In this document: positions 1-64,000 of the stretch, in pieces | How the letters are laid out: every line of letters begins with the position of its first letter | How positions within the stretch are numbered: position 1 is the first letter of the stretch | IMG/VR virus record: IMGVR_UViG_3300035698_035366 | Coordinates: 232,120 to 296,119 of that record | Reading direction: 5' to 3' (one strand) | Length of the DNA: 64,000 nt | Program-made: the position numbers and the translations under genes | The notes under the pieces: model-generated | Seen by the model: only the letters and a program-made list of their open reading frames with translations | Told to the model about the DNA's origin: nothing | The model's database searches: none

Positions 1-67
1 TACAATTGATGTAGAAAATGATGACACTGTTCTTGATATTGATCCAGATTTAACACACATTGATGTT

Positions 68-1348
68 TTGGAAGATGGTTTATATTTCATTGGGTATTCA
101 ATGGATGTTGATTCGGGATCTAATGCAACCACACTTTCTGTCCATCTTAGAGATGTTGGTATAACTCCTATTGTTGACATTCCGGGAACCGTTCGAACCT
201 ATGCTGACGCAGAACACGGAATACTTGCTGCCAGCTCATTCGTTTACCTTGATGCAGGAAGTCGGCTCGAGATTGAAGCAAAAAGAATTGGATCCAATAC
301 GCCCACCATAGTTAATCCAACCATGTATGCTATGAAGGTTGAAGGTGCTAAGGGTGATCAAGGTCCTGCAGGGTCTGGATCAAGTATTCTTGTTAAAGAT
401 GAAGGCACGAATGTTGTAAATACCCCACATGATGCATTAAACTTTGTTGGTCCCAGCGTTACAGTCACAGACGGTGGTAGTGGAGTTGCAACGGTTACGA
501 TTTCTGCAACCCCAGACCAGGACTTATTTAAAACGGTAGCTACCGATTCTGGTAGCTCGGTTGCAGATAATTCAACTGATACCTTGACTCTCAATGGCGG
601 ATCAGGAATTTCAACATCAGCTTCTGGTGATACAATTACGATAACAAACGATTCGCCGAATATTGTCCAAGATGTATTTAAGACCGTATCTAGTGACTCG
701 GGTAGCTCGGTTGCAGATAATTCAACTGATACTTTGACAATTACGGGTGGATCAGGAATTTCAACATCAGCTTCCGGTGATACAATTACCATCTCTAATA
801 CATCTCCAAATATTGTTCAAGATGTATTTAAGACAATTGTTGTAAGTGGGCAATCTAATGTTGTAGCAGAAAGTTCCGCTGATACCCTAACATTGGTTGC
901 TGGAACTAATATGACTATTACTACTGATGCTGGATCAGATACTGTTACGTTTGCAGCATCAGGCGGCGCCGCATATGGCGCGGGATTTGAAGAATCGTCA
1001 AGTGATTCGGAATCAAGCACTACATCATCATATAAACAAACGAAACTAAGCCATACAACCGCATCGTTAACAAGTGGACATAAATATAGAATTGGATATT
1101 CGTTTGAATGTAAAAACTCCAGTGATAGTGGCAAAGTTCTAGTTGATGTGGAAATTGATGGTACTGATATAGGCAATACCTATTATCAACCAGGCGAGGA
1201 TTGCTCAAATAACTATATTATGCAATCAGGTTTTTACTATTCCGATAGTTTGTCTGGTGCAGAAACTATTACAATAAAATTTAGTAACAGTGGTTATGGA
1301 ACAGCGTATATTAAGAAAGCTAGAATAGAAATTTGGAGAGTCTCATAA
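68..1348 (+). CDS. Virion structural / tail-fibre-like protein (probably 5'-truncated by the window edge)
   Basis: Thr/Ser/Gly-rich; short collagen-like GAKGDQGPAG; three ~50-aa repeats (QDxFKTV...DTLTLxGGSGISTSASGDTITI). Confidence 0.7.
   Translation: MEDGLYFIGYSMDVDSGSNATTLSVHLRDVGITPIVDIPGTVRTYADAEHGILAASSFVYLDAGSRLEIEAKRIGSNTPTIVNPTMYAMKVEGAKGDQGPAGSGSSILVKDEGTNVVNTPHDALNFVGPSVTVTDGGSGVATVTISATPDQDLFKTVATDSGSSVADNSTDTLTLNGGSGISTSASGDTITITNDSPNIVQDVFKTVSSDSGSSVADNSTDTLTITGGSGISTSASGDTITISNTSPNIVQDVFKTIVVSGQSNVVAESSADTLTLVAGTNMTITTDAGSDTVTFAASGGAAYGAGFEESSSDSESSTTSSYKQTKLSHTTASLTSGHKYRIGYSFECKNSSDSGKVLVDVEIDGTDIGNTYYQPGEDCSNNYIMQSGFYYSDSLSGAETITIKFSNSGYGTAYIKKARIEIWRVS
518..960 (+). repeat. 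~150-bp tandem repeat (x3, third copy degenerate) inside the tail-fibre-like gene
   Basis: ggtagctcggttgcagataattcaactgatac and ggatcaggaatttcaacatcagcttc recur at 150-nt spacing. Confidence 0.85.
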
Positions 1349-1369
1349 TATTATTGAGGATTATTAAAA

Positions 1370-2302
1370 ATGGCATTATATAACAAAAATAAAACTGGTT
1401 CAATTAAGACAAATCAGCTTCAAGTAGAAATTAACAATGATCTAACTATTGTTCCTTCTTGTACTTCTATATCAAGCAATGGGGATGATTTAATTATTGA
1501 ATTTGCTGATACTTTGACGGGTGCAGAGGAAACTCAGCTTGATACATTGGTTGAAAACCATGTACCAACCGCCGATTTGGTAAATGCTGCTATGTTCCCT
1601 ATATCAGATATTGATGGAATTAAATTAGCGGTTCATTCTTCCCCGAAACCTGATGTTCCCGGTGTAAAATCTATTGCAGTTTGGACTGGTGCTGGAGATG
1701 ATCCAATAACTGGCTCTATTGGAGGAGGTGAATTATTGGGTTTTGAGTGTACTCCAGGAACAGCACTGGTTGAAATTGATGTTAAGTTTTCACCAGTAAA
1801 CGGACGAATATGGATTCATGAAGGTTATTTGAAATTTGATAATGGTGGCGTTGGTGACTATATGGATTCATTGGTTATTTGCAATCCGACGCCATTGCAA
1901 ACATCAGTTAATTTGGATTTAGTTATTGACGGAGATTGGATTAAATATTCACTTAGTGGTCCAGGAACCGGAACTCATGGCTTCGCCGATCCTACTTTAA
2001 TTTCATTGGTGCCAAGACCCTTTTTAAAAGATGGTGATTGGGATTATGATGGGACAAATCTTACCCCTAATTTCGCAGGGGACGGAAATTCTAAAATTTC
2101 AGCTGTAGAGAAAGTTGTTAGCAAATTTCTAAATAAAATTCCTGTTAAGGGGACTTCATCGTTTTTCACAATGACTTCCGATGAAACTACTGAATTGCCT
2201 GCAAATTTCTTCCTTAGAATTCGTGCTCATAATGTATCAAATACGACATGGTCAGCAACGGCTATTATGGAAATTTATAGAGAAAAAACAGTCGACGATT
2301 AA
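1370..2302 (+). CDS. Putative virion structural protein
   Basis: 310 aa, RBS gagga, beta-rich, directly follows the tail-fibre-like gene. Confidence 0.55.
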   Translation: MALYNKNKTGSIKTNQLQVEINNDLTIVPSCTSISSNGDDLIIEFADTLTGAEETQLDTLVENHVPTADLVNAAMFPISDIDGIKLAVHSSPKPDVPGVKSIAVWTGAGDDPITGSIGGGELLGFECTPGTALVEIDVKFSPVNGRIWIHEGYLKFDNGGVGDYMDSLVICNPTPLQTSVNLDLVIDGDWIKYSLSGPGTGTHGFADPTLISLVPRPFLKDGDWDYDGTNLTPNFAGDGNSKISAVEKVVSKFLNKIPVKGTSSFFTMTSDETTELPANFFLRIRAHNVSNTTWSATAIMEIYREKTVDD

Positions 2303-2379
2303 AATTATTAAGAATATTGATATTCCTTCTATTATTTGTTATATTAAATTATAATATCATAATAAAAGGGTTATAATTT

Positions 2380-3312
2380 ATGGATAATCAATGCAGGACT
2401 ACGGAAGAATTATATGATGAATGTAATCGGATCGTTAAGGAATCTGAACATGTATCAATCACACCATCCAAATATGTAAATTTTGATCATGCGTTTGTGG
2501 AGAACCCAGAGCCAGTTTCAATGGTGTGGTACCTAAGTGAAGATACAGATGATCACCAACAGGCGTTTGGTGAATTTATAGTTTCTTCCGCCTTTAATGG
2601 TGGTTACTGGTATGATACAGATCCCGTAACACAATGGGAAGTAAATGGTTCCGGTAGCATGGCTATGGAAAAATGGATACGTGAGGAATTATTCAATAAC
2701 GGCCTTCATCCATATCATTGCCAAGACCGTCAAAAAGTTATAAAGAAGCTTTATCCAAGTCTTGATTTGCAGCCAAATGCAGCACATCGAAAAAGAATTA
2801 TATCTGAACTTGCGTTTAATAACCGTCGATTTGCAGAACCCATTATGCGTCAAAGACACACAAATCGAGAAGAATACACTTTCAATTGGCTCGATGTTTC
2901 ATTTTTAGCAGATTGCTTACCTGAATCATTTGGTGGAGATCCGTATTTGAAAAAGGCTTGTTTAGTATATCTCATATTTACGGGTTGGCTTCGATCAAAG
3001 GGTATTAAAGTTACTGCTGATTTCCCAATCCCAACCGATTATCAAATGCCACGAATTTTCCAATATGAAGGAGCAATTGATATTACAGTAGCTTTTGAAA
3101 ACGAATTGAATGCCGGGAAGCTTGTTGATGTAACATCACCAGAAGTAATGGCTTTTAGAGCAGCGGGAATTGTTGTCGCACATGAACTTGCTGAACGTTA
3201 TGGTCTCGATGATTACCAGATTGATAATGTACTGTTTAGTCTGTATCGCAAAGACGAAAACTTCATAAAAAACTCTGTAAAACCAATGCGTTGCATGAGC
3301 ATGTGGTTCTAA
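2380..3312 (+). CDS. Queuosine salvage / queuosine-nucleotide glycosylase-like protein (DUF2419/QNG1 family)
   Basis: Motifs F..DPYLKKAcL and PTDYQMPRIF..G.I, then EVMAFRAAGIVVAHEL and YQIDNVLF, match the family pattern. Confidence 0.7.
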   Translation: MDNQCRTTEELYDECNRIVKESEHVSITPSKYVNFDHAFVENPEPVSMVWYLSEDTDDHQQAFGEFIVSSAFNGGYWYDTDPVTQWEVNGSGSMAMEKWIREELFNNGLHPYHCQDRQKVIKKLYPSLDLQPNAAHRKRIISELAFNNRRFAEPIMRQRHTNREEYTFNWLDVSFLADCLPESFGGDPYLKKACLVYLIFTGWLRSKGIKVTADFPIPTDYQMPRIFQYEGAIDITVAFENELNAGKLVDVTSPEVMAFRAAGIVVAHELAERYGLDDYQIDNVLFSLYRKDENFIKNSVKPMRCMSMWF

Positions 3313-3313
3313 C

Positions 3314-3559
3314 ATGCATATTGACACCCTAATACAAGAATATGTTGTAATTCGCGATAAAATGCGAAAAGCGCAGGAAATTGAGCAGGATTTGCGTTCC
3401 AAATGGTTTAATGAAGATGATTATCTAACAAACAAAGCCATTATGAAAATACGCAAGTCATGGTTGAGCCAACTTGATATTGTTAGTAATTTGTCTCAAA
3501 AAGCTAACAAGGCCAAGCGTTTGATTACTGAAGAGCTTGACAATCTCCCCAGTTCATAG
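3314..3559 (+). CDS. Hypothetical coiled-coil protein
   Basis: 81-aa ORF tightly packed between neighbours. Confidence 0.5.
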   Translation: MHIDTLIQEYVVIRDKMRKAQEIEQDLRSKWFNEDDYLTNKAIMKIRKSWLSQLDIVSNLSQKANKAKRLITEELDNLPSS

Positions 3560-3570
3560 TATAATAAGCT

Positions 3571-4017
3571 ATGACAAACATTACAACAAACCGCCGCGCG
3601 AAATTTGACTACGAACTGGAACAATCCTACGAAGCGGGGATTGAGCTCGTTGGTTCAGAAGTTAAGACTCTTCGAACTCGTGGAGCCAGCATTGTCGAAT
3701 CATATGTAGAGGTCAAAGACGACGAATGTTGGTTAATTAATGCTAACATTGAACCATATGAACCAGCTAGGATTAATCATGAGCCAAAGCGTCGCCGGAA
3801 GCTTTTGTTGCACCGGCGTGAAATCGACCAGATGACAGTGAAAGTTCAACAGCGTGGATATACTATTGTCCCAGTAAAAATGTATTTTAATTCCAGAGGC
3901 CGAGTGAAGATTGAAATTGCTATCGGCAAGGGGAAGCATACATATGATAAGAAAAGGGCTATTCGTGATCGTATAGTTGATCGAGAAACCCAACGAGAGA
4001 TGAAGAATTTAGGTTAA
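3571..4017 (+). CDS. smpB: SsrA (tmRNA)-binding protein SmpB
   Basis: NRRAKFDY, EAGIELVGSEVK, RRRKLLLHRREI, GKGKHTYDKK; ATG 6 nt after a TATAAT box (leaderless). Confidence 0.97.
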   Translation: MTNITTNRRAKFDYELEQSYEAGIELVGSEVKTLRTRGASIVESYVEVKDDECWLINANIEPYEPARINHEPKRRRKLLLHRREIDQMTVKVQQRGYTIVPVKMYFNSRGRVKIEIAIGKGKHTYDKKRAIRDRIVDRETQREMKNLG

Positions 4018-4029
4018 CAGGCATATAAA

Positions 4030-4533
4030 ATGACTTTGATTTATTGTGATCCTGTAGAACTTATTAGACACCAAACAATACTCAAGCTATCGTCGGATAA
4101 CCCGATCCGAACATATGAGATCGAGAACGAATTCGTATTCTTACCATTTGCTCCATGTTTATATAACCGCCGAAAGAGGCGACAAGAGCAATATCGTGGT
4201 ATTATTGGTATGTGTCGAATCGATGTTAATGCATTTAATCAATTGCAAGAAGATTACACCGAAGAATTGGAGGGCTTACCGGATTGGAAGCACTGCGCCG
4301 CGACCCAAAAAAATGCTCTTGAATATGTATGGTACATAAATGGTCCAGTTGATTTCGATACTGATTTGGTCGATATTGAGGCAGATGATTATATAGCATT
4401 AAGAAACAATCTAAGAACTAATTGTCGTCAAAATTGGCGAGTTGCTAATCCTAATAAAATTTTCAGACGTAAGACCATTAATATCATGATGCGTCAATTC
4501 TTGATGACCCATTTGTCGGCGAGTGATTTTTAA
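4030..4533 (+). CDS. Hypothetical protein
   Basis: 167-aa ORF, co-directional with neighbours. Confidence 0.6.
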   Translation: MTLIYCDPVELIRHQTILKLSSDNPIRTYEIENEFVFLPFAPCLYNRRKRRQEQYRGIIGMCRIDVNAFNQLQEDYTEELEGLPDWKHCAATQKNALEYVWYINGPVDFDTDLVDIEADDYIALRNNLRTNCRQNWRVANPNKIFRRKTINIMMRQFLMTHLSASDF

Positions 4534-4545
4534 CTAAATACTTAT

Positions 4546-4959
4546 ATGGTACAAGAAAATCAATTTTTAGAAACTACTGGCGAGCGTGAAATTTTACATG
4601 ATACTGTTCACGCAATCGAATTTGAATTACGGTCTGAAAAGGCTATAATTATTCGAGCAGCAATTACAACCGATGAAGAGGCTCAAGCTTATTCATTGAG
4701 GATGTGGATTTCTCGACAACCATTCTCTACATCTATTCCTGACGTTTATTCAAGCGTTAATATTATTGGTGTTTATCATGTACCTACGATCCTCCCGATC
4801 AAAGCAAAAGACGCTAAAATGTCGGTTGAAGGATATCATATTATCGAGCCAGCCGGAACGCTTTATGTAAACTTGCATAATCGCTCTGGGGCGAATGGAG
4901 CGTATGTTATTGATATCACTGAATTAGATAAGGACATATGTTTTAATCCTGATGAATAG
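4546..4959 (+). CDS. Hypothetical protein (late, leaderless)
   Basis: TAAATA at 4535 followed 5 nt later by ATG. Confidence 0.6.
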   Translation: MVQENQFLETTGEREILHDTVHAIEFELRSEKAIIIRAAITTDEEAQAYSLRMWISRQPFSTSIPDVYSSVNIIGVYHVPTILPIKAKDAKMSVEGYHIIEPAGTLYVNLHNRSGANGAYVIDITELDKDICFNPDE

Positions 4960-4997
4960 CAACTAAATACTATAGTTAATAACATCAGGAGAAAGTT

Positions 4998-5261
4998 GTG
5001 GAAGCGATCGAAACACTAATAAATTTAATACTGGCCGGCGGACCACAAGCAGTAGCAGCAATTTTGATTTTAGTAGTATTTTTCTGCATCTATACTATTA
5101 GATCTCTAAATGCAAGAATAAAAGAAAAAGATATACTTTTGAAGAATCGGGAAGAGAGAAATGAGCAATTAATGGAGCGTTATCATGATGCTACTTTAAC
5201 AGTAGTTGGGGCATTGAATAATGTCGAGAAAGCTATTGTAGAAATTAAGGCGAAACTATAA
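4998..5261 (+). CDS. Small membrane protein, holin-like (1 TM + coiled coil)
   Basis: Hydrophobic AVAAILILVVFFCIY followed by coiled coil; RBS aggag; TAAATA upstream. Confidence 0.5.
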   Translation: MEAIETLINLILAGGPQAVAAILILVVFFCIYTIRSLNARIKEKDILLKNREERNEQLMERYHDATLTVVGALNNVEKAIVEIKAKL

Positions 5262-5279
5262 CAACTGGAGCAAATTGAA

Positions 5280-6221
5280 GTGGATTGGTTAAACTACCTG
5301 TACCATAAAAATCCCGATTTAGCGAAGAAAGAAATACTTCAAGTTAAGTCTGAAGAGAAATTTTTAGAACAAAGCTATAATCTTCTTGCGAATGCCGTAA
5401 AAAACACTTCAAACGCGGTCGATGATCTTATATCAGGTGATAATGATCCATTATTTAAAACCAAGCGTAGAATTAATGCTATGGGACATTTAATACATGA
5501 TGTAATTGCGGTGACATCCAAAGATGGAACGATTGATACAATATCAAATAAATGCAATGCAATGTTTGGCCATGACGAAGAATATTACATTGGGGAAAAC
5601 ATCAGTGAACTTTTTGCTATTAGTGTTAGAGAACAACATTTTGGCTATTTTAATGGTGATATGCCATATGACCATGATACGAACCCAACCATTGAAACAA
5701 TTATGTGTCGTGGTGATCATTCAGAATTTTATGCTGAATTTACAATAGAAAAATTTGAGGAAGACGATGAATGTATGTTTATGATAATAATACGTGATAT
5801 CACTTCTAGAAAAGATGATGAAGGAAAACTTCAAGAAGCCAAAAGAAATGAAAACTTCCACCGAATGTTAGCAACCTGTCTAGATCACATTGACGATATG
5901 GTAATCCTGGTTAATGCGGAAAAAAACGCGGTATATGTTAATAAAGCATTCACTGATCATTATGGATTTTGCCTCGATGATATCGTTGGAAAAAGACCAC
6001 GGGATGTCATCGGAGAACTCCCAATTAATCCAGAATTATATGAAAATATATATAGTGATTATTTGGATAACGGCCTTATATGGACAGGGCAATTACCTAA
6101 TAAAACTAAAAATGGTAATGGTGTTATTGACGATATTAAAATTATTCCTATAATGGGTGATGATAACAAGCCACAATTTTATCTTTCCATCCATAAATTA
6201 GTGGTTGACAATTCTGTATAA
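5280..6221 (+). CDS. Tandem PAS-domain protein with no output domain
   Basis: Two PAS repeats: N...MFG....IG.NI..L...IIRDIT.RK and YVNKAF...YGF...DIVGK.P. Confidence 0.85.
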   Translation: MDWLNYLYHKNPDLAKKEILQVKSEEKFLEQSYNLLANAVKNTSNAVDDLISGDNDPLFKTKRRINAMGHLIHDVIAVTSKDGTIDTISNKCNAMFGHDEEYYIGENISELFAISVREQHFGYFNGDMPYDHDTNPTIETIMCRGDHSEFYAEFTIEKFEEDDECMFMIIIRDITSRKDDEGKLQEAKRNENFHRMLATCLDHIDDMVILVNAEKNAVYVNKAFTDHYGFCLDDIVGKRPRDVIGELPINPELYENIYSDYLDNGLIWTGQLPNKTKNGNGVIDDIKIIPIMGDDNKPQFYLSIHKLVVDNSV

Positions 6222-6257
6222 TGTAATATAATATGCATGTAACTTAAAGGAAGCAAC

Positions 6258-8525
6258 ATGACTGTATATGCATATAAGACAGAATTCGAAGACGAACAAG
6301 TCCTTGCGATCGTTGCCGGCGATACAATTTCTGAAATGAATGGCTGGTGGAAAAAGAACGAATCCCGAGACGATGTTTATATTACTGATATTTTAATGGA
6401 TCATGTATCCGACGACGAACTGCGGAAGTTTAAACGACCCGTTGTCATGCTCAAGCTAAACGGCGCGACGCCTGAAAGTAAAGCAAGCGCCGAAAGTATT
6501 GAGCTAGTGCCTGGGCCCAATGCTGCAAAGTCATGTCAGGAGAATATGGTCGCCGAAGAAAATGATGTCGATGAGTATTCTGCTTCAACTGGTGACCGAC
6601 GAACTATTGGTGAAGTAACTGGTACTGCCCACGCTGATAAATGGGATAAGGCACCAACTGATGCAAAAACTATGAAGGCACCAGATGGCGTTACTGGTCA
6701 AGATGGGCAGGGCGGCACAGCCGGCAAGCTAAAGAAGACCGAAGAGCAGATTGAAGAAGAGCGTGGAAAAATCGTCGAACGCAAAACAAACAAAATCCTT
6801 ATTGCTGTACGAGAAGGTCGGTGTTCAACGCACGCTGTTCACACTCTTGCAGATGAAATGCTCGGCGAAGAAAAGATTTCCGAAATCGTTGCAAACTCAA
6901 TCAGGTCTTCAATTCCCAAGCTAAATGATGCAAAGAAGGAAGTTAAGCGCGTTGCACTTGCGGAAATGCGCGGATATATTGAAGAACTAAATTCCGCCAT
7001 TATCAATCCAGCACAAGAAGTTGTTGATGCTGATCGTAACTCAATTGGTGTTATCCGCAACGAACAGGACGCCCACGGAAACATTAACATTACGGCCATC
7101 CATCGCTCATCTGAAGAGCGTGCCGAAGCACTTCGTCATATTACCGAAGCACGTGAGTCGGCCCGGAAACAGGACGAGAAGAATAAGGTTGCAGTCCAGA
7201 CCGCCGCAGCCAAAGTTGGCATGGATCCGATGAAGCCTGGCACTGCAACTTCGATTCTTCCTGATGGTCGTGTTGCTCAGGAGCATGGAACGGCCAAGGT
7301 TGTGAAGATTGTTGATGTCGATGGTCAAAATGCAAAACATTACAGCGTAACTGAGCAGGGCGAAATTACAGCCGAAGAGTATGAAGAGAAAGTTTCAAAG
7401 GCTGATGCGGTTATCCAGCGCGACCTAACTGACGGTGAAGAATTTGCCGATGCTGTTGATTCGTTGAAGGCCGCCGTTGACACGCTCGGAGAAGCTGTTG
7501 AGGATTTGAATGGTGCTATCACAGGACCAGTAAATATGGATGACATTGATTTAGTCGTCGAATGCACTGAGATTGCAGAACCAGAGACAGTTGTAGAGTC
7601 GGACCCCATAGAAAACCCCGAAAATTGGGTGTTCGCGGTTGCTGGTGATGTTGACTACGAAGAGCTTGTTATTATTTATCGGGAGGTTTGGGAAAAGACT
7701 GGTAAGACAGAACAGCCCAATGCCGCTGATGTTGATTGGCTAAACATCAACAATTATCGTTACAAGGGAAACGGTCGCTGGACATATTTGACAGGTTCAG
7801 TAACCGATGGCCGTAACCGCCTCATTAGTTATGGTTGTGAAGAACTTCCGGCTCTTACTAACGAACTTGATGAAAAATATGATTGGAAAGTTGGTAAGCG
7901 TGGTCAGCGTCTTTTCAAAGATGAAGAAAAGGCAAAGGATTATTACTTTGCCATTTGCCCGCCAGGGTTTCATGCGGAAGAAGAAACGATCTTTGGTCAC
8001 CGCACCTGGGTTGTCATGTTCCCACGCAAACGGTTTGATGATGGTGAAAATCCAGGCGAGCAGGAAGACTCAATCAGCGAAAAGACATTGAAAAAGTATG
8101 GTTGGGAAAGTCACGGGAACAATGTGTTCTCTGTTGAAACCCCCGCTGGTCAGGTTTCAGTTGGGCTTCTTGCACAGGATGCAAAAGAAAATGGTCAGTT
8201 GCTTTACCGTATGGGTCTCGACCCCAACACGGTACCATATGATTGGCCTTTCCATTACCGAGATTCTGGTACGCGAAAGAGTTCAAATGATTTCCGCCAG
8301 GAAGCGATTCGGATCCTAGAAATTGCCCGTAAGCAGGGAATTGTTCTAGAAGATGATAACGGAGTTGTCGAACACTCGGCTCCAGTTGGCGTCAACCAAG
8401 AAGTGGTTGGTGATGAGAGTGGTGATGATATCACCGAAGACGTTCTTAAAACACTTGGCACTTCACTAGATGAAGTCAACGCGAAGAAGAATAAGGACAA
8501 AGACAAAGAAGACGATAAAGAGTAG
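6258..8525 (+). CDS. Large acidic hypothetical protein
   Basis: 755-aa ORF, sigma70-like promoter and RBS upstream. Confidence 0.75.
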   Translation: MTVYAYKTEFEDEQVLAIVAGDTISEMNGWWKKNESRDDVYITDILMDHVSDDELRKFKRPVVMLKLNGATPESKASAESIELVPGPNAAKSCQENMVAEENDVDEYSASTGDRRTIGEVTGTAHADKWDKAPTDAKTMKAPDGVTGQDGQGGTAGKLKKTEEQIEEERGKIVERKTNKILIAVREGRCSTHAVHTLADEMLGEEKISEIVANSIRSSIPKLNDAKKEVKRVALAEMRGYIEELNSAIINPAQEVVDADRNSIGVIRNEQDAHGNINITAIHRSSEERAEALRHITEARESARKQDEKNKVAVQTAAAKVGMDPMKPGTATSILPDGRVAQEHGTAKVVKIVDVDGQNAKHYSVTEQGEITAEEYEEKVSKADAVIQRDLTDGEEFADAVDSLKAAVDTLGEAVEDLNGAITGPVNMDDIDLVVECTEIAEPETVVESDPIENPENWVFAVAGDVDYEELVIIYREVWEKTGKTEQPNAADVDWLNINNYRYKGNGRWTYLTGSVTDGRNRLISYGCEELPALTNELDEKYDWKVGKRGQRLFKDEEKAKDYYFAICPPGFHAEEETIFGHRTWVVMFPRKRFDDGENPGEQEDSISEKTLKKYGWESHGNNVFSVETPAGQVSVGLLAQDAKENGQLLYRMGLDPNTVPYDWPFHYRDSGTRKSSNDFRQEAIRILEIARKQGIVLEDDNGVVEHSAPVGVNQEVVGDESGDDITEDVLKTLGTSLDEVNAKKNKDKDKEDDKE

Positions 8526-8573
8526 ACATATTTTTTCAAGAGAATTGGGCGCCGTGTGCGTCCATTTCTTTGA

Positions 8574-9023
8574 TTACTTGATTAGTTTTTTATAAATTTT
8601 TAATAAATCCGTCTTTTTCTCTTTACCGGTTAATTCTTGCTCGTGTTCTTCAATGAGAATTTTTACCTGTTCGGTTTTATTTAATCGTCTAAATTTCTTC
8701 CAACGATCCGACATGAGACTTGGATGCTCATAAGTTGTATGCTCTTTTTTCAAGTAAACTAAAAGTTGCTCAACCCATTCAACATAATCAGTTCCTCGAC
8801 CAACATGACCAGATCGTTTGAATCGATAGAGCATTGTACCTTCGAGGAGGTTGCATTTTTGGCATAAAACTGAACGGATCATTCCTGTTTCGTGATCGTG
8901 ATCTACGTGTTGATTTGACCCGGATTCATCTCTTAAATCAAGTTTACAAATACCACATTTATAATCTTGTTTCTCTAATAATTCTTTTCGAACTGCTGGT
9001 AAATCTTTGTTTGTAAGCCTCAT
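8574..9023 (-). CDS. Recombination endonuclease VII (T4 gp49-like)
   Basis: Q.YKCGIC...HVDHDHETGMIRSVLCQKCN..EG; likely start ATG 9023 after TAAATA. Confidence 0.9.
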   Translation of the reverse strand: MRLTNKDLPAVRKELLEKQDYKCGICKLDLRDESGSNQHVDHDHETGMIRSVLCQKCNLLEGTMLYRFKRSGHVGRGTDYVEWVEQLLVYLKKEHTTYEHPSLMSDRWKKFRRLNKTEQVKILIEEHEQELTGKEKKTDLLKIYKKLIK

Positions 9024-9036
9024 GCTACTATTTATA

Positions 9037-9070
9037 AGGTTGACAAAAGTGCGATCTGTGTTATAATAAT
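9037..9070 (+). promoter_or_regulatory. Sigma70-type early promoter (representative of a repeated module)
   Basis: aggTTGACA-N17-TATAAT followed by cataacgcaaacaggaga; near copies at 9687, 22155, 33845, 34069, 34332, 40023, 44087, 54040 and on the - strand near 39160. Confidence 0.85.
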
Positions 9071-9096
9071 GACATAACGCAAACAGGAGATACAAA

Positions 9097-9375
9097 ATGA
9101 AAATTTCAGATCGTCATTTAGAAATCTTAAACTTTGTTGCTGCCAATCCCGATTGTTCCACTAACAAAGTGTATATTGGCACCAGCCCCATTTGTCAGAG
9201 TACTGGTCGAACAAGATCGATGGGAACGTCGGGGTGGACTATCCCGGATACTCTCAAACGCAAAGGTTTGATTACAATTAAAAAGATCATGCCCAAAAAT
9301 ACGTCTTATCACAACACTCATTTGGTTCGTTATTACTGGAACCTCACCAAAAAGGGTCGCAATGCAATTGCGTAA
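9097..9375 (+). CDS. Small winged-helix-like protein
   Basis: LEILNFV...LKRKGLITI...YYWNLTKKG pattern; strong promoter and RBS. Confidence 0.55.
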   Translation: MKISDRHLEILNFVAANPDCSTNKVYIGTSPICQSTGRTRSMGTSGWTIPDTLKRKGLITIKKIMPKNTSYHNTHLVRYYWNLTKKGRNAIA

Positions 9376-9381
9376 TTAAAA

Positions 9382-9687
9382 ATGAAGAATTGGACCGAGC
9401 ATCACCAAATTAGTCAATCAATCAAGCACACTTGCGTGGTTAAAACCAATGAGGATTGGTATCCAACAGTCAATGGTGAATTGAAGATGTCGGTGATGAA
9501 ATACAATGCCGGTAAAGCAAACAAACTAAATCGAATTTGTATCTGGGGTGGGGATGATTTTGGAATGGATCGAGATTTCGAAGATTTCGACTCGATAACG
9601 TTTGACGAAATGAAAGAGATTGCGGATAATATCCCAGAACCAATAACTGTTAAATGGCTATTAGCAAATGGTTTCATTTATGCATAA
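9382..9687 (+). CDS. Hypothetical phage protein
   Basis: 101 aa, WGGDDFGMDRDF motif. Confidence 0.6.
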   Translation: MKNWTEHHQISQSIKHTCVVKTNEDWYPTVNGELKMSVMKYNAGKANKLNRICIWGGDDFGMDRDFEDFDSITFDEMKEIADNIPEPITVKWLLANGFIYA

Positions 9688-9748
9688 GGTTGACATCTCC
9701 CAGTTCTATGTTATAATTATAACATAAGCAAACAACAGGAGAAGATCG

Positions 9749-10153
9749 ATGGAAAAGTTGGTAATCAGTTATCAAGTAGGTGACGACACCTATTCGAATG
9801 AAGTAATCGAATGCGTGCATTGTGAATCGAAAGATCATTTCGGTGTCATGTTCATCGAAGAGGTAGAGAAATTTTACAAATCGGAAGATCGGGGCCAGAC
9901 ACTGTGGTCAACCGTTGAAGCTGCAACCTCTGCCGGTAACACTGACAAGGCTAATAATGCTTTCGAAGAATATCTCGAATGGCAAACATCTAGACCACGT
10001 TCTGTTATCGTATGCGGTAAGGATTTTGGTAGTTTCCAGGATATGACGTTTGATATAAAAGGCAAGATGACGTCATTTGAACTTCCGGAAATCCAGACCT
10101 TGGAAGAATGGTTCGATAGTCGAATCCCATACATGGAGAATGAAAATGAATAA
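9749..10153 (+). CDS. Hypothetical early protein
   Basis: Promoter module plus RBS aggag. Confidence 0.65.
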   Translation: MEKLVISYQVGDDTYSNEVIECVHCESKDHFGVMFIEEVEKFYKSEDRGQTLWSTVEAATSAGNTDKANNAFEEYLEWQTSRPRSVIVCGKDFGSFQDMTFDIKGKMTSFELPEIQTLEEWFDSRIPYMENENE

Positions 10154-10701
10154 GTCGATTAGGAATATTCTTATCACATGCTCAATTCTTGTGATCCCGG
10201 CATTTCTTACGGTCCAACACATCAGGAAACAGAATGCCGAAATTGTTTCCTTGAAGAATCAGGTTGGTGTTTTGTCGGCTCTAACATGGACAACAAGCAC
10301 CGCACGAATGAAACCCTCAACGGGAATAAAATCATCCAAACCCCGAACTAATACGAGAAGTATATCACATGCAACGGGTCGGTGGTTGCGACCCGGATAC
10401 ACGCACAAACCCACCTACCGCTCCTTCACGTCAAAGCCTCCAAATTCGATGCATAAAATAAATTATTCAAGAACGGTTGGTCCCGCTACCCCGTGCGGTA
10501 AAACTACAAAGGGAAGGCAATAACACAATGTATCAGAAACTTTTTTACACAGTAACGTCGCCCAATAACGAAGGGTTTCCTGATTGGCAATCCGCCTTGT
10601 TCGCAACAGTCGTTAATTTGGTTATCATCCCTGCCCAGATTTATGGTTTGGTGTTCTTAGTTACGACTGCTATCAAGCACGCTTGGAATTTTTAGAAACA
10701 A

Positions 10702-11037
10702 ATGAAAAACCTTTTCCAATGGATTAATGGTCGGCAATTAGATTGTGAATATCAAAAATTTACAATCTGGTTCTTCTCCATCGGAAATTTCGGAACCGAC
10801 TGTTACATATTGCACTATCTACCAAACACAAATCTTCCGGAGCATACGGATCCAGTAAAAGGAAAGAATCATTATCGTTTAAATATCAACTTGTTTGGCG
10901 GTGGCGGATTTATATGTAAGAATGTAATTTTTAAATTTGGGACAATCGTTTTGTTTCGACCAGACAATGAACCACATTCAGTTATCAATAGTAATCATAA
11001 TCGTTGGATTTTAAGCATCGGATGGGTAAAGAAATGA
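10702..11037 (+). CDS. 2OG-Fe(II) oxygenase-like small protein
   Basis: HTD...H(SV)...R(WILSIGW) facial-triad pattern. Confidence 0.7.
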   Translation: MKNLFQWINGRQLDCEYQKFTIWFFSIGNFGTDCYILHYLPNTNLPEHTDPVKGKNHYRLNINLFGGGGFICKNVIFKFGTIVLFRPDNEPHSVINSNHNRWILSIGWVKK

Positions 11038-11289
11038 ATCACCGTAAAGCAATTAGATCGCATGTATTGAAAAAGCTGTCAACTCGAATTGATGTTCATG
11101 ATGGAACGACTGTTATCACTGAACTAAAAAGGCAAATCCGTGAGGGCGAAGCAATCAAGTTGCGTAAATCAGATTTTCTAAAGAAACGTCATAGCAAATG
11201 GCGATGTTTTTATGATAACAACAACGTCGTTGTTGTATTCGACGAGTTACATTCAACTATTATGACTGTATATCTTTAAGGAATATATT

Positions 11290-11751
11290 ATGGGACGCCG
11301 TAGGAAACGTCGGGAACGAGCATACGATTCCCAGGAAAAGGTGACGCCAATCATCGTTGAATATTGGGGTAACTACCCAGTTGGCGGAAGTGGATTGAGT
11401 ACATCTATCCAAATCACATTACAAGGTATGGCTCTACGAATTGTTGACTTAGAAGAAGAGATCGATGTTAGCTTGTCAATCATTCCTGGATATCACAATG
11501 AAGATAACGAAGTCGGGTATGGTGAAATATTAGCATCTCTACCATATACAATCGAGATTACCAAACATAACTGGAACGGCTTCAAAGACTCGAATTATAA
11601 GCTAAACTTCTCCATTAAGTTGAAGGATTTCGAAACCCTTAAAACATTAATGGAATGGTATGATGACAATGTACCAGAGTTTACCGGCATTGATGAAATT
11701 AATATGGATTTTTCTAGTCGAAGGGTGCAAGCTATTGACCTTCTAGTATAA
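11290..11751 (+). CDS. Hypothetical protein
   Basis: 153-aa ORF with RBS aagga. Confidence 0.6.
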   Translation: MGRRRKRRERAYDSQEKVTPIIVEYWGNYPVGGSGLSTSIQITLQGMALRIVDLEEEIDVSLSIIPGYHNEDNEVGYGEILASLPYTIEITKHNWNGFKDSNYKLNFSIKLKDFETLKTLMEWYDDNVPEFTGIDEINMDFSSRRVQAIDLLV

Positions 11752-12048
11752 ATAAACTTAACAGGAGTACAGAGAGCGGAACCTTCCCAGAAGATTCCAA
11801 AGAATTATATTTTAGCAGATGTTTATCTGTGCATGTAGCAAAAGCGAAGCTAGTAAACAAAAAAGTTTGCTAAAATATATAGTAGTTACAACAACCTAGA
11901 AAAAGGATTGTGGATTTTTCCAATTTTTTTCAAAATAAAGGTTGACGTAACTACGAACCCACTGTATACTCCTAAAACTAAGCAAAGGAAACGATGCTTG
12001 GTGGGATTAACCTCCCAAAATTATTTTCAACTTTTTTAAAAAAAGGAG

Positions 12049-12077
12049 TTGACAATAGATCGAAGTTAGTGTAGTAT
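12049..12077 (+). promoter_or_regulatory. Sigma70-type promoter for the leader/tRNA array
   Basis: TTGACA-N17-TAGTAT; a second TTGACG-N17-TATACT at 11942-11970. Confidence 0.8.
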
Positions 12078-12146
12078 ATAAAAACATTAACAAGCGTTAA
12101 CGGGCAATGGTGCCCAAGCAATTTTAAGGACTTAGGACAAACGAAA

Positions 12147-12368
12147 ATGTTTATCGAGACCAGACATATACAGACAGCGATTGCAAATGGCGTAAGCCAT
12201 ATTGTCGAGCTGTTGACTGGTGGGCTAGAAACATTATCACCTTGGTCAAACGGTGGAATCGGCTCAATGCAACTGGTCCAAATATGTGAAGATGATACAC
12301 GACCAGTAAAGAACCCTGAATATCGTTTTATTAATATTAAGGGTGGAGGTTCAAGTATGTTGCGGTAA
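12147..12368 (+). CDS. Putative attenuator leader peptide of the tRNA array
   Basis: 73 aa, all 20 amino acids, 41 distinct sense codons; last codons form the 5' strand of an antiterminator. Confidence 0.65.
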   Translation: MFIETRHIQTAIANGVSHIVELLTGGLETLSPWSNGGIGSMQLVQICEDDTRPVKNPEYRFINIKGGGSSMLR

Positions 12369-12437
12369 AGAGCACATACATAGCGCACACGGCGCAAATT
12401 GAACCTTCCAAGCAAAACGGCTTAGGAAGGTTTTTTT
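12344..12437 (+). terminator. Intrinsic terminator with overlapping antiterminator (attenuator)
   Basis: Terminator aaccttcc-aagc/gctt-a-ggaaggtt + T7 (12402-12437); tggaggttcaa (12344-12354) pairs with ttgaacct(t)cca (12399-12410). Confidence 0.8.
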
Positions 12438-12762
12438 GTACCTAAGCGTTAAGATCGGAGAAGCGGAAGAGTGAAACAGTTGGAGTTAATGAATGGAAAA
12501 TGTGACTTAGAGATTACTTAAAGAATTACCAAATTGGCATCGAGGTGTCAAGGAGGTGAGTGGGATACGCGGAACGAGGCTGCGGGATTAACCACTATAA
12601 ATAAGATCCAAACGGGCGGCGGCGCGGAGTAACACAAAGCGTCGGTAGACACAGTCGTAGTTGACAGAGTCTACGGTGGTGTAGCCGTATGCGGCAACAT
12701 AACGCCACCAAAAAATAAGCAGAATTTGGGGGTGGGTTCACCGTCCGTGGCCCACCCCATAA

Positions 12763-12837
12763 CGCCCCATAGTTTATCGGTTTAGAATTCCGGTTTTTCA
12801 CACCGGCGAGCGGGGTTCGATTCCCCGTGGGGCGACC
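12763..12837 (+). tRNA. tRNA-Glu(TTC)
   Basis: cgcccca/tggggcg acceptor; ccggt-ttTTCac-accgg. Confidence 0.9.
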
Positions 12838-12851
12838 CAGTTAAAATTTAT

Positions 12852-12924
12852 AGCGGGTTGGAGAAGTAGTTATCTCGACGTCCTCATAAGGCGTAGGTCG
12901 GCAGTGCAATTCTGTCACCCGCAA
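12852..12924 (+). tRNA. tRNA-Met(CAT), initiator-like
   Basis: acgtc-ctCATaa-ggcgt; mismatched 1:72; T-loop variant gtgcaattc. Confidence 0.8.
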
Positions 12925-13040
12925 CAAAACTTGGCTCTCGACTGACCGTCCCGATATTAAGAGCAAAGGTCATATGATATTTAATTATCTGCCACAAGCA
13001 GATATGAAGGTCATTAAAAAATTGCCGCCAAGTATTTTAT

Positions 13041-13115
13041 GCTCCGTTAGCTCATTGGTGGAGCGGGACACTGAAGATGTCCGCGTAGGTAGTTCGATTC
13101 TATCACGGAGCACCA
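13041..13115 (+). tRNA. tRNA-Phe(GAA)
   Basis: ggaca-ctGAAga-tgtcc; CCA end. Confidence 0.92.
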
Positions 13116-13121
13116 ATTTAT

Positions 13122-13197
13122 GCCTTTCAAGCTAATCTAGAGAAAGCGACGGATTGAAGACCCGTAGAGCCTGGAGCGTAACCAGGGAAAGGCACCA
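13122..13197 (+). tRNA. tRNA-Phe(GAA), non-canonical T-loop
   Basis: acgga-ttGAAga-cccgt; T-loop agcgtaa; CCA. Confidence 0.8.
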
Positions 13198-13301
13198 AAC
13201 ATTATTTGGTCACTGCAAAGTGTGTTAGCGACGGCTAATAGTTTAGGTGAGTATAGCACTCTTAAAGGGTACAGAACCGTCGCCTAATGCCAATGTTTTA
13301 T

Positions 13302-13390
13302 AAGGGTTGATCCTGCCCGCGGTATCAAACCCGTGGTCTTGAATAAGGCAGGAAGCAGGACGAGGGGAGCGTTACCTCCAACCTTTGCTA
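13302..13390 (+). tRNA. Atypical Trp-like tRNA with rearranged D region and ambiguous anticodon loop (tatcaaac)
   Basis: aagggttg/caaccttt acceptor, G73; tcctgc pairs with gcagga 3' of the anticodon arm. Confidence 0.5.
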
Positions 13391-13396
13391 ATTTAT

Positions 13397-13476
13397 AGGG
13401 GTGCCTGTATCGGTGAACTAAGCCGTCTCCAAAACGGTGCTTCGGCCTGGGAGTTCGAATCTCTCCACCCCTGCCA
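13397..13476 (+). tRNA. tRNA-Trp(CCA)
   Basis: gccgt-ctCCAaa-acggt; G73-CCA; odd D arm. Confidence 0.85.
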
Positions 13477-13485
13477 ATATAATAT

Positions 13486-13570
13486 GGGAAGGTAAAGCTA
13501 GTGGCTCTAGCAAGTGGTCTGTAAAACCACTCTCTTCGGGGGCGAGGATCGATACCTCACTTTCCCACCA
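13486..13570 (+). tRNA. tRNA-Tyr(GTA)
   Basis: gtggt-ctGTAaa-accac; long variable arm; CCA. Confidence 0.88.
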
Positions 13571-13772
13571 ATTAAAGCAGATACAGTCAATAAACATTCT
13601 GCCGTAGACACCATGTGTTGGGCGCAACTCATGTTGAAAACGGGTGACCCTGTTGAGACTATATGAAGGACTTGGTCTCCTTTAATCTGCACATGGCCAG
13701 AGAATATCGAACGAGGTGGTGGCTGATCCTGTCCGGGATGGGCCGTATGTTTCATACCGGGGGCCACCCTAA

Positions 13773-13850
13773 CGCCCCATAGTTTATCGGTTTTAGAACG
13801 CCGGGTTCTCAACCCGGAAAGCGCGGGTTCAACTCCCCGTGGGGCGACCA
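13773..13850 (+). tRNA. tRNA-Glu(CTC)
   Basis: ccggg-ttCTCaa-cccgg; paralog of 12763; CCA. Confidence 0.88.
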
Positions 13851-14136
13851 AAATAATACTTGACAATAAATTGGATGTTGTTATAATACTTAAATACTGT
13901 TCGTTAATTGGACAGATTTACAACCGGGGAACTAGTCCACTACGACGCCGGAAACATTGTAAATCCCGAAAGACGATTTAGTGTGATGGTTATAAGGTTA
14001 GACGGTGTCGGTATGTGGTCAACCCGCCCGTGACGTTATAATCACAGCGCAGGCTGGAGGCCTTAATGCGGGACGCAGGTACCCGAGGTGAGATGATAGG
14101 CCGTTAGTGGATAGGATGGGATCCATTTATTTTTAT

Positions 14137-14211
14137 GTTCCTGATGCCGACGAAGTGAGGCCTTGGATTGCAAATCCAAAGTACCGGATGCAAGCGCCGG
14201 CGGGAACTCCA
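14137..14211 (+). tRNA. tRNA-Cys(GCA)
   Basis: ttgga-ttGCAaa-tccaa; U73-CCA; variant T-loop. Confidence 0.8.
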
Positions 14212-14311
14212 AAACAATACTTGACACTTATAAATAGATGTGTTAGTATTACAGAATAAGCATTGCGCTTATAACGCCATAATGGCAGTCAACATGATAA
14301 AGGAAAAGACA

Positions 14312-14650
14312 ATGGAATTAACAACTCAACATCAAGCTTCGATTTATAAAGGCATTGGTCACGTAATTGGGGCCATCCCAACCAAAGCATTTAGACTTCA
14401 TAACAATTTGCGGAATGTCAACCGATCAGTTCGGTTTTATGACAAATATGGAAACTCCATGTTATTTTCCGGTAATGAAATCTGCACCAACGATACTCTT
14501 AATCAACAAGGTGCTAGGTTGAATGTCGGTGAAGCAGGCCAAAAATACTCCTTGATTTGGCCAGATGACTTGGAAAAATTCAGGGAGATGTTCCAATACG
14601 ACGTTTCAAAGAAAAATGAAGTATTAATCGAAATCGTATCAATATTCTAA
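14312..14650 (+). CDS. Hypothetical protein
   Basis: Likely start ATG 14312 after aaggaa. Confidence 0.6.
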   Translation: MELTTQHQASIYKGIGHVIGAIPTKAFRLHNNLRNVNRSVRFYDKYGNSMLFSGNEICTNDTLNQQGARLNVGEAGQKYSLIWPDDLEKFREMFQYDVSKKNEVLIEIVSIF

Positions 14651-14764
14651 TTCAACAATTTGCATTACAGTCCACAGCGTTCAAGAGCTTAGGCATTAGG
14701 TGGCTACTGTGGTTGAACCCGTTCAAATCGGGTTAAGAGACTCTTGATAATGCAAAGATTTTAT

Positions 14765-14840
14765 GGACCATGACTCAGCAAGGAACGAGACCTGCTTTAC
14801 ATGCAGGATTTGCGGGGAGCGTTACCTCGATGGTCCACCA
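14765..14840 (+). tRNA. tRNA-Val(TAC), non-canonical T-loop
   Basis: cctgc-ttTACat-gcagg; T-loop agcgtta; CCA. Confidence 0.82.
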
Positions 14841-14845
14841 AATTA

Positions 14846-14982
14846 TGAGGTAGTTGGCTAGGTTGGCGGTTCGACTCCGTCGTTCCTGATGGTCAGGTGT
14901 GGTTCGAGTCCACGTTAAATTAAGCGGAAAACAAATAGGGTAGCACCCGCCTATTAAGGTTCAACTCCTTAATACCTCACCA
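14846..14982 (+). ncRNA. tRNA-like RNA with three T-arm hairpins
   Basis: tgaggta/tacctca-CCA acceptor enclosing ggttcgactcc, ggttcgagtcc and ggttcaactcc hairpins; no anticodon arm. Confidence 0.6.
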
Positions 14983-15053
14983 ATATAGTGTGCGCCAAAT
15001 GGCGAAGGCTCGGTCGCTCCGAGCATCTTGCGGGCCAAATTGGCCCGCATTAT

Positions 15054-15129
15054 CCGGGTGTGGGAAAGTCTGGCTTAATCCGTTCGCTTTGGGAGCGAAA
15101 GACCGCAGGTTCAAATCCTGCCCCCCGGA
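15054..15129 (+). tRNA. tRNA-Pro(TGG)
   Basis: ttcgc-ttTGGga-gcgaa. Confidence 0.85.
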
Positions 15130-15149
15130 CAGAGAAATTATAAACATAA

Positions 15150-15225
15150 CAGGGTATAGCTCAATCTGGTAGAGTAGGGGCCTCGGAAGCTTCGGGTGCC
15201 GGTTCGAATCCGGCTATCCTGACCA
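15150..15225 (+). tRNA. tRNA-Pro(CGG)
   Basis: ggggc-ctCGGaa-gcttc; CCA. Confidence 0.9.
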
Positions 15226-15235
15226 ATAAAACAAT

Positions 15236-15320
15236 GGGTGGCGCAGCTAATGCGATGTCTGGGACCGACGCGGGCTCTTAATCCGTGAACCAAGGGGTTC
15301 AATTCCCTCGCCACCCGCCA
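15236..15320 (+). tRNA. tRNA-Lys(CTT) with expanded D region
   Basis: gcggg-ctCTTaa-tccgt; gggtggc/gccaccc; ~25-nt D region. Confidence 0.7.
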
Positions 15321-15326
15321 ATTTAT

Positions 15327-15408
15327 CCCTGAGTGGCGGAACGGTATACGTAGCGAGCTTAAACCTCGTGGCTTCGGCATGTGAGTTCGACTCTCACCTT
15401 AGGGACCA
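15327..15408 (+). tRNA. tRNA-Leu(TAA)
   Basis: gcgag-ctTAAac-ctcgt; variable arm; CCA. Confidence 0.9.
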
Positions 15409-15418
15409 ATAAAATAAT

Positions 15419-15494
15419 GGACCGGTAGCTCAGAGGCAGTAGCGACGGGCTCTTAACCCGTAGGTCGAGATTTCGAAATTCTCCCGGTTCACCA
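15419..15494 (+). tRNA. tRNA-Lys(CTT)
   Basis: acggg-ctCTTaa-cccgt; CCA. Confidence 0.9.
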
Positions 15495-15545
15495 AAAATA
15501 TTGACATTAAACATAGATATGTGTATAGTTTATAAATACAAAATT

Positions 15546-15631
15546 GCCTGAGTGGCGGAACCGGTATACGCGAAGGTCTCAAAAACCTTTGTCCTTGCGG
15601 CATGTGAGTTCGAATCTCACCTCAGGCACCA
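15546..15631 (+). tRNA. tRNA-Leu(CAA)
   Basis: aaggt-ctCAAaa-acctt; CCA. Confidence 0.92.
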
Positions 15632-15674
15632 ATATATAAATTTAGGCAGGATTAATCCGTAAGTCCTATTTTAT

Positions 15675-15753
15675 GCCCGAGTGGTCAAATTGGTAAAGAC
15701 GTCCGCCTAAGAAGCGGAAGATTTTGTGGGTTCGAGTCCCACCTTGGGCACCA
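15675..15753 (+). tRNA. tRNA-Leu(AAG)
   Basis: tccgc-ctAAGaa-gcgga; A34 anticodon; CCA. Confidence 0.88.
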
Positions 15754-15850
15754 ATAGATTTTTGTTCGATTGTGCGGCTGGTCCCAAACAATCGTTCAAG
15801 AGAAGACCAGTTGAACGCAAACTGACCAGAGTGCGTTATTAAACTGGAGG

Positions 15851-15914
15851 CCGTCGTCTAAAAGAAAGGACGCCCCCGTTGAGGGGGAAATGGTGGGTGC
15901 GAGTCCCCTCGGCA
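15851..15914 (+). pseudogene. Degenerate tRNA-like element
   Basis: D-like tcgtctaa..ggac, ccccc-gttga-ggggg arm, gggtgcgagtccc T arm, short acceptor. Confidence 0.45.
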
Positions 15915-15939
15915 AAGTGCTTCTTACATAAATAGTTAT

Positions 15940-16164
15940 ATGAGATACGAACACATCATACAAGAAGAACCAGTTATATCAAGTTGGATTTCAGATCTAA
16001 CGTATGATGATGGTGACGTGATCATGGCATTAAATTCAGGGCGTGAATATCAAATACAAGATGTTCCGTTAGATGTTTATGAATCATGGATGGAATATGG
16101 TTCAAAAGGTCAATTTTGGCACGGGTATATCCGTGGTATGTACCAAGTTTGGCGAATTGCTTAA
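15940..16164 (+). CDS. KTSC domain protein
   Basis: SSWISDLTYD...SGREYQIQDVP..VYE.W....SKGQFW..IRG.Y. Confidence 0.88.
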   Translation: MRYEHIIQEEPVISSWISDLTYDDGDVIMALNSGREYQIQDVPLDVYESWMEYGSKGQFWHGYIRGMYQVWRIA

Positions 16165-16192
16165 ATTTACAATACAATTATACTTATACTGA

Positions 16193-16269
16193 TCCTAGCG
16201 GTCCCTGTCGGCAAGGGAGCGGCGCTGTTAACGCCGTTGTTCCAGGTTCGAGCCCTGGGCTAGGAGCCA
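16193..16269 (+). tRNA. tRNA-Asn(GTT)
   Basis: cggcg-ctGTTaa-cgccg; tcctagc/gctagga; G73-CCA. Confidence 0.85.
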
Positions 16270-16409
16270 AATTTGTTCAGACCTGATTTGCAAGTCAACT
16301 GAACATCGCTCGGACGATGGGCTTCATGAGCTTATCACATGCGAATTAAAATGGCTTTAACTGCGGCCGCGGTTGACTCCAGGAGATTTGCTTCCGAGCA
16401 ACCAATTAT

Positions 16410-16493
16410 GCGACGCGTAGGCGAGAAGGTTCTGCCGCTGGGCTTCCACCCCAGTCCGAAAGGTGTAGGGTTCGATTCCCTCGCGTCGCTCCA
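16410..16493 (+). tRNA. tRNA-Gly(TCC) with 8/4 fold and long variable arm
   Basis: gcgacgcg/cgcgtcgc 8-bp acceptor, 4-bp T stem aggg/ccct, ctggg-ctTCCac-cccag, U73-CCA. Confidence 0.75.
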
Positions 16494-16501
16494 ATATAAT
16501 T

Positions 16502-16660
16502 TTCTCTGTAGCTTAATGATCTTCATTGATGACGGTTCCGACGGGAACGGAATGAAGGCCGCAAGGCGTTGCAATGGTCTAGAACATTGTGTTAGTCGCC
16601 GATAAAAGGGCAGAGCGCCACCCGCGGAGGTTGGAGGTAGGGTTCAATTCCCTTAGAGAA
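16502..16660 (+). ncRNA. tRNA scaffold with ~90-nt structured insertion in the D loop
   Basis: ttctctg/tagagaa acceptor; tagcttaa...ggcagagc D arm split by an insert; agggttcaattccct T arm. Confidence 0.55.
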
Positions 16661-16668
16661 TTTAGTTT

Positions 16669-16742
16669 GCTCCTGTGATGTTCTGGGAACATATCCGGCT
16701 GTCTACCGGACGAGGTGGGTTCAATTCCCATCAGGAGCGCCA
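16669..16742 (+). tRNA. tRNA-Asp(GTC)
   Basis: tccgg-ctGTCta-ccgga; G73-CCA. Confidence 0.85.
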
Positions 16743-16745
16743 ATT

Positions 16746-16818
16746 GGGCGTGTGGTGAAGCGGTTAACACAGTGGATTGTCTATCCACCATTCGCAGGTT
16801 CAAGTCCTGTCACGCTCG
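16746..16818 (+). tRNA. tRNA-Asp(GTC)
   Basis: gtgga-ttGTCta-tccac. Confidence 0.87.
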
Positions 16819-16868
16819 CAAAGCTTAAATACTAAATAGTATATAATAATATTATTGAGGTTTAAATT

Positions 16869-17537
16869 ATGCGATTAAATGAAATAGACGCAAAACGTCC
16901 AGATCAAAGACATCCTGATGTAGAATACGAAGAGGTTCCAAAAAAGAAATCAGAACCTGATGTGATCGACAGCGTTATCGCATACCTTTCTGGCGGAGAA
17001 TCAGGAGCATACACAAAGCTTGCAAAAAGATTCAAAGATATAAAGGACGCTGAGGCGCAACTTATCGAGAATAAAAATAAATTAAATGCAGAACTAAAAG
17101 AAAACGTTGATAATTTATTTCCAGAAGCCGACGATATTTTTACAAGAGTTGTTGATACCGCGTCATTAGTTATTAAAATTGGGAAAGCAGAAAAAGCTCA
17201 CCAGATTGATAGATTTGATGCAGAAGGTTATATCAAAGAAATTGAAAAAATGTTTCCGGAGTTAACTGAATCTTTTAAAACAGTCCGTGAAAAATTTACC
17301 ACAGTTCAAGAGATTGCTGCAAAATCTCCCAAGCTTTTAACTCCCAAGTTGAAAGATAAAGGTGACGACAAGATTAAGAAAACAACAAAAACCGAAACCG
17401 TTATTTACGAAGGAATCGGCGAAAGATTTTCTCAGTATCTTCAAGCAGTTGCTAATAAAATCGGAAGGCTTCTTAGTAATTGGGACAAGAAATATGCAGA
17501 TATCAATTCAAGATTAGAATCTGCTATTGCAAATTAA
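16869..17537 (+). CDS. Hypothetical late protein (MRLNEI-type N-terminus)
   Basis: 222 aa; TAAATA motifs and RBS gagg upstream. Confidence 0.7.
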   Translation: MRLNEIDAKRPDQRHPDVEYEEVPKKKSEPDVIDSVIAYLSGGESGAYTKLAKRFKDIKDAEAQLIENKNKLNAELKENVDNLFPEADDIFTRVVDTASLVIKIGKAEKAHQIDRFDAEGYIKEIEKMFPELTESFKTVREKFTTVQEIAAKSPKLLTPKLKDKGDDKIKKTTKTETVIYEGIGERFSQYLQAVANKIGRLLSNWDKKYADINSRLESAIAN

Positions 17538-17560
17538 TCAAATACATATTATAATATTAT

Positions 17561-17650
17561 ACTTGGCGTAGCTCAGGGATGCTTGATAAGCAGGGTAGAG
17601 CAGCCGCGCGAGAACAGCGGTGTGACGGTGGTTCGAAACCATCCCCAAGT
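17561..17650 (+). ncRNA. tRNA-like RNA with a hairpin inserted in the D loop and a 9-nt anticodon loop
   Basis: tagctcag[ggatgcttgataagcag]ggtagagc; gccgc-gcgagaaca-gcggt; ggttcgaaacc. Confidence 0.55.
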
Positions 17651-17660
17651 ACAAAATAAT

Positions 17661-17739
17661 GCCCTTGTGGTCAAATTGGAAAAGGCGCTCGGTTTAGGTC
17701 CGAGAGATTTTGCAGGTTCGAGTCCTGCCAGGGGCACCA
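17661..17739 (+). tRNA. tRNA-Leu(TAG)
   Basis: ctcgg-ttTAGgt-ccgag; CCA. Confidence 0.9.
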
Positions 17740-17747
17740 GAAATTAT

Positions 17748-17821
17748 ATCCTTGAGGTCCAGGGAATGGACACCTCCTTGTCCGGGAGGAGATCACCACT
17801 TCGATGTGGTCAAGGATGCCA
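17748..17821 (+). tRNA. tRNA-Asp(GTC), divergent
   Basis: cctcc-ttGTCcg-ggagg; atccttg/caaggat; G73-CCA. Confidence 0.72.
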
Positions 17822-17902
17822 AGCTTAGAAGTGGATGGGAATTGACACCTTGTTACTCTCCCAGGTAATGTAGGATGCAAGCCACGCTAGGCGTAAAATT
17901 AT

Positions 17903-17980
17903 GCATCTGTATCCCTGTCCGCTGCGAACGGATTGAAAGGTAATTGGATCATGCACGTTCGAATCGTGTCAGGTGCGCCA
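17903..17980 (+). tRNA. tRNA-Arg(GCG) with D-loop displaced 3' of the anticodon arm
   Basis: gcatctg/caggtgc; only 7 nt before gtccg-ctGCGaa-cggat; taattgga after the arm; canonical T arm; CCA. Confidence 0.72.
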
Positions 17981-17990
17981 AAACAAATAG

Positions 17991-18147
17991 GTGAACGGTA
18001 GTAGCCTTTGATGTGCGGATGGAGTTCGATTCTCCTACTGGATGGGTTCGACTCCCACCCGGGCTTGGTTTAGCAAAACATCATACGCGAGAGCGTGTCG
18101 CGTCAACATTGGTCGATCCAACGGAAACCAAGGATTGAATGGCGCAC
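17991..18147 (+). ncRNA. Structured RNA with two tandem T-arm hairpins
   Basis: ggagttcgattctcc and gggttcgactccc side by side; tgatgt/acatca and cttggttt/aaaccaag pairings. Confidence 0.5.
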
Positions 18148-18158
18148 TTTTATTTTAT

Positions 18159-18237
18159 GCGTCTGTATGCCGCCGGTTTTCGAGACCGGAGAAAGCTAAC
18201 TGGACACATGCGGGTTCGACTCCTGCCAGGCGCGCCA
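18159..18237 (+). tRNA. tRNA-Arg(TCG) with D-loop displaced 3' of the anticodon arm
   Basis: gcgtctg/caggcgc; ccggt-ttTCGag-accgg; agctaactgga after the arm; CCA. Confidence 0.72.
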
Positions 18238-18253
18238 AGTTATAAATACTTAC

Positions 18254-18922
18254 ATGATATATAATGAATTATTAGAAGGCCGCGACGCATCACTTTGGCA
18301 TGGTATACAAATGAAGTATGCCCATGAGATTCTATCTAATATGAAAATAGAAGGTCGAACAACTCAAAGATATTGGCCTGACGGAATGCGGAGAAGAGAA
18401 GATGATCCAGACTATGAAGATAGCTTTTGGATGAAAGGCATTTCAACAACTCGTGATCCGTTATATGCATCTAGTTGGGGAAGCTTAGTTTTAGAATTAG
18501 ATCAAGCAGCGATAACACGGAATTACAAAATTGTTCCGTATAGCTGGGGATTCCATATGAAGGGTGCCAGCACTAAGAGAGAACGAGAAGAATTTATTAT
18601 TCTGTCGATGACTGGCAAGTCTATGAAAGATTATGAAAAAATATCAAATGATTCCATGCAAACTGATAACCCAACAAGTGCAATGAATTTATGGTATGCC
18701 CCAGAAGGAAAAGCATTAGATTTGAACAAATGCTTAAAAGGTGTATACATATCGGATTCAACATTTGAAATATATGGCGAAGATAATGATGAGATACAAT
18801 ACATCATGAAACATCCAAAATTCAAAGGATTGCTTCCAAGCACTATTCGTTCGGACAATCCAGAAAAGAAAGCTGCACGTAAAGAATTACGTGACCGAAT
18901 TAATAGTCAAATCAAAAATTAA
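18254..18922 (+). CDS. Hypothetical late protein (possible ADP-ribosyltransferase-like fold)
   Basis: LWHG...GISTTRD...EREEF pattern; leaderless after TATAAATA. Confidence 0.55.
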   Translation: MIYNELLEGRDASLWHGIQMKYAHEILSNMKIEGRTTQRYWPDGMRRREDDPDYEDSFWMKGISTTRDPLYASSWGSLVLELDQAAITRNYKIVPYSWGFHMKGASTKREREEFIILSMTGKSMKDYEKISNDSMQTDNPTSAMNLWYAPEGKALDLNKCLKGVYISDSTFEIYGEDNDEIQYIMKHPKFKGLLPSTIRSDNPEKKAARKELRDRINSQIKN

Positions 18923-18934
18923 ATTCTATATTAT

Positions 18935-19011
18935 GGTGAGCATGGTGTAGTGGTTGCACAACAGACTGTGACTCTGTTAGAGTTGGGTTCGATTCCCACT
19001 GTTCACCCCCA
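18935..19011 (+). tRNA. tRNA-His(GTG)
   Basis: acaga-ctGTGac-tctgt; G-1 and C73. Confidence 0.9.
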
Positions 19012-19068
19012 CAGTTTGACAACATGACAAATATACTGTATATTTATTTTGTAATTATATGGGATTGA

Positions 19069-19581
19069 ATGATGTCTACTGTTATTTGGTATAAAGGAAA
19101 ATTATATTCCGATAGTCGGGTTACGAATGACTTATTAAATACGGAAACAGGTGATCTAGTAGATAGAATAATTGGAAAAGGTAAGAAACTTTTCCGCCAT
19201 CCCAAGAAAAATAAAATTTATGGTGTTACTGGTACGCTTGAAGGATTCGCTGATTTCAAAAGTCGTGGATATAAAGGATCATTGCGCTGGGGTACTGAAT
19301 CTTCATCGAAAACTTTGGTCATTGAATGGGATGGCGAACATTTGATTGGATGGGTTTACAAGGAAAAATATATCAAATGGCTTAGGATTTACATTTCCAA
19401 GTTTGTAAAAACAAAATATAATTGGAAGGATGCTCCAGAATTCAAGATATCAATGGGATCTGGTACCGAATATGCTAGTGAAATGTTAGATTACGGGTGT
19501 TCAATTAGAGAAGCAATTCAATATGCATCGGATCGAGATGAATATACCGACGATGAAGTTGTTACGTTAGAATTAGAATAA
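19069..19581 (+). CDS. Ntn-hydrolase / proteasome-subunit-like phage protein
   Basis: N-terminal STVIW..GKLYSDSRVT, SMGSG..YA, AI.YA...D.YT pattern. Confidence 0.6.
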   Translation: MMSTVIWYKGKLYSDSRVTNDLLNTETGDLVDRIIGKGKKLFRHPKKNKIYGVTGTLEGFADFKSRGYKGSLRWGTESSSKTLVIEWDGEHLIGWVYKEKYIKWLRIYISKFVKTKYNWKDAPEFKISMGSGTEYASEMLDYGCSIREAIQYASDRDEYTDDEVVTLELE

Positions 19582-19582
19582 T

Positions 19583-19657
19583 GGTCTGTTAGTACAGTGG
19601 CTAGTACCCCCGCCTGATGAGCGGGTAACTCCAGTTCGAATCTGGAACGGACCACCA
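19583..19657 (+). tRNA. tRNA-Ile(GAT)
   Basis: cccgc-ctGATga-gcggg; CCA. Confidence 0.88.
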
Positions 19658-19681
19658 AAAAGGTTTGTAAGATAATCCTAT

Positions 19682-19751
19682 AGCGAGTTGGCCTGGGGCC
19701 GCGCAGTGTTTTGAGCTCTGCTGGGAGGGATCGTAACCTTCACCCGCTGCT
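19682..19751 (+). tRNA. Degenerate tRNA-Gln(TTG)-like
   Basis: gcagtg-ttTTGag-ctctgc; mini D arm; T-loop atcgtaa. Confidence 0.5.
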
Positions 19752-19760
19752 AAAATTTAT

Positions 19761-19834
19761 GGGCTTGTAGCTTAGTTGGCTAAAGCATTCGGTTGATAAC
19801 CGAAAGACCGCTGGTTCGAGTCCAGCCAGGCCCA
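19761..19834 (+). tRNA. tRNA-Ile(GAT)
   Basis: ttcgg-ttGATaa-ccgaa. Confidence 0.92.
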
Positions 19835-19851
19835 CCCAATTTTTTAATCAT

Positions 19852-19927
19852 GGTCTTGTAGTGTTAGCGGCAAGCACGCTGGTTTTGTATTCCAGTAGCC
19901 GGAGTTCGAATCTCCGCGGGACCTCCA
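19852..19927 (+). tRNA. tRNA-Thr(TGT)
   Basis: ctggt-ttTGTat-tccag; CCA. Confidence 0.82.
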
Positions 19928-19939
19928 ATTAGAAGCTTT

Positions 19940-20014
19940 GCCCTTAAAGCATATAAGGTGATGCACGGCTCCCGTAAAGCTGTGAACCACGTTCGAGTCG
20001 TGGTAAGGGCACCA
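19940..20014 (+). tRNA. tRNA-Thr(CGT)
   Basis: cggct-ccCGTaa-agctg; CCA. Confidence 0.82.
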
Positions 20015-20020
20015 ATTTAT

Positions 20021-20097
20021 TGCGGAGTGGAGCAGTGGTCAGCTCGTCGGTCTCATAAGCCGAAGGTCGAAGGTTCGAATCCTTCCTCACGCAACCA
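20021..20097 (+). tRNA. tRNA-fMet(CAT)
   Basis: tgcggagtggagcagtggtcagctcg initiator-type 5' half; ctCATaa; CCA. Confidence 0.88.
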
Positions 20098-20106
20098 AAC
20101 AAAAAT

Positions 20107-20187
20107 CCTCCGGCCGCTGGGACGGGTTGTGGTCTTCTAAGCCCTTGTCTTTGAACTAGCTAGGTTCGATTCCTAGACGGAGGACCA
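20107..20187 (+). tRNA. Atypical tRNA-Arg(TCT)
   Basis: ggt-ctTCTaa-gcc; mini D arm; long variable region; ctaggttcgattcctag; CCA. Confidence 0.6.
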
Positions 20188-20248
20188 ACAATTTGTTGAT
20201 TATTTTTCTATCATGTTGTATAGTAAATTCTTACTATAAGGAAATAAA

Positions 20249-20869
20249 ATGGCCAAGACTATCGACGTACAGAAAATTGTAACAAATTTTCCACAATCAA
20301 GTTTAACATTATATCCAAGGACTAGAACACCTGGATATGATAATGATTCAAGCGAACAATTAATTACAATATTATGTGCTGGCCCCTGGGTTCCTGCTAG
20401 ACAGAACCAGGTTAAAGCTCAAGCGTTGGAATGGTATCGATCGAATAATGTTTCCGACCTGCGCGAACTAAACTTGGTTAATGTTAAGGCTGAAAATCCT
20501 TATCCGTTATTTTGGCAAAAGAAGTTGTTATATAATATAATTGCAACTTGCCAAACATCATTTTATACGTTCAACCAACACGTTGAAAAATGGCGATCAG
20601 ACCAAATACCAAAAAGAGCTATTCTAGATTTTTTCGATTTTTGTGGTGTTGGTGAATCCGGAACAAAAATTTCTTGGTCATTCGTCAGGGACCATTTAGA
20701 TCATGATGGTTTTCCGATTGATAGATGGGTGCGTCGTGGTTTGAAATATTTTGATTTGCCTATTGACGCCCATTATATCATCGAAGCGTGTAATGAAGGC
20801 GGTGTTAACGTTTCGAAATTTAACTACGATATCAAAGCTTTTGCTAGGATGAACAAATTAACTGGATAA
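20249..20869 (+). CDS. HhH-GPD-like DNA glycosylase
   Basis: GVG..G.KI...F......FPIDRWVRR motif; next to denV. Confidence 0.55.
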   Translation: MAKTIDVQKIVTNFPQSSLTLYPRTRTPGYDNDSSEQLITILCAGPWVPARQNQVKAQALEWYRSNNVSDLRELNLVNVKAENPYPLFWQKKLLYNIIATCQTSFYTFNQHVEKWRSDQIPKRAILDFFDFCGVGESGTKISWSFVRDHLDHDGFPIDRWVRRGLKYFDLPIDAHYIIEACNEGGVNVSKFNYDIKAFARMNKLTG

Positions 20870-20870
20870 T

Positions 20871-20940
20871 GCCTTGACCGACTGGACCGGAGTTTGGCCT
20901 CCTAAGCTAAAACCTGCAGGTTCGAATCCTGCTCAGGGCA
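20871..20940 (+). tRNA. tRNA-Arg(CCT), shortened D arm
   Basis: ttggc-ctCCTaa-gctaa; gcaggttcgaatcctgc. Confidence 0.75.
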
Positions 20941-21003
20941 CGAAAAATAACATTTGATAATGAAATAATAATATGTTAAATTATGTTTTGATAGGAGAAC
21001 AAA

Positions 21004-21417
21004 TTGACACGTATTAACATCGTTCCACCCACCGAACTTACTGACCAGCATCTTGTTGCTGAGTACAGAGAAATTTTTATGGTGGGTCCTTCCTTACAAA
21101 GAAGTATTAAAAGCAAGGCTGGGGTGCATGGTATACCGAATCGCTATACCTTAAACAAAGGGCATGTTAAGTTCTTCTATAATAAGGGAAAATATCTGCA
21201 TAACCGGTATTTATCCTTAATAGCAGAAATGAGAGATCGCGGAATGAATCCAAATCCAGATCGTGTTTTTTCGGTTGATCATTTTCCAGATCCATATTAT
21301 AATGACTGGTGTCCAGAAGACGGTGATTTCGACATTGTCCGAGATAGGATTCGGCTTCGGATTTCGGAACGACCCGGGTGGTATAAACGTAACGGAAAAA
21401 AGATTGAGAAGGTGTAA
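21004..21417 (+). CDS. denV: Pyrimidine-dimer DNA glycosylase (endonuclease V)
   Basis: MTRINIVP..L.DQHLVAEYREI, GHVKFFYNKGKYL..RY..L..EM..RG. Confidence 0.95.
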   Translation: MTRINIVPPTELTDQHLVAEYREIFMVGPSLQRSIKSKAGVHGIPNRYTLNKGHVKFFYNKGKYLHNRYLSLIAEMRDRGMNPNPDRVFSVDHFPDPYYNDWCPEDGDFDIVRDRIRLRISERPGWYKRNGKKIEKV

Positions 21418-21418
21418 A

Positions 21419-21832
21419 ATGGCTGTTTTCAAATTAACCGGAACTGATGCAACTGATGACGAGCAGAAAAGAGGATCATTTATTAATGCCATAGCTCGCA
21501 GTTTGGAGGCTGTTAAGGAACACCCGGCTCTTAACGAATCAGCCCACCAAGCGAATGTTCAAGATATTCAAGATGAAGTTGTTGCGTTTACCGGGTTTAA
21601 GATTAAGACGACAAATCGAAAATCGAATTATTACGAGACTCATCGATTTGATATTAAGGGATTTAATGTCCCCGGAACGTCTCTAAAGTTTGATTGTTGT
21701 TACCAGATGAATTTTACCCAAAAGAACGCTATTGCGTTGGAAAGCCATTTGGTGGCAGTATTTCCGAATCTTAAGATTAACGTTAGTTTTGGTGATGGTA
21801 AGGCACGTTTTGTTGTTCATGTTTGCCTGTAA
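21419..21832 (+). CDS. Hypothetical protein
   Basis: Likely start ATG 21419 immediately after denV. Confidence 0.6.
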   Translation: MAVFKLTGTDATDDEQKRGSFINAIARSLEAVKEHPALNESAHQANVQDIQDEVVAFTGFKIKTTNRKSNYYETHRFDIKGFNVPGTSLKFDCCYQMNFTQKNAIALESHLVAVFPNLKINVSFGDGKARFVVHVCL

Positions 21833-22217
21833 AGGTTGACATTGATCTATATGATGTTAAAATAATACATAACGAATAACGTTTACGAATTGTTATAATT
21901 TTTGGAAAGGATGATGGTTATGAGTCTTGAGATCGTCGACGTTTATCAGACGTCAGTTGGTTATTTTCGAACTCTTGAAGAGGCATCTCGGAAGAAGAAT
22001 TGTCCAAAAACCACGGGTGGTGGATGGCGTGAACCCAACGTCAGAGAGATGCCCAAAATGGTATCAGCGTTGATTGATATCGATACCCAAAGGGTATTCC
22101 GATTGGAGAATATTGATCTAATAGTCGAATAATATTCGACAATTTTCTGAGATAAGGTTGACAGCCTGTCAATTTATGCTATAATTATGGCATAAGCAAA
22201 CAACAGGAGATCGAAAC

Positions 22218-23411
22218 ATGGATGCAAAACAGTTTATAGAGATCGGAAATACGGTGTTTGGTGTTGATACCCGTTGGGGTTCTAAGATGGCAACAGCCAT
22301 TGGTGTAACACCAGCCACTGTTTCGAATATCCGCACCGGTCGCGCCAACATTAGCGAAAAACTCACAAACCGTATCGCTGCACTGGTTGCAAATCGTAAA
22401 GTTGATACTGAAGGTGCAATTAGCTTCGCAGACACCGAAATTGCAGGCGATGCATGTTTTAAGCTTCGGCTTACAGCAACTGATCTTTCCAGCAATAAGT
22501 TTGTTAAGGTTGCTGATGTTAACCCGGCGCTGTTTTTCCCGCGCTTTGCTCCTGAGCCGCAGGTTATGGTTCAGCAGTTTGTCCAGGGTAGTAAGACTGC
22601 GCCGACGGCTTGCAGCGACGATAACCTGACAGACCAGGAAATTTTGGATCGAATTGGTAAGCGTGTTCGTGTTATGGACACCATTACCAACAGTGTTATT
22701 GCTGGTGATATTCCGAGCATGGTTGTTTACGGCGCCCCCGGGGTTGGAAAAAGCTACTCAGTTATGAAGGCGCTGAATGATACGGCGCGGTCGGATACGG
22801 AATTCAAGTTTGACGTGATCAAGGGTTCAGTAACAGCCGCTGGGCTTTACCGAGCACTGTTCAACCAGCGCAACGGCGGTATTGTTATGCTTGATGATTC
22901 GGATTCGATCTTCAAGGACGAGGAAAGCTTGAACCTCTTGAAGGCCGCTCTTGATAGCAGCGATGTTCGCCAGCTCAGCTGGAGGAAACAGTCTCGCTGG
23001 TTGGAAGAGCTTGCTGAAGAAAACGGTTTACGCCTGGAAGACGTCCAGGACTTTGAGTTTGAGGGTGGTGTAATTTTTATCACCAACATCAACCTCAAGG
23101 AGAAAGCACAGGCCGATTCGCGGATGTCACCGCATTACTCGGCTCTTATTAGCCGGTCGTTTTATGTGGACCTTACAACTGACAGTACCCGCGCCCGGTC
23201 CCTTCGTGTTAAGCAGGTGTTTGTTGACGGTACGATGGCAACGGCGCTTGGACTGGATGCGGATCAGGCGGAAGAGATTATGGAGTTTATTTCCGAGAAC
23301 AAGGATGAACTGATGGAAGTCAGCCTTCGGATGGCGAACTCAATTGCCAAGCTTTACCTGGCGGACGCTGACACTTGGAAAGAGATCGTCGAAGTGACGA
23401 AGATGAAATAA
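22218..23411 (+). CDS. HTH + AAA ATPase protein
   Basis: N-terminal HTH (MATAIGVTPATVSNIRTG); Walker A GAPGVGKS; Walker B VMLDD; IFITN. Confidence 0.85.
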   Translation: MDAKQFIEIGNTVFGVDTRWGSKMATAIGVTPATVSNIRTGRANISEKLTNRIAALVANRKVDTEGAISFADTEIAGDACFKLRLTATDLSSNKFVKVADVNPALFFPRFAPEPQVMVQQFVQGSKTAPTACSDDNLTDQEILDRIGKRVRVMDTITNSVIAGDIPSMVVYGAPGVGKSYSVMKALNDTARSDTEFKFDVIKGSVTAAGLYRALFNQRNGGIVMLDDSDSIFKDEESLNLLKAALDSSDVRQLSWRKQSRWLEELAEENGLRLEDVQDFEFEGGVIFITNINLKEKAQADSRMSPHYSALISRSFYVDLTTDSTRARSLRVKQVFVDGTMATALGLDADQAEEIMEFISENKDELMEVSLRMANSIAKLYLADADTWKEIVEVTKMK

Positions 23412-23413
23412 GG

Positions 23414-23761
23414 ATGGAAACGATGGAACAAGACCTATTATTATCATGTCCCTGGGTCAATATAACGGTTCTAGGGAAAACGTCGACCCTCAACTCAGTT
23501 GAAATCGAAGGTTGTAATTTATTTACGCGCCGAATACCAATTAAATGGCCAACGGCTGATTACATTGTAAATTTTATTGACGCCGACGATGAAAACGGTT
23601 ATGATTATGTCATGGTCCATGATCGAGACTTTACTAAAGTGGAATTCATATATGATGTTTCTGCTGAATGCTGGATTGATGTCGAAGTGTTTGATTCGGA
23701 ATCCAATACTTTTAGTGCCGATGAATATATGAATCGAGCAAAGTTTTTAGTTAATAAATAA
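23414..23761 (+). CDS. Hypothetical protein
   Basis: ORF follows the ATPase; start uncertain. Confidence 0.5.
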   Translation: METMEQDLLLSCPWVNITVLGKTSTLNSVEIEGCNLFTRRIPIKWPTADYIVNFIDADDENGYDYVMVHDRDFTKVEFIYDVSAECWIDVEVFDSESNTFSADEYMNRAKFLVNK

Positions 23762-23767
23762 CACGAT

Positions 23768-23836
23768 GGCGGTCGTGCAAGGTCACAGTTACCCTTCATA
23801 CGGGTGATCTGCCAGGCGCAATACCTGGGTCCGCTA
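23768..23836 (+). tRNA. Atypical tRNA-Met(CAT)
   Basis: ttaccc-ttCATac-gggtga; mini D arm; T arm ccagg-cgcaata-cctgg. Confidence 0.6.
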
Positions 23837-23840
23837 CAAA

Positions 23841-23974
23841 CGAGCCGAAGACAAATGGGTTATCATCTTGAAAATGGCCAGCGGGGGTTCGAATCCCTCA
23901 CCTTCCACTAATTTATATATGGGAGGTTAGTGTAGCGGATAGCACGGAAACGCTCCATAGTCATAACTTGCTCG
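23841..23974 (+). ncRNA. Y RNA-like (YrlA-type) RNA
   Basis: cgagcCGAAg.../...cttgctcg terminal stem with the GNCGAAG motif; T arm precedes a closed acceptor stem (accttcca/tgggaggt) then the D arm; cat-ctTGAaa-atg hairpin. Confidence 0.8.
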
Positions 23975-23980
23975 TTTTAT

Positions 23981-24055
23981 GGGGTACGCTCTGGGGAAGC
24001 GGTTTGCACCTGCAATGCGAATGTCTGCCGAATTCGATTTTCGGGTACTCCACCA
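23981..24055 (+). tRNA. tRNA-Ala(TGC), atypical
   Basis: G3:U70; ttgca-ccTGCaa-tgcga; CCA. Confidence 0.75.
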
Positions 24056-24120
24056 AATAACGCTTAATCAAGCGTTATATTGACTTGCATAATAAATATC
24101 GCTATAATAGAGGTATTAAT

Positions 24121-24717
24121 ATGGCTACGTATGAAGATATTGATCTCGACGTTGTAGACTTTGAAGGTTGCGAAGAAGGTTATAGAGAACCAAAGCGTGC
24201 AAAACGCCGTCGGGTAAGAGAACAAAAAATTGAATATACAAAGAAATGGTTAAAAGCAGAACGGAGTCGATACAAAGTTAAAGAACCACATCGCTATCTG
24301 TTTTTAGACCCAGAAGATGATGAAGATATGATGTTTATATGGTCTCTAACAGATGATGATCTAAAACCGTTTAGGGGGTTTCGAAATGAAATCGTTTATT
24401 ACATTGAGGGTTATGGAGTTAAAAATCCGCCAGTGCCATTAATTGATTGGTGTGGACATGAATACACACCAGATTTACCGTTTTTAACTGATGAAGATAT
24501 TGATAAATCAATACGAGCTGAAGCTGTAAAAATTCACAACACACCCAAGCAATGTAATTGTGATTCTTGTAGCAATAAGCGTTCTTATCGTGGAAAGAAA
24601 TATGGTACACGGCAAGAAAGAAGAGCAAGAGAGTCTTTTATAAATATTATGGAAGAATTTGGATACAACCCAAACCCGTTTGTTGGGAAGAGAATAACAA
24701 AGGGTAATGGTTGGTAA
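24121..24717 (+). CDS. Hypothetical protein (C-x-C-x2-C motif)
   Basis: PKQCNCDSCSNKR...TRQERR; RBS gagg. Confidence 0.65.
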   Translation: MATYEDIDLDVVDFEGCEEGYREPKRAKRRRVREQKIEYTKKWLKAERSRYKVKEPHRYLFLDPEDDEDMMFIWSLTDDDLKPFRGFRNEIVYYIEGYGVKNPPVPLIDWCGHEYTPDLPFLTDEDIDKSIRAEAVKIHNTPKQCNCDSCSNKRSYRGKKYGTRQERRARESFINIMEEFGYNPNPFVGKRITKGNGW

Positions 24718-24722
24718 GAAAT

Positions 24723-24805
24723 GGAAGCTTAATTGGGCTGGGCCCGAGACCGCCTTGAAAGCGGATCGTACCGAGAGGTATGGGGTTCGATTCCTCAGGC
24801 TTCCG
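24723..24805 (+). tRNA. tRNA-Ser(TGA)
   Basis: ccgc-ctTGAaa-gcgg; long variable arm; G73. Confidence 0.87.
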
Positions 24806-24815
24806 CAGAATTTAT

Positions 24816-24889
24816 TGGGGTATAGTATAATGGTAGTGCAGAGGGTTTTGATCCCTCTGGCCCGGGTTCGATTCCTGGTACCCCAGCCA
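24816..24889 (+). tRNA. tRNA-Gln(TTG)
   Basis: gaggg-ttTTGat-ccctc; CCA. Confidence 0.92.
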
Positions 24890-25168
24890 AATATTAAAGT
24901 TGGTTATAATGAAATATATTGATAAATTTTTAAGTAAATTACCGCATAGGAATAGAATTAATTTAACTCCAGATCAATGCGGAACGGTATGGGTTTCACT
25001 AAATGAACATACGCAATCAGGCAGTGTTGTCATTCGTTCCGACATAAAACAGTGGTTAGAGGATAATAATATTCATTACCAATTTATTGGTCATAGAAAA
25101 CAGTTATGTTTTTTGAAGAAGAATGATGCTATAATGTTCCAGTTAACCTGGGTAGAATAGAATTTAAT

Positions 25169-25256
25169 GGAAAGTAAATCTAGCAGGGTCTAGAGGGGGA
25201 TTGCTAATCCTTTCGCACTTGAAAAATAGTGTTCGGTTCGAGTCCGATGCTTTCCT
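25169..25256 (+). tRNA. tRNA-Ser(GCT)
   Basis: gggga-ttGCTaa-tcctt; long variable arm. Confidence 0.85.
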
Positions 25257-25260
25257 CAAA

Positions 25261-25377
25261 GGGCCGATAATAAAAGGTTACCCAAACAGCAGGTCGTGAG
25301 TTCAAACCTCACTCGCAGTCATTGTTGATTGTGATAGCTCAGTTGGTAGAGCAGCCGTCATTACGCTTTTATTGCCC
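25261..25377 (+). ncRNA. Y RNA-like (YrlA-type) RNA
   Basis: gggcCGA..aataaaag/cttttatt-gccc stem; T arm, closed acceptor tcgcagtca-ttgt-tgattgtga, then D arm tagctcagttggtagagc. Confidence 0.8.
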
Positions 25378-25393
25378 ACTTGCCCTTTACTTT

Positions 25394-25477
25394 GGACGAT
25401 AATCTTGGATGGGTCCAAGGACTGCCTCGAAAACAGATTGTACCGAAAGGTATCTGGTTCAATTCCAGTGTCGTCCG
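25394..25477 (+). tRNA. tRNA-Ser(CGA)
   Basis: ctgc-ctCGAaa-acag; variable arm taccgaaaggta; G73. Confidence 0.82.
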
Positions 25478-25490
25478 CACGAGGATTAAA

Positions 25491-25697
25491 ATGAGATATC
25501 TAACAGACAAAAAACGCCATCTTATATGTGAACCATATAGTATAGAAAATTTGCATATTATGGCAAATGATTTAGGTATCAAACGTTGTTGGTTCCATCG
25601 AACACATTATGATATACCAAAGAGAAGAATAAAAGAAATTGAGGACCAATGCGAGATAGTATCATCGCAAGATATTGTTCGTATAATTAAAATTTAA
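25491..25697 (+). CDS. DUF4031-like small protein
   Basis: HLI...S.ENLH.MA..LGIKRCWFH..HYDI. Confidence 0.75.
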   Translation: MRYLTDKKRHLICEPYSIENLHIMANDLGIKRCWFHRTHYDIPKRRIKEIEDQCEIVSSQDIVRIIKI

Positions 25698-25788
25698 TGC
25701 CGTCAGAACAAGTGTTCAGAGGGGTCTTATAAGCCCTTTCCACCAGATTAGTGGCTTTGGCTGGGAGCGTTACCCAGGGCGGCGACCA
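25698..25788 (+). tRNA. tRNA-Ile(TAT), atypical D arm, variable arm and T-loop
   Basis: ggggt-ctTATaa-gccct; D arm gaac-aagt-gttc; T-loop agcgtta; A73-CCA. Confidence 0.7.
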
Positions 25789-25859
25789 ACTAAGTAAATT
25801 CTTGTCTTATTGAAGAATAAAGTATAAATAATAAAAACACTTTATGCAAGGATTTCAAA

Positions 25860-26417
25860 ATGTCAAAAGAACTTAAAAAACATATGCGCACAATGCTTGA
25901 TCTAATGGAGGCTGATGTTACTCAGGGACCTTGGACTGGTCAAGGTGTTGGTCCGCAACAAGGTACAGGTAATATGTACAATATGACGACAGGACAGAAA
26001 GTCACTGGTCCAATGGATATGTCAAAGGCTGAAAAGCTAGATCTAGCTGATGTTTTTGGTGGCGATGAATATTCAACTATTAGAAAGCTCGGTTATACAT
26101 GGTTTGAAAAGCCAGGATATTTTAGTGATATTAAGGAGAAGACTTCCATTCCAAGAGGCGAGGTCGCCCGAGTTGAGCGTGCAATTGGTAGAAAATTAGA
26201 AAATGTTTACATGGGTGATTTAATAGTTCCATTTAAAGATGGGAATTATTATCCACAAGCTGATGCTGATTTTGAACGTTACCCAGAAGAAACTGTAATT
26301 GTCACTGTCAGTAAATGGGACGCAGAAGATAGCGATGAAGTTAGAGATGGTGATATATTTCTTGCAAACCGTACAGGTGCAAGCAAGTATTATCGTATGT
26401 GGATGCGCGTCATTTAA
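25860..26417 (+). CDS. Hypothetical late protein
   Basis: TATAAATA and RBS aagga upstream. Confidence 0.65.
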   Translation: MSKELKKHMRTMLDLMEADVTQGPWTGQGVGPQQGTGNMYNMTTGQKVTGPMDMSKAEKLDLADVFGGDEYSTIRKLGYTWFEKPGYFSDIKEKTSIPRGEVARVERAIGRKLENVYMGDLIVPFKDGNYYPQADADFERYPEETVIVTVSKWDAEDSDEVRDGDIFLANRTGASKYYRMWMRVI

Positions 26418-26429
26418 TCTCAAGTTTAT

Positions 26430-26503
26430 AGGGGGATAGTATAATGGTAGTGCAGCGGGTTCTGATCCCGCTGGTCGGGGTTCGATTCCCTGTCCCCCTG
26501 CCA
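26430..26503 (+). tRNA. tRNA-Gln(CTG)
   Basis: gcggg-ttCTGat-cccgc; CCA. Confidence 0.92.
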
Positions 26504-26688
26504 AATGAGAAAATTTATAATTATCTCAATATTTTGTTTTCTAACAAGCTGTACATCATATAGCCAATGTGCCAAGAATGGTGAAAATTGGGGGTATGTT
26601 TATGGTATATTTAAAACTAAAAATCCAGTTAAAATTAAAATCTATTCAATAGTAGGCCAAGAAATAGGTTCTAAATATTGCAAATAAC

Positions 26689-26760
26689 GCCGGTATAGTG
26701 ATAATGGTAGCACGAGGCATTGGTAATGCTTTAGTGGTGGTTCAATTCCTCCTATCGGCA
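26689..26760 (+). tRNA. tRNA-Thr(GGT)
   Basis: aggca-ttGGTaa-tgctt. Confidence 0.87.
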
Positions 26761-26872
26761 CTCAATTAAAAGGTTGACTAATGATGTAATCGTGTTATAA
26801 TAAAACATATTAAGGGAATGCCACGCGCCCATGCATATTGCAGAAAAACGTAAACTCCAATGGAGAAGCACA

Positions 26873-27607
26873 ATGGATCGAAAAGTTTGGAACATCGAAG
26901 AGTTTAACAAGGTTAATCTCCCCGAGGTTATTGGTTCAATAACCAATCGAAATAGATTCTCAGAATTTAACAGGACTCGCGTATTGGACCTGCCAATTCA
27001 TATGCCCGGGCAGGGATGGAAGATTCCATCCGAGATTAATAATTTCTTAGAACCAATCAAATTGGCTGCAAAAGCTGAAAGCCGCTTTGGTGATTTCCTA
27101 AACACTCATTACGTTTATGTGACAATTGATCAAAAGGTTGTCCAAGCCGGGAAGACTGGCCGTCGTGCTGGCGCCCATTCGGATGCCTATATAGAAGTAG
27201 ACGAAGAACAGCTTGATCTGATAGCTGAAAATGCTGATGCTATCGCTAAAGAAAAACAAGAAGTATCACATACATATGTTATTGCTGATCAAGTACCAAC
27301 GGAGTTTTTCAATGCGAAATTCCCGTTAGTGGATAGTTCATGCAACGGCGGATCATTAAAAACTTTTGATGAGATTGCAGAAAAAGCAGAAATAATAACG
27401 TATCCAGGATACACGTTGCTTCGTATGGATCCATATGTTGTTCACAGAAGCGCATTGGTTACAGAGACGATGGAACGAACATTTATGAAAATTAGCTTTT
27501 CGCGCAAAAAATATGCGAGGAAAGGAAATACAGTTAACCCAGGATTTGAATATGACTGGGAATTGACAGCGCGTTCACCTGATAAAAGAAATCATCCCTG
27601 GAAATAG
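26873..27607 (+). CDS. Putative 2OG-Fe(II) dioxygenase
   Basis: H-S-D ... VVHRS ... RTFMKISFS pattern; start 26873 after ggag. Confidence 0.55.
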   Translation: MDRKVWNIEEFNKVNLPEVIGSITNRNRFSEFNRTRVLDLPIHMPGQGWKIPSEINNFLEPIKLAAKAESRFGDFLNTHYVYVTIDQKVVQAGKTGRRAGAHSDAYIEVDEEQLDLIAENADAIAKEKQEVSHTYVIADQVPTEFFNAKFPLVDSSCNGGSLKTFDEIAEKAEIITYPGYTLLRMDPYVVHRSALVTETMERTFMKISFSRKKYARKGNTVNPGFEYDWELTARSPDKRNHPWK

Positions 27608-27662
27608 ATAGATAACTATACAATAATATTGTATACTGTTATCTTAATATAGGAGCGTTATT

Positions 27663-28526
27663 ATGACAGGATACACAACAAGAATTGCACCAAGCCCAAC
27701 GGGTGATATGCACCTGGGGACCGCTCGCACGGCTTATTTCAATTGGCTGATGGCTCGAGCATCAGGTGGTAAATTCATTCTTCGTATTGATGATACTGAT
27801 CTCGCAAGGAACGATCAGAAACATATTGATATTATTCTAGAGACAATGGAGTGGCTTGGGTTAACTTATGATGAGCTAGAATATCAGAGCAAACGTATCG
27901 ATGTGTATTATCGAGCAACAAATGATCTTGTCAAAAAGGGATTTACGACTACATTAGAGAATGGTGCAATTGCTGTTAATCTATCTTCTGTGATTGATTT
28001 CCCAACCACATGGCGCGATGAGATTTCAGGTGATATTAATATCACATCAACCAACCACGATCAAACAGATGGTATGATTCTTATTAAAGGAAATGGATAT
28101 CCGGGTTACAATTGGGCTTCGGTGGTTGATGATGTTGATCTTGGTGTAGATTATATTATTCGAGGCCATGATCATATCACAAACACTTCAAGCCAAGCAA
28201 TTCTTTATAAGTTACTAGATAAGCCATTGCCCAAATTTGCGCATGTTGGTTTAATTCACGCCAATAAAAAGAAAATGTCCAAGCGTGATGGTGCTGCGAG
28301 TATGATGCAGTATAAAGCCGATGGGTATGATCCAGACGCATTGTTGAATTTTATGCTTCGTCTTGGATGGGGGCCAACTATCGACGATAAAACGACTAAG
28401 ACTATTGACAAGGATCGTGCATTAGAGTTGTTTATTAATGGTGGACGAATGCGATCCGCCCCATCAAATTTAGATACAGCAATGCTAAATTCATATGATA
28501 GAAAATATAAGGCTAGAAAGAAATAA
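27663..28526 (+). CDS. Minimal glutamyl-tRNA synthetase-like protein (catalytic domain only; GluQ-RS-like)
   Basis: RIAPSPTGDMHLGTARTA, LRIDDTD, IRGHDH, KMSKR; 287 aa, no Zn-cysteine cluster, no anticodon-binding domain. Confidence 0.88.
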   Translation: MTGYTTRIAPSPTGDMHLGTARTAYFNWLMARASGGKFILRIDDTDLARNDQKHIDIILETMEWLGLTYDELEYQSKRIDVYYRATNDLVKKGFTTTLENGAIAVNLSSVIDFPTTWRDEISGDINITSTNHDQTDGMILIKGNGYPGYNWASVVDDVDLGVDYIIRGHDHITNTSSQAILYKLLDKPLPKFAHVGLIHANKKKMSKRDGAASMMQYKADGYDPDALLNFMLRLGWGPTIDDKTTKTIDKDRALELFINGGRMRSAPSNLDTAMLNSYDRKYKARKK

Positions 28527-28541
28527 TCTAGCCTTAGATCG

Positions 28542-28612
28542 ATGAGCCGAAGGTTTAGGGTTATCATTTTGACTTCTAATCAAACCAACACCCTTTTCCA
28601 CTCCTTGCTCAT
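28542..28612 (+). ncRNA. Minimal Y RNA-like RNA carrying an Arg(TCT) anticodon stem-loop
   Basis: atgagcCGAAGG/CCTTgctcat stem; gggttatcat shared with 23841; tttga-ctTCTaa-tcaaa. Confidence 0.7.
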
Positions 28613-28950
28613 TCTTAATAGGAAAAATAAATGAACATCGACGATATGATAAAACTAATTCGGCCAATACATAACGATATTTGTATTCTTTATGATACTA
28701 ATTTGGTTCGAGTTGTTGGTGTGGCTGAAGATGAAAGGGATTTGTATTATATTGTTCGAGATTTGGAACATCGAGATCATCCAGAACACTGGGCATCTGC
28801 GGTTGGGCATATTGTCAGCCTGAATGGGATTTACCCTGAAGAGCGATATAAACATATGGATGATGTATTTCGGATGAATGGTGCAGAAAGAAGTGAAGAA
28901 TTTATTGTTATCGTAGAAGAATAAGAGTTGTTCTTCTGACTAAATACGAT

Positions 28951-29361
28951 ATGTCATACAAAATTAGATACATACCGAATCTCATCGCGGCTCTTATAAC
29001 CAACACCATCGAGCCACCACCAGATAGAATGGTTGAGATACAAGAATGGTATGATCATATCAAAAAAAGCATATTAGAAGAAGGTTTCCGCAATCCCGTT
29101 GTCTTAACAGCAAAAGACGGTAAACTGGAACCACGTTATGGTGGTACAAGGGTTAAAATTGCACAAGAACACGGAATGAAAATACCAGCTATTATTGCAG
29201 ATTTTGATGATCAATTTCCCGAAGCTGAAACATTGGAAACATGGGAAGTTCCAGATAAATTCCTAGACAAACCAAAGAAAATACTCTTTAAGACCTATGG
29301 AATCAATGCTTCGGGCTTACCTGATACCGTAGAAGAATTCAATAAAAAACTTGACAAATAG
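28951..29361 (+). CDS. ParB/Srx-like domain protein
   Basis: SILEEGFRNPVVL...GGTRVKIA. Confidence 0.7.
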   Translation: MSYKIRYIPNLIAALITNTIEPPPDRMVEIQEWYDHIKKSILEEGFRNPVVLTAKDGKLEPRYGGTRVKIAQEHGMKIPAIIADFDDQFPEAETLETWEVPDKFLDKPKKILFKTYGINASGLPDTVEEFNKKLDK

Positions 29362-29409
29362 ATAAAACACTATACAATAGTTATTGTAATTATATAGAAA
29401 GATCGTATC

Positions 29410-30519
29410 ATGCGTATTGGAGAAATCGTAACGGTAGTTGTTTTTGTGTTTTTCATGTGTATCTCATATGGAGCAAACGCAACTGTAATCGGACAGAGCG
29501 AAGGCTTGTCTTTTATCAAAGCCGCCAATAACGCTCGCAGCGGGACGACAATGGATTTCCGCCAGCTTCAGAATTTTTTTAGCCCGACACAGGGAAACGA
29601 TAACCAGATTTTGAGCCGCACCGAAGCTCTTCTGGCGGAACTTGATGACGATGACAGCATCAAGCGGATATCGGTGATCGCAACCTTAATGCTTGAATCA
29701 GGAAAGGTTTATGAAGCCAACATTACAAACGGCTATCAGCTTTCCGTTGATAGCACGGGTTGGGATTTTGGTCCCAACGGTTCGCCTGTTCATAAGGATT
29801 TCCGTAAAGTAACTGAACATGATGTGGTATCTAGCGGATACGCTGTAAGCGATAACGATCTCGTTGACGGTCTTTCTGGAGTTCGAAATTTCTCAGATCG
29901 CGCAATCAACGGTGTTTATACTGTAACAGTCGTGTTTACTGGTCGGGATACGAAATTCGATACATTTGAAATTAATGGGTCTAACGTGATCGTTCGAAAC
30001 GTTAGTGAGATATCTAACCGTTTGGATATGACGAAACCAGGAGATGAGAAACTGCACAAGTCAATTGCAATTCGAACTTGGACAGTTGTAACTGAAAATC
30101 AGCTTAATGTTGCTTTCCCGAAGTTTCCTGAAAATTCCGTATTGTCGGCAATCATTATTACTCCAGTCAACATGCTACAGGTAATTGACCGTCGAGTTGA
30201 GGATTTGATCGACTCTCGCAAGCCGTTCGTGTACAATGCTGGTGGGTTTGGATCACGTAATGGATTTGATTATGGCATATCCCGATATTTTGCATACTCT
30301 AAGGATGGGTTCATCTCTACCCGAGGCCATGGTGGTTGCTGTAGTATCCCAGGCGATGATGGGCCATACGACGTACCGGTGTTTGTTCCTGGCGGAGACG
30401 GTGACCCAACCGATGTTCCAGGTATTACCATTCCAGGTACCGTTCCGGAACCCGGTGCGCTTGCACTATTCGGAATCGGCATTATTGGATTATTAATTAC
30501 TCGTCGTAGGAAAAAATAA
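29410..30519 (+). CDS. Secreted PEP-CTERM protein
   Basis: N-terminal signal peptide; C-terminal VPEPGALALFGIGIIGLLITRRRKK. Confidence 0.9.
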   Translation: MRIGEIVTVVVFVFFMCISYGANATVIGQSEGLSFIKAANNARSGTTMDFRQLQNFFSPTQGNDNQILSRTEALLAELDDDDSIKRISVIATLMLESGKVYEANITNGYQLSVDSTGWDFGPNGSPVHKDFRKVTEHDVVSSGYAVSDNDLVDGLSGVRNFSDRAINGVYTVTVVFTGRDTKFDTFEINGSNVIVRNVSEISNRLDMTKPGDEKLHKSIAIRTWTVVTENQLNVAFPKFPENSVLSAIIITPVNMLQVIDRRVEDLIDSRKPFVYNAGGFGSRNGFDYGISRYFAYSKDGFISTRGHGGCCSIPGDDGPYDVPVFVPGGDGDPTDVPGITIPGTVPEPGALALFGIGIIGLLITRRRKK

Positions 30520-30794
30520 TGTTTTACCTTTATTATGAAATATTTATAGGGCTCAAATCCGAACCTGAATATTATGTTGATAGCCATGAAGGTCCTGGGC
30601 TGTTTACTTTTACTAGAAAACGTGGTTCACTCAATACTACACAAATGGCTCATCGTATATGGGAACAGAACAGTGAAGATGGCTCTGTGAGATATCTAAA
30701 AAATAAATTAACAGAAGATCTAATTGTTGATATTGAAGAATTTAAAATAGTAAAATTATCAGCGTCAGAAGTATCACACGATTCTTTCAGGTAA
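30519..30794 (+). CDS. Hypothetical protein (paralog of 30801)
   Basis: Shared RIW.Q..DGS...LKN...VDIEEFKI.KLSASE. Confidence 0.7.
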   Translation: MFYLYYEIFIGLKSEPEYYVDSHEGPGLFTFTRKRGSLNTTQMAHRIWEQNSEDGSVRYLKNKLTEDLIVDIEEFKIVKLSASEVSHDSFR

Positions 30795-30800
30795 AAATAA

Positions 30801-31058
30801 ATGATAACATTATATTTTGAGATGCCAACAACTTGGGGTAGAGATCATATTGATTTCCTATATTACTATAAGGAAACTTCTAAATATTTAATTGAACCAT
30901 TACATTCTGTCCCGTTGGGTTATTCATATAAATCAACCCGTATATGGTTACAAAAAGAAGATGGTTCAATAATGTTTCTAAAGAATAGACATTCCGGACA
31001 CCAAACGGTTGATATTGAAGAATTTAAGATAATAAAATTATCAGCATCAGAAATTTAA
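30801..31058 (+). CDS. Hypothetical protein (paralog of 30519)
   Basis: Shared C-terminal motif. Confidence 0.7.
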   Translation: MITLYFEMPTTWGRDHIDFLYYYKETSKYLIEPLHSVPLGYSYKSTRIWLQKEDGSIMFLKNRHSGHQTVDIEEFKIIKLSASEI

Positions 31059-31127
31059 TTTATTACTTGACATTATCTAACAACTCTGTTAGTATAAATA
31101 ATACAAACAAACAAGGAGATTATTATC

Positions 31128-31157
31128 ATGTTTAAGAGACTCAAACACAAACGATAA
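31128..31157 (+). CDS. Lys/Arg-rich leader peptide MFKRLKHKR upstream of the tRNA-Lys cluster
   Basis: TTGACA and TATAAATA promoters, strong RBS aaggag; stop codon lies in a switchable hairpin. Confidence 0.65.
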   Translation: MFKRLKHKR

Positions 31158-31204
31158 TAACTCTAGGCCCGCGATCCTAGAGTTGTTGTTGAATAGCAAT
31201 TTTA

Positions 31205-31290
31205 GGATCATGCAGCATAATCGGCAGGCTGGGCCGCCAAGGGACTTTTAACCCCTCGCTTAAAAGGTTCGATTCCTTCTTGATCCTCCA
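31205..31290 (+). tRNA. tRNA-Lys(TTT) with expanded D region
   Basis: aggga-ctTTTaa-cccct; ggatca/tgatcc; CCA. Confidence 0.68.
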
Positions 31291-31301
31291 GATTAAATTC
31301 T

Positions 31302-31384
31302 GGACGGGTGACCCGAGTGGCGATGGGCCTGGACTCTTAATCCAGTATTATACACCGTGGGTTCGAATCCCACCTCGTCCACCA
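31302..31384 (+). tRNA. tRNA-Lys(CTT) on a class-II-like body
   Basis: ctgga-ctCTTaa-tccag; long variable loop; CCA. Confidence 0.8.
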
Positions 31385-31394
31385 GATATGTTAT

Positions 31395-31517
31395 GGACCG
31401 GTAGCTCAGAGGCAGAGCAGCGGGCTTTGGTAGAAAGGGTTTCAAGCCCATTAGAGTGCAAATCTCAAATCTACAAACCTAATCCGCGTGTCGAGATTTC
31501 GAAATTCTCCCGGTCTA
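31395..31517 (+). tRNA. tRNA-Lys-like gene with a 51-nt insertion (intron?) in the anticodon loop
   Basis: Flanks nearly identical to tRNA-Lys 15419; loop 31425-31482 is 58 nt; removing 31429-31479 gives ctTTTaa. Confidence 0.7.
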
Positions 31518-31924
31518 CTAAATTTATATTGAATTCTGCTTAATTAAAAATCGTCGTTGTATCGTGGATCGAGTCTTCTGTTGATTTCATTCATTAAGCG
31601 ATGCTCTAATTCATTTGCATCATTTAGACCAAATCTTGGTTTATCAATGAAGTTCTGTTGTAATTTTTCGATTGCATCCGAATTTTTCTCAATCTGTCTT
31701 CGATCTGTACTCGCACTTGTAACCAACGATTCCGTTCTTAATGATTCAGATCGAACTGTTTCGTCGATCGAATGTAACAAAGAATAAACGGTTTGAAATG
31801 CCCAACCAGCGGCGCTTATTCCTGCAATAATGATTGCTATAGAAATCTTGTTTAATATTTTACCAATTTCAGGTTGACTTTATCAATAAACTTAGTTATA
31901 ATCTAGAAATTGGTGTATAGAAAT

Positions 31925-32001
31925 GCGCCCGTAGCTCAGCTGGATAGAGCAACAGATTTCTAATCTGTGGGTCGCAGGTTCAAATCCTGCCGGGCGCACC
32001 A
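31925..32001 (+). tRNA. tRNA-Arg(TCT)
   Basis: Canonical; acaga-ttTCTaa-tctgt; CCA. Confidence 0.95.
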
Positions 32002-32724
32002 AAAACTATATAAAAAATGAAAATAAAAGGTTGACATTATTTCATTTTCTGCTATATTAAATACAGTTGTTGACCGAAACGCTGGCGAACGCGGCAAAGT
32101 AGAAAGCAACTGTTAAGCAAACCTATAGAGAATGATTTAGTAAAAATATTGAGAAACTGGGCCCCGGGACAATGTTCCGGGGTTCAGCGTATCTGGGTCT
32201 TTAAAAAATATAAAAAATATAAAAAATCTAAAAATAATTGGTGATAAAGGTTGACACTGTACCATTTCCTGCTATAATACACGGACAAACAAAGACACAC
32301 TAACACGTTAAAGGTGTTTTAAAATTAAAGGATATGAAAATGGCTGATAATAGACTTACTAAGGATGAAACTGTTGCATTGAAACAAATGTTGTTGGTGG
32401 CTTGTAACAGTCTGGACTATTCACAAATTTCCCGTCTTGTTGGACGATTTAACAAGTTAACGGACGAAAGTGTTGCAAAGTTAATCGAGAAACACAATAA
32501 TTGAGGAGTGAAATCTAACGCGGGAGAACAACTCCGTAAGTCGTGAGTAACTGCCAGTTGACGCTCACACGTTGTAGATGCTCCTGGCCTTTTTATTATG
32601 GTGCAAACGGCCCGCGATGTTGTCCACCCTAAAGGACCCGGGTACGAGTTGAATGGTGTATACACGGTAAGTCCTAGTGCCCCAGCCAGCGTTTTAAAGA
32701 GATGACCAATTTATACAGAATTAT

Positions 32725-32812
32725 GCCAGTGAAGCTGTAGGTCAGCGGCCGGGTAAGACCCGGTGACAAACAAACCCTGATCAGGTATGGGTTCAATTCC
32801 CAAGCTGGCACC
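32725..32812 (+). ncRNA. tRNA-like RNA without a canonical anticodon loop
   Basis: gccagt/gctggc acceptor; ccgggt-aag-acccgg arm; tgggttcaattccca T arm. Confidence 0.5.
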
Positions 32813-32819
32813 TAATTAT

Positions 32820-32900
32820 GTCCTGTCAACGTGAGATGCGTTGCTCCGGAGGTGATATCACCGGAGTAGGAGTGCGGTGCAATACCGACGCAGGACTCCA
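32820..32900 (+). ncRNA. tRNA-like RNA without a canonical anticodon loop
   Basis: gtcctgt/gcaggac-tCCA; ctccgg..ggtgatatcacc..ggag arm; cggtgcaataccg T arm. Confidence 0.5.
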
Positions 32901-33610
32901 AAATTTGCGGCTGTGAAAACCGGTAAGTAGCAGTTGCGAGATCATCGTGTCGTGTTATCCTCCTTCCTTTAACGGTAGGTTCGGTGGTTCGACTCCAAAT
33001 AGACACGGTGTGTAATAGAAAGAGCGTGGTGGCGAGGCTTTGAATAGCACGGGATAACACAACTTTTTAAGAATTATGGACTGAAGGTGGACGTATGCCC
33101 TGGGATTGAGTTATCATCAATTAAATCGACGCGTAGGTTTGTTGTTAGTTAGCCAATCAAAATCGGACAGAACCTGGCTTAACAGCCGAAAGGACTTAGG
33201 GGCATATTTTAGAGGCATCGGCGGGCGACTATCTTAAACGTGATAGCAAGTGCTGATCGAGCCCATCGCGCTCGATGGGGCCGGAAGCTAAAAGAGTCGG
33301 CAAAATGGAGCCAAGCTGTGGGAGTTAAATCTCACAGCCCAGATTCGTCCGAATGGACATGTTTTAACAAGGAGAGAAGAAATGGGAAAGAAAACGCTTA
33401 AAGATAAAGTTGTCGACGTAAACGACCCAGCGTATCTAAAAGAGCTCCTTCAAAAGGCTCTTCCGTTCCTCGAAAGTTATGATCTAATGGGAACTGGTGG
33501 TCTTGTTGATCGCTCTGAATATGGCGAAATGAATATGTTGGAGAAGGAAATTGCCGAGGCTATCGGTGAAAACTCCAACGATTATGGTTTTCATAACTCG
33601 AGTGGTTAAA

Positions 33611-33841
33611 ATGGCTAAAATGGTTGCAGTAAAATGTGAAAATTGCCCTACGGTATTTGAAGCGCGAGTTGCTGATCGCAAGCGCGGCTGGGGTAAATTT
33701 TGTTCTAAATCATGTAAAGCAAAAAAACAAGAAAAGCGCACTGGTCAATATAAAAGGTTTATGGACCGTCAAGATTCAATGGATGAGCAGTATGAACCGC
33801 ACCCGTTTAGTTCCGAAGCTTTAGGACAATGGGATGATTAG
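33611..33841 (+). CDS. Small Zn-finger protein
   Basis: CENC...RKRGWGKFCSKSCK. Confidence 0.7.
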   Translation: MAKMVAVKCENCPTVFEARVADRKRGWGKFCSKSCKAKKQEKRTGQYKRFMDRQDSMDEQYEPHPFSSEALGQWDD

Positions 33842-34402
33842 CAAAGGTTGACATCTCCTTGGTTGGTGTTATAATAAGGTATAACGCAACAAGGGGATTT
33901 GATATGCAGGACTTAGTCACAGAGTTATATGAATCGGACAAAACGTCAGAACTTACGAACCGCGCCGCTCGAGAAATTGAACGCCTGCGTGTAGAAAATG
34001 AACGTCTGCGTGTAGAAAATGAACGCCTGGAGTTTGAATCAAATATTGTTACCTTTGGTTTCTAAGCAAAGGTTGACAGCTTAACAAATTATGTTATAAT
34101 AAATGTACAAGTAAGCAATAACGCTTAACAAACACAAGGGAAAAGATCGATGGATTACGAAACGTGGAAAGAATTGAGCATTGAACAACGGCTTGAAGCC
34201 GATGCAAAAGCAGCGAGCACGCGCGAAGAGCCCAGTTTCCCTTCAGCTGAAGAATGGGAATTGCTTGAGTTCAAACAGAAGAGTATTATGGAGTTCGTTT
34301 CCGCGCAAAAAATTTAAAAAGTTGACAAGAAAAGGTTGACAGCTTAACAAATTATGTTATAATATAGGAACAGTTAAGCAATAACACTTAGATAGAGGAG
34401 AA

Positions 34403-34624
34403 ATGGATATGGCTATTAGAACCGCAAAGAAGGAAGGTTACTAGCGTGGTCATTGGTGGGTCCGCTTGTTTGAGGATGGTAAACCGGTTGACTACATAGG
34501 ATTCCCAGTAAAGGGATTTGACGGTAGTGATTTTGACACTGAATATCGCAAGGCCCGAAGGTCCCGAGATTCTTGGATTAAAAAATGGTTAAAGCATGAA
34601 ATAGATCTTGACGATTCCATATAA
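34403..34624 (+). pseudogene. Early small gene interrupted by an in-frame TAG (34442-34444)
   Basis: Promoter + gaggag RBS; MDMAIRTAKKEGY*RGHWWVRLFEDGKPVD... open to TAA 34624. Confidence 0.55.
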
Positions 34625-34666
34625 TATGCTATAATATAGGAACAGTTAGGGAATACAGTTTAGTGA

Positions 34667-34938
34667 AACTTGGGGTATTATGCCCCGCCCTAACGGAGTG
34701 CTAGAGCAAAGATCGTTAGCTCGCCCCGTTAGGTTTTTATTAGCCCGAATGGGCAAAGGTTAAGGTCGGTGGATTAGACTCCCGCCGCTAAGTTGAGGGG
34801 AAGATGAGACCCTTAAACCGTAGAAACAACGGCAGGAGCGCAACTTAACTCCGTAAGCCCGATGAACTTGGGGCTTGTTCCCCGCCCTAGTGGAGTGCTT
34901 GAGCAAAGATCGTAAGCTCGCCCCACTAGGTTTTTATT
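34667..34938 (+). repeat. Two copies of a ~75-nt structured RNA element (34667-34741, 34865-34938)
   Basis: aacttgggg..ccccgcc-ctaacgg/ctagtgg-agtgct.gagcaaagatcgt.agctcgcc-ccgttag/ccactag-gtttttatt, with compensatory changes. Confidence 0.85.
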
Positions 34939-35082
34939 TACCCGTGATAACCAGCGGGCCATGGTTGGATAGTGCCGGGGCAGGCAAAAAAGCGATTTCG
35001 ATATCGTAGCTGTAATGGTTAGCAGTTCAGGTTGGATAATAGTTGTGCCATAAAACGGTTCGAATCCGTCGAATTTTAAGAG

Positions 35083-35211
35083 TTTGTAGTAGCATAATAA
35101 TCCTGGGTCGCACTTGGGATAATGCCCCGGCGTTAAACCGGAAGATGAGTGTAGAAATGTTGGGTCGACACGACAAAGTAAGCTGGGTTAAATTACCATC
35201 CTACAAAGCCA
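35083..35211 (+). ncRNA. tRNA scaffold with insertions in the D loop and variable/T region
   Basis: tttgtag/ctacaaa-gCCA; gcat/atgc D stem around atcctgggtcgcacttgggat; ccgg-cgttaaa-ccgg. Confidence 0.5.
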
Positions 35212-35583
35212 TTTTTGGAGTCCAAGATGAAATACTGGTACACAGATCTTTACAAAAAGAAAAATTGGTTAGAAACCGACGAGACCGATCCTCTGAAAAT
35301 TATTAAGCGTTACTATAATGCTGAATGCATAGTCCATGACGCAGATGTTTGCGGAGATGAAGAAATTTTCTTTATTTTTGACACCAATATTGCATATTGT
35401 TTATCATACAATTGGTGGATCGAATACGATCCAGAATGGGAAATATTCAATGAACATTATATCAAAGAAGTACCTTTATTAGCATTCAAATATCCAGAAA
35501 ATCGGGATTGGTTAGACCTAAAACGTTGACATGCAATTTGATTGTGTTATAATAATATTATAACGCAAACAAAGGAATATTTA

Positions 35584-35877
35584 ATGAGGATCTTTTCTTA
35601 TATATTCGCATCGGTCTTATTGATAGTATCGGTATTGGATATTGCTTCGACCAATACGGGACTTGCTGTCGGCGCTGTTGAAGTAAACCCAGTAATGAGT
35701 TTTTTCCAAGATGTATTCGGCGGCTATTGGTATATTCCGAAGATGGTGCTTATTGGTTGTGCAATTTACATTATGATCCTGCATCCAAGCACACCTGTTT
35801 TTGTTGCAATGAGTGTTGTAATATTATATACTTGCGTGATAGTATATGGAAATTTTAGTTTAGCTGGTGTAATATAA
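35584..35877 (+). CDS. Small membrane protein (DUF5658-like)
   Basis: LDIAST..GL..GAVEVNPVM motif; 3 TM segments. Confidence 0.7.
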   Translation: MRIFSYIFASVLLIVSVLDIASTNTGLAVGAVEVNPVMSFFQDVFGGYWYIPKMVLIGCAIYIMILHPSTPVFVAMSVVILYTCVIVYGNFSLAGVI

Positions 35878-35952
35878 GCCCTGTTAGTTCAACGGCAGAA
35901 CGGCGCCCTCATAAGGCGACAGTTGGGGGTTCGAATCCCTCACGGGGCACCA
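35878..35952 (+). tRNA. tRNA(CAT) Met or Ile2
   Basis: cgcc-ctCATaa-ggcg; A73-CCA. Confidence 0.88.
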
Positions 35953-36365
35953 ACACAAGTAAATAATGTTGTGTCAATACAAGTTTTAATGCGGAGAAAT
36001 GTTATGCAGAGAAATAAAAGTATTCAAACCCATAATCTCATGGAGGATATTATGGATGACCGTGATAACATTTCGACCACCGAAAAGTCTTCTCGAAATA
36101 TAGCTTGGGAAAACAATCGACCAACTAATACTAAGATTAGTAAATCAATGAAAGGACGGCGCTTAACGAGTCGAGAAATGTCAGTCCTTCGTCGTTTGGA
36201 ACAAATCTACCCTGGAGATATTCAAGCCGATGCCGATTCGCTGCGCGGATTTAATGTTTCATAATTGTTACAAGTAATAGGATCGAGAAGATGCATAGCA
36301 ACGTTGAAGTGTAGGTATTTCTAGTAGCAGCATAAATATATGCGGAGTAGTTTTGAGGATAACGA

Positions 36366-37424
36366 ATGAAAATAAGTATCATCGGTGGCGGCATTATTGG
36401 ATGGAGTACAGCCTATCATATTGGTTCACAAGCTGATGTCACTGTTTATGAGAAAGACCCAAGTTATTCTTTAAGCAGCTTTGCCCGTAGCTGCGGTGGT
36501 TTACGATTCCAATATTTTACCAAAACAAACATTGAAATGAGCCGATGGTCAATCGACTTTATCAAAACACAAACAGATGTTGATTTTACGCCAAATGGCT
36601 ATTTGATGCTATTTGGTAATGATCAAAAGGAAAATCACGATCATAGTTTAGCGGTACAAACTGCTCACGGTGCTACAACGATAAGTATGTCGCCCGATAT
36701 ACTTTTGCCCTACTATCCCTATATAAACATTGGTGATTTATATCGTGGAAGCGTAACTAGGGATGGATCTGAGGGATGGATAGATCCTGTAATACTGCAT
36801 TCATGGTTCAAAACAAACGCACAATCATTTGGTGTAAAATCAATAATTGCTGATGGCACATTGGTCAATCATGATGATGTAGACGCGGTAATTATTTGCT
36901 CTGGCTGTTGGTCTGATGAAGTTGGAAAACACTTCGGTTTGAACATACCAGTGAAAGGTCATAAACACACTGTATTCAATGTTGATACACAAGCGTCACA
37001 TATTCCAGACATGCCGTTGATAGCTGATCTAATAACAGGAATTTATCTTCGACCTGAGGGAAACGGTTATATCGTTGGTTATGATGGCAATGGCGAATGG
37101 GGATCAGATGATTTAGAGCCCAATTACGAAAGTTGGGAGAAGGTATGGGAATTATTATACCATCGTTTCCCAACAATCTTCGATGCAGCAAAAATGACTG
37201 GTGCATGGAGTGGATATTATGATACTTCGACGATTGACAATAACGCCATAATCGATCAAGACGGTAAGTTTTTCTTTGCAACTGGTTTTACGGGTCGAGG
37301 CTTAATGCATTCACCTGCGGTTGGTTTAACAATGAGCGAATTGGTTTTAGATAATGAATTAACATTCAATATCGATAGCTATCGTTTAAATAGATCTCCT
37401 AATATTGAAAAATATGTAATTTAA
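36366..37424 (+). CDS. FAD-dependent oxidoreductase (DAO / sarcosine-oxidase-beta-like)
   Basis: IIGGGIIG Rossmann motif; S.GGLR.QY; WSGYYD; ATGFTGRGLMHSPAVG. Confidence 0.9.
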   Translation: MKISIIGGGIIGWSTAYHIGSQADVTVYEKDPSYSLSSFARSCGGLRFQYFTKTNIEMSRWSIDFIKTQTDVDFTPNGYLMLFGNDQKENHDHSLAVQTAHGATTISMSPDILLPYYPYINIGDLYRGSVTRDGSEGWIDPVILHSWFKTNAQSFGVKSIIADGTLVNHDDVDAVIICSGCWSDEVGKHFGLNIPVKGHKHTVFNVDTQASHIPDMPLIADLITGIYLRPEGNGYIVGYDGNGEWGSDDLEPNYESWEKVWELLYHRFPTIFDAAKMTGAWSGYYDTSTIDNNAIIDQDGKFFFATGFTGRGLMHSPAVGLTMSELVLDNELTFNIDSYRLNRSPNIEKYVI

Positions 37425-37477
37425 TTATTGACATTATGTTTCTTGTATAATATTGTATATATGCAAAGGAGAGTATT

Positions 37478-38086
37478 ATGGGCGGATGCGTTAATGTGTT
37501 TCTAAGAGACAAGGATCGAAACTTCCATCAGATGACGCGTTGGACAAATATATTGCCATCTTTTCTAGATTGCATTGGTAACGTAGAAGACGAAGATGAA
37601 CATCTCCAGGAATATATGGAGACCTGGTTTGAAATGAAAGAAGATTGGGAGAAGAATCGTCAGACCGCAGATTTCGAACACCCGATGACGTCGATGTATT
37701 TTCCCAGTCCAACAAAAATATGTCAATCAGAATATGGCTTGGTATTTGTTGATTATATAACGAAGACAATTGTTTCCTATCAGGATTATACTTCTATTGG
37801 GATTGTTAGCATAGCGGCAATTATGGTTTCGTATGACAATGATGAACGTGATCGCATTCTTAAAATTGCTGATGCTGGTAGAATATCTTACCAACCATTT
37901 ACTCTTGATATATCGAGTAGACGAAAGGTCGAAGACACTGCTCATATGGAACAATTGATTAAAGACCGAGAAGGTGACTTGCCACAATTTATTGTTGATA
38001 ATAGTCCTTGGAATATAATTGATTGTGATAAATGCGTAAGATTTACAAAGATAAAGTCCGGTATAAATCAAATTTTAGCGAAATAA
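37478..38086 (+). CDS. Hypothetical protein
   Basis: Promoter and RBS aaggag; 202 aa. Confidence 0.65.
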   Translation: MGGCVNVFLRDKDRNFHQMTRWTNILPSFLDCIGNVEDEDEHLQEYMETWFEMKEDWEKNRQTADFEHPMTSMYFPSPTKICQSEYGLVFVDYITKTIVSYQDYTSIGIVSIAAIMVSYDNDERDRILKIADAGRISYQPFTLDISSRRKVEDTAHMEQLIKDREGDLPQFIVDNSPWNIIDCDKCVRFTKIKSGINQILAK

Positions 38087-38128
38087 GGTTGACAAATTAT
38101 TTAAATTGTATTATACTGTAAAAACTAA

Positions 38129-38203
38129 GCCCTTTTAGCTCAATGGATTTAGAGCGTATCCCTCCGAAGGATAAGGTCGCGGGTTCGATCCCCGCCAAGG
38201 GCT
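38129..38203 (+). tRNA. tRNA-Arg(CCG)
   Basis: tatcc-ctCCGaa-ggata. Confidence 0.88.
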
Positions 38204-38706
38204 CATGAAAAGCGAAAAGGAAATAAGTGTACCTGAAAAAACACTAGAGGATTTCTATGCTAAGTGCGGAAAAATCCTTGAAATAGAGCATACTTGGGTA
38301 ACACCACATGTTCGAAAAGGCGGGCGTTGGAATCGCAAACTTGGTAATGGTCGTTTCTCAGGATACGGAGTAATTCGTCCCTGGGGATCAGGTTATCAAG
38401 TTATGAGTCGATCCAATGGTACCAAATTGTTTAACACTCAACAAGAGGTTTATGAGTTCCTCGAAAGATAAAACTCTTTTTAGATCGAATTTAATATCCC
38501 ATATTTTGACCAGTTTTGAAACGGACAATTTGTTCCTGTTCCAACTGCTTGAAATCAAGGTGATCATCTTCCGGAATAAGTACCGTTGCCAGTGTCGACC
38601 ATGTTCCAGCGTCGACGACGCATTCAATGCCAAACAAGCGCATTGCAACAACCAGGCCAATCGTTCCAACTTGTTCTTCAATCATTTTATTCTCCAGTTC
38701 CAAAAT

Positions 38707-39090
38707 TTAGTTGCAAAATTCTTCAAAACGGTGGGCTTCGCTGTAGCTGAGACCTAGTGTGTAACAGATGTAATCACCGCCATACATGCGGTCATCTTCG
38801 TTAAGGTCCATGCTGTCCAAGATCCAGCGAATTGCTGTCTTCTCGTCGCCAGCGCCCAGGTCGATAGTTTCTTTAACCTGGGCTGTGAAATCCGCCAGGG
38901 CGGCGGCTTCATTCCGTTTGTCTTCTTCCATTGCCGCGTCCATTGCCCTGAGGAGCTAATCCCAAATATTCTGCTTTTCATCGTCGGATACTTCGTTCCA
39001 ATTTTCAAACCAGGCGCAGGTCGGACGGAAGCCATAAGCGTCTTTGTGGAGGTCCGAAACAATCTGGGAATCAAAAGTGAAAGTAGACAT
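38707..39090 (-). pseudogene. Phage early gene with an in-frame TAG (38956-38958)
   Basis: MSTFTFDSQIVSDLHKDAYGFRP...KQNIWD*LLRAMDAAMEE...; promoter module and ggag RBS upstream of 39090. Confidence 0.65.
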
Positions 39091-39192
39091 TTAAGTAACT
39101 CCGATCTATGTTTGCGTTTTGCTTATGTCCTTATTATAACATTAAATTGGAGACTGTCAACCTTTACACCGTATAATAAATTCTGCATATTT

Positions 39193-39486
39193 TTATAATC
39201 TTTGGTCATTCCCATAACGGATGATGCCAAATTTTACTTCAGCGATTGCATCTTCGGATGATAGCCTAAACCATTCACCCTTCTCACGATGATGACTGAT
39301 TTCTCTATGTATCGCTTTCTCAACTAATCTCACACGTTCATCTGCAACTTCTTCGATGTGATAGATTTTAAGATTTTCGATATTTCCTGTTTGTAATGAA
39401 CTCAAACGCTTCTTAGGATCCTGGCTAAATCCTATTTTCATAAAACCATTTTCGTTCTCTGGGCCTATGACATAAATGTAATTCAT
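39193..39486 (-). CDS. T5orf172/MUG113-like GIY-YIG domain protein
   Basis: YIYVIG...KIGFS.DP.KRL..LQTGN...E..IH......GEWF. Confidence 0.88.
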   Translation of the reverse strand: MNYIYVIGPENENGFMKIGFSQDPKKRLSSLQTGNIENLKIYHIEEVADERVRLVEKAIHREISHHREKGEWFRLSSEDAIAEVKFGIIRYGNDQRL

Positions 39487-39558
39487 ACATATATTTAATG
39501 TAAAAAGTTGACAGCTTTCCTAATTGTGTTATAATAATGGTATACAACGGAAAACAAG

Positions 39559-40044
39559 ATGAACAAGATGAACAAGACAATTGCAGAGCTTTTAATTTAT
39601 ATCGGAACCGATGAGGGAATCGTGCTTGATAAGAACGAATTCAATATCATCATTAACCAGCTTACTGATATCCAGAAGCAGGCGATTAAGGACCAGTGCG
39701 GAGGATCTGCACCGGTAGTCGTTGATATCACATTAACGAATCCGAAAGTGAGCACGTTCATCAGTTGGAGTATTTACGAAGACACATCTGCGGAAGATCC
39801 GGATGATTGGGTTGAAGACTATAGCATCGCCGCTCCGGATGGCGTCTACACTGTTCGTTTCGATTATCTCGATAAACAATTTGGAGAGCGACATGGTGTC
39901 CAGGTTAAGGACGGTATGGTTGTAAATCCCGAAGAAACGCTCGAACTGGTCGGCCAGGCTCGAAATGAAGCTGGTTACTGGGGAACATTTTTAGAGAGAC
40001 TAGAATTCGACGGTAAGAAGATCACCGCCCGCATCGGTAGTTAA
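39559..40044 (+). CDS. Hypothetical early protein
   Basis: Sigma70 promoter upstream; 161 aa. Confidence 0.6.
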   Translation: MNKMNKTIAELLIYIGTDEGIVLDKNEFNIIINQLTDIQKQAIKDQCGGSAPVVVDITLTNPKVSTFISWSIYEDTSAEDPDDWVEDYSIAAPDGVYTVRFDYLDKQFGERHGVQVKDGMVVNPEETLELVGQARNEAGYWGTFLERLEFDGKKITARIGS

Positions 40045-41709
40045 GGTTGACAAGTTACCGATTTGTGCTATAATATTGGTACGAAAGGAAGTTAAGCAAT
40101 GACTTTTGAACAGGATATGCAGATCTTTTTTGGAAAACCAAGTACCGCAGTAGATTGGGAAATTGGTGGAACGAAAATACAAACAAACCGCCGCTGGGTT
40201 AAGGCAATCGGAACATTTACCAATCGAGCCAGTGCGGAAAGAACCATTGGTATGCTGGATAAAAGTCAAAAGTATCGTATCGCCAGAGAAGGCGATGGTT
40301 TTATCATTCAAACATTCAAGGTGGAATAAAACAATGACCAACACAAAAATGATTTACCGTAGTCGTACATTCGGAGATGATGTCCTTACACTCGATACAG
40401 CCAAGGGCTATTTCCCGGATCCAGATCGAACGGTGTTCCGCGTAATGTATGCTGAATTCATCGGATTTGGCGACCTGGACAACAAGGAATTCAACTCAGT
40501 AAACATGGAACTATTCACAGATCGCGATACTGCAATCCGCGCCTATGAAATTCGACTGAAATCGGATAATCCGGTAGCAGAATCGGGCGTAACAAATGAT
40601 CGCCTGGAAAAAGAGTCTTTAGCCGATATCCTCGCAAAAGCACTGGGGTAAACCAATGAAAATTAGCATCAAATTATCTATCGCCGGTCTTATTGTGTGG
40701 ATTGGACTTGGGTTTCTAATGCATATCCTTTTCCTTGGGACTGCAATTGATTGGTCAAGTGCCCTGTCTTGGTTCGTGATCTTGCTTTGGCCGGCGTATA
40801 TTGTTTTCAAACTGTTCATAATTTTCCTATATGCGGCAGCAATTGTGGCAATCATCGCCGTTACATATCTTGTGGGCGAATGGCTCTATACCAATTACCT
40901 AAAATCATGGATTGAAAAGGAATAACAATATGCCATCTGCTGAACAGAAGTCTGCTCACGAAATTATTCGAAATGCTATAAACGAAATTAGGCAAGAATT
41001 TATGCCTGTTTTTGAAGAAGATAGCGAAATGGTCGATATGGTTATTTCATCGGCATTGATGGCAACCGCAGAGAAGATGCTCGTTGATATGCATGGAACT
41101 TTGCATACAAGCGAAATGCTTTATGCGGCTGCGGATGATATGCAGACTCGACATGCTGTTGAGATTCTCGAACGGGACGAACGGGACGAAGACTAACAAT
41201 TATCGTTCCTAACATTGACAGACCTGAAAAACCATGTTACAATAAGTAACTAAATTGAAAGGAGAGATCGATGCGTAAATTTTATATCCAAGGTGTTGAT
41301 GTTTACACTGAAGTCGATGAATATGGTGTTGAACAATTCCGTCAGACTATTGTATGCGACGTAAAGACACTGGTAATTTTTTCCTGTGCTAATGTCGTTG
41401 GATTTGTTAAATCACCATCCTTTGCCCGGATAGTCTTCCAGACATTTTTTGGCACTGCCATGTTTATGGCAGGATTTTTTTACGCAACACTGTGAAAGAA
41501 AGGAACAGACCAATGAAGTATCGTGCAGTTCTAAAGTTTTACGATGAATCAGGCCTGACCAAGACAGTCCCGGTTCCGGACGCGAAGTGGCGTTCAGCGC
41601 GTGAACAGGCCGTTGATGATCTCGTTCAGTTTGTTCTTTCCGGTGAAACAGTTGATGTTCCGGAAAAGTGGTCTCCGGCAGGGAACGACGTTCAGAAACG
41701 TTCTAATTA

Positions 41710-42177
41710 ATGTCATCGGACATACGGTATACGCCATTCAAACACCGGATCAACCTACATCCGAAATTCGTAGATGAACCAACTCCGCATTGGAGACAGT
41801 GTACTCATGAATTTATTGTTGCGAAGGTTAGCGCATTATGGAAGATGTATGTTCGTTTAGAAATTGAAAAAGACAAGGATTCGTATTACACGGATCAAGA
41901 ATTGGCTGCAAATTTCAAAGTACGAGCAAACATCAATACGAAGATGAATATTGCATCTGTTAAACTTTCAAACCAACAAGCATTGAGTTTTACTTTATGG
42001 GTTGAACAAGATGATTCAGGCAGTAGAACTATAATGTTCCCTGGAAATATTAAATGGGCGGGCGGATCAATTCCCAATCTATCTCTTTCTCCCAATGCTA
42101 TGGATATGTTCGTTTTTACTACTTGGAATTCAGGCGCTGTTTGGTATGGCGCTATTGGTGGAATGGATTTTGATTAA
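41710..42177 (+). CDS. Protein with a C-terminal tail-fibre-type beta domain
   Basis: SFTLWVEQD.SGSRTI.FP.NIKWAGG..P.LS...NA.D.F.F.T...G..WYG. Confidence 0.65.
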   Translation: MSSDIRYTPFKHRINLHPKFVDEPTPHWRQCTHEFIVAKVSALWKMYVRLEIEKDKDSYYTDQELAANFKVRANINTKMNIASVKLSNQQALSFTLWVEQDDSGSRTIMFPGNIKWAGGSIPNLSLSPNAMDMFVFTTWNSGAVWYGAIGGMDFD

Positions 42178-43703
42178 TGCTCAATAGACAATTAGCAATA
42201 AGTGCATCCAATATGATAATTGCAACCAGTGATTCTATTAATGTTTTTGAATTTGCCGTAGCAAATATTCCAATTTCAAAATTATTATCCAATGACATCG
42301 ATCTAACTAAATCACCACCTTTAACTATTACAGAAGTCTGTAATGTTGTGGGTGGTAGAGCAGCAATTAGCGGGGGTAGTATTCTTTTTAATTGCCTTGT
42401 TAGAGCAGGAGAAACAGCGTCCTTCAAATATCGAGTGAAAAACAAAATAGGTAAAGCTGCTCTTGGAACAGTAAATTTAACAGTTTTACCAACACCAAGT
42501 ATTGTCGCCCGCGATACATCAGTTGAAATAAAACAAGATTCAAGCTTCATTATTTCTAATGAAGAGTTATTAAAGAATGTTAAAACTAAAAATCTTCCGG
42601 TAACAATATCATCGATTGATTCACCAGTTGGCGGAACATTAAATGTAATTGGTAATGGAGTTGAGTTCACACCTAATGTTCAGTGTGGAAAATCAGCATC
42701 GTTTAGATATACAGTACAGGACTCGATGTCAAACAATGCTGCTGGTAATATGTGGGTTAACCTTAGCCACCTTCCTGATACCGAAGCCTTCATTTTCAAC
42801 AATACATCTAGATTCAATAATTTCATAAAGTCATATGCCCCTCCTTCTAGACCCAATACACTGGCCAAATGGAATAGAATTGAAAACAATGAATTATTCC
42901 AATTTGCTAACGGCACCAGTGAAAATGCATCTGGGTGGAAAGGTAATCATAATCTTGACCGAATCGAAACAACAAAGGGGTCATCATCCTTCATTGGTCT
43001 TATAGACCCATCCAATTCATCTGACAATTTTACATTTGAAGCAGATCTTGGATCCACTTGCGTTCATCGCAATCTTGTTGGTGTTATTGTTGCATTTAGA
43101 AGAATGAATAATATTAATCATTACATTGCAGCTATTCGAACAACTAACGGATTTGAAAATATTGGCTACCCGTCGGTTCATAATTGGTCTCTAGTTTATA
43201 ATCTCAAAGGTCTCCAATCTTCATTCTTTCCTGGCTCAGTTGTTCTTGAAAATAAACCTTTAACACAACTCGACCCGCCAGTAAATGATTGGCATACTTG
43301 TGGAACCACAAGAGTTAAAGTAATTCGCCGAGGAAATATTATCGAATGTTTTTCATCACCATTTGGAAGCAACGTAATTGATGCAGATTCAAAAATTGTT
43401 ATTGATTTAGAAAAAGATGCCCGCCTTGATTGGGCTAAAGATACACAATTACCACATGGTTATTGCTCAATGGGTCAAACAAATGCTATCTTTTCAAATC
43501 CCAATACGTCATCTGGTATTGATACCAGTAAAGCGTTTGATGCTGTTAATAATTTGGTATATGAATTCAAAGATAATAAATGGCAAATTGTTGCAAATAA
43601 AACAATAGCTGAAATAATTGGATATCCAAGAACAGTAACTAATCCAGATACTGGTCTAACATTTAACATTGATTATTCTGGTAATATTAAACTTTCTCTA
43701 TAA
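42177..43703 (+). CDS. Cadherin/Ig-like repeat + lectin-like domain protein (adhesin / tail accessory)
   Basis: Two LL.ND.D/..ITI..V....GG...F....G..ASF.Y.V.D repeats, then a beta-sandwich. Confidence 0.7.
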   Translation: MLNRQLAISASNMIIATSDSINVFEFAVANIPISKLLSNDIDLTKSPPLTITEVCNVVGGRAAISGGSILFNCLVRAGETASFKYRVKNKIGKAALGTVNLTVLPTPSIVARDTSVEIKQDSSFIISNEELLKNVKTKNLPVTISSIDSPVGGTLNVIGNGVEFTPNVQCGKSASFRYTVQDSMSNNAAGNMWVNLSHLPDTEAFIFNNTSRFNNFIKSYAPPSRPNTLAKWNRIENNELFQFANGTSENASGWKGNHNLDRIETTKGSSSFIGLIDPSNSSDNFTFEADLGSTCVHRNLVGVIVAFRRMNNINHYIAAIRTTNGFENIGYPSVHNWSLVYNLKGLQSSFFPGSVVLENKPLTQLDPPVNDWHTCGTTRVKVIRRGNIIECFSSPFGSNVIDADSKIVIDLEKDARLDWAKDTQLPHGYCSMGQTNAIFSNPNTSSGIDTSKAFDAVNNLVYEFKDNKWQIVANKTIAEIIGYPRTVTNPDTGLTFNIDYSGNIKLSL

Positions 43704-44152
43704 TAAAATTGACTTAGCATTTCCGATAATATAAATTAAATAAAAACAACGGAGAACAAAATGAACTACCCCGAAATTACCGTCGAATGCCCCTCATCTA
43801 TAAACGAATTTTTGGGACTTTCTTTTGAGCATCAAGCAATAATCAAAGAACAAAATCAAAAAATCGCGCAGGAAAACACACAATTAATTGAAGACCAAAT
43901 TTTCATCGCAATTGACGATGAAGCAAAGAAAGTTTTAACTGAACTAAAAATTAAAGAACTACGTTATATTGTTGACCAACGTGTAATATTTCCCTGGAAC
44001 GAGCGTGATATAGCTGCTCGAGAATTGTATATTATGGGGTATGATGTTCATAATCATTACATTTTAGAAAAATATAACGAACGATAAGGTTGACGCCTTT
44101 CCATTTTGTGTTATAATAATGACATAACGCAAGCAGCAACACGGAGATCGAA

Positions 44153-44503
44153 ATGCTTATTAATGTTTATCACAAGGATATGAGCAACGAAAAGACCGCA
44201 GTTTTTGAACAGGTTGCAACTGTTAAAACTGACATCGTTGGTGTTATGAACGCTTTGGAATATGCATACCGTTGGACAAACAACGTTGAAGGCTCTTGGA
44301 GTAGTAAAGAAGCAATCCTCGAGTATGATGGTGAAACTTATCCCAATGGCGACTTGAACGACAATGTTGAAGTTACTGCACCGCTCCCCACGCATTTGGG
44401 TAGGACAATGGGACATCGAAGTACATCAAGGTTCGACGAGATGGAAATTGTTGAGACAGGCGAACGCTTCCGTGTTGCAATGTGTGGCTTTGAAAAGGTT
44501 TAA
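44153..44503 (+). CDS. Hypothetical early protein
   Basis: LEYAYRWTNNVEGSWS...RSTS..D motif; promoter module. Confidence 0.65.
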   Translation: MLINVYHKDMSNEKTAVFEQVATVKTDIVGVMNALEYAYRWTNNVEGSWSSKEAILEYDGETYPNGDLNDNVEVTAPLPTHLGRTMGHRSTSRFDEMEIVETGERFRVAMCGFEKV

Positions 44504-45301
44504 TTGAGATCGATAAAGAATAAGCTTCATGATGCGCCAGGCCCAACAAACCCGGACGACATTATCTCCAAGGATCCTACCACTGTTTACACCGTGGTGT
44601 AATTAAGCGGGATCCACCTTACACTAAGGTTCGGAGTATCAAGGGTACAGCGGTCAATGAGGCTTTAATTTTTTAATTGGAGAAGACAATGGGCGACGCA
44701 TTTAAATGGGAATTAACATATATCGATAAAGATCATATCGGTGTATCATGCAATGGGCGCATCTTTGTTTTGCGTGAGCGCGGAGAAGATGGTCAAATTT
44801 GGTGGGATATTTTTTATATCGACGAATACAGAATAGTTGATAGTGATGTTGATGCCCCTTATTGGCAAGACAGTATTGGTAGCTTTGAAGCCGCGCTTGA
44901 ATGTATCCCGGATATGATTGGAAATTGGACCGACGAAGAACTAGAAGAATTGGGTGAAAGCGATGACTAAATTCAAAGACGTTACGATCTCGGCCGAAGA
45001 TTTTGAGAAGTTGACAAATCTTTTGACTCTTGCTAATGTTGGTAAGGAGTCATGCCAGGATCAAAAGGACGTTATTTGGCCCATCTCAAATGAAACTATG
45101 GATGATGCGGTTGAGTTTGGATACGACATTGTTTCTGCAATGGTTGGAAGTTAAATATTTTTGGAACTGGCCCGGCGAAAACGAATAGCCCACTATGGAA
45201 ATGGGGTGAAAGAATTTCCGGGTCTTTTTCATTTTTTTGTTGACACTTAAAAAACAATCTGTTATTATGTATAAATAATAACGTTAAACCCAGTAAGAAA
45301 T

Positions 45302-45374
45302 GGGGCCTTAGCTCATCTGGGAGAGCGACGCCTTTGCAAGGCGTAGGTGGTCGGTTCGAGTCCGACAGGCTCCA
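45302..45374 (+). tRNA. tRNA-Ala(TGC)
   Basis: G3:U70; acgcc-ttTGCaa-ggcgt. Confidence 0.93.
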
Positions 45375-45529
45375 CAAATGTGAAAAGGGGTATTTCCCTT
45401 GTGATGCGGTTGACTGTGTTTACACAGGTATCCTGGAAGGTGAATCTTCTAGAACGCATGAGGGGGTTCGACCGAGACTCTTAATGATCGCGATAACCAG
45501 GCCTTTTGGCATTAAGAGAAACAGTATAT

Positions 45530-45602
45530 GCGGCTATAGCTCAATGGTAGAGCGGTTCGTTGCCAACGAACATACCAGGGTTCGATTCCCTGTAGCCGCT
45601 CC
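45530..45602 (+). tRNA. tRNA-Gly(GCC)
   Basis: gttcg-ttGCCaa-cgaac; U73. Confidence 0.92.
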
Positions 45603-46125
45603 GAAGAAAGAAGATGATATGAAATGGCTTGAAAAAAATAAAGTCGATGTTACTGAAATGTCTGTTGAAGTGCTCGCTAGAGTCGGCATTCCAATTATCG
45701 CTATTGTTGTTCTTGTTCTTTGTTTCCTTCCTGGATTTGCTAAGAGTCTACATGCGGATGATAGTTCTCAAAAATTAAGTAATCATATCGAACGACAATT
45801 GCAATGTTTCTGTAGTGTTTGTTATAAAGGAATTGATTAATGTACACTATTGATAGAAAGAAAGTAGTTTTCGAAACAATTTTAGATATTGACATTTAAC
45901 CAATTTTAATATATTATAAATAATAATACGGTTTGCCCATGAACCGCCTAATTCGTTAGGTTCCCAACTCAGGGAAGAAGCATATGACAAGGATGGTAAC
46001 CCAGTTAGTAGCAATATGCGAAAAGAACAGAGGCCAAGGGTGAGCCATCCGGTGAGATGGACAGGGAGCCAGGCCCCTTAAGATCTGGCGAATATACCGG
46101 GGTGGGTCTATTGGCCCACCCCATT

Positions 46126-46815
46126 TTAATATTTCCAATTATTAATTCTGTCAAGCAATACACTATACGACATATTACTATTATCATTTTTTCTTTTATT
46201 ATCTAAATGAATCATTAATTTGCAATTGGCAGGATGTGCAAGATTTTTTGGATTGTAATCGTTTTTAAATCCTTCCGAAATTGATATTATATGATCACGT
46301 GAAACCCCATTGATATTTTTAGGAAGGTTACTTCTCTTTTGTCCTGGACAAGTATACCATCCATGTTTTTCAATTAATGATAAATTGAAATAATCAGGGA
46401 AATCGAAAACATTAAATTTAAAACGTGATAACTCGTAATATTTTTCTTTTTCTGTTTTAATATAAGGAGACTGTTGTCTCCTGCCACCGCCTGGTCCAAT
46501 GGAACAATATATCTTTCCAGTAATATCGCATTTAATAAAATCGACTTTTCTAAACGGAAAAATTGTTTTTTCTGGGCCACTTTTTAATCGGGGTATTAAA
46601 TTTGTAACTGTAGCCGAGCACGAATGAGAACAATATTTATTTCTTCTTTTTTCATATACCAGTGGTATATTACAATTATTACAAAATTTTGGTTTAGTAT
46701 TATATTTTTCTACACGTGATAATTTTAATTGATTGTTTCGATGTGTTATTTGACAAGACAGGGAACAAAATTTTGGATTTTTTGTCAATTCGTTACAATT
46801 AAGGCACTTTTTCAT
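46126..46815 (-). mobile_element. HNH-type homing endonuclease with N-terminal Cys motifs
   Basis: CLNC..KFCSLSC and CNNC..KYCSHSC; SRDHIISI...HPANC..M.H..N..K; antisense insertion within the tRNA region. Confidence 0.8.
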
Positions 46816-46848
46816 TTGCTTTTCCATGGTCGTTGTGTTATTATAAAC

Positions 46849-46928
46849 TATAAATAATGGAGCGGGACAGCCCCTCTCCATGGTGGGTTTTTGTTGTTAG
46901 AGCAACAAATTACCGCCAATATTATTTA
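46849..46928. promoter_or_regulatory. Structured leader of the HNH gene (motif shared with the GIY-YIG gene)
   Basis: tataaata..gcgggacagccc-ctctccatggt-gggt..ttgttg/caacaa-attaccgc..tattta. Confidence 0.7.
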
Positions 46929-46944
46929 GTATAAATATTAATAT

Positions 46945-47018
46945 GCGAGTGTCGTCCAGTGATAGGGCCTTAGATTTCCAATCTAAAGACGAGGGTTTGA
47001 TTCCCTCCACCCGCTCCA
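46945..47018 (+). tRNA. tRNA-Gly(TCC)
   Basis: ttaga-ttTCCaa-tctaa; U73-CCA. Confidence 0.88.
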
Positions 47019-47235
47019 ACTTTTAGTATAGGATAAAATGTCCAAACTTAAAATATATCCCACCATACAAGAACAATTAGATTTATTGCTAGAAAATTAT
47101 CAAACAGCCAAAACTAAAAAAAATGCTGACCGTTGTTTTAGAGAATATCAAGAATTTTCTACATTTGTCGATGATTGTTATTTGGGAAGTGGCATAAAAC
47201 CTCCACATTCTCCAAAATAAAAGGTTAATCAAAAA

Positions 47236-47700
47236 ATGATTATATCAAAACCACCTAAATACCTAAAAAATACAAAGGGTAAGAGTATTTTTCTTGCTGG
47301 ATCCATCGAGATGGGCAAAGCAATTGATTGGCAATCTAAAATCCAAAAAGCCTTAAAAGATTATAATGTTACCATCTTCAATCCGCGGCGTGATGATTGG
47401 GATAGTTCATGGGAACAGTCAATTGATAATAAAGAATTTAAGACCCAAGTAACATGGGAATTGGATCATATTGACAAGGCCGACATTGTCGTTGTATATT
47501 TTGACAAAGATACACAATCACCAATTACTTTATTAGAATTGGGCCTCGGTGCTGCCAAGTATCCAGAAAAATTTATTGTTTGTTGCCCAGATGGGTTCTG
47601 GAGAAAAGGCAATGTTGATATTGTCTGTGAACGTTATGCCGTGCGACAAGTTGATTCGACCGAAGAATTGATACAGGTATTGGAAATCTTAATTCAATAA
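47236..47700 (+). CDS. Nucleoside 2-deoxyribosyltransferase-like protein
   Basis: IFLAGSI..G.A.DWQ, FNPRRDDWD, QV.WEL, SPITLLELG. Confidence 0.9.
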   Translation: MIISKPPKYLKNTKGKSIFLAGSIEMGKAIDWQSKIQKALKDYNVTIFNPRRDDWDSSWEQSIDNKEFKTQVTWELDHIDKADIVVVYFDKDTQSPITLLELGLGAAKYPEKFIVCCPDGFWRKGNVDIVCERYAVRQVDSTEELIQVLEILIQ

Positions 47701-47756
47701 CTTGATTACACGGATAAATAAAATGGTACTATTACTATTTTAACCGAGGATCAAAT

Positions 47757-48965
47757 ATGAAATTTAGAAATTTGGTGTTTATCACCGCATTAATTGCATT
47801 TATTGCACCAGCGGGCGCTCAACCACATAATCCTGATACCACAACATCAATCGAAACCATTGATGAATCTTCAAAAGATTATCAACAGCGTATCTTGTTC
47901 AATTACATACTTGATTATATCCAAAAAAATCATTACAAAAAAGCCACAACCGAGGAATTGGTTCAAGCAGCTATTCAAGGTATGATGCGATCTCTTGACG
48001 CTCATTCGTCATATACCGCTCCAAAGGATGCAGAAAAACAACGAAATGATTTACGCGGTGAAATATCTGGTATCGGCGCTACTTTAACAATTGATAAAGA
48101 ACGTGGAAATAGTCTTACTATTGTTGACGTTCTACCTGGAGGACCAGCAGACAAAGCTGGTATAAAAGCCGGTGACATAATTGATGAAGTGGATGGTCAT
48201 CCTACTAGTTTAGTTGATCTTCAGGGAGCAATTGAAAAAATCACAGGACCAGTTGGCACAGAGGTTAAATTAAAAATTATTCATAAAGGTAAAAAGGAAT
48301 GGTTTACGCTTACAAGAGCAGTTATTAAAAAGCCAATTGTTCGGTTTGAAATATTACAAGATGATATTGCATTTGTACGTTTAGAGCAATTTACACCAAA
48401 TGCAAGTGAACAGATTCGTAAAGCATGGAAAAATATGACAGCTATTACTCCAGCAACGAATATAAAGGGGATTATCTTAGACCTTCGATATAACCCAGGC
48501 GGTTTACTTGATCAAGCAGCAACCATCGTTGATATGTTTTCTTCCCATGGAACAGCGGTAATAGTTAAGGATGGAAACGGTGTTGAGACAGAACGATTTG
48601 ATGTTAGTAAGGAAGTGTTCTTCCCAGAAAATATACCATTAGTTATTCTTATTAATCGTTATTCGGCCTCGGCCTCAGAAATTGTTTCCGGCAGTTTAAA
48701 ACAAATGGGACGAGCATTTCTTATTGGAGAAAAGACTTATGGAAAGGGATCAGTACAAACAGTTTCACCAGTATATAATGGTGGGTTGTTAAGATTAACC
48801 ATGCAGCATTATTTTACGCATAATGATACTAGCCCACACGATGTGGGAATTGAGCCCAACTTGGCAATTATTAACGATGTTAAAAAAACAATCCGCCGCA
48901 CTGGAAAAATACCATTCGATGATCAATTACGGGCAGCTATTAATCATATCAATGCATCTAAATAA
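47757..48965 (+). CDS. S41 carboxy-terminal processing protease (CtpA-like)
   Basis: Signal peptide; LDAHS; PDZ (GIG, PADKAGIKAGD); DLRYNPGGLL; SASASEI; TYGKGSVQ. Confidence 0.95.
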   Translation: MKFRNLVFITALIAFIAPAGAQPHNPDTTTSIETIDESSKDYQQRILFNYILDYIQKNHYKKATTEELVQAAIQGMMRSLDAHSSYTAPKDAEKQRNDLRGEISGIGATLTIDKERGNSLTIVDVLPGGPADKAGIKAGDIIDEVDGHPTSLVDLQGAIEKITGPVGTEVKLKIIHKGKKEWFTLTRAVIKKPIVRFEILQDDIAFVRLEQFTPNASEQIRKAWKNMTAITPATNIKGIILDLRYNPGGLLDQAATIVDMFSSHGTAVIVKDGNGVETERFDVSKEVFFPENIPLVILINRYSASASEIVSGSLKQMGRAFLIGEKTYGKGSVQTVSPVYNGGLLRLTMQHYFTHNDTSPHDVGIEPNLAIINDVKKTIRRTGKIPFDDQLRAAINHINASK

Positions 48966-49164
48966 TAGGCATAAGGAGTTAATATTATGAATGAACTTTC
49001 CACCGATGCGTTAAAAATCGAAATTAATGAAATTCAAGTTAAGACTGAAAAATTAATGAAGAAAGCCGACGATGATGGTATGACTGTACCAAAAATCATT
49101 ATGGATGGTCTTAAAGCTCAATATGCCTCTCTTAATGCTGAATTAGATTCTAGGAGATAACACG

Positions 49165-49632
49165 GTGGTCGGCAACCCACAAAATATGCGTAAGTTTGTT
49201 AATTTATTGGAAAATAAGAAACAGATCAAAGAAGATCAGGTTTCTCTTCGTGATCAAATGGTTGAACGGTTGAAAACAGCCGATAAGAATGATTTTTGGA
49301 GTATTGTTCATGCTATTGGTTGGGGATCAGAGACAACCGATTCCGATTTAATTAAGTCTGCATTACGTGAAGTTTTTACACCAACCCAAATCGAAAGATT
49401 GGATAATAAAGCTGTCGAGTTTAGAAAAGCTCTTCAAACTAGAATTTGGCAATATGAAAAAGAACATGGAATCGTCAATCTTTATGGTGTTGGCGACGAT
49501 GGGTTCTGGGACGTCACGGCTCATGTCGTTGGTTTGGGAAAAGATTTCTATAGCCAAGTTATGAAAGATCCTGGTAGCTATTCGGGAAGAGGGGCGGTTG
49601 AAAATTTTGAATATTCCTTTAGCAAATATTAA
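49165..49632 (+). CDS. Hypothetical protein
   Basis: FWSIV...GDDGFWDV.AHVVGLGKDFY. Confidence 0.6.
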   Translation: MVGNPQNMRKFVNLLENKKQIKEDQVSLRDQMVERLKTADKNDFWSIVHAIGWGSETTDSDLIKSALREVFTPTQIERLDNKAVEFRKALQTRIWQYEKEHGIVNLYGVGDDGFWDVTAHVVGLGKDFYSQVMKDPGSYSGRGAVENFEYSFSKY

Positions 49633-49916
49633 AAACAACTTGACATTGCATATATAATATTGTTAAATTAAGTTTGGGATTTAAATTATGAATATCGCAT
49701 TTAATGAATTTTTCTTAGTAATAATTGTCGCAGTCTGGTTATTTACTGGACAACGAATATATCACATTGTTTCAAATTTCTTGCTGGCTTATCCATTGTT
49801 CATTTCTTCTTCAAGTGAGGAAATACCTGAACGCAATCGTAAAACCAAATAATAAGCATTCTATTGGGATTTTTCACTCCGCCATTGGTTATTGGTATTA
49901 TCTTTTGTTTATTTGA

Positions 49917-50285
49917 CTAATTTGCTGGATGAATAATCGTATTTTTCAAAGCATTTCGGCCAAGGATAAATGGATAGGTCATATTTGATCTATCAGCCAA
50001 GGAAACTTTGATATTCTTTATGATACCATTTACGCTGACTTTCATACGAACAATATAACTTTCTCTGGAACCATTTGCATTTCTAATCGTTTTTGTTCCT
50101 ACCAACGGGAAAGATAATTCAGTACCATTGTGATCAAAGGTAACTATTTCGTTTTTAATCTTGATGTTGTCAGCATGGATTGAAGACGTAGTCGCGCCTG
50201 TATCTATTCTAGCATCCAATTTACCGATTTTTGGTATCTTAACAACTGTTTTATATCCGAAGATTTCAATCGTTTTCAGAGACAT
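49917..50285 (-). CDS. RimK-associated retropepsin-like (putative Zn/Asp) protease
   Basis: ARIDTGATTSSIHA; SLADRSNMTYPFILGR. Confidence 0.9.
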   Translation of the reverse strand: MSLKTIEIFGYKTVVKIPKIGKLDARIDTGATTSSIHADNIKIKNEIVTFDHNGTELSFPLVGTKTIRNANGSRESYIVRMKVSVNGIIKNIKVSLADRSNMTYPFILGRNALKNTIIHPAN

Positions 50286-50936
50286 TTACTTGTTCTTCTG
50301 AATCTTCATCTTGTAATGATTCTTTATTTTCATCTAATGTTGGATCTGATTTTCTATTTGGATCCATTTCCGCGTCGTTTTCAGCTGTCAAATCAGCTAT
50401 TTGCTTGATTGGCGCATTAGTTTGCCATTCAGCTATAACTTCTTTCCATCTCATATTACAATACTCATTATTAAACGTATACTATTTATACCCATTATTG
50501 TTGACAAGAAGTCAAATCGTGTTATAATAATATTATAAACAACTTATAAGGTGATTTAAATGTCTACAATATTTAAAGGTTTAGCGTGGGTTTGGTTAAT
50601 TATCGTTACGCTTATCCTGATGACATTTGTTATTGACACCAATGAACAAAGTTATATTGGGGTAGCGGTTGTGTGGATGATATTCAATATCCCGACTGTT
50701 ATCACATATGGCTTTGGTGCGGTTTTGAAAAGAATCTAAAAACATATAAATCTGTATTGTGTTTTGGTTAAATATAGTATAATATACAAAGTAGCCAATA
50801 CATGATAGTAAATTAGTGGTTTAATACATAAAAGCGATAAATTTTCGTAAATAAATCAAGGTGTTATAAATGCTATTGTGTGAGAGATGCGTGTTGCTAC
50901 ACAACTAGCATATTGTTAACTATTAAGGGGATTATA

Positions 50937-51551
50937 ATGCCATTAGATCCAGGAACTGAAGAAGAATTAACCAACGCTTATCGCAAAATGATGATCCGCA
51001 CCGACAAGATGTATAATCACCCAGGGGATCGATCATACAGAGTTTATAATTTCTCTTTGCGTGGAAATGCCATATTTAATTATGCTGTGCCTCCATCTGC
51101 CGGATGTCATTATCCTGATGCCGAAAAGCGTCAAATATCTGAAGATCATTATATTGAGCAGTTCGATAAGAAAAATAGTAATTTCTATGCAAATCTTGAA
51201 CAAGATGTTTTAAAGAATGGTTTTCGTAATCCAATCTTAATTACGCGCGGCTGGGCTCCAGATAGTGCAAAAAAGCGAATTGATCAGGGATTTCCTGATA
51301 TGGATTATGAAAATACCATGTTTTGTTGCACATTCGGGGGAAGCCGTCTCTGGGTTGCAACAAAGCATAAAATGCTTATTCCGTGTATTGTGGTTGATTA
51401 TACCAATGGTCCATTAATATCTTCTAGAATTGACTATGTCGGTGATTTATATCGTTTATTTAATGATATGCCTGGTCCAATTATGTTCAATGATGATTCA
51501 TTGCGCATCACACCACCCAAATTTTCTCCAACGAATTATCCACTAGCATAA
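50937..51551 (+). CDS. ParB/Srx-like domain protein
   Basis: VLKNGFRNPILI...GGSRLWVA; paralog of 28951. Confidence 0.65.
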   Translation: MPLDPGTEEELTNAYRKMMIRTDKMYNHPGDRSYRVYNFSLRGNAIFNYAVPPSAGCHYPDAEKRQISEDHYIEQFDKKNSNFYANLEQDVLKNGFRNPILITRGWAPDSAKKRIDQGFPDMDYENTMFCCTFGGSRLWVATKHKMLIPCIVVDYTNGPLISSRIDYVGDLYRLFNDMPGPIMFNDDSLRITPPKFSPTNYPLA

Positions 51552-51579
51552 TTATCTCGGTTCAACACTTAAATACTGG

Positions 51580-52275
51580 ATGAAAAGAATAATGTATGAA
51601 CTAGTAGAAATCAAGCGATCGCATAATATTTTGTGTGCATTTATGAAACAGGATCCAATTCATCCTCTTCATGGTGCTGCAAATCTTAGTCACAGGTTTT
51701 CTGCATCACATCGCAATTATGCATATGTTAATGAGAATAATGATCCGGTAATGATTTGTTGCATCAAACTATCCCATAAACCAATTGGCAAAATGGATGA
51801 TATTTTTAATACCGTCGACGATTATAATGACAAGGACGCCAAAATTAGAAATGTCCTAACATTTTATAGTATATTTAGGACAAAGGTTGAAAGTGTAGAT
51901 ATTGGAAAAGATTTGGGTTTATCGTTAATGATGGATGTAACAAAATTGATTCACAGCGAATTTGATGAAATCAAGGTTATAAGAACACTAAGTCCGATAC
52001 CCACATTATCTGAACATTGCGCAAACCTCGTTGGAGAAGAAGCTGTTAGCAATTATATAAAAAGCAAACGAGATCCTGTTGCTAAATTCCATCTGCGTAA
52101 TAAGGCGAAAATGTCGGGAGTTATATTTAATGCAGATTGCAGCAAACTACGCCAGGAACAAAGTTATGGGTGGATGGTAGCATATGATTATTCTGATTGT
52201 TCATTATTTAAAAAAGATGAAGAAGTTGCTGAAGAACTCAAGGAAGTAATACCAAGTAAAGTAGAAGGTAAGTAA
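51580..52275 (+). CDS. Malonyl-CoA decarboxylase-like (catalytic GNAT domain only)
   Basis: DPIHP, TFYSI, TLSPIP, DPVAKFHLRN.A, AD.S....QSYG.MV.Y.Y. Confidence 0.8.
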   Translation: MKRIMYELVEIKRSHNILCAFMKQDPIHPLHGAANLSHRFSASHRNYAYVNENNDPVMICCIKLSHKPIGKMDDIFNTVDDYNDKDAKIRNVLTFYSIFRTKVESVDIGKDLGLSLMMDVTKLIHSEFDEIKVIRTLSPIPTLSEHCANLVGEEAVSNYIKSKRDPVAKFHLRNKAKMSGVIFNADCSKLRQEQSYGWMVAYDYSDCSLFKKDEEVAEELKEVIPSKVEGK

Positions 52276-52336
52276 TATAGACATCCAAGTAATAATCCTT
52301 TATTATTGTATTTTTACTAATAAAGGATTAATAAAA

Positions 52337-53314
52337 ATGTCCAATTACAAATATATTGTTTATTTCGCTGGTCCCATAACAGGCCTCTCTTACGGTTCTG
52401 CTACAGACTGGAGAGATTATGCTAAGTCCAAATTAGACGCAAGTATTGTTGGAATGAGTCCATTGCGTGGTAAGTCATATCTAAGTCAAATTGAAAATAT
52501 TCAAAACACACATGAAGATATCGCATTAAGTTGCGCAAAGGGAATTACCGCCCGGGACTTCAATGATTGCAAACGCGCCGATATGGTAATTGCTAATTTT
52601 GTTGAATCCAACATTCAAGATGAATTCGCAAAACAACATGGTTATGCCGGCATGGCAGATCTACTCGATGAAGCATTCATTCTTAATAATACCCTTCCCA
52701 ATACGCTCAACGAAGAAAAGTTACGCAATCTTCCATACGGTATTGTTTATATCAATGCTGATATTTGGGGAAAGTTGAGACAAAAAGCGGCAGATATTTT
52801 ACGGGTAAACACAATGGCTTGGGCCCGTCTCCGCCTTCCATTTAAAGATGATATAGCAATCGATCAAGTGACACTTGTTAACACATGGGTTGAAAACTTT
52901 ATTATATGCATTGAAGAAAAAGTTAAAATGGATAAACTAATGTCGATTTCTGGTCACGGTTTTAAGACAGATGACTTTGATACCAGTAGAGAACTATGGA
53001 TTAGACATGATTCATGGTGTTCATACGCGACACGAGTTTTGTCAAATTGGAGCGAATTTTGCAAGTTATATTCGTTAGAATCATATTTTTCTATCGCCAA
53101 GAAACAGGCATTAAACAATGATAAACAGGGATTAGTGGAATTTTTCAATGGTCTGTTTGAATTACTGTTGATTAACATGGCATTATGGAAAGTTAGAGAA
53201 AATTGGTGTCCAAAGCCTTCACCGCAGGATTATTCAATTTCAAGCTTCCACGATGACATGGCTGCAGAAGTAGCCAAACGATTTCTTAATGAACGAGATA
53301 AAGATGATTATTAA
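52337..53314 (+). CDS. N-terminal nucleoside-deoxyribosyltransferase-like region fused to an unknown domain
   Basis: VYFAGPITG...DWR...SPLRGK...RD..D....D.VIANF. Confidence 0.65.
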   Translation: MSNYKYIVYFAGPITGLSYGSATDWRDYAKSKLDASIVGMSPLRGKSYLSQIENIQNTHEDIALSCAKGITARDFNDCKRADMVIANFVESNIQDEFAKQHGYAGMADLLDEAFILNNTLPNTLNEEKLRNLPYGIVYINADIWGKLRQKAADILRVNTMAWARLRLPFKDDIAIDQVTLVNTWVENFIICIEEKVKMDKLMSISGHGFKTDDFDTSRELWIRHDSWCSYATRVLSNWSEFCKLYSLESYFSIAKKQALNNDKQGLVEFFNGLFELLLINMALWKVRENWCPKPSPQDYSISSFHDDMAAEVAKRFLNERDKDDY

Positions 53315-54107
53315 GCTTGACATTTAATTTAGATATGTTATCATTAGTTATTGAAATTATAGCAAATGGAATGAGAATATGTCTCTACTGAAGCGCAAAT
53401 TGGTTATAAAGGCCTGCAGAGTATGGGCTAAGACTGATAATCGAACATTCAGATTACAAATGCGCCCCATTGCCGAAATGGCGCGAGGATTTGTTATCGT
53501 TGAATCAATCAACACCCTCGAATTTGGCATTCCCGGAGATGAGCTACTTCGAGAAGAAATTGATAATATTCTGAAGAATAACGCCCTTGACATTCGGAAT
53601 GGAACGTTGACGATTGATATTATCAAAGGCTAAACCACCAGCAAATAATGTAATTATTGATAGAAAGAATTATTATGAACCCCTCCGCAGAATGGCTACA
53701 AGGTCGGAATTATCTCGCAACTTTTTACGGTGAGCGATTCGCTGATGCCTCGATAGCTTCTGCAAAAGTACAGATGCTGAAAAATAACGCAAACTTTAAG
53801 CGCATGGATGACCTCCGATGGAAATCGGTTCATTTCAAAAGCGGGATGATCGGTCGCCTGGTTGCTAAGATCGCGTATTATTTCCTCAATGTGTGTTATC
53901 CATATCGTTTGTACGAAGAAGAACAAATCGCCCTCGCTGAGCGCATGATCCGAATCGGTGAGGCCATTGTTTTTGTTACCCCTCCCAATAGTTCTTGCAT
54001 GTTTCCAAGCAACTGGTATCAAGCTAAACACCGTTCCAAAGGTTGACAAGCTTCAAACCTATGCTATAATAGTGGAACAAGCAAACAACTTACATGGAGA
54101 TCGAAAA

Positions 54108-54404
54108 ATGGTAAAGCATGATTTTAAGGTTGGTGATGGTGTGTCCTACAGCGCAGGAAGCGATCGTTATCCCGGTACCGTGATTCGAGTTACGAATACT
54201 CGGATTTTTGTTCAGGACGACAAATATGAATGCACAAGCCCCGCAAGCGCATACGGCGCAGATGATGCCGTTTTCAAATTCACGCCCAACACTGAAGGCG
54301 GCGTCCGGATGTACAGCGTGAAGAATAACGGTCGAATTAGCGGCAAGGGTGGTTATGGCGGCATTGGCCATGGTCGGCGCTATTACCAGGATCCAAGTTT
54401 TTAA
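54108..54404 (+). CDS. Hypothetical early protein (SH3-like)
   Basis: VGDG.....SDRYPGTVI...GRRYYQDPSF; promoter module. Confidence 0.7.
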   Translation: MVKHDFKVGDGVSYSAGSDRYPGTVIRVTNTRIFVQDDKYECTSPASAYGADDAVFKFTPNTEGGVRMYSVKNNGRISGKGGYGGIGHGRRYYQDPSF

Positions 54405-54516
54405 GGTAGGAACAATCTCCTTTCAAACGGCGATTAGTAACGTCAGTTAAAAAGATTTCTTGACAGTGGCATGTTCCTACCGAGGGTGTGAGTGGCCCAA
54501 AGAAATCATTTACTAA
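54405..54516 (+). ncRNA. Candidate double-pseudoknot RNA
   Basis: ggtaggaaca/tgttcctacc; gatttct/agaaatc; ttagtaa/ttactaa. Confidence 0.55.
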
Positions 54517-54550
54517 ACACAGAACCCGGACAATCCGGGTTTTGTTGTGA
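54517..54550 (+). terminator. Terminator-like hairpin
   Basis: cagaacccgga-caa-tccgggttttg. Confidence 0.65.
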
Positions 54551-55203
54551 ATAGTGGTTGACACCCAGACAAGTGTGTTATATTATATTGTTGAATAATA
54601 ATTGGAGCATGTAATGAAGATTAATGTTATCAAAAAAGAAATACATCGCCTAAACGGAATTATGTCTTTAGCGAAATTGATCGAACGGCCGCAAGAACGT
54701 ATTCAATATTCAGGAAAAACTAATCGGTTATTGAATGTTACGGATACCGATAATATCCTGGGAGACGCTGTACAAAAATTTGCAATCTTTTTTGTTAACG
54801 ATGTGGGGATACGATTCCAAACAGTCTTATCAAAAAATAGGTTTATTCGAAACGACGTAGTTCTTGCTTCGGTTCGAAAAGCTGATATACCAGTTTATCA
54901 AAAACTAGCCCAGATCAAAATTGACCCAAATACCGTTATCGAAGGAAAACTCTATATTTCACCAGAGCTTGTTCGATTTAACGATTTTGAATTAAACATG
55001 AGTTCATTCCAAAAAGCTACGAAGTCGAGATACGCACCATACGATGTCGCCGGAGCCTTCCAGAACTCTTATGGATGGTCTTGGAATATTGTTATGGTTC
55101 CCGCAATTAAAGAGTGGCTTGAAAAGAATAACATTGAACTTTAGGGGTTGACATCAACATTTATTATGTTATACTTTACAAAATTATAACTATGGAGATC
55201 TAG

Positions 55204-57576
55204 ATGCGCCTGAGCAATAATATTGAAAACGTAGAGACCACTGGTGTTAGTGACCAGGTAAATTTCTCAATTACCGCTAGTGCGAAAGCCTTCCAGATTC
55301 TTTCGGATGGACTTTATTCTGATAAGATTCGAGCAATTATTCGTGAGCTGGCATGCAATGCACATGATGCTCATGTTGCCGCTGGATGCCCAGATCGCAA
55401 ATTCGATGTACAGTTCCCAACGGCGATGGAACCTGAATTCGTTATTCGGGATTACGGAATTGGGTTGAGTTATGATGACGTAATGCATCTGTACACCACA
55501 TATTTTGACAGCACAAAAACCCAGTCAAATGATTTCACCGGCGCACTTGGTCTTGGCTCAAAGAGTCCATTCAGTTACACCAAATCCTTTACCGTCATCA
55601 GCTATCATGGTGGTAAGAAGATGACGTTTACGTCGTTTATTGGTGAGAATGGCACGCCGCAATGTGCTCATATGTTCACCGAGCCAAGCACGGAAGAAGT
55701 TGGTCTTGAAGTCCGCTTCGGTGTTAATGATAGCGACTTTTATCAATTCGAAAATCGAGCCCAGCGCGTTTTCCGCTTTTTCAATAATGTTCCGAATATT
55801 ACTGGGATAGAATTTATCCAAGAGGAACAGACCATTATCGCCAGCGGTGAAGGCTGGCGGATTATCCGAAATGGTCGGCACCATAATGGTCGTGTTTTTG
55901 TTGTTCAAGGAAATGTTGGTTATCCCGTTAACGCAGATAGTATCAAGTTTGCAGACAATGAAACACCAATCCACAAGTTCCTGTCTCTTTCCAATGCCAC
56001 TGTTGAAATTGATTTCCCAATCGGTGAGCTCCAGTTTGCTGCTAGTCGCGAAGAACTTGGGTATGATGACGGGACACAGAAAAATCTCAAGGATCGTACC
56101 CGTGAAATTATGGCGGAAATCGCTGCAATGGTTAGCGATGATATTAAGGACGCCAAGACGCTTTGGGAAGCCCATATCAAACTTCATGATATTACTGAAA
56201 ATTATGGTCAATCATTGCTTGACTCATTGTCGGATGACTTTGCTCCAACCTGGCAAGGTCGACCGGTTCATAAAGAGAAATTAATGGTTGACTTGGATGA
56301 ATTTTCAGTAAGCCGTGGATATACTAAGTGGGGTGGCGGGAAATTCGACGAAGATGAAAACACTTTGGACTTGATGGTTAGCAAGTTTATCGAACCGTCA
56401 GAAGGTATTAATTGGAAAAAGATCAACGATGATCGTACATATGGTCGCGGCGCATATACAACACACATTTTTGACCGAACAGGATCCAAAATTACCATCC
56501 GTCCGGCATCACGTGTAACAATCATCGTTGATGATGTTCGCAAGCGCGGCATTTACAGCCGTATCAATAATGCGCTGCAAGATGCTCAATGGCGGAAGGC
56601 GAATAATGTACAGAGGCAAACCCTTGCGCTGTTTGAATTCTCAAACGACAATGATCAAGAAGCACTTCTAAACGAACTTGGAAATCCACCGGTTATCAAG
56701 GTTAGTGAACTACCTGCAAAGGTTGTTGGAAATAGCCGCGGCGATCATAATATCTTTCAATGCTCGTTCAAAGGACATAATGTTCGTGACCGTTGGACCC
56801 CAGAAACAGAGATTGGTCTAGAAGATGGTGGCATTTATGTGGAATTAAAGGCATTTATTCCGTATAAAGCAAATAGGGACAAATGGGACAATTCATTGTT
56901 TCGTAATATTATTAATGACGCAGTAGCATTGGGACTTCTCAAAGATGTATCTGATGTTAAGGGTTTCCGTGTTGCCCAGGTTAAAGAATACGAATTGGAT
57001 AAAAACCCAGATTGGATTGAATTTGGTGATTTCATGCGGGCTGAGATTTTGAAGAAATTGAAATGGACGCGCCTAGGTAAAAAGACGGTCCAGTCTTCTT
57101 CGAATCGGTTCGGCAATCGAGAGTATAAAATTGATAGCTTAAATGCAAAAAACAAGAATTGGGATCTTCTTGATAAGGAAACTGATCTCTGGAAGTTTAT
57201 TGAAAAAATACGCGATGTTAACCGAGACGAAATTAAACTTCGAGTACCAAAGTCTTTTGAAAAATATAACAAAGCCAATAATAACCGTTATAACGTAACA
57301 TGGGATATCAAGCTTGTTGAGATGGCTCGCATTATGCATATTAATATTCACGACGAGTTTGTTCTTGAACAGGATAATTTGAGCAAACAATACGATGAAA
57401 TTGCAACCAAATATCCAATGGTTTGTGCAATTGAACTAGATAGCTATGAACATAAACGAGCCGATCTATCCAACCCCAAACCCGTGATATCACAAGAGCC
57501 TGGCAACTATCGAACAGACATCAATGATGTTATGGCATGGCAATTGTGGGATGCAGTTGTTAATATCAAAGATTGA
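55204..57576 (+). CDS. rIIA: RIIA lysis-inhibition / exclusion-protection protein (GHKL domain)
   Basis: AFQILSDGLYSDKIRAIIRELACNA.DAH; IRDYGIGLS; SNDFTGALGLGSKSPFSY. Confidence 0.93.
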   Translation: MRLSNNIENVETTGVSDQVNFSITASAKAFQILSDGLYSDKIRAIIRELACNAHDAHVAAGCPDRKFDVQFPTAMEPEFVIRDYGIGLSYDDVMHLYTTYFDSTKTQSNDFTGALGLGSKSPFSYTKSFTVISYHGGKKMTFTSFIGENGTPQCAHMFTEPSTEEVGLEVRFGVNDSDFYQFENRAQRVFRFFNNVPNITGIEFIQEEQTIIASGEGWRIIRNGRHHNGRVFVVQGNVGYPVNADSIKFADNETPIHKFLSLSNATVEIDFPIGELQFAASREELGYDDGTQKNLKDRTREIMAEIAAMVSDDIKDAKTLWEAHIKLHDITENYGQSLLDSLSDDFAPTWQGRPVHKEKLMVDLDEFSVSRGYTKWGGGKFDEDENTLDLMVSKFIEPSEGINWKKINDDRTYGRGAYTTHIFDRTGSKITIRPASRVTIIVDDVRKRGIYSRINNALQDAQWRKANNVQRQTLALFEFSNDNDQEALLNELGNPPVIKVSELPAKVVGNSRGDHNIFQCSFKGHNVRDRWTPETEIGLEDGGIYVELKAFIPYKANRDKWDNSLFRNIINDAVALGLLKDVSDVKGFRVAQVKEYELDKNPDWIEFGDFMRAEILKKLKWTRLGKKTVQSSSNRFGNREYKIDSLNAKNKNWDLLDKETDLWKFIEKIRDVNRDEIKLRVPKSFEKYNKANNNRYNVTWDIKLVEMARIMHINIHDEFVLEQDNLSKQYDEIATKYPMVCAIELDSYEHKRADLSNPKPVISQEPGNYRTDINDVMAWQLWDAVVNIKD

Positions 57577-57605
57577 CAGTCCTGAATAACGTGTTATAAT
57601 ACATT

Positions 57606-58094
57606 ATGACTGAAACTTGGTATAAATCTTCGGGAACGATTGTTTATGATCCCCCGCGTCCGAAGCTTCGAAAGCGACCGGACCATTGGGTTGTAATCAA
57701 TGCTGATTATGAAATCGCCCGTTATTTCCGCTATTGGGTGGATAAGGAAGTCTTGAACCCTCTTGGTTTTGAGAAGGGTGGTCTCGCTGAGCCCAGCTGG
57801 GGAGCCCATATTAGTATCATTCGCGGCCTTAACGATATACGCAATTGTCCGTTTGATTGGAAGACTATCTGGAAGCGTTATCACGGACAGAAAGTTGAGT
57901 TTGAATATAGCAATAAGGTCCGTTATACTGGCGATACTACTGGGCACGATCGTCCGGGAGATTATTGGTTCGTTGAGGTTCGTTGCCCGTTAGCGGAACA
58001 GATACGCGACGAATTCAAGTTGATCCGTGATTGGTCGCTACATCTTACGATTGGTCGGACTTGGCCTGATCGCGTTGTAAAGCTCAAGAAGTAG
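57606..58094 (+). CDS. 2H phosphoesterase
   Basis: Two HxS/T motifs: AHISII and LHLTIG. Confidence 0.8.
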   Translation: MTETWYKSSGTIVYDPPRPKLRKRPDHWVVINADYEIARYFRYWVDKEVLNPLGFEKGGLAEPSWGAHISIIRGLNDIRNCPFDWKTIWKRYHGQKVEFEYSNKVRYTGDTTGHDRPGDYWFVEVRCPLAEQIRDEFKLIRDWSLHLTIGRTWPDRVVKLKK

Positions 58095-58797
58095 TATCGA
58101 GGTGCTTCCAGGTTCGTCCAGCAATGATGTCCTGGATAGTGCCTTGAGCTACGCCATATTCCTTACACCAAGCATTTAATATTTTACCACGGTGACCTAT
58201 CGGAGTTGTTTTATATGTTTGAGCAGAAGCCTTAATAATGCGGACAGCTTGCTCTGTCATCTTGGCAAGATAGCAATTTTCACCTTGGACTTTCTTTCTA
58301 CCTTCATAATATTTGGCAGTTTGTTTTTTGCCATACATTGGATTGCCAGATCCTTTTCTTTGATCACTTATTTCTTTCTTTCTTTCTTTGGAAAATTTAC
58401 AACCTTGTCTATTTTGCAAAGCGTTACCTTTCATTCGTTTCCGGAATTCGTCGCGTCTTTTTTCAGCCCCGTCAAGAAGCCAAGGATTAGGAGGATTGAC
58501 TCCTAAGGCAATATTCATCAAACAACCTTGAGGTTCGATTTCACGCCTTCCAAAGAATAATATCAATTCTTCCTCTATCCTGATCGCCTCATTTTCTTCT
58601 AATCCTGTATGGACTAATCGAATTATTGGTTGCTGCCCAGAGCGGAGTATCTTTTGGAGTTTTCGATATTTACGTTCGTTAATAGTTGTATCAACAGTTT
58701 CGTTTAGATGAGCCTGCCAGCGTTTATTACATCCTTTTCCGATGTAGAATGGTTTAAGATCTGTCGGATCTATATAGACATATACATAATATTTCAT
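58084..58797 (-). mobile_element. GIY-YIG homing endonuclease (NUMOD3-type repeats)
   Basis: YYVYVYIDP....FYIGKG...R...H; GSGNPMYGKK; inserted antisense between rIIA and rIIB. Confidence 0.9.
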
Positions 58798-58822
58798 ATT
58801 GATTCTCCTTGGTTTTTCGTGT

Positions 58823-58902
58823 TATAAATAACCAAGTAACGGGACAACCCGCCTCCTTGGTGGGCCTTGATTGCTCAAACAATCAATTACCGTTACTATT
58901 TA
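58823..58902. promoter_or_regulatory. Structured leader of the GIY-YIG gene (motif shared with the HNH gene)
   Basis: tataaata..gtaacgggacaaccc-gcctccttggt-gggc..ttgattg/caatcaa-ttaccgttac-tattta. Confidence 0.7.
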
Positions 58903-59100
58903 GCAGTTTTTTTGACAGGATCGATCCTTTTCTTTCGAAGTAATGGATCGCGCTCAGCCTTTAACTCTTCGAGCTCTTTCATATCACGCTTCTTCTTGTG
59001 GTGGGCTATCTCTTTGTATCTCATACTCATATTTAGCTTGACAATCGCGTAGAATGTGTTATTATGCTATAATTGGATATAGTGAAAACGGGATAATTTG

Positions 59101-59469
59101 ATGAAAAAATTACTTTTAGCCGTTGTAATATTGGTAATGGCTGTGAATGTTTCTAAAGCTTCGGAATTAACGAATGAAGAAATAATTAAAATGAATGAAT
59201 ATTGCGCCACTGTTAGAAATAGCAAATATGAAATACTGCTAAAAATGTATGAAAAGAACAAGTTGAAACTGTCGAAGGGGAAGTGGAAAAACCCAAAACT
59301 ACAACAAATGCTTCTAGATCAAAATAACCAATTTATAGATAAACACCGCGCGCAAAATCGAAACACGAAAGATATTGATTGGTGGGCCTATATGAATCGA
59401 CGTTCTAAAGCGAGTAATTGGAAAAAAGACACCATGAAGTGTTATTATTTTTATCTTAAAATACAATAG
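59101..59469 (+). CDS. Secreted hypothetical protein
   Basis: Signal peptide MKKLLLAVVILVMAVNVSKA. Confidence 0.6.
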   Translation: MKKLLLAVVILVMAVNVSKASELTNEEIIKMNEYCATVRNSKYEILLKMYEKNKLKLSKGKWKNPKLQQMLLDQNNQFIDKHRAQNRNTKDIDWWAYMNRRSKASNWKKDTMKCYYFYLKIQ

Positions 59470-59569
59470 AGGACCGAAAGGTTAAGATTCGAAAATAAAT
59501 GTTGACAATAGCGTTTCAACGTGTTACCATTTATGTTAACTGTACTAAACTTTGATGGAGTAGAAACCA

Positions 59570-61201
59570 ATGAGCAAGCTTGATGCTGCAATCGCTGGTA
59601 GCGATTATATCACCGTGACAATCGATGGTGTGACACATTCACTCACCGAATCACACCCAAATTACGAAAAAGCTCGAGAAGCTCTAAAGATTCGGGATGC
59701 TGATCTGCTCTCGACCCTCGTTGATATTCCAAAATCCATTAATACGTTCAGTGGTGGTAAGGTCACCGTTGAAGGTGGTGTGATTATGTTTTCGGGGAAA
59801 GCCATTCATAACAGCCTAACACGGCGTATGATTGAGATGATGAAGGAAGGTTTTGACATCACATCTCTTGCCAATTTCTTGAAAAACATCCAGGGCAATC
59901 CAAGCTTCCGGGCAGTGAATGAACTTTATACGTTTTTGGAAGAGAACAAGCTTCCAATTACGGATGACGGGCATTTCCTAGCTTACAAGCGTGTTCGATC
60001 CAACTTCACAGATATCTTTACTGGAACATTTGATAATAGCCCAGGTAAGACGTGCGCGATGCCTCGTAACCAGGTCAACGAAGATAAGGACCAAACTTGC
60101 TCGGAAGGTCTACACTTCTGCTCAATCGAATACCTACCGCACTTTGGTTCGTATGGCGGAAATGACAACATCGTCATCGTTAAGATTAACCCAAGGGACG
60201 TTGTTTCGATTCCTTCCGATTACAACAATGCCAAGGGTCGAACTTGTCGCTATGTGGTAGTTGACCAATGGATGGGTTGGGAAGAGTTCGTCAAGGAACA
60301 GAAGGACTTCTTCGACAAGAGCGTAGTTAATGATTATACACCACCGTCCACCAAGGGCTCTGATGGTGAGACGCTAATGGACTTTGATCAAGCCGCTGAT
60401 CTCATTTGTGGTCATACACAGAACCCAGCTTCGTCTCTCCGTAAGCGTATCAATCGCGGAACCATTCGTACGGTAAATGGTCAGGTTGTTGTTGACGGCT
60501 TTTATACGCCACCAGTAACCATTGACGAAACACCTTCTAAGGTCGATATGACCGATGACGAAAAGAAGGATACTCGCGCCTGGAAGAATGGTTGGACTGC
60601 TGGCCGCGATGCAGCCTTAAATGATGTTTATTCACCAACGAGTGGTGTTGAAGCCCACCTAACAGACGAGCAGCGGCAAAATCCAGGACTTTACACAGAA
60701 GGATTTAGGGCCGGCTATGAAGGTATACAACCCATTGAGGTCATTGACGATGTCATTGATGCAAAGACCGGTGAAGTTAATTCCATTGAATGGCATCGGG
60801 GATTTTCCGAGGGAATTGTTATGGCTGATAAAGACATTGTCGATAATGATGTTTACGGTGATGGGTATGATGATATTGCTGGAGAACCTGGTGATAGAAA
60901 CGCTGGTTTTATTGTTGGTTATGATGAAGCATATGAGGCTTGGGTCAAGAGCGGAAAGGGTCGTCGAGCAGGCGCATCAAACAGTGAAGATTCAAAGCAT
61001 ACCGACCGTTCTTGGATCCAAGGAATCACTGACGGTATGAGTTCAGGAAAGATGGATAAAGTGTCTGGAAAAACGAAAGATGGTTGGCATAGGCCACCTG
61101 ATAATGTTTCACGCACGGATTATTACACTGAAGCATATACTCTTGCATATGAGCGAGTGTGGGACAATAGTGGGTGGAACTGGTTTGACGGCGACCGGTA
61201 A
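59570..61201 (+). CDS. rIIB: RIIB protein with a long repeat-containing C-terminal extension
   Basis: NPSFRAVNELY.FL, ITDDGHFLAYK, MPRNQV, CSEGLH, INPRDVVSIPSDYNNAKGRTCRY. Confidence 0.93.
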   Translation: MSKLDAAIAGSDYITVTIDGVTHSLTESHPNYEKAREALKIRDADLLSTLVDIPKSINTFSGGKVTVEGGVIMFSGKAIHNSLTRRMIEMMKEGFDITSLANFLKNIQGNPSFRAVNELYTFLEENKLPITDDGHFLAYKRVRSNFTDIFTGTFDNSPGKTCAMPRNQVNEDKDQTCSEGLHFCSIEYLPHFGSYGGNDNIVIVKINPRDVVSIPSDYNNAKGRTCRYVVVDQWMGWEEFVKEQKDFFDKSVVNDYTPPSTKGSDGETLMDFDQAADLICGHTQNPASSLRKRINRGTIRTVNGQVVVDGFYTPPVTIDETPSKVDMTDDEKKDTRAWKNGWTAGRDAALNDVYSPTSGVEAHLTDEQRQNPGLYTEGFRAGYEGIQPIEVIDDVIDAKTGEVNSIEWHRGFSEGIVMADKDIVDNDVYGDGYDDIAGEPGDRNAGFIVGYDEAYEAWVKSGKGRRAGASNSEDSKHTDRSWIQGITDGMSSGKMDKVSGKTKDGWHRPPDNVSRTDYYTEAYTLAYERVWDNSGWNWFDGDR

Positions 61202-61274
61202 TCACAAATGGAAATATAATGCACGTTTAGGACCCGGCGGGTCTAGGGGGCTCGGGGAAACTCGAGCCTCTTTT

Positions 61275-61610
61275 TTATGACAAATTAGCCTGATCTAATT
61301 CTTCCTTAACCTTGAAAACAATTTCAAGTTCATTTTGTGTACCAGGACGAACAAGATATTCATCAGATAGACCAGTTTTTTCTAAATGACTTAGTTGCTT
61401 AGTCGAATAACCATATACATTATCCTTAATTGTGACTATAGCTTCACGGTCATTATCTTCATCATAAATAACTCCAAAACCATCGGTCTCAATTGGTAAC
61501 CCGATTCTATCAAATGCGTAATGGATTAATTTCTGGATGTTTTCCTCACGAGTCATTAGAGCATCATCATCCTCTTCATTTTCCCGAACTATATCAACAA
61601 ATTTTTTCAT
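61275..61610 (-). CDS. Hypothetical late protein
   Basis: 111 aa; RBS aagga on the - strand. Confidence 0.6.
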   Translation of the reverse strand: MKKFVDIVRENEEDDDALMTREENIQKLIHYAFDRIGLPIETDGFGVIYDEDNDREAIVTIKDNVYGYSTKQLSHLEKTGLSDEYLVRPGTQNELEIVFKVKEELDQANLS

Positions 61611-61678
61611 AATCAGTCCTTTGTTTGTGTATTGTTATTTATTGTTTAATAAATATTAGAAACATTTGGTGAGTTAAG

Positions 61679-62035
61679 ATGGACCATAAACTAGAACAAA
61701 AATTGTTGGATAGCTATCCAAAATTATTTACCCCTGATTATCGTGGTTGCTCGGTGAGTAATGGGTGGTTTAATTTATTAATAGAATTATTTGACGCAAT
61801 ACACAATTACCCACTTGACAATGACACTTATCCTGTTATTATATTGGATATACAATCGATATATGGTGAACTTCATATTCACTATTTAGGTGGAGATAGT
61901 ATCATACATCACTTAGTGGCACATGCCATGTATATGAGCAGAAATACATGTGAAATATGCGGAAAGCCCGGGATGGCAACATCAAAGACTTGGATTATGA
62001 CACTTTGTAAGGAACATAGAACACATGACGCCTGA
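61679..62035 (+). CDS. Hypothetical protein (paralog of 62025)
   Basis: GW..L..ELFDA.H...G.L...S..TCE.CGKPG....WI.TLC.EH. Confidence 0.75.
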   Translation: MDHKLEQKLLDSYPKLFTPDYRGCSVSNGWFNLLIELFDAIHNYPLDNDTYPVIILDIQSIYGELHIHYLGGDSIIHHLVAHAMYMSRNTCEICGKPGMATSKTWIMTLCKEHRTHDA

Positions 62036-62375
62036 ACTTGTTACGAAAATTAAAGATACATATCCACTCGCCAAAGAATATCGAGGAGGGTTTGATTTCA
62101 GTGATGGTTGGTATGATATTATTATCGAGCTCTTTGATGCGCTACACAACCATACACTTGATCCCGAGGATGATCCGTTGCAATTCACAACGTTCAAGGA
62201 AAAGTTCGGAACACTGAGCATTTATAGTTATGGTGGCGATGAAACTACCTACGAACTAATTCGCCATGCAGAAAAACGAAGCGATCATACATGCGAAGAA
62301 TGCGGAAAACCTGGAGAAATGCGTTCTGGATCTTGGATTAGGACTCTATGTGACGAGCATACGAAAGCCACATAA
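62025..62375 (+). CDS. Hypothetical protein (paralog of 61679)
   Basis: KEKFGTL; TCEECGKPG; WIRTLCDEH. Confidence 0.75.
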   Translation: MTPELVTKIKDTYPLAKEYRGGFDFSDGWYDIIIELFDALHNHTLDPEDDPLQFTTFKEKFGTLSIYSYGGDETTYELIRHAEKRSDHTCEECGKPGEMRSGSWIRTLCDEHTKAT

Positions 62376-62468
62376 AGATATTTTAATCTTGCAATTCCTA
62401 GCATTCTTTGCTATAAATAATGTAACAGTTTACAGTTTTATTACAAAATCCCAGACTAGGAGACCACG

Positions 62469-63422
62469 ATGAAACTAATCGCCGGTAACTCGAATCCCGA
62501 ACTTGCAGAAGAAATTGCTGACTATTTGGATACGCATTTGGCAGATGTTAAAATTTCCAAATTTTCAGATCTTGAAACAAATGTTGATATTCGAGAAAAT
62601 GTTCGCGGTGAGGATGTTTTCATTATTCAATCTACATGTTCCCCAGTTAATGAACATTTGATGGAACTTTTAATTACAATCGATGCATTGCGTCGTTCAT
62701 CAGCAAAGAGAATAACGGCCGTATTGCCATATTTTGGTTATGCACGCCAGGACCGAAAGTCTGCACCAAGAACACCAATTACGGCTAAGCTTACTGCCAA
62801 CTTGCTTGAGACTGCTGGCGCAAACCGAATCCTTACAATGGATTTACACGCTGATCAGATCCAGGGATTTTTTGATATTCCCGTTGATAATTTGTATGCT
62901 CTACCAATTCTTGTAAAGGATATTCGGAAACGACTAAATGTAGATAATATGGTTATCGTATCACCTGATGTTGGTGGTGTTAAACGTGCCCGGGCCGCCG
63001 CCAAAAAACTCGGATGTGAGCTTGCTATTATTGATAAACGACGTGAAAAGACCAATGAATCCGAAGTAATGAATATTATTGGTAACGTAGAAGGACGTGA
63101 ATGTGTCATGATCGATGACATGGTTGACACGGCTGGTACACTCGTTAATTCGGCTCGAGCACTTGCAAACGCTGGAGCATTAGCGGTTGATGCTTACGCT
63201 ACACACGGAGTTCTTTCAGGGCCAGCAACAGAACGTTTGAATGAAAATGCCGATGTATTGCGGTCGTTAACAATCACCGACTCTATTCGTTATCCATTGT
63301 CACCAAAGGCACCCATTACTGATGTTGCAAAAAATATCCGAAAAGTTACAGTTTCAACTTTACTTGCCAAGGCAATTGGGCGTATAGCCAATGAAAGCAG
63401 TGTCTCGGAGTTACTCAACTAA
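62469..63422 (+). CDS. prs: Ribose-phosphate pyrophosphokinase
   Basis: [47 protein letters not shown]. Confidence 0.97.
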
Positions 63423-63685
63423 CTTGAAAAGAGTTGCATATCGTGAAGCTTTTCTATCTGGGTATCATTGTGTGGAAATTGCAGATGATGTACCTATAAA
63501 CATTATTTTTGATTGGCTTGAGAAGCATGGGGCTAAAGAATATGCTATGGCAGGAATGAAGAATTCTCGTTGTATAGCTATTAAGGATACGAGTATTGCG
63601 GCTTTGTTCAAATTAACCTGGATGGTTTGACATTCATACCAGTGTATGCTACACTAAGAGTTATAAAAATATATGGAGAAGTATT

Positions 63686-64000
63686 ATGGCTAGTGAAGAA
63701 ATACAGGAATTGTTGGACATTATCAAGGAAAACCAGACCATAATTGAAAATGTGGTTAGTGACATTATTAATCCATGTAAACAAAAAATCCACAATATAG
63801 AACAGCAAATAACAATTAAGATCGCCAACGATCTAAAAAATAAAAATCTTAAAGAACATGCCAATTTGAACCCAAATAATCTCCTATTGGGATTCTGGAA
63901 CTGTGAAGATAGCCCCACAGGTGAATGCGTGTATGATGAGTTCGATGACCCGATGAGCGATAATTGTTTATACTGTGGTGAACCCGATGAACGAAAATAA
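63686..64000 (+). CDS. Hypothetical Zn-binding protein
   Basis: WNCEDSPTGECVY...CLYCGEPDERK; RBS ggag. Confidence 0.65.
   Translation: MASEEIQELLDIIKENQTIIENVVSDIINPCKQKIHNIEQQITIKIANDLKNKNLKEHANLNPNNLLLGFWNCEDSPTGECVYDEFDDPMSDNCLYCGEPDERK

What the first reader, a model, noticed from the sequence alone, without database searches (positions are those of the whole stretch)
12049..12440. Ribosome-sensing attenuator in front of a phage tRNA mega-array (all-amino-acid leader peptide)
SEEN: a sigma70 promoter precedes a 73-codon ORF, an intrinsic terminator (12402-12437) and then the main tRNA array. The last codons (tggaggttcaa, 12344-12354) can form 11 bp with the terminator 5' strand (12399-12410), supported by inner hairpins gtatg-t-tgc/gca-catac (stop codon in the loop) and gcgc/gcgc. 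The ORF uses all 20 amino acids and 41 different sense codons; the first 17 codons are all different, and four different Arg, four Gly and four Leu codons occur. KNOWN: this is the logic of trp/his-type ribosome-mediated attenuation. INFERENCE: a ribosome reaching the stop melts the antiterminator and the tRNAs stay off. Stalling anywhere upstream (starvation, or host anticodon nucleases such as PrrC, RloC or PARIS) gives read-through. The phage would thus have a general tRNA-damage sensor rather than a single-amino-acid one.
Basis: partly seen in the sequence, partly recalled or inferred. Interest (0 to 1): 0.93.

Follow-up and report, generated by a model that had tools for sequence, protein, structure and literature searches.

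The report
Translation-sensing attenuator before phage tRNAs
A giant phage from an Antarctic lake has a small translated gene whose last codons can pair with, and so disable, a strong transcription stop signal placed in front of a block of the phage's own tRNA genes; it looks like a switch that lets more tRNA be made when ribosomes lag, but the case rests on sequence analysis of only two phage lineages.

Summary
These are promoter P2 (12049-12077), a 73-codon ORF (12147-12368), hairpins H1 and H2, a strong intrinsic terminator (12402-12437), and an 11-bp alternative pairing between ORF codons 66-70 and the terminator's 5' arm.

The alternative pairing is not chance. Only 0.2-0.3% of shuffles or genomic decoys reach its energy gain. 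It dominates the nascent RNA until the terminator's 3' arm appears. It is kept and strengthened in the only known relative, where the terminator shows a compensatory U-A to C-G change.

The ORF is really translated: dN/dS is 0.2, all three indels are in frame, and changes favour third positions. No sigma70-like promoter lies between the terminator and the next seven tRNA genes.

A translation-coupled attenuator is therefore the best reading, at about 0.45. It differs from trp/his: there is no anti-antiterminator, so untranslated RNA should read through, and there are no regulatory codon runs. It can govern only the first promoter-less block, a conserved ~305-nt unknown RNA plus seven tRNAs.

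The "all-codon tRNA-damage sensor" remains conjecture. Codon diversity equals what unbiased codon use gives, and the peptide is under purifying selection. No experiment and no third lineage exist.

The parts
11942..11970 (+). Upstream promoter P1 (TTGACG-17-TATACT) with an A/T-rich upstream tract; tandem with P2
   Evidence: 10 of 12 matches. In L002 both hexamers are kept while the spacer changes at three positions.
12049..12077 (+). Promoter P2 (TTGACA-17-TAGTAT), preceded by an A/T tract
   Evidence: Identical in L002 except for one extra A in the spacer.
12087..12115 (+). Two small 5'-UTR hairpins (12087-12100 and 12102-12115)
   Evidence: Both substitutions in L002 fall in the loops, and there is one inserted base between the hairpins.
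12134..12137 (+). Shine-Dalgarno AGGA, 9 nt before the ATG
   Evidence: Read from the sequence. It is the same type and spacing as the phage's other genes.
12147..12368 (+). Translated 73-codon leader ORF (67 codons in the relative)
   Evidence: dN 0.047, dS 0.234. Binomial p 0.004 for a deficit of nonsynonymous changes. 10 of 17 changes are at third positions (p 0.03). Three indels are all in frame. The same 73-aa ORF was called as a gene on the contigs of this phage returned by the look-up (L004-L007), and the 67-aa homologue on both contigs of the relative (L002, L003). No homologues exist beyond the two lineages.
12313..12344 (+). Hairpin H0 inside the ORF, directly 5' of the antiterminator strand
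   Evidence: (probability 0.95-1.0). The relative's 3-nt deletion lies in its loop. Statistically weak (z -1.1 to -1.4).
12344..12354 (+). Antiterminator 5' strand (codons 66-70, Gly-Gly-Gly-Ser-Ser), containing GGAGG
   Evidence: Invariant in L002.
12355..12379 (+). Hairpin H1; the stop codon UAA 12366-12368 is in its loop
   Evidence: -9.1 kcal/mol. The only changes in L002 are two loop bases, which create a tandem stop UAAUAA.
12383..12395 (+). Hairpin H2 (GCGC / 5-nt loop / GCGC)
   Evidence: -6.6 kcal/mol. Invariant in L002.
12399..12410 (+). Antiterminator 3' strand, which is also the lower 5' arm of the terminator (shared segment)
   Evidence: The U12407-to-C change in L002 turns 7+4 bp with a bulge into 10 contiguous bp.
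12402..12437 (+). Intrinsic terminator: 12-bp stem with one bulge, 6-nt loop, U7 tract
   Evidence: It is one of only three clear + strand terminators in 64 kb. The 12407/12427 pair changes from U-A to C-G in L002.
12455..12760 (+). Conserved structured non-coding RNA of unknown class; first product of read-through
   Evidence: About 93-95% identical to L002, against 55-85% for flanking protein genes. Changes lie in loops, in G.U/G-C switches, or in one compensatory pair. No Rfam match at E<=10. Not a tRNA or tmRNA.
12763..13850 (+). Promoter-less first tRNA block: Glu(UUC), Met, Phe, Phe-like, Trp, Tyr, Glu(CUC)
   Evidence: No sigma70-like + strand promoter lies between 12077 and 13860.

Best explanation
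This is a two-state, translation-coupled transcription attenuator.

**Proposed mechanism**
1. Host sigma70 RNA polymerase starts at the tandem promoters P1 and P2 and transcribes a translated 73-codon ORF.
2. As the 5' arm of the terminator emerges, it pairs with ORF codons 66-70 (12344-12354). This closes a three-way junction over hairpins H1 and H2 and withholds the lower nine base pairs of the terminator stem.
3. If the pioneer ribosome has kept up with the polymerase, it is unwinding codons ~63-73 or sitting on the UAA in the H1 loop. The antiterminator then cannot form, the terminator does, and transcription stops at about 12437.
4. If the ribosome lags, or never loaded, the antiterminator holds long enough for the polymerase to pass. 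Lag means anywhere before about codon 62, for any reason that slows decoding or initiation.
5. Read-through transcribes a conserved ~305-nt structured RNA and the next seven tRNA genes.

The net effect would be negative feedback from translational capacity onto phage tRNA supply.

**Shown here:** the elements, the mutually exclusive pairings, their non-randomness, their conservation, and that the ORF is translated.

**Inferred:** termination at 12437, ribosome dependence, the sign of the response, and its physiological trigger.
For: - **AT forms first.** AT pairing has probability 1.00 in the nascent RNA up to 12414, whatever the 5' context. The terminator takes over (0.73-0.94) only when complete.
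- **AT is non-random.** The gain is -11.9 kcal/mol in the window and -13.9 in L002, in the 0.1-0.3% tails. The other two clear terminators lack it.
- **Conservation pattern across 12344-12437.** The four uncompensated changes all fall in unpaired positions (p 0.013). There is one compensatory pair in the terminator. The same 5'-arm change strengthens AT. The terminator-minus-AT gap is ~5.3 kcal/mol in both lineages.
- **Footprint masking.** Masking at or near the stop removes AT. Masking upstream keeps it.
- **Calibration.** For the E. coli trp attenuator, the same method gives a 2:3 to 3:4 barrier of 5.8 kcal/mol, against 4.8 here. Its terminator is 2.7 kcal/mol more stable than its antiterminator, against 3.8-5.2 here.
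- **The ORF is translated**.
- **The terminator's placement.** It is one of three clear ones on the + strand in 64 kb. It sits between tandem promoters and 1.4 kb of promoter-less stable-RNA genes.
- **Nucleotide conservation.** The locus is 83-99% identical per 100-nt bin (90% or more in all but two, both inside the ORF), where neighbouring genes are 55-85%. Leader dS is 0.23, against 0.9 to above 2 next door.
- **No rut-like region.** The ORF is G-rich rather than C-rich (C/G 0.69), so Rho polarity is not predicted to confound (inference).
Against: - There are no experimental data at all.
- Comparative support rests on two lineages. No third was found in IMG/VR, JGI metagenomes, GTDB genomes, 5.8 billion proteins or 1.84 billion representatives.
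- At equilibrium the terminator wins. The computed AT-to-terminator barrier is low (4.8 kcal/mol), and the terminator's apical 4 bp are free to nucleate.
- There is no anti-antiterminator, so the design lacks the safeguard of classical attenuators.
- A 222-nt leader needs tight ribosome-polymerase coupling.
- The peptide is under purifying selection (dN/dS 0.2), which a pure sensor would not need.
- An internal GGAGG-7 nt-AUG(Met71) could let ribosomes load directly next to AT, bypassing the upstream codons.
- The uniformly low divergence of 11800-12840 could partly reflect a recently exchanged cassette rather than selection on the switch.
- The phage may use its own antitermination factor or a non-sigma70 promoter that the scan cannot see.
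Confidence: 0.45

Rival explanations
1. This is an ordinary small phage gene with its own promoter and terminator. The downstream RNA and tRNAs would be made by constitutive leak, or by a phage-encoded processive antitermination system. That would be a lambda-like layout: promoter, small ORF, hairpins, timing terminator. The antiterminator pairing would be incidental, or would only set a fixed level of leakiness.
For: - The peptide is under amino-acid-level purifying selection, with only conservative replacements.
- The RBS is of the usual type.
- The terminator is thermodynamically favoured.
- H1 and H2 could be factor-binding hairpins.
- Timing terminators after small early genes are common in phages (own knowledge: lambda PR-cro-nutR-tR1).
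Against: - The AT pairing is in the 0.1-0.3% tail in both lineages and absent at the other terminators.
- The 5'-arm change in L002 preserves and improves AT.
- No boxA/boxB-like match was established.
- The protein has no homologue, no family hit and no confident fold.
Confidence: 0.28
2. The AT/terminator switch is real but is set by a trans-acting ligand, not by ribosome position. The ligand would bind the three-way junction (H1/H2). Candidates are the 73-aa product itself (autoregulation), another phage protein, or an RNA such as a tRNA.
For: - The three-way junction, H1 and H2 are invariant apart from loop bases.
- The peptide sequence is conserved.
- There is a faint, sub-threshold Pfam match of the relative's protein to an L30e-like RNA-binding domain (E 0.06).
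Against: - There is no T-box or other riboswitch match at E<=10.
- The Pfam hit is below threshold and absent for the window's protein.
- The AF2 model is low confidence (pLDDT 52.7).
- The AT 5' strand and the stop codon sit exactly where a terminating ribosome would interfere.
Confidence: 0.12
3. The ORF is a purpose-built sampler of all amino acids and most codons. Damage to any tRNA species, from starvation or from anticodon nucleases such as PrrC, RloC or PARIS, would then switch on the phage tRNA genes.
For: - Both lineages use all 20 amino acids.
- Codon counts are 41 of 73 and 43 of 67 distinct. These are the 5.5% and 0.2% tails against the phage's own genes.
- Phage tRNAs are known to counter tRNA-targeting defences (PMC10264068, PMC11464382, PMC11555353).
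Against: - The diversity equals the expectation for unbiased codon use (42.7 and 40.8). Nucleotide-level constraint or weak expression would also give this.
- The codon-adaptation index is unremarkable, at the 12th percentile.
- Any ORF of this length reports stalling at any codon.
- Only seven tRNAs depend on this terminator.
- No defence or counter-defence gene is linked.
Confidence: 0.12
4. The ORF is not translated and the whole 12084-12437 segment is a non-coding leader RNA.
For: - Codon usage is as even as random sequence.
- Nucleotide conservation is very high.
Against: - The ORF stays open in both lineages despite three indels, all in frame.
- Changes show a third-position excess, and dN/dS is 0.2.
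- The start context is normal.
Confidence: 0.03

Closest known systems
Leader-peptide attenuators of amino-acid operons (E. coli trp, his, thr, ilv, pheA)
   Same: - A promoter-proximal translated ORF, a terminator, and an antiterminator that shares a strand with the terminator.
- A ribosome at the end of the ORF blocks the antiterminator.
- Comparable energies and refolding barrier.
   Different: - 73 codons instead of 14-32.
- No run of regulatory codons.
- No 1:2 anti-antiterminator, so no termination is predicted without translation.
- The output is tRNAs and an unknown RNA, not biosynthetic enzymes.
- No sequence or Rfam relationship.
bmrB-bmrCD of Bacillus subtilis, and other attenuators that respond to general slowing of translation (PMC4191407; Term-seq antibiotic-responsive leaders, own knowledge)
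   Same: - A long leader ORF (53 aa).
- The translating ribosome acts as a non-specific sensor: slower translation gives time for the antiterminator, hence read-through.
- Rare or unbiased codons tune the basal level.
   Different: - In bmrB the terminator, antiterminator and anti-antiterminator all lie inside the ORF. Here only the AT 5' strand does.
- The regulated genes there are a drug exporter.
- It is a host system, not a phage one.
- There is no homology.
T-box riboswitches
   Same: Terminator/antiterminator control of translation-supply genes in response to the state of tRNA.
   Different: - A T-box senses uncharged tRNA directly by RNA-RNA contact and needs no ORF.
- There is no T-box match here at E<=10.
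Phage timing terminators with processive antitermination (lambda PR-cro-nutR-tR1; own knowledge)
   Same: The order is the same: early promoter, small ORF of about 70 codons, hairpins, terminator, later functions.
   Different: - No boxA/boxB match was established.
- Those systems need no antiterminator pairing, whereas a significant one is present here.
Stable-RNA operon leaders (rrn P1-P2 with boxB-boxA-boxC; own knowledge)
   Same: - Tandem near-consensus promoters with A/T-rich upstream tracts driving tRNA genes.
- A 7-nt resemblance to the 3' half of boxA at 12087-12093.
   Different: - rrn leaders hold no translated ORF and no intrinsic terminator.
- The boxA resemblance is too short to count.

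Membership tests
Ribosome-mediated (leader-peptide) transcription attenuator, general class | Translated ORF between the promoter and the regulated genes | tested here: met
   ORF 12147-12368 has AGGA 9 nt upstream. dN/dS is 0.2, indels are in frame, and changes favour third positions.
Ribosome-mediated (leader-peptide) transcription attenuator, general class | Intrinsic terminator upstream of the regulated genes, with no intervening promoter | tested here: met
   Terminator 12402-12437, supported by a compensatory pair in L002. No sigma70-like + strand promoter lies between 12077 and 13860. Non-sigma70 promoters cannot be excluded.
Ribosome-mediated (leader-peptide) transcription attenuator, general class | Antiterminator mutually exclusive with the terminator and formed first | tested here: met
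   Probability 1.00 in the nascent RNA. Energy gain lies in the 0.1-0.3% tails in both lineages.
Ribosome-mediated (leader-peptide) transcription attenuator, general class | Ribosome position in the ORF decides which structure forms | tested here: inconclusive
   Geometry and constraint folds fit. No functional data exist.
Ribosome-mediated (leader-peptide) transcription attenuator, general class | Read-through responds to translation in vivo or in vitro | not testable with these tools
   This needs reporters, in vitro transcription, or Term-seq.
trp/his-type amino-acid attenuator | Tandem or clustered regulatory codons for the cognate amino acid | tested here: not met
   All 20 amino acids are used and no runs occur. 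The commonest is Gly, 9 of 73.
trp/his-type amino-acid attenuator | Anti-antiterminator (1:2) that gives termination when the leader is not translated | tested here: not met
   The best candidate, 12311-12317 with 12345-12352, has probability <=0.05. H0 forms instead and does not compete with AT.
trp/his-type amino-acid attenuator | Short leader peptide (about 14-32 codons) | tested here: not met
   73 codons in the window and 67 in L002.
bmrB-type general translation-sensing attenuator | Long leader ORF with weak codon adaptation whose translation rate sets read-through | tested here: inconclusive
   The ORF is long and codon use is unbiased. Rate dependence is untested.
bmrB-type general translation-sensing attenuator | Terminator and alternative structures embedded in the leader coding sequence | tested here: not met
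   Only the AT 5' strand is coding. The terminator starts 34 nt after the stop codon. For bmrB see PMC4191407.
bmrB-type general translation-sensing attenuator | Sequence homology to BmrB or its leader | tested here: not met
   No homologues other than the one sister lineage. No Pfam, NCBIfam or PHROG hit above threshold.
T-box riboswitch | Stem I / specifier loop and T-box antiterminator bulge (Rfam RF00230) | tested here: not met
   No match at E<=10 in 11800-12780.
Lambda-type nut site / rrn antitermination leader | boxA and boxB elements recognised by Nus factors or N | not tested
   There is only a 7-nt resemblance recalled from memory. The host is unknown and no model was available.

The most novel reading that the evidence does not exclude
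A giant phage carries its own homeostat for translational capacity. A 60-plus-codon, codon-unbiased ORF would time the pioneer ribosome against RNA polymerase. When decoding slows for any reason, including cleavage or depletion of host tRNAs by defence nucleases, an antiterminator wins. The phage then switches on a block of its own tRNAs, together with a new ~305-nt structured RNA that carries the only perfect 10-nt Shine-Dalgarno sequence in the region. This would be the first attenuator known to control viral tRNA genes, and the first regulated response of phage tRNA supply to tRNA damage.
Probability: 0.15. Interest if true: 0.85.

Novelty: new variant of a known kind. Interest (0 to 1): 0.62.

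Why it matters
Phage tRNA arrays are now thought to serve both codon supply and escape from tRNA-cleaving defences (PMC10264068, PMC11464382, PMC11555353). How their expression is controlled is essentially unknown. My literature searches found no attenuator in front of phage tRNA genes.

If this switch works as proposed, it would show that a virus can measure the host's translation speed and adjust its own tRNA output. It would also extend leader-peptide attenuation to stable-RNA genes and to viruses. Finally, it would give a compact part of about 400 nt that reports the lag between ribosome and polymerase.

The element also flags a conserved unknown RNA as the first product of read-through.

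Tried and rejected
- **Known RNA family.** There was no Rfam hit except tRNAs at gathering thresholds, and only a spurious miRNA match at E<=10.
- **Protein homology for the ORF.** Nothing beyond one sister lineage in the 5.8-billion word-indexed search or the 1.84-billion HMMER profile search. Nothing in INPHARED tblastn, Pfam, PHROGs, NCBIfam, PADLOC or PDB sequences.
- **More relatives for covariation.** Only self-hits or random hits came from IMG/VR (four scans), the JGI metagenome scan, the GTDB genome scan, and searches with neighbouring proteins.
- **Antisense 145-aa ORF 11978-12415.** It is broken into three pieces in L002, so it is spurious.
- **A 32-aa ORF inside the conserved RNA.** It shows only nonsynonymous changes, so it is not coding.
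- **trp-like 1:2 pairing.** Negligible probability.
- **Start-codon sequestration giving a one-ribosome window.** It was suggested by RNAalifold. Accessibility of the RBS stays ~0.45-0.5 at all transcript lengths, and the fold z-score in the window is -0.5.
- **Rare-codon enrichment.** Not significant, at the 12th percentile.
- **Repeat of the module elsewhere in the window.** None.
- **Protein fold.** It then gave a low-confidence model: pLDDT 52.7, pTM 0.23, one N-terminal helix and a disordered C-terminus. I did not run a fold search because the model is too poor.
- **Known ribosome-arrest motifs in the peptide.** I recognised none (own knowledge, not a test).
Full report
**Context**

The window is part of a 296-408 kb phage genome (contig lengths). 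One source, IMG 3300035698, is an Ace Lake (Antarctica) metagenome (PMC9324843).

All genes run on the + strand. ARAGORN finds 34 tRNA genes, and up to 47 with a relaxed threshold. Neighbouring genes include a T4-type endonuclease VII, a PAS-domain protein and a GluQRS-like synthetase fragment.

INPHARED holds no relative at the DNA or protein level.

**Check of the observation**

- P2 (TTGACA-17-TAGTAT, 12049-12077) is found by the scan.
- The ORF 12147-12368 encodes 73 residues with all 20 amino acids and 41 distinct codons. The first 17 codons are all different, and Arg, Gly and Leu each use four codons.
- The terminator is a 12-bp stem (12402-12413 / 12420-12432, one bulge) with a 6-nt loop and seven U.
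- The alternative pairing 12344-12354 / 12399-12410 (11 bp, one bulge) encloses H1 and H2. H1 is 12355-12379, with the stop codon in its loop. H2 is 12383-12395.
- One correction: the first tRNA begins 325 nt after the terminator.
- One addition: a second promoter, P1, lies at 11942-11970.

**Is it more than chance?**

The antiterminator is.

- Adding the terminator's 5' arm to the 69 nt upstream gains -11.9 kcal/mol. Only 0.3% of dinucleotide shuffles and 0.2% of 927 genomic decoys reach that.
- My own scan finds just three clear intrinsic terminators on the + strand in 64 kb. The other two have no such partner, gaining -0.8 and -4.6.
- In the nascent RNA up to 12414 the antiterminator has probability 1.00, whatever the 5' context. 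Once the 3' arm is present the terminator has 0.73-0.94.

Codon diversity is only marginal.

- Against 73-codon windows of the phage's own long ORFs, the three features sit in the 4-11% tails. Codon count and all 20 amino acids together occur in 1.1%.
- The relative's 43 of 67 distinct codons is rarer, at 0.2%.
- Both values equal what completely unbiased codon use gives, 42.7 and 40.8.
- The sound statement is therefore "no codon bias", not "designed sampler". The codon-adaptation index is at the 12th percentile.

**Comparative evidence**

Only one other lineage exists in any collection I could reach. It is represented by L002 and L003, from Logan assemblies. Searches of IMG/VR, JGI metagenomes and GTDB genomes, and searches with neighbouring proteins, gave nothing more.

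The comparison is nevertheless informative.

- *Identity profile.* The 11800-12840 segment is 83-99% identical per 100-nt bin, and 90% or more in all but two bins, both inside the ORF. Flanking protein genes are 55-85% identical.
- *Coding signal in the ORF.* There are 7 synonymous-only and 6 conservative nonsynonymous codon differences, plus three indels, all in frame.
  - dN is 0.047 and dS is 0.234.
  - The deficit of nonsynonymous change has p 0.004.
  - Third positions take 10 of 17 changes, p 0.03.
  - The ORF is therefore translated and its peptide is constrained.
- *Synonymous sites.* dS is four-fold or more below that of neighbouring genes (0.9 to above 2). Codons 1-18 and the 5' UTR are invariant apart from loop bases and three single-base insertions.
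- *The switch region, 12344-12437.*
  - The four uncompensated differences all fall in unpaired positions: the H1 loop twice, the terminator loop, and the last U (p 0.013).
  - The pair 12407/12427 changes from U-A to C-G.
  - The same 5'-arm change turns the antiterminator into 10 contiguous base pairs. Its gain becomes -13.9 kcal/mol, in the 0.1% tail.
  - The terminator-minus-antiterminator gap stays near 5.3 kcal/mol in both lineages.
- *After the U tract.* About 18 nt after the U tract are divergent. Conservation then resumes.
- *Antisense ORF.* The antisense 145-aa ORF is not conserved.

**Mechanism**

Masking a ribosome footprint at the stop codon, or three codons before it, removes the antiterminator and leaves the terminator. 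A footprint far upstream leaves the antiterminator intact. A ribosome whose A site is before about codon 62 should not interfere.

There is no anti-antiterminator. The best candidate has probability <=0.05, and hairpin H0 forms instead without competing. An untranslated transcript is thus predicted to read through. This is a two-state design that differs from trp/his.

The computed refolding barrier from antiterminator to terminator is low, at 4.8 kcal/mol. The same calculation on the validated E. coli trp attenuator gives 5.8 kcal/mol and a similar stability difference. The numbers therefore do not disqualify the element.

The ORF is G-rich rather than C-rich, so a Rho loading site is not expected. 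This is inference.

**What the switch could control**

No sigma70-like + strand promoter lies between 12077 and 13860. Read-through is therefore needed for two things:

- a ~305-nt conserved structured RNA with no Rfam family;
- seven tRNA genes: Glu, Met, Phe, Phe-like, Trp, Tyr and Glu.

Beyond 13860 the array has its own near-consensus promoters at 13860, 14221, 15501, 19016 and 20512. The element therefore cannot gate the whole array.

**Comparison with known systems**

The logic is that of ribosome-mediated attenuation.

The closest functional analogue is the bmrB leader of B. subtilis. It is a 53-codon ORF whose translation rate sets read-through in a non-specific way (PMC4191407). It is closer than trp/his.

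Three defining trp/his features were tested and not met: regulatory codon runs, the 1:2 structure, and a short leader. There is no T-box match.

A lambda-like timing terminator (promoter, small ORF, hairpins, terminator) and factor-dependent control remain live rivals. So does the possibility that the 73-aa product is a functional small protein. The AF2 model is uninformative (pLDDT 52.7).

**Verdict**

I rate a translation-coupled attenuator at about 0.45. The specific "all-tRNA damage sensor" I rate at about 0.12-0.15.

It would be a new variant of a known kind. No report of an attenuator before phage tRNA genes turned up.

Noticed in passing
window 12455-12760: A ~305-nt non-coding stretch between the terminator and the first tRNA. 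It is about 93-95% identical to the only relative, while flanking protein genes are 55-85% identical. It folds into a row of hairpins, with changes in loops, in G.U/G-C switches, or in one compensatory pair. It has no Rfam match at E<=10 and is not a tRNA or tmRNA. It is probably a new structured phage RNA.
   Followed up: partly
window 12550-12559: The only perfect 10-nt Shine-Dalgarno consensus (AAGGAGGTGA) in the 64-kb window lies inside that conserved RNA and is invariant in L002. No start codon sits at a usable spacing, and none of the phage's genes inspected uses such a long SD.
   Followed up: partly
window 12345-12368: GGAGG, then 7 nt, then AUG (Met71) UUG CGG UAA. This is an internal SD plus start for a three-codon mini-ORF, in frame with the leader ORF and conserved in L002. 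It could let a ribosome load directly next to the antiterminator strand.
   Followed up: no
window 11942-11970 and 12049-12077: Tandem promoters with A/T-rich upstream tracts ahead of stable-RNA genes, reminiscent of rrn P1-P2. In L002 the hexamers are kept while the spacers vary. A 7-nt resemblance to the 3' half of boxA at 12087-12093 was not tested.
   Followed up: partly
window 13122-13197, 13397-13476, 13486-13570, and others: Relaxed ARAGORN adds up to 13 tRNA-like genes missed at default settings, giving 47 in all, all on the + strand. They include Trp(cca), Tyr(gta) and a second Phe. Some have odd lengths.
   Followed up: partly
window 12745-12837 and 13757-13849: tRNA-Glu(UUC), with part of a preceding GC-rich hairpin, is duplicated as tRNA-Glu(CUC) at 83% identity. 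Each copy has a hairpin ending 3 nt before the tRNA.
   Followed up: no
window 9040, 9690, 13860: Three perfect 12-of-12 sigma70 consensus promoters, and an excess of promoter-like sites overall (47 found, 28 +/- 5 expected in 9000-21000). This suggests the region is read by host RNA polymerase.
   Followed up: no
window 27663-28526; 62469-63422; 29410-30519; 5280-6221: Auxiliary genes among the tRNAs: a 287-aa class I Glu/Gln-type synthetase catalytic domain (GluQRS-like), PRPP synthetase, a protein with a PEP-CTERM motif, and a PAS-domain protein.
   Followed up: no
L002 6204-6209 (relative), equivalent to window 12366-12371: In the relative, the two loop changes of H1 create a tandem in-frame stop (TAATAA) at the end of the leader ORF.
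   Followed up: no

What the first reader, a model, noticed from the sequence alone, without database searches (positions are those of the whole stretch)
12763..47018. Complete, redundant and modification-independent tRNA set
SEEN: ~52 tRNA genes cover all 20 amino acids, often as a canonical plus a structurally deviant isodecoder (Phe, Asp x3, Ile, Ala, Gly, Gln, Arg-TCT, Lys x5). Anticodons rare in bacteria occur: Arg GCG + TCG instead of ACG, Ile TAT, Leu AAG. KNOWN: bacterial ACG needs TadA (I34) and AUA decoding needs TilS (lysidine). INFERENCE: the phage can decode CGN and AUA without these host enzymes, and the deviant copies hedge against sequence- or structure-specific tRNases.
Basis: partly seen in the sequence, partly recalled or inferred. 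Interest (0 to 1): 0.65.

Follow-up and report, generated by a model that had tools for sequence, protein, structure and literature searches.

The report
Jumbo-phage tRNA island, many irregular
A salt-lake giant phage carries about 50 tRNA genes that by anticodon serve all 20 amino acids, and some 20 of them have conserved but non-textbook shapes that standard tRNA finders miss, so the set is real and unusual although its claimed independence from host enzymes is only partly backed.

Summary
One strand of window 12763-47018 carries 50 tRNA genes. Both ARAGORN and Rfam accept 29, ARAGORN alone accepts 5, and 16 are found only below threshold or by hand. About a dozen further tRNA-like RNAs lie among them. 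All 20 amino acids are covered only if irregular genes count: Cys, Ser, Trp, Tyr and Val have no textbook copy. Arg-GCG, Arg-TCG, Ile-TAT and Leu-AAG exist, and no Arg-ACG exists.

The irregular genes are not chance hits or fresh decay. They carry perfect stems and encoded CCA, keep the discriminator and identity bases that fit their anticodon, and are 97-98% identical in a related contig whose spacers are 42-50% identical. They fall into classes:
- T-loops with A54 and U58 swapped.
- 8/4 Sec-like Ser and Gly tRNAs.
- A long-variable-arm tRNA(UAU) with strong covariation across five phage lineages.
- A pair of Arg tRNAs without a D-arm.
- A Lys pair with an insertion before the D-arm.

"Modification-independent" overreaches. 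The closest relative uses Arg-ACG, Leu-AAG carries A34, the record shows no full-length synthetase, and UAU decoding elsewhere needs an adapted IleRS and ribosome. The tRNase-hedging idea is plausible but untested, because no RNA data exist.

One "tRNA" is a YrlA-like Y RNA, and the phage encodes a Ro protein.

The parts
12763..12837 (+). tRNA-Glu(TTC), canonical
   Evidence: ARAGORN 121, Rfam 57 bits
12852..12925 (+). tRNA-Met(CAT) with an A1xA72 mismatch and T-loop TGCAATT (G55); no CCA
   Evidence: ARAGORN 113 only; threading
13041..13115 (+). tRNA-Phe(GAA), canonical, CCA encoded
13122..13197 (+). Irregular tRNA-Phe(GAA): T-loop AGCGTAA (A54/U58), no GG in the D-loop, A73, CCA
   Evidence: ARAGORN 92; no Rfam hit; passes the strict scan
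13301..13388 (+). tRNA-like module with an AGCGTTA T-loop, no CCA and no clear anticodon arm
13397..13476 (+). Irregular tRNA-Trp(CCA): weak D-arm, 10-nt variable hairpin, G73, CCA; the only Trp gene
   Evidence: ARAGORN 96; Rfam Sec model 28 bits
13486..13570 (+). Irregular tRNA-Tyr(GTA): long variable arm, T-loop ATCGATA (A54), A73, CCA; the only Tyr gene
   Evidence: ARAGORN 97
13773..13850 (+). tRNA-Glu(CTC), canonical
14137..14211 (+). Irregular tRNA-Cys(GCA): T-loop TGCAAGC (G55), U73, CCA; the only Cys gene
   Evidence: found by the CCA/acceptor scan and threaded
14655..14760 (+). tRNA-like module: closing stem, hairpin, canonical T-arm, small hairpin
14765..14840 (+). Irregular tRNA-Val(TAC): T-loop AGCGTTA (A54/U58), A73, CCA; the only Val gene
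   Evidence: ARAGORN 87; passes the strict scan
14845..14985 (+). 141-nt module with three T-arm-like hairpins, closed by a 6-7 bp stem and ending in ACCA
15054..15225 (+). tRNA-Pro(TGG) 15054-15130 and tRNA-Pro(CGG) 15150-15225, canonical
15236..15320 (+). Irregular tRNA-Lys(CTT): about 8 extra nt between the acceptor and the D-arm, G73, CCA
   Evidence: shares the insertion with 31205
15327..15753 (+). tRNA-Leu(TAA) 15327-15408, Lys(CTT) 15419-15494, Leu(CAA) 15546-15631, Leu(AAG) 15675-15753; the last has a short 7-nt variable region
16193..16269 (+). tRNA-Asn(GTT), G73, CCA
   Evidence: ARAGORN 113; no Rfam hit listed
16410..16493 (+). tRNA-Gly(TCC) with an 8/4 acceptor/T arrangement, a 12-nt variable region (11 nt in the 7/5 threading), U73, G1-C2-G3, CCA
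   Evidence: ARAGORN 116; Rfam tRNA 41 bits and Sec model 41 bits
16573..16663 (+). T-arm-bearing module without a matching acceptor stem
16669..16819 (+). Two tRNA-Asp(GTC), 16669-16742 and 16746-16819; both have U at position 37
17563..17650 (+). tRNA-like RNA with a hairpin inserted in the D-loop, a 9-nt anticodon-position loop and no CCA
   Evidence: 97% identical to L002
17661..17739 (+). tRNA-Leu(TAG), short variable region
   Evidence: compensatory changes against L002
17748..17821 (+). Irregular Asp(GTC)-like gene: 6-nt T-loop, C37, G73, CCA
   Evidence: ARAGORN 99. Its stems covary with L002, but the anticodon loop and CCA are not kept there
17822..17900 (+). Conserved non-tRNA RNA element
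   Evidence: 95% identical to L002
17903..17980 (+). tRNA-Arg(GCG) without a D-arm: 7-nt connector, 19-nt variable region, G73, CCA
   Evidence: 75% identical to 18159. L002 has Arg-ACG at this place
17985..18080 (+). Module with two tandem T-arm hairpins
   Evidence: compensatory changes against L002
18159..18237 (+). tRNA-Arg(TCG) without a D-arm: 7-nt connector, 20-nt variable region, G73, CCA
   Evidence: Rfam 31 bits; 97% identical to L002
18935..19011 (+). tRNA-His(GTG) with G-1
19583..19657 (+). tRNA-Ile(GAT)
19682..19750 (+). Irregular tRNA-Gln(TTG): T-loop ATCGTAA (A54/U58), tiny D-arm, G73, no CCA; absent from L002
   Evidence: ARAGORN 103.5
19760..20097 (+). tRNA-Ile(GAT) 19760-19838, Thr(TGT) 19852-19927, Thr(CGT, C33) 19940-20014, initiator-like Met(CAT) 20021-20097 with a bulged acceptor
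20107..20187 (+). Irregular tRNA best threaded as Arg(TCT), loop CTTCTAA: 14-nt variable region, A73, CCA
   Evidence: 98% identical to L002, with a U.G to C-G change in the proposed anticodon stem
20871..20941 (+). tRNA-Arg(CCT) with a reduced D-arm
   Evidence: ARAGORN 105; Rfam 28.3 bits, just under the cut-off
23800..23910 (+). T-arm-bearing module without an acceptor partner
23981..24055 (+). Irregular tRNA-Ala(TGC): G3:U70 kept, A73, CCA, C33, reduced D-arm
   Evidence: ARAGORN 90; passes the strict scan
24723..24805 (+). 8/4 tRNA-Ser(TGA): Sec-like long D-stem, G73, no CCA
   Evidence: Rfam Sec model 43 bits
24816..24889 (+). tRNA-Gln(TTG), canonical
25169..25256 (+). 8/4 tRNA-Ser(GCT), U73, no CCA
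   Evidence: ARAGORN 92; threading
25258..25385 (+). YrlA-like Y RNA: closing stem, T-arm, closed acceptor-like hairpin, D-arm
   Evidence: Rfam RF02553 24.6 bits, E 0.023; covaries with L012
25394..25477 (+). 8/4 tRNA-Ser(CGA), G73, no CCA
   Evidence: Rfam Sec model 40 bits; ortholog in L012
25698..25788 (+). Long-variable-arm tRNA(TAT): 7/5 arrangement, 4-bp D-stem with a 4-nt loop, T-loop AGCGTTA, A73, CCA
   Evidence: five-lineage alignment with 98% of cells paired and 14 of 25 pairs compensatory
26430..26761 (+). tRNA-Gln(CTG) 26430-26503 and tRNA-Thr(GGT) 26689-26761
27663..28526 (+). GluRS catalytic-domain-only paralog (287 aa) embedded in the island
   Evidence: PF00749 at 210 bits; TIGR00464 at 260 bits, below its cut-off
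31205..31290 (+). Irregular tRNA-Lys(TTT): the same insertion before the D-arm as 15236, U73, CCA; the only AAA decoder
31302..31384 (+). tRNA-Lys(CTT) with an 11-nt variable region
31395..31459 (+). 5'-half remnant of tRNA-Lys(CTT) 15419
31925..32001 (+). tRNA-Arg(TCT), canonical
   Evidence: Rfam 74.5 bits
32724..32812 (+). Irregular second tRNA-Leu(AAG): G32, 21-nt variable arm, C73, no CCA
   Evidence: ARAGORN 102 only
32900..33010 (+). T-arm-like module, weak
34992..35078 (+). T-arm-bearing tRNA-like module without a clear anticodon arm
   Evidence: ARAGORN 89.7
35878..35952 (+). tRNA-Met(CAT), elongator-like or Ile2-like
38129..38204 (+). tRNA-Arg(CCG)
45302..45602 (+). tRNA-Ala(TGC) 45302-45375 and tRNA-Gly(GCC) 45530-45602
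46945..47018 (+). tRNA-Gly(TCC), canonical

Best explanation
The region is the tRNA island of a jumbo phage of at least 296 kb from salt lakes.

Shown:
- 50 co-oriented tRNA genes whose anticodons cover all 20 amino acids and nearly every sense codon.
- About 12 further tRNA-like RNAs, one of them a YrlA-like Y RNA.

Inferred mechanism:
- The genes are transcribed as arrays and matured by host RNase P/Z, helped by the phage CCA-adding enzyme for the 16 genes that lack encoded CCA.
- They are charged by host synthetases, because the record holds no full synthetase.
- They give the AT-rich phage (GC3 0.29) a self-supplied decoding set when the host tRNA pool is ill-matched, run down or attacked.

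The roughly 21 irregular genes are working isoacceptors of old, stable structural lineages, not decaying duplicates. Their classes are:
(i) T-loops in which the U54:A58 pair is swapped to A54:U58, often with G55.
(ii) 8/4 Sec-like Ser and Gly tRNAs.
(iii) A 7/5 long-variable-arm tRNA(UAU).
(iv) An Arg-GCG/Arg-TCG pair without a D-arm.
(v) A Lys-CTT/Lys-TTT pair with an insertion before the D-arm.

Use of GCG/UCG/CCG and UAU makes CGN and AUA reading formally independent of TadA and TilS. This is a feature of anticodon choice in this phage group, not a general freedom from modification.
For: Reality of the genes: (strict scan: 23 hits in the island, 0.2 per shuffle).

Selection on irregular genes:
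- Arg-TCG is 97% identical to relative L002, Arg-TCT-like 20107 is 98%, and Thr-TGT is 99%. Spacers are 42-50% identical.
- The Asp-like gene 17748 differs at 31 of 74 aligned positions from L002 (58% identity), yet read by eye from alignment A1 its four stems stay paired through about nine double-sided changes.
- In the tRNA(UAU) alignment of five lineages, 98.4% of cells are paired and 14 of 25 pairs are compensatory. This includes the variable arm, and anticodon and A73 are invariant.

A54/U58 T-loops:
- They recur in six window genes and in two genes of sister contig L012.
- Orthologs switch between the two forms.
- None is seen among 26 Tunturi_5 tRNAs.

Chargeability:
- 14 of the 16 genes that lie below ARAGORN's default threshold encode CCA directly after the discriminator.
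- Identity marks fit the anticodons, judged against the standard bacterial identity sets: G3:U70 with A73 in Ala_2; U73 in Cys; G73 in Trp and Asp; U73 with G1-C2-G3 in the 8/4 Gly; A73 in Phe_2, Val, Tyr and tRNA(UAU); G73 with a long arm in two Ser.
- Anticodon loops are canonical (Y32-U33-NNN-R37) in nearly all.

The irregular genes are not recent copies of their isoacceptors (about 65% identity).

Genomic context:
- CCA-adding enzyme present.
- No class Ia, IIa or IIb synthetase.
- No TilS and no TadA-type deaminase.
- AUA makes up 21% of Ile codons.

Precedents: 8/4 tRNA-Ser in phages (PMC5389517) and up to 67 tRNAs in huge phages (PMC7162821).
Against: - No expression, processing or charging data exist. 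All runs that hold the DNA are DNA contigs.
- Rfam's tRNA model does not score Phe_2, Tyr, Cys, Val, Asp_3 or Arg-GCG even in 2-kb searches.
- The host is unknown, so neither a codon-usage mismatch nor tRNase pressure can be shown.
- Without phage synthetases, host enzymes, EF-Tu and the ribosome must accept the altered elbows and D-arm loss.
- Most allo-tRNA(UAU) species tested by Mukai et al. were inactive in E. coli (PMC5389517). E. coli IleRS charges tRNA-Ile(UAU) poorly (PMC3575796).
- The Asp-like gene 17748 does not keep its anticodon loop in L002. A Lys 5' half at 31395 is a plain remnant. So part of the island is not decoding tRNA.
- The tRNA supply does not track codon usage neatly. 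AAA is 66% of Lys codons, yet both canonical Lys genes are CTT.
Confidence: 0.6

Rival explanations
1. The irregular copies are hedges that escape sequence- or structure-specific host tRNases, and the set is built to be independent of host TadA and TilS.
For: - Phage tRNAs are known to rescue infection from tRNA-cleaving defences (PMC10264068, PMC11464382, PMC11555353).
- Lys, a frequent nuclease target, has four genes of two architectures.
- All three Asp genes have a pyrimidine at position 37.
- A54/U58 and G55 T-loops would remove the usual T-loop recognition and modification sites.
- There is no Arg-ACG, no TilS and no TadA-type deaminase in the record.
Against: - The irregularities lie in the tRNA body, while the anticodon loops are canonical. 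The nucleases in the cited papers cut the anticodon loop or arm, or the 3' tail.
- For Cys, Ser, Trp, Tyr and Val the irregular gene is the only copy, so it is not a spare.
- The closest relative uses Arg-ACG.
- Leu-AAG carries A34.
- No RtcB repair ligase is present.
- The host and its defences are unknown.
Confidence: 0.25
2. Many of the irregular elements are not decoders. They are tRNA-like non-coding RNAs: partners of the phage Ro protein, decoys or processing signals, or allo-tRNA-like regulators.
For: - 25258-25385 has the YrlA architecture, covaries with L012, and the phage encodes a TROVE protein.
- 17563-17650, 17822-17900 and the multi-T-arm modules are conserved but lack a 7-nt anticodon loop or an open acceptor end.
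- 17748 keeps its stems but not its anticodon loop.
- Mukai et al. suggest that most allo-tRNA(UAU) species are not used in translation (PMC5389517).
Against: - Sixteen irregular genes do have an open 7- or 8-bp acceptor stem, a 7-nt anticodon loop with U33 and R37, a discriminator that fits the anticodon, and mostly encoded CCA.
- Anticodon TAT and A73 are invariant across five lineages.
- Five amino acids would otherwise be missing from an otherwise complete set.
Confidence: 0.2
3. The irregular genes are pseudogenes, the debris of duplication and decay in a fast-evolving tRNA island.
For: - A clear 5'-half remnant lies at 31395.
- Several T-arm fragments lack an acceptor stem.
- Gene content differs between the window and L002.
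- Scores are low in both tRNA finders.
Against: - 97-98% identity to L002, against 42-50% for spacers.
- Dense compensatory change.
- The irregularities fall into recurring classes rather than being random.
- Identity elements and CCA are retained.
- There is no close similarity to the canonical isoacceptors.
Confidence: 0.08
4. The long-variable-arm A73 tRNA(UAU) is charged by LeuRS, or by another class-II-tRNA synthetase, rather than by IleRS. AUA would then be read ambiguously or recoded during infection.
For: - In bacteria, long variable arms are confined to Leu, Ser, Tyr and Sec tRNAs (general knowledge).
- A73 fits Leu and Tyr as well as Ile.
- Its closest island paralogs by identity are Leu-CAA and Leu-TAA, though only at 0.60-0.62.
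- Allo-tRNAs with non-cognate anticodons insert Ser or Ala in E. coli (PMC5389517).
Against: - AUA is 21% of the phage's own Ile codons, so misreading would damage phage proteins.
- C4:G69, an IleRS determinant by general knowledge, is present in four of five lineages.
- The 0.6 identity to Leu tRNAs is background level.
Confidence: 0.07

Closest known systems
Large tRNA arrays of huge/jumbo phages (Al-Shayeb et al. 2020, PMC7162821)
   Same: Tens of co-oriented tRNA genes in a phage of more than 200 kb, with sequences unlike typical host tRNAs, alongside tRNA-related enzymes (here a CCA-adding enzyme and a GluRS paralog).
   Different: That survey counted tRNAs with tRNAscan-SE. Here about 40% of the genes are invisible or marginal to standard finders, and five amino acids depend on them. 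The record has no full synthetase.
8/4 tRNA-Ser of phages and allo-tRNAs (Mukai et al. 2016, PMC5389517)
   Same: - The three Ser genes and Gly-TCC have an 8-bp acceptor and a 4-bp T-stem.
- The Ser-TGA and Ser-CGA genes also show a Sec-like long D-stem.
- UAU, GCG and GUC, the predominant allo-tRNA anticodons, are exactly the anticodons of three irregular genes here.
- They sit in polycistronic runs of irregular tRNAs.
   Different: - The tRNA(UAU) here is 7/5 (the T-stem pair at alignment A3 columns 70:86, tRNA 49:65, covaries) and has A73, not G73 or U73.
- Arg-GCG lacks a D-arm rather than being 8/4.
- The setting is a phage tRNA island, not a toxin-antitoxin or transposon neighbourhood.
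Nuclease-insensitive phage tRNAs (T5 and mycobacteriophages; PMC10264068, PMC11464382, PMC11555353)
   Same: Phage-supplied isoacceptors, including several Lys genes, that could replace cleaved host tRNAs.
   Different: In those cases escape rests on anticodon-loop changes or on a specific rescuing tRNA. Here the loops are canonical and the body is altered, and no defence system or host is known.
TilS-independent tRNA-Ile(UAU) of Mycoplasma mobile (PMC3575796)
   Same: UAU anticodon for AUA, with no tilS in the genome that encodes it.
   Different: M. mobile pairs it with an adapted IleRS and ribosome. The phage tRNA has a long variable arm and must rely on an unknown host's enzymes.
Mitochondrial type II/III tRNAs and tRNA-Pyl (review PMC7609411)
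   Same: Functional tRNAs that lack G18-G19 and T-Psi-C elbow contacts, or lack the D-arm altogether.
   Different: Those belong to reduced organelle systems or to a dedicated synthetase pair. Here they sit beside canonical tRNAs in one phage, and the T-loop change is a specific 54:58 swap.
YrlA Y RNA with Ro60/Rsr (Chen et al. 2014, PMC4201824)
   Same: The element at 25258-25385 has the T-arm, closed acceptor-like stem and D-arm inside a closing stem. A TROVE protein is encoded by the phage, as in some mycobacteriophages.
   Different: The score is far below the Rfam cut-off (24.6 against 69). The RNA lies in the tRNA island, about 137 kb from the Ro gene rather than beside it.

Membership tests
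Canonical bacterial tRNA (Rfam RF00005 / ARAGORN default) | Score at or above the curated cut-off of the covariance model and of the heuristic finder | tested here: met
   29 genes pass both tools
Canonical bacterial tRNA (Rfam RF00005 / ARAGORN default) | The same cut-offs, applied to the other 21 genes | tested here: not met
   5 pass ARAGORN only. 16 fall below the ARAGORN default; of these only Arg-TCG reaches the Rfam cut-off, at 31.2 bits
Canonical bacterial tRNA (Rfam RF00005 / ARAGORN default) | T-loop with U54, U55, C56 and A58 | tested here: not met
   Not met in Phe_2, Val, Ile-TAT and Gln_i (A54/U58), in Tyr (A54/A58), or in Cys and Met 12852 (G55)
8/4 tRNA-Ser / allo-tRNA (Mukai et al.) | 8-bp acceptor stem with a 4-bp T-stem | tested here: met
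   Met by Ser-TGA, Ser-GCT, Ser-CGA and Gly-TCC 16410. Not met by tRNA(UAU), which is 7/5 with a covarying first T-stem pair
8/4 tRNA-Ser / allo-tRNA (Mukai et al.) | Long variable arm and Sec-like long D-stem with a small loop | tested here: met
   Alignment to the Rfam Sec model at 43 and 40 bits for Ser-TGA and Ser-CGA. tRNA(UAU) has the long arm and a 4-nt D-loop
8/4 tRNA-Ser / allo-tRNA (Mukai et al.) | Serine identity (G73 or U73) combined with a non-serine anticodon | tested here: inconclusive
   Gly-TCC 16410 has U73 but also G1-C2-G3, which fits Gly. tRNA(UAU) has A73
TilS-independent tRNA-Ile(UAU) | UAU anticodon in a tRNA, with no tilS in the encoding genome | tested here: met
   Anticodon TAT is invariant in five lineages. 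Only an 18-bit PP-loop hit was found in the 296-kb record, which is 79% complete
TilS-independent tRNA-Ile(UAU) | Charged with Ile, and reads AUA but not AUG | not testable with these tools
   Needs aminoacylation and ribosome-binding assays. The phage has no IleRS
TadA-independent CGN decoding | GCG plus UCG and/or CCG present, and ACG absent | tested here: met
   17903, 18159 and 38129 are present. No ACG gene on the + strand even at 80% threshold. The trait is not shared by L002, which has Arg-ACG
YrlA Y RNA | T-arm, closed acceptor-like stem and D-arm enclosed by a terminal stem | tested here: met
   Fold and Rfam alignment; compensatory changes against L012
YrlA Y RNA | Rfam gathering score | tested here: not met
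   24.6 bits against 69
YrlA Y RNA | Ro60/TROVE protein in the same genome, usually adjacent | tested here: met
   TROVE hits of 90.5 and 64.7 bits in a 544-aa ORF. It is not adjacent, and no Y RNA lies beside it
Nuclease-insensitive phage tRNA | Anticodon-loop differences from the host tRNA at nuclease recognition sites, or rescue of infection | not testable with these tools
   Host unknown. The loops are canonical except U/C37 in Asp and C33 in Thr-CGT and Ala_2

The most novel reading that the evidence does not exclude
This phage lineage maintains a second, parallel architecture of working tRNAs. In it the elbow is rebuilt: the U54:A58 pair is swapped to A54:U58, G55 replaces Psi55, and the D-loops are shrunken or absent. 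These tRNAs would still be charged by host synthetases and used by the ribosome. They would be invisible to host factors that read the T-Psi-C loop, namely TrmA, TruB, elbow-reading nucleases and tRNA sensors. The phage, or the infected cell, could thereby tell phage tRNAs from host tRNAs.
Probability: 0.2. Interest if true: 0.8.

Novelty: new variant of a known kind. Interest (0 to 1): 0.58.

Why it matters
- Standard pipelines would report 28-34 tRNAs and only 15 amino acids for this phage. The real island is about 50 genes and formally complete. tRNA counts and claims of "missing" isoacceptors in huge-phage surveys may therefore be systematic underestimates.
- The irregular genes give natural examples of elbow and D-arm designs under selection: the A54:U58 swap, 8/4 Gly, Arg tRNAs without a D-arm, and a long-arm tRNA(UAU). 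A bacterial translation system apparently tolerates them, which is useful for tRNA engineering.
- They also bear on the open question of why phages carry tRNAs: supply, codon match or counter-defence.
- The co-occurrence of a Y RNA-like gene and a Ro protein in the same phage adds an RNA-surveillance angle.

Tried and rejected
- Megablast of 20 kb against the phage collection found only short tRNA hits. Tunturi_5 shares one Leu tRNA and four proteins and is not a close relative.
- The search for related loci with the AAA protein and the GluRS paralog in viral contigs found nothing.
- Exact-pattern scans with a conserved Leu-TAA stretch found nothing in viral contigs and only the window's own contig in metagenomes. 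Relatives covering 12.7-16.8 kb (Phe_2, Trp, Tyr, Cys, Val) were therefore not obtained.
- Homolog search with ORF 14240-14650 found only itself.
- Sequencing runs: 7 salt-lake DNA runs and no RNA. Laying four runs gave only identical low-depth fragments plus cross-hits of other organisms' tRNAs, so there is no variation or expression data.
- L013, L014 and L019 are 100% identical copies of the window and give no comparison.
- MFE folding z-scores of the odd modules were mostly unremarkable, and I did not use them as evidence.
- I considered a nested D-stem for the Arg-GCG/Arg-TCG pair. I rejected it as inconsistent between the two paralogs and geometrically unlikely, and call them D-arm-less instead.
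- I considered MnmC for the DAO protein at 36366-37424. NCBIfam gives only generic glycine or amino-acid oxidase hits.
- No RtcB, TGT, TilS, TadA-type deaminase or class Ia/IIa/IIb synthetase was found in the record, which is 79% complete by CheckV.
- Pairwise identity of irregular genes to their canonical isoacceptors is at background level, so I dropped the 'recent degenerate duplicate' idea.
- I did not run tRNAscan-SE isotype models, which are not available here.

Full report
**Setting.** The window is the last 64 kb of a single-contig virus record of 296,119 bp with 38% GC. IMG/VR labels the record a provirus and CheckV estimates it 79% complete. The same sequence lies on a 362,903-bp JGI contig and a 119,725-bp ENA contig, both 100% identical over the parts fetched. 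It occurs in salt-lake metagenomes from seven studies. Every tRNA that ARAGORN finds in the genome lies in the window.

**Checking the observation.**
- ARAGORN at default settings gives 34 tRNAs, all on the + strand between 12763 and 47018.
- Rfam at its gathering score gives 28. With laxer filters 19940 and 16411 also pass.
- Lowering the ARAGORN threshold to 90% gives 47, against about one per shuffled window.
- The motif GTTCRANYC occurs 52 times on the + strand, 50 of them within 12.8-45.6 kb, and 5 times on the other strand.
- A scan for 7/7 acceptor pairs, 5/5 T-stem pairs and encoded CCA returns 23 places, all in the island. It returns none on the - strand, 0.2 per shuffle and 0-2 in the other 232 kb. 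Seven of the 23 are genes the default tools miss.
- Threading every candidate by hand gives 50 tRNA genes.
- By anticodon all 20 amino acids are served. Cys, Ser, Trp, Tyr and Val are served only by irregular genes.
- Leu-AAG, Arg-GCG, Arg-TCG, Arg-CCG and Ile-TAT are present. Arg-ACG is absent.

**What the irregular genes look like.** They fall into recurring classes rather than showing random damage.
- *A54/U58 T-loops.* Phe_2, Val, Ile-TAT, Gln 19682 and the module at 13301 have a T-loop of the form A-(G/U)-C-G-U-(A/U)-A. The usual U54...A58 positions are exchanged to A54...U58. Tyr has A54 with A58. Cys and Met 12852 keep U54 and A58 but have G55.
- *8/4 arrangement.* Ser-TGA, Ser-GCT, Ser-CGA and Gly-TCC 16410 have an 8-bp acceptor and a 4-bp T-stem. 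Ser-TGA, Ser-CGA and Gly-TCC match the Rfam Sec model at 40-43 bits.
- *Long-arm tRNA(UAU).* The gene at 25698 is 7/5, with a 4-bp D-stem, a 4-nt D-loop and a stem-loop variable arm.
- *No D-arm.* Arg-GCG and Arg-TCG are 75% identical paralogs with no D-arm. Each has a 7-nt connector and a 19-20-nt variable region that shares a conserved motif.
- *Insertion before the D-arm.* Lys-CTT 15236 and Lys-TTT 31205 share an insertion of about 8 nt before the D-arm.
- *Anticodon loops.* Almost all are canonical. The exceptions are a pyrimidine at position 37 in all three Asp genes and C33 in Thr-CGT and Ala_2.

**Evidence that they are functional RNAs.** A homolog search with the small ORF at 19069-19581 led to related metagenomic contigs. 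L002 is syntenic with window 16.8-21.7 kb at 73-84% identity. Identities to L002 in that stretch are as follows:

| Element | Identity to L002 |
|---|---|
| Irregular Arg-TCG | 97% |
| Arg-TCT-like gene 20107 | 98% |
| Canonical Thr genes | 95-99% |
| Spacers | 42-50% |

One of the two differences in 20107 turns a U.G pair of my proposed anticodon stem into C-G.

The Asp-like gene 17748 is only 58% identical to its L002 counterpart. By my reading of alignment A1 its four stems nevertheless stay paired, through about nine changes on both sides.

A second homolog search, with ORF 25860-26417, gave L011 and L012. Together with L003 and L010, these carry an ortholog of the long-arm tRNA(UAU). In the five-lineage alignment:
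- 98.4% of cells are paired.
- 14 of 25 pairs show changes on both sides.
- All five helices covary, including the variable arm.
- No shuffle reaches the observed values for four of the five measures (further pair types: 4 of 500), and slid registers give 42-52% pairing.
- Anticodon TAT and A73 never vary.

The A54/U58 form is also a lineage trait. L012 has it in its tRNA(UAU) and in Thr-GGT, whereas the window's Thr-GGT and the tRNA(UAU) of L011, L003 and L010 are canonical. None of 26 solid tRNAs of Tunturi_5 has it.

Fourteen of the 16 genes that lie below ARAGORN's default threshold encode CCA right after the discriminator.

The discriminator and the known major identity bases agree with the anticodon. 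I judged this against the standard bacterial identity sets, from general knowledge:
- G3:U70 and A73 in Ala_2.
- U73 in Cys.
- G73 in Trp and in the Asp genes.
- U73 with G1-C2-G3 in the 8/4 Gly.
- A73 in Phe_2, Val, Tyr and tRNA(UAU).

The irregular genes are no closer to their canonical isoacceptors than to any other tRNA (about 65% identity). They are therefore old lineages, not fresh decaying duplicates.

**What is not a tRNA.** About a dozen elements carry a T-arm but no open acceptor stem or no 7-nt anticodon loop.
- The element at 25258-25385 has the order closing stem, T-arm, closed acceptor-like hairpin, D-arm. It aligns to Rfam YrlA (24.6 bits, E 0.023 in a 2.2-kb search, far below the cut-off of 69). 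Its ortholog in L012 has fully compensatory T-stem and hairpin changes and an invariant D-arm.
- The phage encodes a 544-aa TROVE (Ro60) protein about 137 kb upstream. No Y RNA lies beside that gene. Phage Ro and YrlA pairs are known from mycobacteriophages (PMC4201824).
- The elements 17563-17650 and 17822-17900 are 95-97% identical to L002, so they are conserved RNAs of unknown role.
- Two modules hold two and three tandem T-arm hairpins.
- 31395-31459 is a 5'-half remnant of Lys-CTT.

**The interpretation.** Formally, GCG with UCG and CCG covers CGN without inosine, and UAU covers AUA without lysidine. The record holds no TadA-type deaminase and only an 18-bit PP-loop hit for TilS. Several results limit the claim:
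- L002 carries a canonical Arg-ACG exactly where this phage has Arg-GCG (50% identity across the two genes). The more distant contigs carry a canonical Arg-GCG. GCG is therefore common in the group but not fixed, and the form without a D-arm is specific to this phage.
- Leu-AAG carries A34.
- Three CAT genes are present, and I could not assign them to initiator, elongator or Ile2.
- The record encodes no class Ia, IIa or IIb synthetase, so all charging falls to the host. In M. mobile, AUA reading by UAU needs an adapted IleRS and ribosome, and E. coli IleRS charges such a tRNA poorly (PMC3575796).
- A GluRS catalytic-domain paralog sits inside the island and a CCA-adding enzyme is encoded elsewhere. 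The phage therefore invests in tRNA handling rather than avoiding it.

On hedging against tRNases, phage tRNAs do rescue infection from tRNA-cleaving defences (PMC10264068, PMC11464382, PMC11555353). However, the nucleases in the papers I consulted act mainly on the anticodon loop or arm (PMC10264068, PMC12445682, PMC13056530), and one acts on the 3' tail (PMC12851939). Here the loops are canonical and the body differs. For five amino acids the irregular gene is the sole copy. The host and its defences are unknown, and no RtcB repair ligase is present.

**Best explanation.** This is a self-supplied, nearly complete adaptor set for an AT-rich jumbo phage (GC3 0.29; AUA is 21% of Ile codons). 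It is charged by host synthetases. About 40% of its members belong to stable non-canonical structural lineages that remain chargeable. I give this 0.6. The tRNase-hedge reading gets 0.25. A non-decoding role for a larger share of the irregular elements gets 0.2. These three overlap and are not exclusive. Simple decay gets 0.08 and mischarging of tRNA(UAU) gets 0.07.

**Comparison with what is known.**
- Arrays of up to 67 tRNAs are known in huge phages (PMC7162821).
- 8/4 tRNA-Ser in phages and allo-tRNAs are described, with UAU, GCG and GUC as their predominant anticodons (PMC5389517). Those three anticodons are also the anticodons of three irregular genes here. However, the tRNA(UAU) here is 7/5 with A73, and Arg-GCG lacks a D-arm rather than being 8/4.
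- Loss of G18-G19 and T-Psi-C contacts, and loss of the D-arm, are known from mitochondria and tRNA-Pyl (PMC7609411).
- I found no description of a recurrent A54:U58-swapped T-loop class in phage tRNAs. My literature search was limited, though.

I therefore rate the finding as a new variant of a known kind.

**Limits.**
- There is no RNA evidence of any kind.
- No relatives cover 12.7-16.8 kb, where Phe_2, Trp, Tyr, Cys and Val lie.
- The host is unknown.
- Threading of the most irregular genes (15236, 20107, 31205, 32724) is by hand and could be off in detail.
- Absence of enzymes refers to a record estimated 79% complete.

Noticed in passing
window 25258-25385; G000:C1:120185-121819: A YrlA-like Y RNA sits in the tRNA island, and a 544-aa TROVE/Ro60 protein is encoded about 137 kb away in the same phage. 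The RNA covaries with its ortholog in L012.
   Followed up: partly
window 27663-28526: A 287-aa GluRS catalytic-domain-only paralog with GluQRS-like architecture. It is closer to the bacterial GluRS model (260 bits) than to GluQRS models (about 160 bits). It is conserved in L011 and lies near the Gln, Thr and Ser tRNAs. All three Asp tRNAs have a pyrimidine at position 37.
   Followed up: partly
window 17563-17650 and 17822-17900: Two non-coding elements are 97% and 95% identical to contig L002, whose spacers are 42-50% identical. The first is tRNA-like, with a hairpin inside the D-loop and a 9-nt loop at the anticodon position. Their role is unknown.
   Followed up: partly
window 14845-14985 and 17985-18080: Modules made of three and two tandem T-arm-like hairpins. 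The second is conserved in L002 with compensatory changes.
   Followed up: partly
window 29410-30519: A 369-aa protein ending in a PEP-CTERM sorting motif (28.7 bits). This hints at a Gram-negative host with an exosortase system.
   Followed up: no
window 47236-47700 and 47757-48965: A nucleoside 2-deoxyribosyltransferase-like protein (also present in Tunturi_5) and an S41 C-terminal processing peptidase with a PDZ domain, just downstream of the last tRNA.
   Followed up: no
window 30654-30770 / 30939-31052; 34064-34127 / 34327-34390; 34667-34747 / 34865-34944: Three pairs of direct repeats at 74-89% identity in gene-poor stretches of the island, seen as self-hits in BLAST.
   Followed up: no
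L002:1281-1357 and L002:1362-1457; L010:529-623: The closest relative carries a class-I-shaped tRNA with anticodon UAA and a 96-nt element that ARAGORN calls Tyr(ATA). A similar 95-nt element is in L010. Both are absent from the window.
   Followed up: no
window 15675-15753 and 17661-17739; L001:20002-20080: Leu-AAG and Leu-TAG have only a 7-nt variable region in place of the long arm typical of tRNA-Leu. The same short-arm type, 88% identical, occurs in the unrelated Acidobacteria jumbo phage Tunturi_5.
   Followed up: no
window 19069-19581: A small HslV-family peptidase-like ORF (phrog_1040) lies between the His and Ile tRNAs. It is conserved in five related phage contigs, where it sits next to PTH2 and AAA_33 kinase-like genes.
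   Followed up: partly
whole record G000: The record is labelled a provirus, but the same DNA lies on a 362,903-bp contig that extends about 64 kb beyond the window's end. The label may reflect trimming of a larger phage genome rather than integration.
   Followed up: no

What the first reader, a model, noticed from the sequence alone, without database searches (positions are those of the whole stretch)
15236..31384. Lys tRNAs on four different bodies, two sharing an expanded D region
SEEN: 15236 (CTT) and 31205 (TTT) share an enlarged gcagc...ctggg.cc D region. 31302 has a class-II-like body with a CTT anticodon, 15419 is near canonical and 31395 is interrupted. INFERENCE: strong diversifying pressure on tRNA-Lys, consistent with it being a prime target of anti-phage nucleases.
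Basis: partly seen in the sequence, partly recalled or inferred. Interest (0 to 1): 0.6.

Follow-up and report, generated by a model that had tools for sequence, protein, structure and literature searches.

The report
Odd-shaped lysine tRNAs in a jumbo phage
A 296-kb phage carries five lysine tRNA genes, and two of them have a rare, conserved non-standard fold that standard tRNA finders miss; these two probably still read lysine codons, and whether the fold protects them from bacterial tRNA-cutting defences is untested.

Summary
The window is the last 64 kb of a 296-kb phage genome from a salt-lake metagenome.

- **Five Lys-anticodon genes on three scaffolds.**
  - 15419 (CUU) is canonical.
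  - 31395 is its paralog, with a 51-nt insert in the anticodon loop and no CCA.
  - 31302 (CUU) has an 11-nt variable loop.
  - 15236 (CUU) and 31205 (UUU) share a fold missed by ARAGORN and by the Rfam tRNA model.
- **The shared fold.** It is an "8/4" tRNA: 8-bp acceptor stem, 4-bp T stem, and a 6-bp D stem with a UGG loop. An extra 8-10-nt loop sits between the acceptor and D stems.
- **Conservation.** Three more members, all with Lys anticodons, lie in two other phage-like tRNA arrays. Sequences are 48-65% identical, yet 95.6% of pair cells stay paired and 18 of 23 pairs show compensatory changes.
- **Closest known.** The (8/4) "E-loop" tRNAs of Mukai et al. 2017.
- **Context.** 8/4 Ser (three), Tyr and Gly tRNAs occur in the same array, so odd shapes are not specific to Lys.
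- **Function.** Most likely these are working Lys decoders; 31205 is the phage's only intact AAA reader.

Nuclease evasion is plausible (the phage has RNA-repair genes) but untested. The conserved scaffold argues against rapid diversification.

The parts
15236..15320 (+). E-loop (8/4) tRNA with anticodon CUU. Layout: GGGUGGCG | CAGCUAAU | GCG-AU-GUC UGG GAC CG(A)C | GCGGG CUCUUAA UCCGU | GAACCAA | GGGG UUCAAUU CCCU | CGCCACCC | G CCA.
   Evidence: Sequence. Acceptor and 8-65 pairing. R1 covariance model 88.9 bits. Covariation. Not found by ARAGORN or the Rfam tRNA model.
15419..15494 (+). Canonical 7/5 tRNA-Lys(CUU), A73, CCA encoded.
   Evidence: ARAGORN; Rfam tRNA 49.4 bits.
31205..31290 (+). 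E-loop (8/4) tRNA with anticodon UUU, the only intact AAA reader in the genome. Layout: GGAUCAUG | CAGCAUAAUC | GGC-A-GGC UGG GCC GCC | A | AGGGA CUUUUAA CCCCU | CGCUUAA | AAGG UUCGAUU CCUU | CUUGAUCC | U CCA.
   Evidence: Sequence. Constrained folding gives the bulged 6-bp D hairpin. R1 93.2 bits. Covariation. Codon use AAA 2777 against AAG 1448.
31302..31384 (+). 7/5 tRNA-Lys(CUU) with a 3-bp D stem and an 11-nt variable loop, A73, CCA encoded.
   Evidence: ARAGORN drawing; Rfam tRNA 49.1 bits; table.
31395..31520 (+). Paralog of 15419 interrupted in the anticodon loop. It has G1.U72 and ends in ACUA, so no CCA is encoded. If the insert were removed exactly, the loop would read CUUUUAA (UUU).
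   Evidence: ARAGORN -i; alignment by eye with 15419; read laying joints; fold.
31429..31479 (+). The 51-nt insert. It is single-copy in the genome and folds as a 5-bp stem enclosing two small hairpins. No Rfam family matches it.
   Evidence: blastn against the genome and RNAfold; Rfam at E<=10. An uninterrupted allele (GCGG-UCUCU-UAAUCCGC, anticodon CUU) appears in contigs of two other runs.
13486..13570 (+). 8/4 tRNA-Tyr(GUA) from the same non-canonical set, missed by ARAGORN. An ortholog sits next to the E-loop Lys gene in L021.
16410..16493 (+). 8/4 tRNA-Gly(UCC) with the same 3 bp - bulge - 3 bp D stem but only a 2-nt connector. It is the best non-Lys match to model R1.
   Evidence: ARAGORN; tRNA-Sec model 41.4 bits; R1 40.6 bits.
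24723..24808 (+). 8/4-type tRNA-Ser(UGA) with a 6-bp D stem and UGG loop, missed by ARAGORN. In this gene 49-65 can also pair, so the 8/4 reading is ambiguous.
   Evidence: tRNA-Sec model 43.2 bits with alignment.
25169..25259 (+). 8/4 tRNA-Ser(GCU), missed by ARAGORN.
25394..25480 (+). 8/4 tRNA-Ser(CGA) with a 6-bp D stem and UGGG loop, missed by ARAGORN.

Best explanation
15236 (CUU) and 31205 (UUU) are genuine, structurally constrained non-canonical tRNAs.

**Shown: the fold.**
- An 8-bp acceptor stem plus a 4-bp T stem keeps the usual 12-bp coaxial branch.
- The D stem is tRNASec-like: 6 bp, often with a 1-2-nt bulge, closed by a UGG or UGGU loop.
- The variable loop is short.
- An extra 8-10-nt loop (consensus C-R-S-C-(N)-U-A-A-K) lies between the acceptor and D stems.

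**Shown: the family.** They belong to a small family that carries both Lys anticodons. It occurs in the tRNA arrays of one phage lineage that also uses 8/4 bodies for Ser, Tyr and Gly.

**Inferred: the function.**
- They are processed and used as elongator tRNAs for Lys codons.
- Class II LysRS reads mainly the anticodon, which is intact.
- EF-Tu, RNase P and the CCA enzyme read the 12-bp branch, which is preserved.
- 31205 would supply AAA decoding, for which the phage has no other intact tRNA.

**More weakly inferred: the driver.** The rebuilt D side changes the face read by nucleases that recognise the tRNA body. Keeping Lys on three scaffolds would then hedge against tRNA-directed host defences.

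**31395.** It is most likely a copy inactivated by a recent 51-nt insertion.
For: **Architecture and conservation**
- Five members in three contigs are only 48-65% identical.
- 95.6% of pair cells stay paired, and 18 of 23 pairs change on both sides. No shuffle of 500 reaches this, and slid controls give 43-48% pairing.
- Pair 8-65 is G-C four times and A-U once, whereas 49-65 pairs in only 1 of 5.
- The fifth member was found by the model without being part of it.
- The MFE folds of L021 and L018-2 reproduce the proposed cloverleaf.

**tRNA hallmarks**
- U33, A37, a UUCRAUU T loop, GG in the D loop, and an encoded CCA in 4 of 5 members.
- Same strand and spacing as neighbouring tRNAs.

**Both isoacceptors kept.** CUU and UUU lie in tandem on this scaffold in L018.

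**Need for decoding.** AAA is 66% of Lys codons, and 31205 is the only intact UUU gene.

**Lineage.** L021 shares the 8/4 Tyr gene and L018 shares the odd Trp gene with the window.

**Precedent.** 8/4 tRNAs translate in E. coli, and phages use 8/4 Ser and His tRNAs (PMC5389517).

**Defence context**
- Rnl1-type ligase, a kinase-phosphoesterase and a CCA-adding enzyme are encoded in the genome.
- AriB needs D-loop U16.
Against: - There are no expression, processing or charging data. Only DNA runs hold this phage.
- The discriminator is G or U, not the A73 found in the phage's own canonical Lys tRNAs (and, from my own knowledge, in bacterial tRNA-Lys generally).
- The only E-loop 8/4 tRNA tested so far was not charged by E. 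coli GlyRS or ThrRS.
- The fold of the extra loop itself is unresolved, because the weak 2-bp options differ between members.
- The host and its tRNA-Lys are unknown, so no comparison at nuclease recognition sites is possible.
- The family is rare: no further members in IMG/VR or in GTDB genomes.
Confidence: 0.55

Rival explanations
1. tRNA-Lys in this phage is under diversifying selection from anticodon nucleases, and each body is a separate escape variant.
For: - Five Lys genes serve two codons, and three CUU genes serve the minor codon.
- RNA-repair genes are present.
- tRNA-Lys is a documented target of PARIS, and phage T5 supplies a resistant copy (PMC11464382, PMC12409363).
Against: - The E-loop scaffold is conserved with compensatory changes across three arrays, which points to purifying rather than diversifying selection.
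- The same structural heterodoxy affects Ser, Tyr, Gly, Leu and Arg genes.
- The anticodon loops are all canonical.
- No PrrC/RloC-type or Schlafen-type gene was found in the phage, and no host is known.
Confidence: 0.25
2. The E-loop RNAs are tRNA-shaped but not used in translation. They would act as decoys that soak up a nuclease or modification enzyme, or as regulatory RNAs.
For: - The discriminator is not A73.
- Standard tRNA models fail on them.
- The extra loop carries UAAU, the motif found next to the AriB cut site. This may well be coincidence.
Against: - A strictly canonical anticodon loop with both Lys anticodons is kept in all five members.
- The CCA is encoded.
- The 12-bp branch is preserved.
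- 31205 is the only AAA reader.
Confidence: 0.13
3. They are charged with an amino acid other than Lys and so recode AAA/AAG in part, as proposed for some allo-tRNAs.
For: - G73 or U73 instead of A73.
- Precedent of 8/4 tRNAs whose identity is independent of the anticodon.
Against: - They lack the long variable arm needed for Ser identity, G3:U70 needed for Ala identity, and G-1 needed for His identity.
- No phage aaRS other than a truncated GluRS-like protein was found.
- Lys codons are used at ordinary frequency.
Confidence: 0.05
4. They are decaying pseudogenes or chance tRNA-like sequences.
For: - The gene finders miss them.
- Single-sequence folding z-scores are unremarkable (-0.9 and 0.06).
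- 31395 next door does look broken.
Against: - Covariation in all four helices.
- Independent recovery of a fifth member.
- Intact loops and CCA.
Confidence: 0.02

Closest known systems
(8/4) tRNA with an extra loop ('E-loop' tRNA1) from Acidobacteria-like polycistrons (Mukai et al. 2017, PMC5389517; review PMC7609411)
   Same: 8/4 acceptor/T branch, and an extra loop between the acceptor stem and the D stem.
   Different: - The described one has anticodon GCU and U73, comes from soil metatranscriptomes near toxin-antitoxin genes, and was uncharged by E. coli GlyRS and ThrRS.
- These carry CUU or UUU, sit in phage tRNA arrays, and come as an isoacceptor pair.
- I could not see that paper's figure or supplement, so detailed identity of the D arm and loop length is not verified.
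(8/4) tRNASer and tRNAHis of phages, and allo-tRNAs (Mukai et al. 2017)
   Same: - 8-bp acceptor plus 4-bp T stem, and a long D stem with a small loop.
- Occurrence in phage tRNA clusters.
- The same window has three 8/4 Ser genes.
   Different: Allo-tRNA and tRNASer have a long variable arm and a 2-nt connector. The Lys genes have a 7-nt variable region and an 8-10-nt connector.
tRNASec (Rfam RF01852)
   Same: A 6-bp D stem with a tiny loop, and an extended acceptor stem.
   Different: - tRNASec has a 13-bp branch (8/5 or 9/4), a long variable arm and anticodon UCA.
- 15236 scores only 19.6 bits against a gathering score of 47.
Phage T5 tRNALys(UUU), which neutralises PARIS (AriB)
   Same: A phage-encoded Lys tRNA kept alongside the host's. 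Nuclease resistance depends on the anticodon stem and also on the D loop.
   Different: - The T5 tRNA is a canonical cloverleaf with point differences (U39A, A41C, U16C).
- Here the whole D side is rebuilt.
- No nuclease test exists for these genes.
T4 Pnkp + Rnl1 repair of PrrC-cut tRNALys (from my own knowledge)
   Same: The genome encodes an Rnl1-family ligase and a kinase-phosphoesterase.
   Different: - The phosphatase here is a metallophosphoesterase fused to a P-loop kinase, not the T4 HAD type; no PNK3P domain was found.
- The link to Lys is an inference.

Membership tests
(8/4) non-canonical tRNA | 12-bp acceptor branch made of an 8-bp acceptor stem and a 4-bp T stem | tested here: met
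   Pair 8-65 is formed in 5 of 5 members (G-C four times, A-U once). Pair 49-65 is formed in 1 of 5. All 8 acceptor pairs and 3 of 4 T pairs covary.
(8/4) non-canonical tRNA | tRNASec-like D arm: long stem with a 3-4-nt loop | tested here: met
   6-bp stem (with a 1-2-nt bulge in 4 of 5 members) plus a UGG or UGGU loop. 4 of 6 pairs change on both sides.
E-loop subgroup of (8/4) tRNAs | Extra loop between the acceptor stem and the D stem | tested here: met
   8-10 unpaired nt in all five members, against 2 nt in the window's 8/4 Ser and Gly genes.
allo-tRNA sensu stricto | Long variable arm (Ser-type identity) | tested here: not met
   The variable region is 7 nt with no stem.
Elongator tRNA-Lys | Anticodon UUU or CUU in a 7-nt loop with U33 and A37 | tested here: met
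   CU[C/U]UUAA in all five members.
Elongator tRNA-Lys | Discriminator A73 | tested here: not met
   G73 in three members and U73 in two. The window's canonical Lys genes have A73.
Elongator tRNA-Lys | Charged by LysRS and used at Lys codons | not testable with these tools
   Only DNA runs hold the phage. No LysRS is encoded in the phage.
Canonical tRNA (Rfam RF00005 / ARAGORN) | Reaches the family's gathering score or the program's default threshold | tested here: not met
   No RF00005 match at E<=10. ARAGORN finds them only at -ps80, and then with a wrong acceptor stem.
tRNASec (RF01852) | Gathering score of 47 bits and anticodon UCA | tested here: not met
   19.6 bits for 15236, no hit for 31205, and anticodons CUU and UUU.
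Phage anti-defence tRNA (T5 tRNALys type) | Resists a tRNA-Lys nuclease and rescues infection | not testable with these tools
   The host and its defences are unknown. Only circumstantial RNA-repair genes are seen.
Intron-containing tRNA (for 31395) | Group I intron or bulge-helix-bulge intron in the anticodon loop | tested here: not met
   The insert is 51 nt. No Rfam intron or ribozyme match at E<=10. The fold shows no bulge-helix-bulge. No RtcB in the genome.

The most novel reading that the evidence does not exclude
The 8/4 + E-loop body is a dedicated, nuclease-proof chassis for tRNA-Lys. A jumbo-phage lineage would maintain it for both isoacceptors so that Lys decoding survives host, or phage-inflicted, destruction of canonical tRNA-Lys. 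This would be the first case of counter-defence by rebuilding the tRNA body rather than by point changes in the anticodon arm.
Probability: 0.25. Interest if true: 0.8.

Novelty: new member of a known kind. Interest (0 to 1): 0.55.

Why it matters
- **Annotation gap.** Standard tRNA finders miss at least seven intact-looking tRNA genes in this one window: both E-loop Lys genes, three Ser, Tyr and Trp. The phage's decoding capacity, including its only AAA reader, is therefore under-counted.
- **A wider role for the fold.** E-loop 8/4 tRNAs were known from one obscure, apparently inactive example. Here they form a conserved pair of Lys isoacceptors in phage arrays. That makes them testable as working tRNAs.
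- **A test of defence evasion.** They offer a natural experiment on whether tRNA body shape, not only the anticodon loop, lets phages escape tRNA-cutting defences.
- **A possible tool.** The scaffold may be useful as an orthogonal tRNA chassis.

Tried and rejected
- **Near relatives.** Megablast and blastn against 50,697 phage records gave no relatives. The blastn searches with 15236 and 31205 matched only the 3' halves of other phage tRNA genes (Lys and Gly).
- **Pattern scans.**
  - Four scans of IMG/VR for family members and one of GTDB genomes found no further members.
  - The five matches failed the covariance model.
  - Three metagenome matches (L014, L016, L023) had no acceptor stem and were dropped.
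- **Synteny route.**
  - The GluRS-like neighbour gave no related loci.
  - Homologs of the AAA ATPase at 22218-23411 lie on short contigs without Lys genes.
- **Tunturiibacter phage Tunturi_5.** It shares one Leu tRNA at 88% identity but has no E-loop genes in the 40 kb examined.
- **Folding.**
  - Single-sequence thermodynamics is uninformative (z between -2.9 and +1.4).
  - Two alternative D-arm folds were weighed: a 3-bp stem with a 6-7-nt loop, and a 6-bp bulged stem with a UGG loop. The second was kept because L018 and L021 fit only that one.
- **The extra loop.** Pairing between it and the variable loop is not consistent across members. Reading its UAAU/CAUAAU as an internal -10 promoter box was rejected because the spacing to the nearest -35-like hexamer is 21 nt.
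- **31302.** Descent from a class II Leu gene was rejected. The shared GAGTGGCG lies at non-homologous positions, and no close paralog exists.
- **The 51-nt insert.** It is not a repeat within the genome. The uninterrupted allele is not in IMG/VR.
- **RNA evidence.** No RNA run holds the phage, so expression and splicing could not be examined.

Full report
**Setting.** The window is the last 64 kb of a single 296,119-bp virus record with 38% G+C. The record is a jumbo phage assembled from a salt-lake metagenome (contig Ga0222664_1000004). It has no close relative among 50,697 phage records. ARAGORN tRNA genes, all on the + strand between 12.7 and 47 kb, and only two of them are Lys. Rfam gives 28 tRNA matches at gathering score.

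**Check of the observation.**
- 15419-15494 is an ordinary tRNA-Lys(CUU).
- 31302-31384 is a tRNA-Lys(CUU) of 83 nt with a 3-bp D stem and an 11-nt variable loop that forms no credible stem. It is class-II-like in length only.
- 31395-31520 has the acceptor, D and T arms of 15419 but carries 51 extra nt (31429-31479) inside the anticodon loop. It has G1.U72 and lacks an encoded CCA.
- 15236-15320 (CUU) and 31205-31290 (UUU) are invisible to default ARAGORN and to the Rfam tRNA model even at E<=10.
  - Both have good acceptor stems (perfect in 15236, one U.U mismatch in 31205), canonical anticodon and T loops and an encoded CCA.
  - Both have 27-28 nt where 18-22 nt normally separate the acceptor and anticodon stems.

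**What the two odd genes are.**
- In both, base 8 (G) pairs with base 65 (C), while base 49 (A) cannot pair with 65. The acceptor stem therefore has 8 bp and the T stem 4 bp.
- The D region contains a hairpin of two 3-bp blocks separated by a 1-2-nt bulge and closed by UGG. In 31205 it reads GGC-A-GGC UGG GCC GCC.
- This hairpin is preceded by 8-10 unpaired nt, CAGC(A)UAAU(C).
- A pattern taken from features shared by the two genes was scanned over 241 million metagenome records.
  - Besides the phage's own contig, it found two independent contigs that are dense tRNA arrays. Each holds a UUU gene with the same layout: L018:2086-2169 and L021:70-152.
- A covariance model built from these four sequences then found a fifth member that was not used to build it. 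This is L018:2224-2308 (CUU, 68.9 bits, E 2e-19), 55 nt upstream of the first L018 gene.
- The five sequences are only 48-65% identical, yet the structure holds.
  - 95.6% of pair cells form standard pairs.
  - 18 of 23 pairs change on both sides.
  - No shuffle of 500 reaches the observed values, and slid controls give 43-48% pairing.
  - Pair 8-65 itself covaries (G-C four times, A-U once).
- The MFE folds of L021 and L018-2 reproduce the proposed cloverleaf unaided.
- All five members carry Lys anticodons.

**Context in the same array.** A scan for T arms followed by a search for acceptor partners shows that ARAGORN misses many further tRNA-like genes.
- Several of the array's tRNA genes are 8/4.
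  - Ser(UGA) at 24723 scores 43 bits on the tRNA-Sec model.
  - Ser(GCU) lies at 25169, Ser(CGA) at 25394 and Tyr(GUA) at 13486.
  - The ARAGORN-called Gly(UCC) at 16410 has the same bulged 6-bp D stem but a 2-nt connector.
- Other oddities:
  - Leu genes with short variable regions.
  - Two Arg-like genes without a normal D arm.
  - A gene with a hairpin inserted in the D loop.
  - A 136-nt element with three T-arm-like hairpins.
- L021 carries an ortholog of the 8/4 Tyr gene, and L018 an ortholog of the unusual Trp gene. The three arrays therefore belong to one phage lineage with a shared non-canonical tRNA set.

**Comparison with what is known.**
- Mukai et al. (PMC5389517) described tRNAs with 8/4 and 9/3 branches. 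They reported 8/4 tRNASer and tRNAHis in phage tRNA clusters. They also reported '(8/4) tRNA1 with an extra loop (E-loop)' in Acidobacteria-like polycistrons.
- A later review states that this loop lies between the acceptor stem and the D stem (PMC7609411).
- That E-loop tRNA had anticodon GCU and U73, and was not charged by E. coli GlyRS or ThrRS.
- The Lys genes here meet the 8/4, long-D-stem and E-loop criteria. They lack the long variable arm of allo-tRNAs and do not reach the tRNASec score.
- I therefore file them as new members of the E-loop (8/4) kind. They differ from the described example by their Lys anticodons, their phage setting and their occurrence as an isoacceptor pair.
- I could not inspect the published figure or supplement.

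**How they most likely work.**
- Shown: a conserved fold, canonical anticodon loops, a preserved 12-bp acceptor branch, and an encoded CCA in 4 of 5 members.
- Inferred: they are processed and serve as elongator tRNAs.
  - From my own knowledge, class II LysRS relies chiefly on the anticodon.
  - From my own knowledge, EF-Tu, RNase P and the CCA enzyme rely on the acceptor branch.
  - 8/4 tRNAs are active on E. coli ribosomes.
- AAA makes up 66% of the phage's Lys codons, and 31205 is its only intact UUU tRNA. This argues for function.
- Against this, the discriminator is G or U rather than A73, and no RNA data exist.

**The defence hypothesis.**
- Points in favour:
  - Five Lys genes serve two codons, with three CUU copies for the minor codon.
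  - An Rnl1-family RNA ligase and a P-loop kinase-metallophosphoesterase fusion are encoded elsewhere in the genome, together with a CCA-adding enzyme. This resembles the T4 toolkit against PrrC.
  - AriB of PARIS cleaves E. coli tRNALys(UUU) and needs D-loop U16 as well as U39 and A41. A rebuilt D side could therefore abolish recognition.
- Points against the strong form:
  - The scaffold is ancient and under structural constraint rather than diversifying.
  - Non-canonical bodies and duplicate bodies are spread over many amino acids.
  - The anticodon loops are unchanged.
  - The host and its defences are unknown.
  - The phage itself shows no PrrC/RloC-type or Schlafen-type nuclease.
- I rate nuclease evasion as the driver at about one in four.

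**The interrupted gene.**
- The 51-nt insert is single-copy in the genome. It folds into a small three-way structure inside an otherwise intact cloverleaf.
- It matches no Rfam intron or ribozyme and shows no bulge-helix-bulge. The genome has no RtcB.
- Contigs from two other runs of the same lake series join 31423 to 31480 with UCUCU between them.
  - This is an uninterrupted tRNA-Lys(CUU) whose flanks match 31395 better than they match 15419.
  - The insertion is therefore polymorphic and probably recent.
  - The evidence is thin: each side of the joint is only 24-26 letters, and depth is low.
- With G1.U72 and no CCA, a recently disrupted copy is the simplest reading. A new kind of small intron is not excluded.

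**Verdict.** There are three scaffolds, one of which is a conserved (8/4) E-loop fold found so far only with Lys anticodons in this phage lineage. The inference of Lys-specific diversifying pressure is only partly supported.

Noticed in passing
G000:C1 about 11076-12383 and 13999-15300 (outside the window; loci L045, L047): RNA-repair pair: a T4 Rnl1-family RNA ligase (PF09511, 95-97 bits) and a 433-aa P-loop kinase (AAA_33) fused to a calcineurin-like phosphoesterase. A ClpP protease gene lies just upstream.
   Followed up: partly
window 24723-24808, 25169-25259, 25394-25480, 13486-13570, 13397-13476: Five tRNA genes missed by ARAGORN. They are three 8/4-type tRNA-Ser (UGA, GCU, CGA), an 8/4 tRNA-Tyr(GUA) with an unusual AUCGAUA T loop, and a tRNA-Trp(CCA) with an odd D region and a 10-nt variable loop. 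They fill amino acids otherwise absent from the phage's set.
   Followed up: partly
window 17903-17980 and 18159-18237: Two paralogous tRNA-like genes with perfect acceptor stems, G73 and CCA. Their anticodon-type loops read GCG and UCG (Arg). They have no normal D arm. Instead, a 4-bp stem encloses the anticodon hairpin plus an A-rich GAAAGNUAA stretch. Only the second reaches the Rfam tRNA model (31 bits).
   Followed up: no
window 14847-14982: A 136-nt element with a tRNA-like acceptor stem (GAGGUAG/AUACCUC, one mismatch), A73 and CCA. It encloses three successive T-arm-like hairpins (GGCGG UUCGACU CCGUC; GUGG UUCGAGU CCAC; UAAGG UUCAACU CCUUA). No Rfam family matches it.
   Followed up: no
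window 17561-17654, 20107-20187 and 23981-24055: Three further irregular tRNA-like genes.
- 17561 has a hairpin inserted in the D loop and a 9-nt anticodon loop.
- 20107 has a weak anticodon stem (UCU).
- 23981 is 75 nt long with the loop CCUGCAA, which has C33, so Ala or Cys is unclear.
   Followed up: no
window 15675-15753 and 17661-17739: tRNA-Leu(AAG) and tRNA-Leu(UAG) of 76 nt with only a 7-nt variable region, which is class-I-like for Leu. A second Leu(AAG) at 32724 has a long arm, so the same anticodon sits on two bodies, as with Gly(UCC).
   Followed up: no
window 27663-28526: A 287-aa protein made only of a GluRS-type class I catalytic domain (Pfam tRNA-synt_1c, 210 bits). It scores below the cut-offs for both gltX and GluQRS. 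A homolog lies beside three tRNA-Glu genes in the related contig L005.
   Followed up: partly
window 31423-31480 (read laying, runs X3 and X5): Low-depth contigs from other samples of the lake series carry an uninterrupted version of the 31395 gene with anticodon CUU. The 51-nt insert is therefore polymorphic in related phage populations.
   Followed up: partly
window 29410-30519; 36366-37424; 5280-6221; 47757-48965: Bacterial-type genes inside the phage:
- a protein ending in a PEP-CTERM sorting motif, a hint that the host is a Gram-negative with an exosortase;
- a DAO-family FAD oxidoreductase sitting between tRNA genes;
- a PAS-domain protein;
- an S41 peptidase with a PDZ domain.
   Followed up: no
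L006:3368-4568: A related metagenomic contig, which shares the AAA ATPase of window 22218-23411 at 52% identity, encodes a Thg1-family protein and a cytidine/adenosine deaminase next to each other. These are further tRNA-handling genes in this phage group.
   Followed up: no
window 31159-31184: A 9-bp GC-rich hairpin lies just upstream of the 31205-31520 Lys cluster and downstream of a 9-codon ORF. A promoter-like site lies at 31067-31095. The hairpin may be a terminator or a processing signal that sets off the cluster.
   Followed up: no
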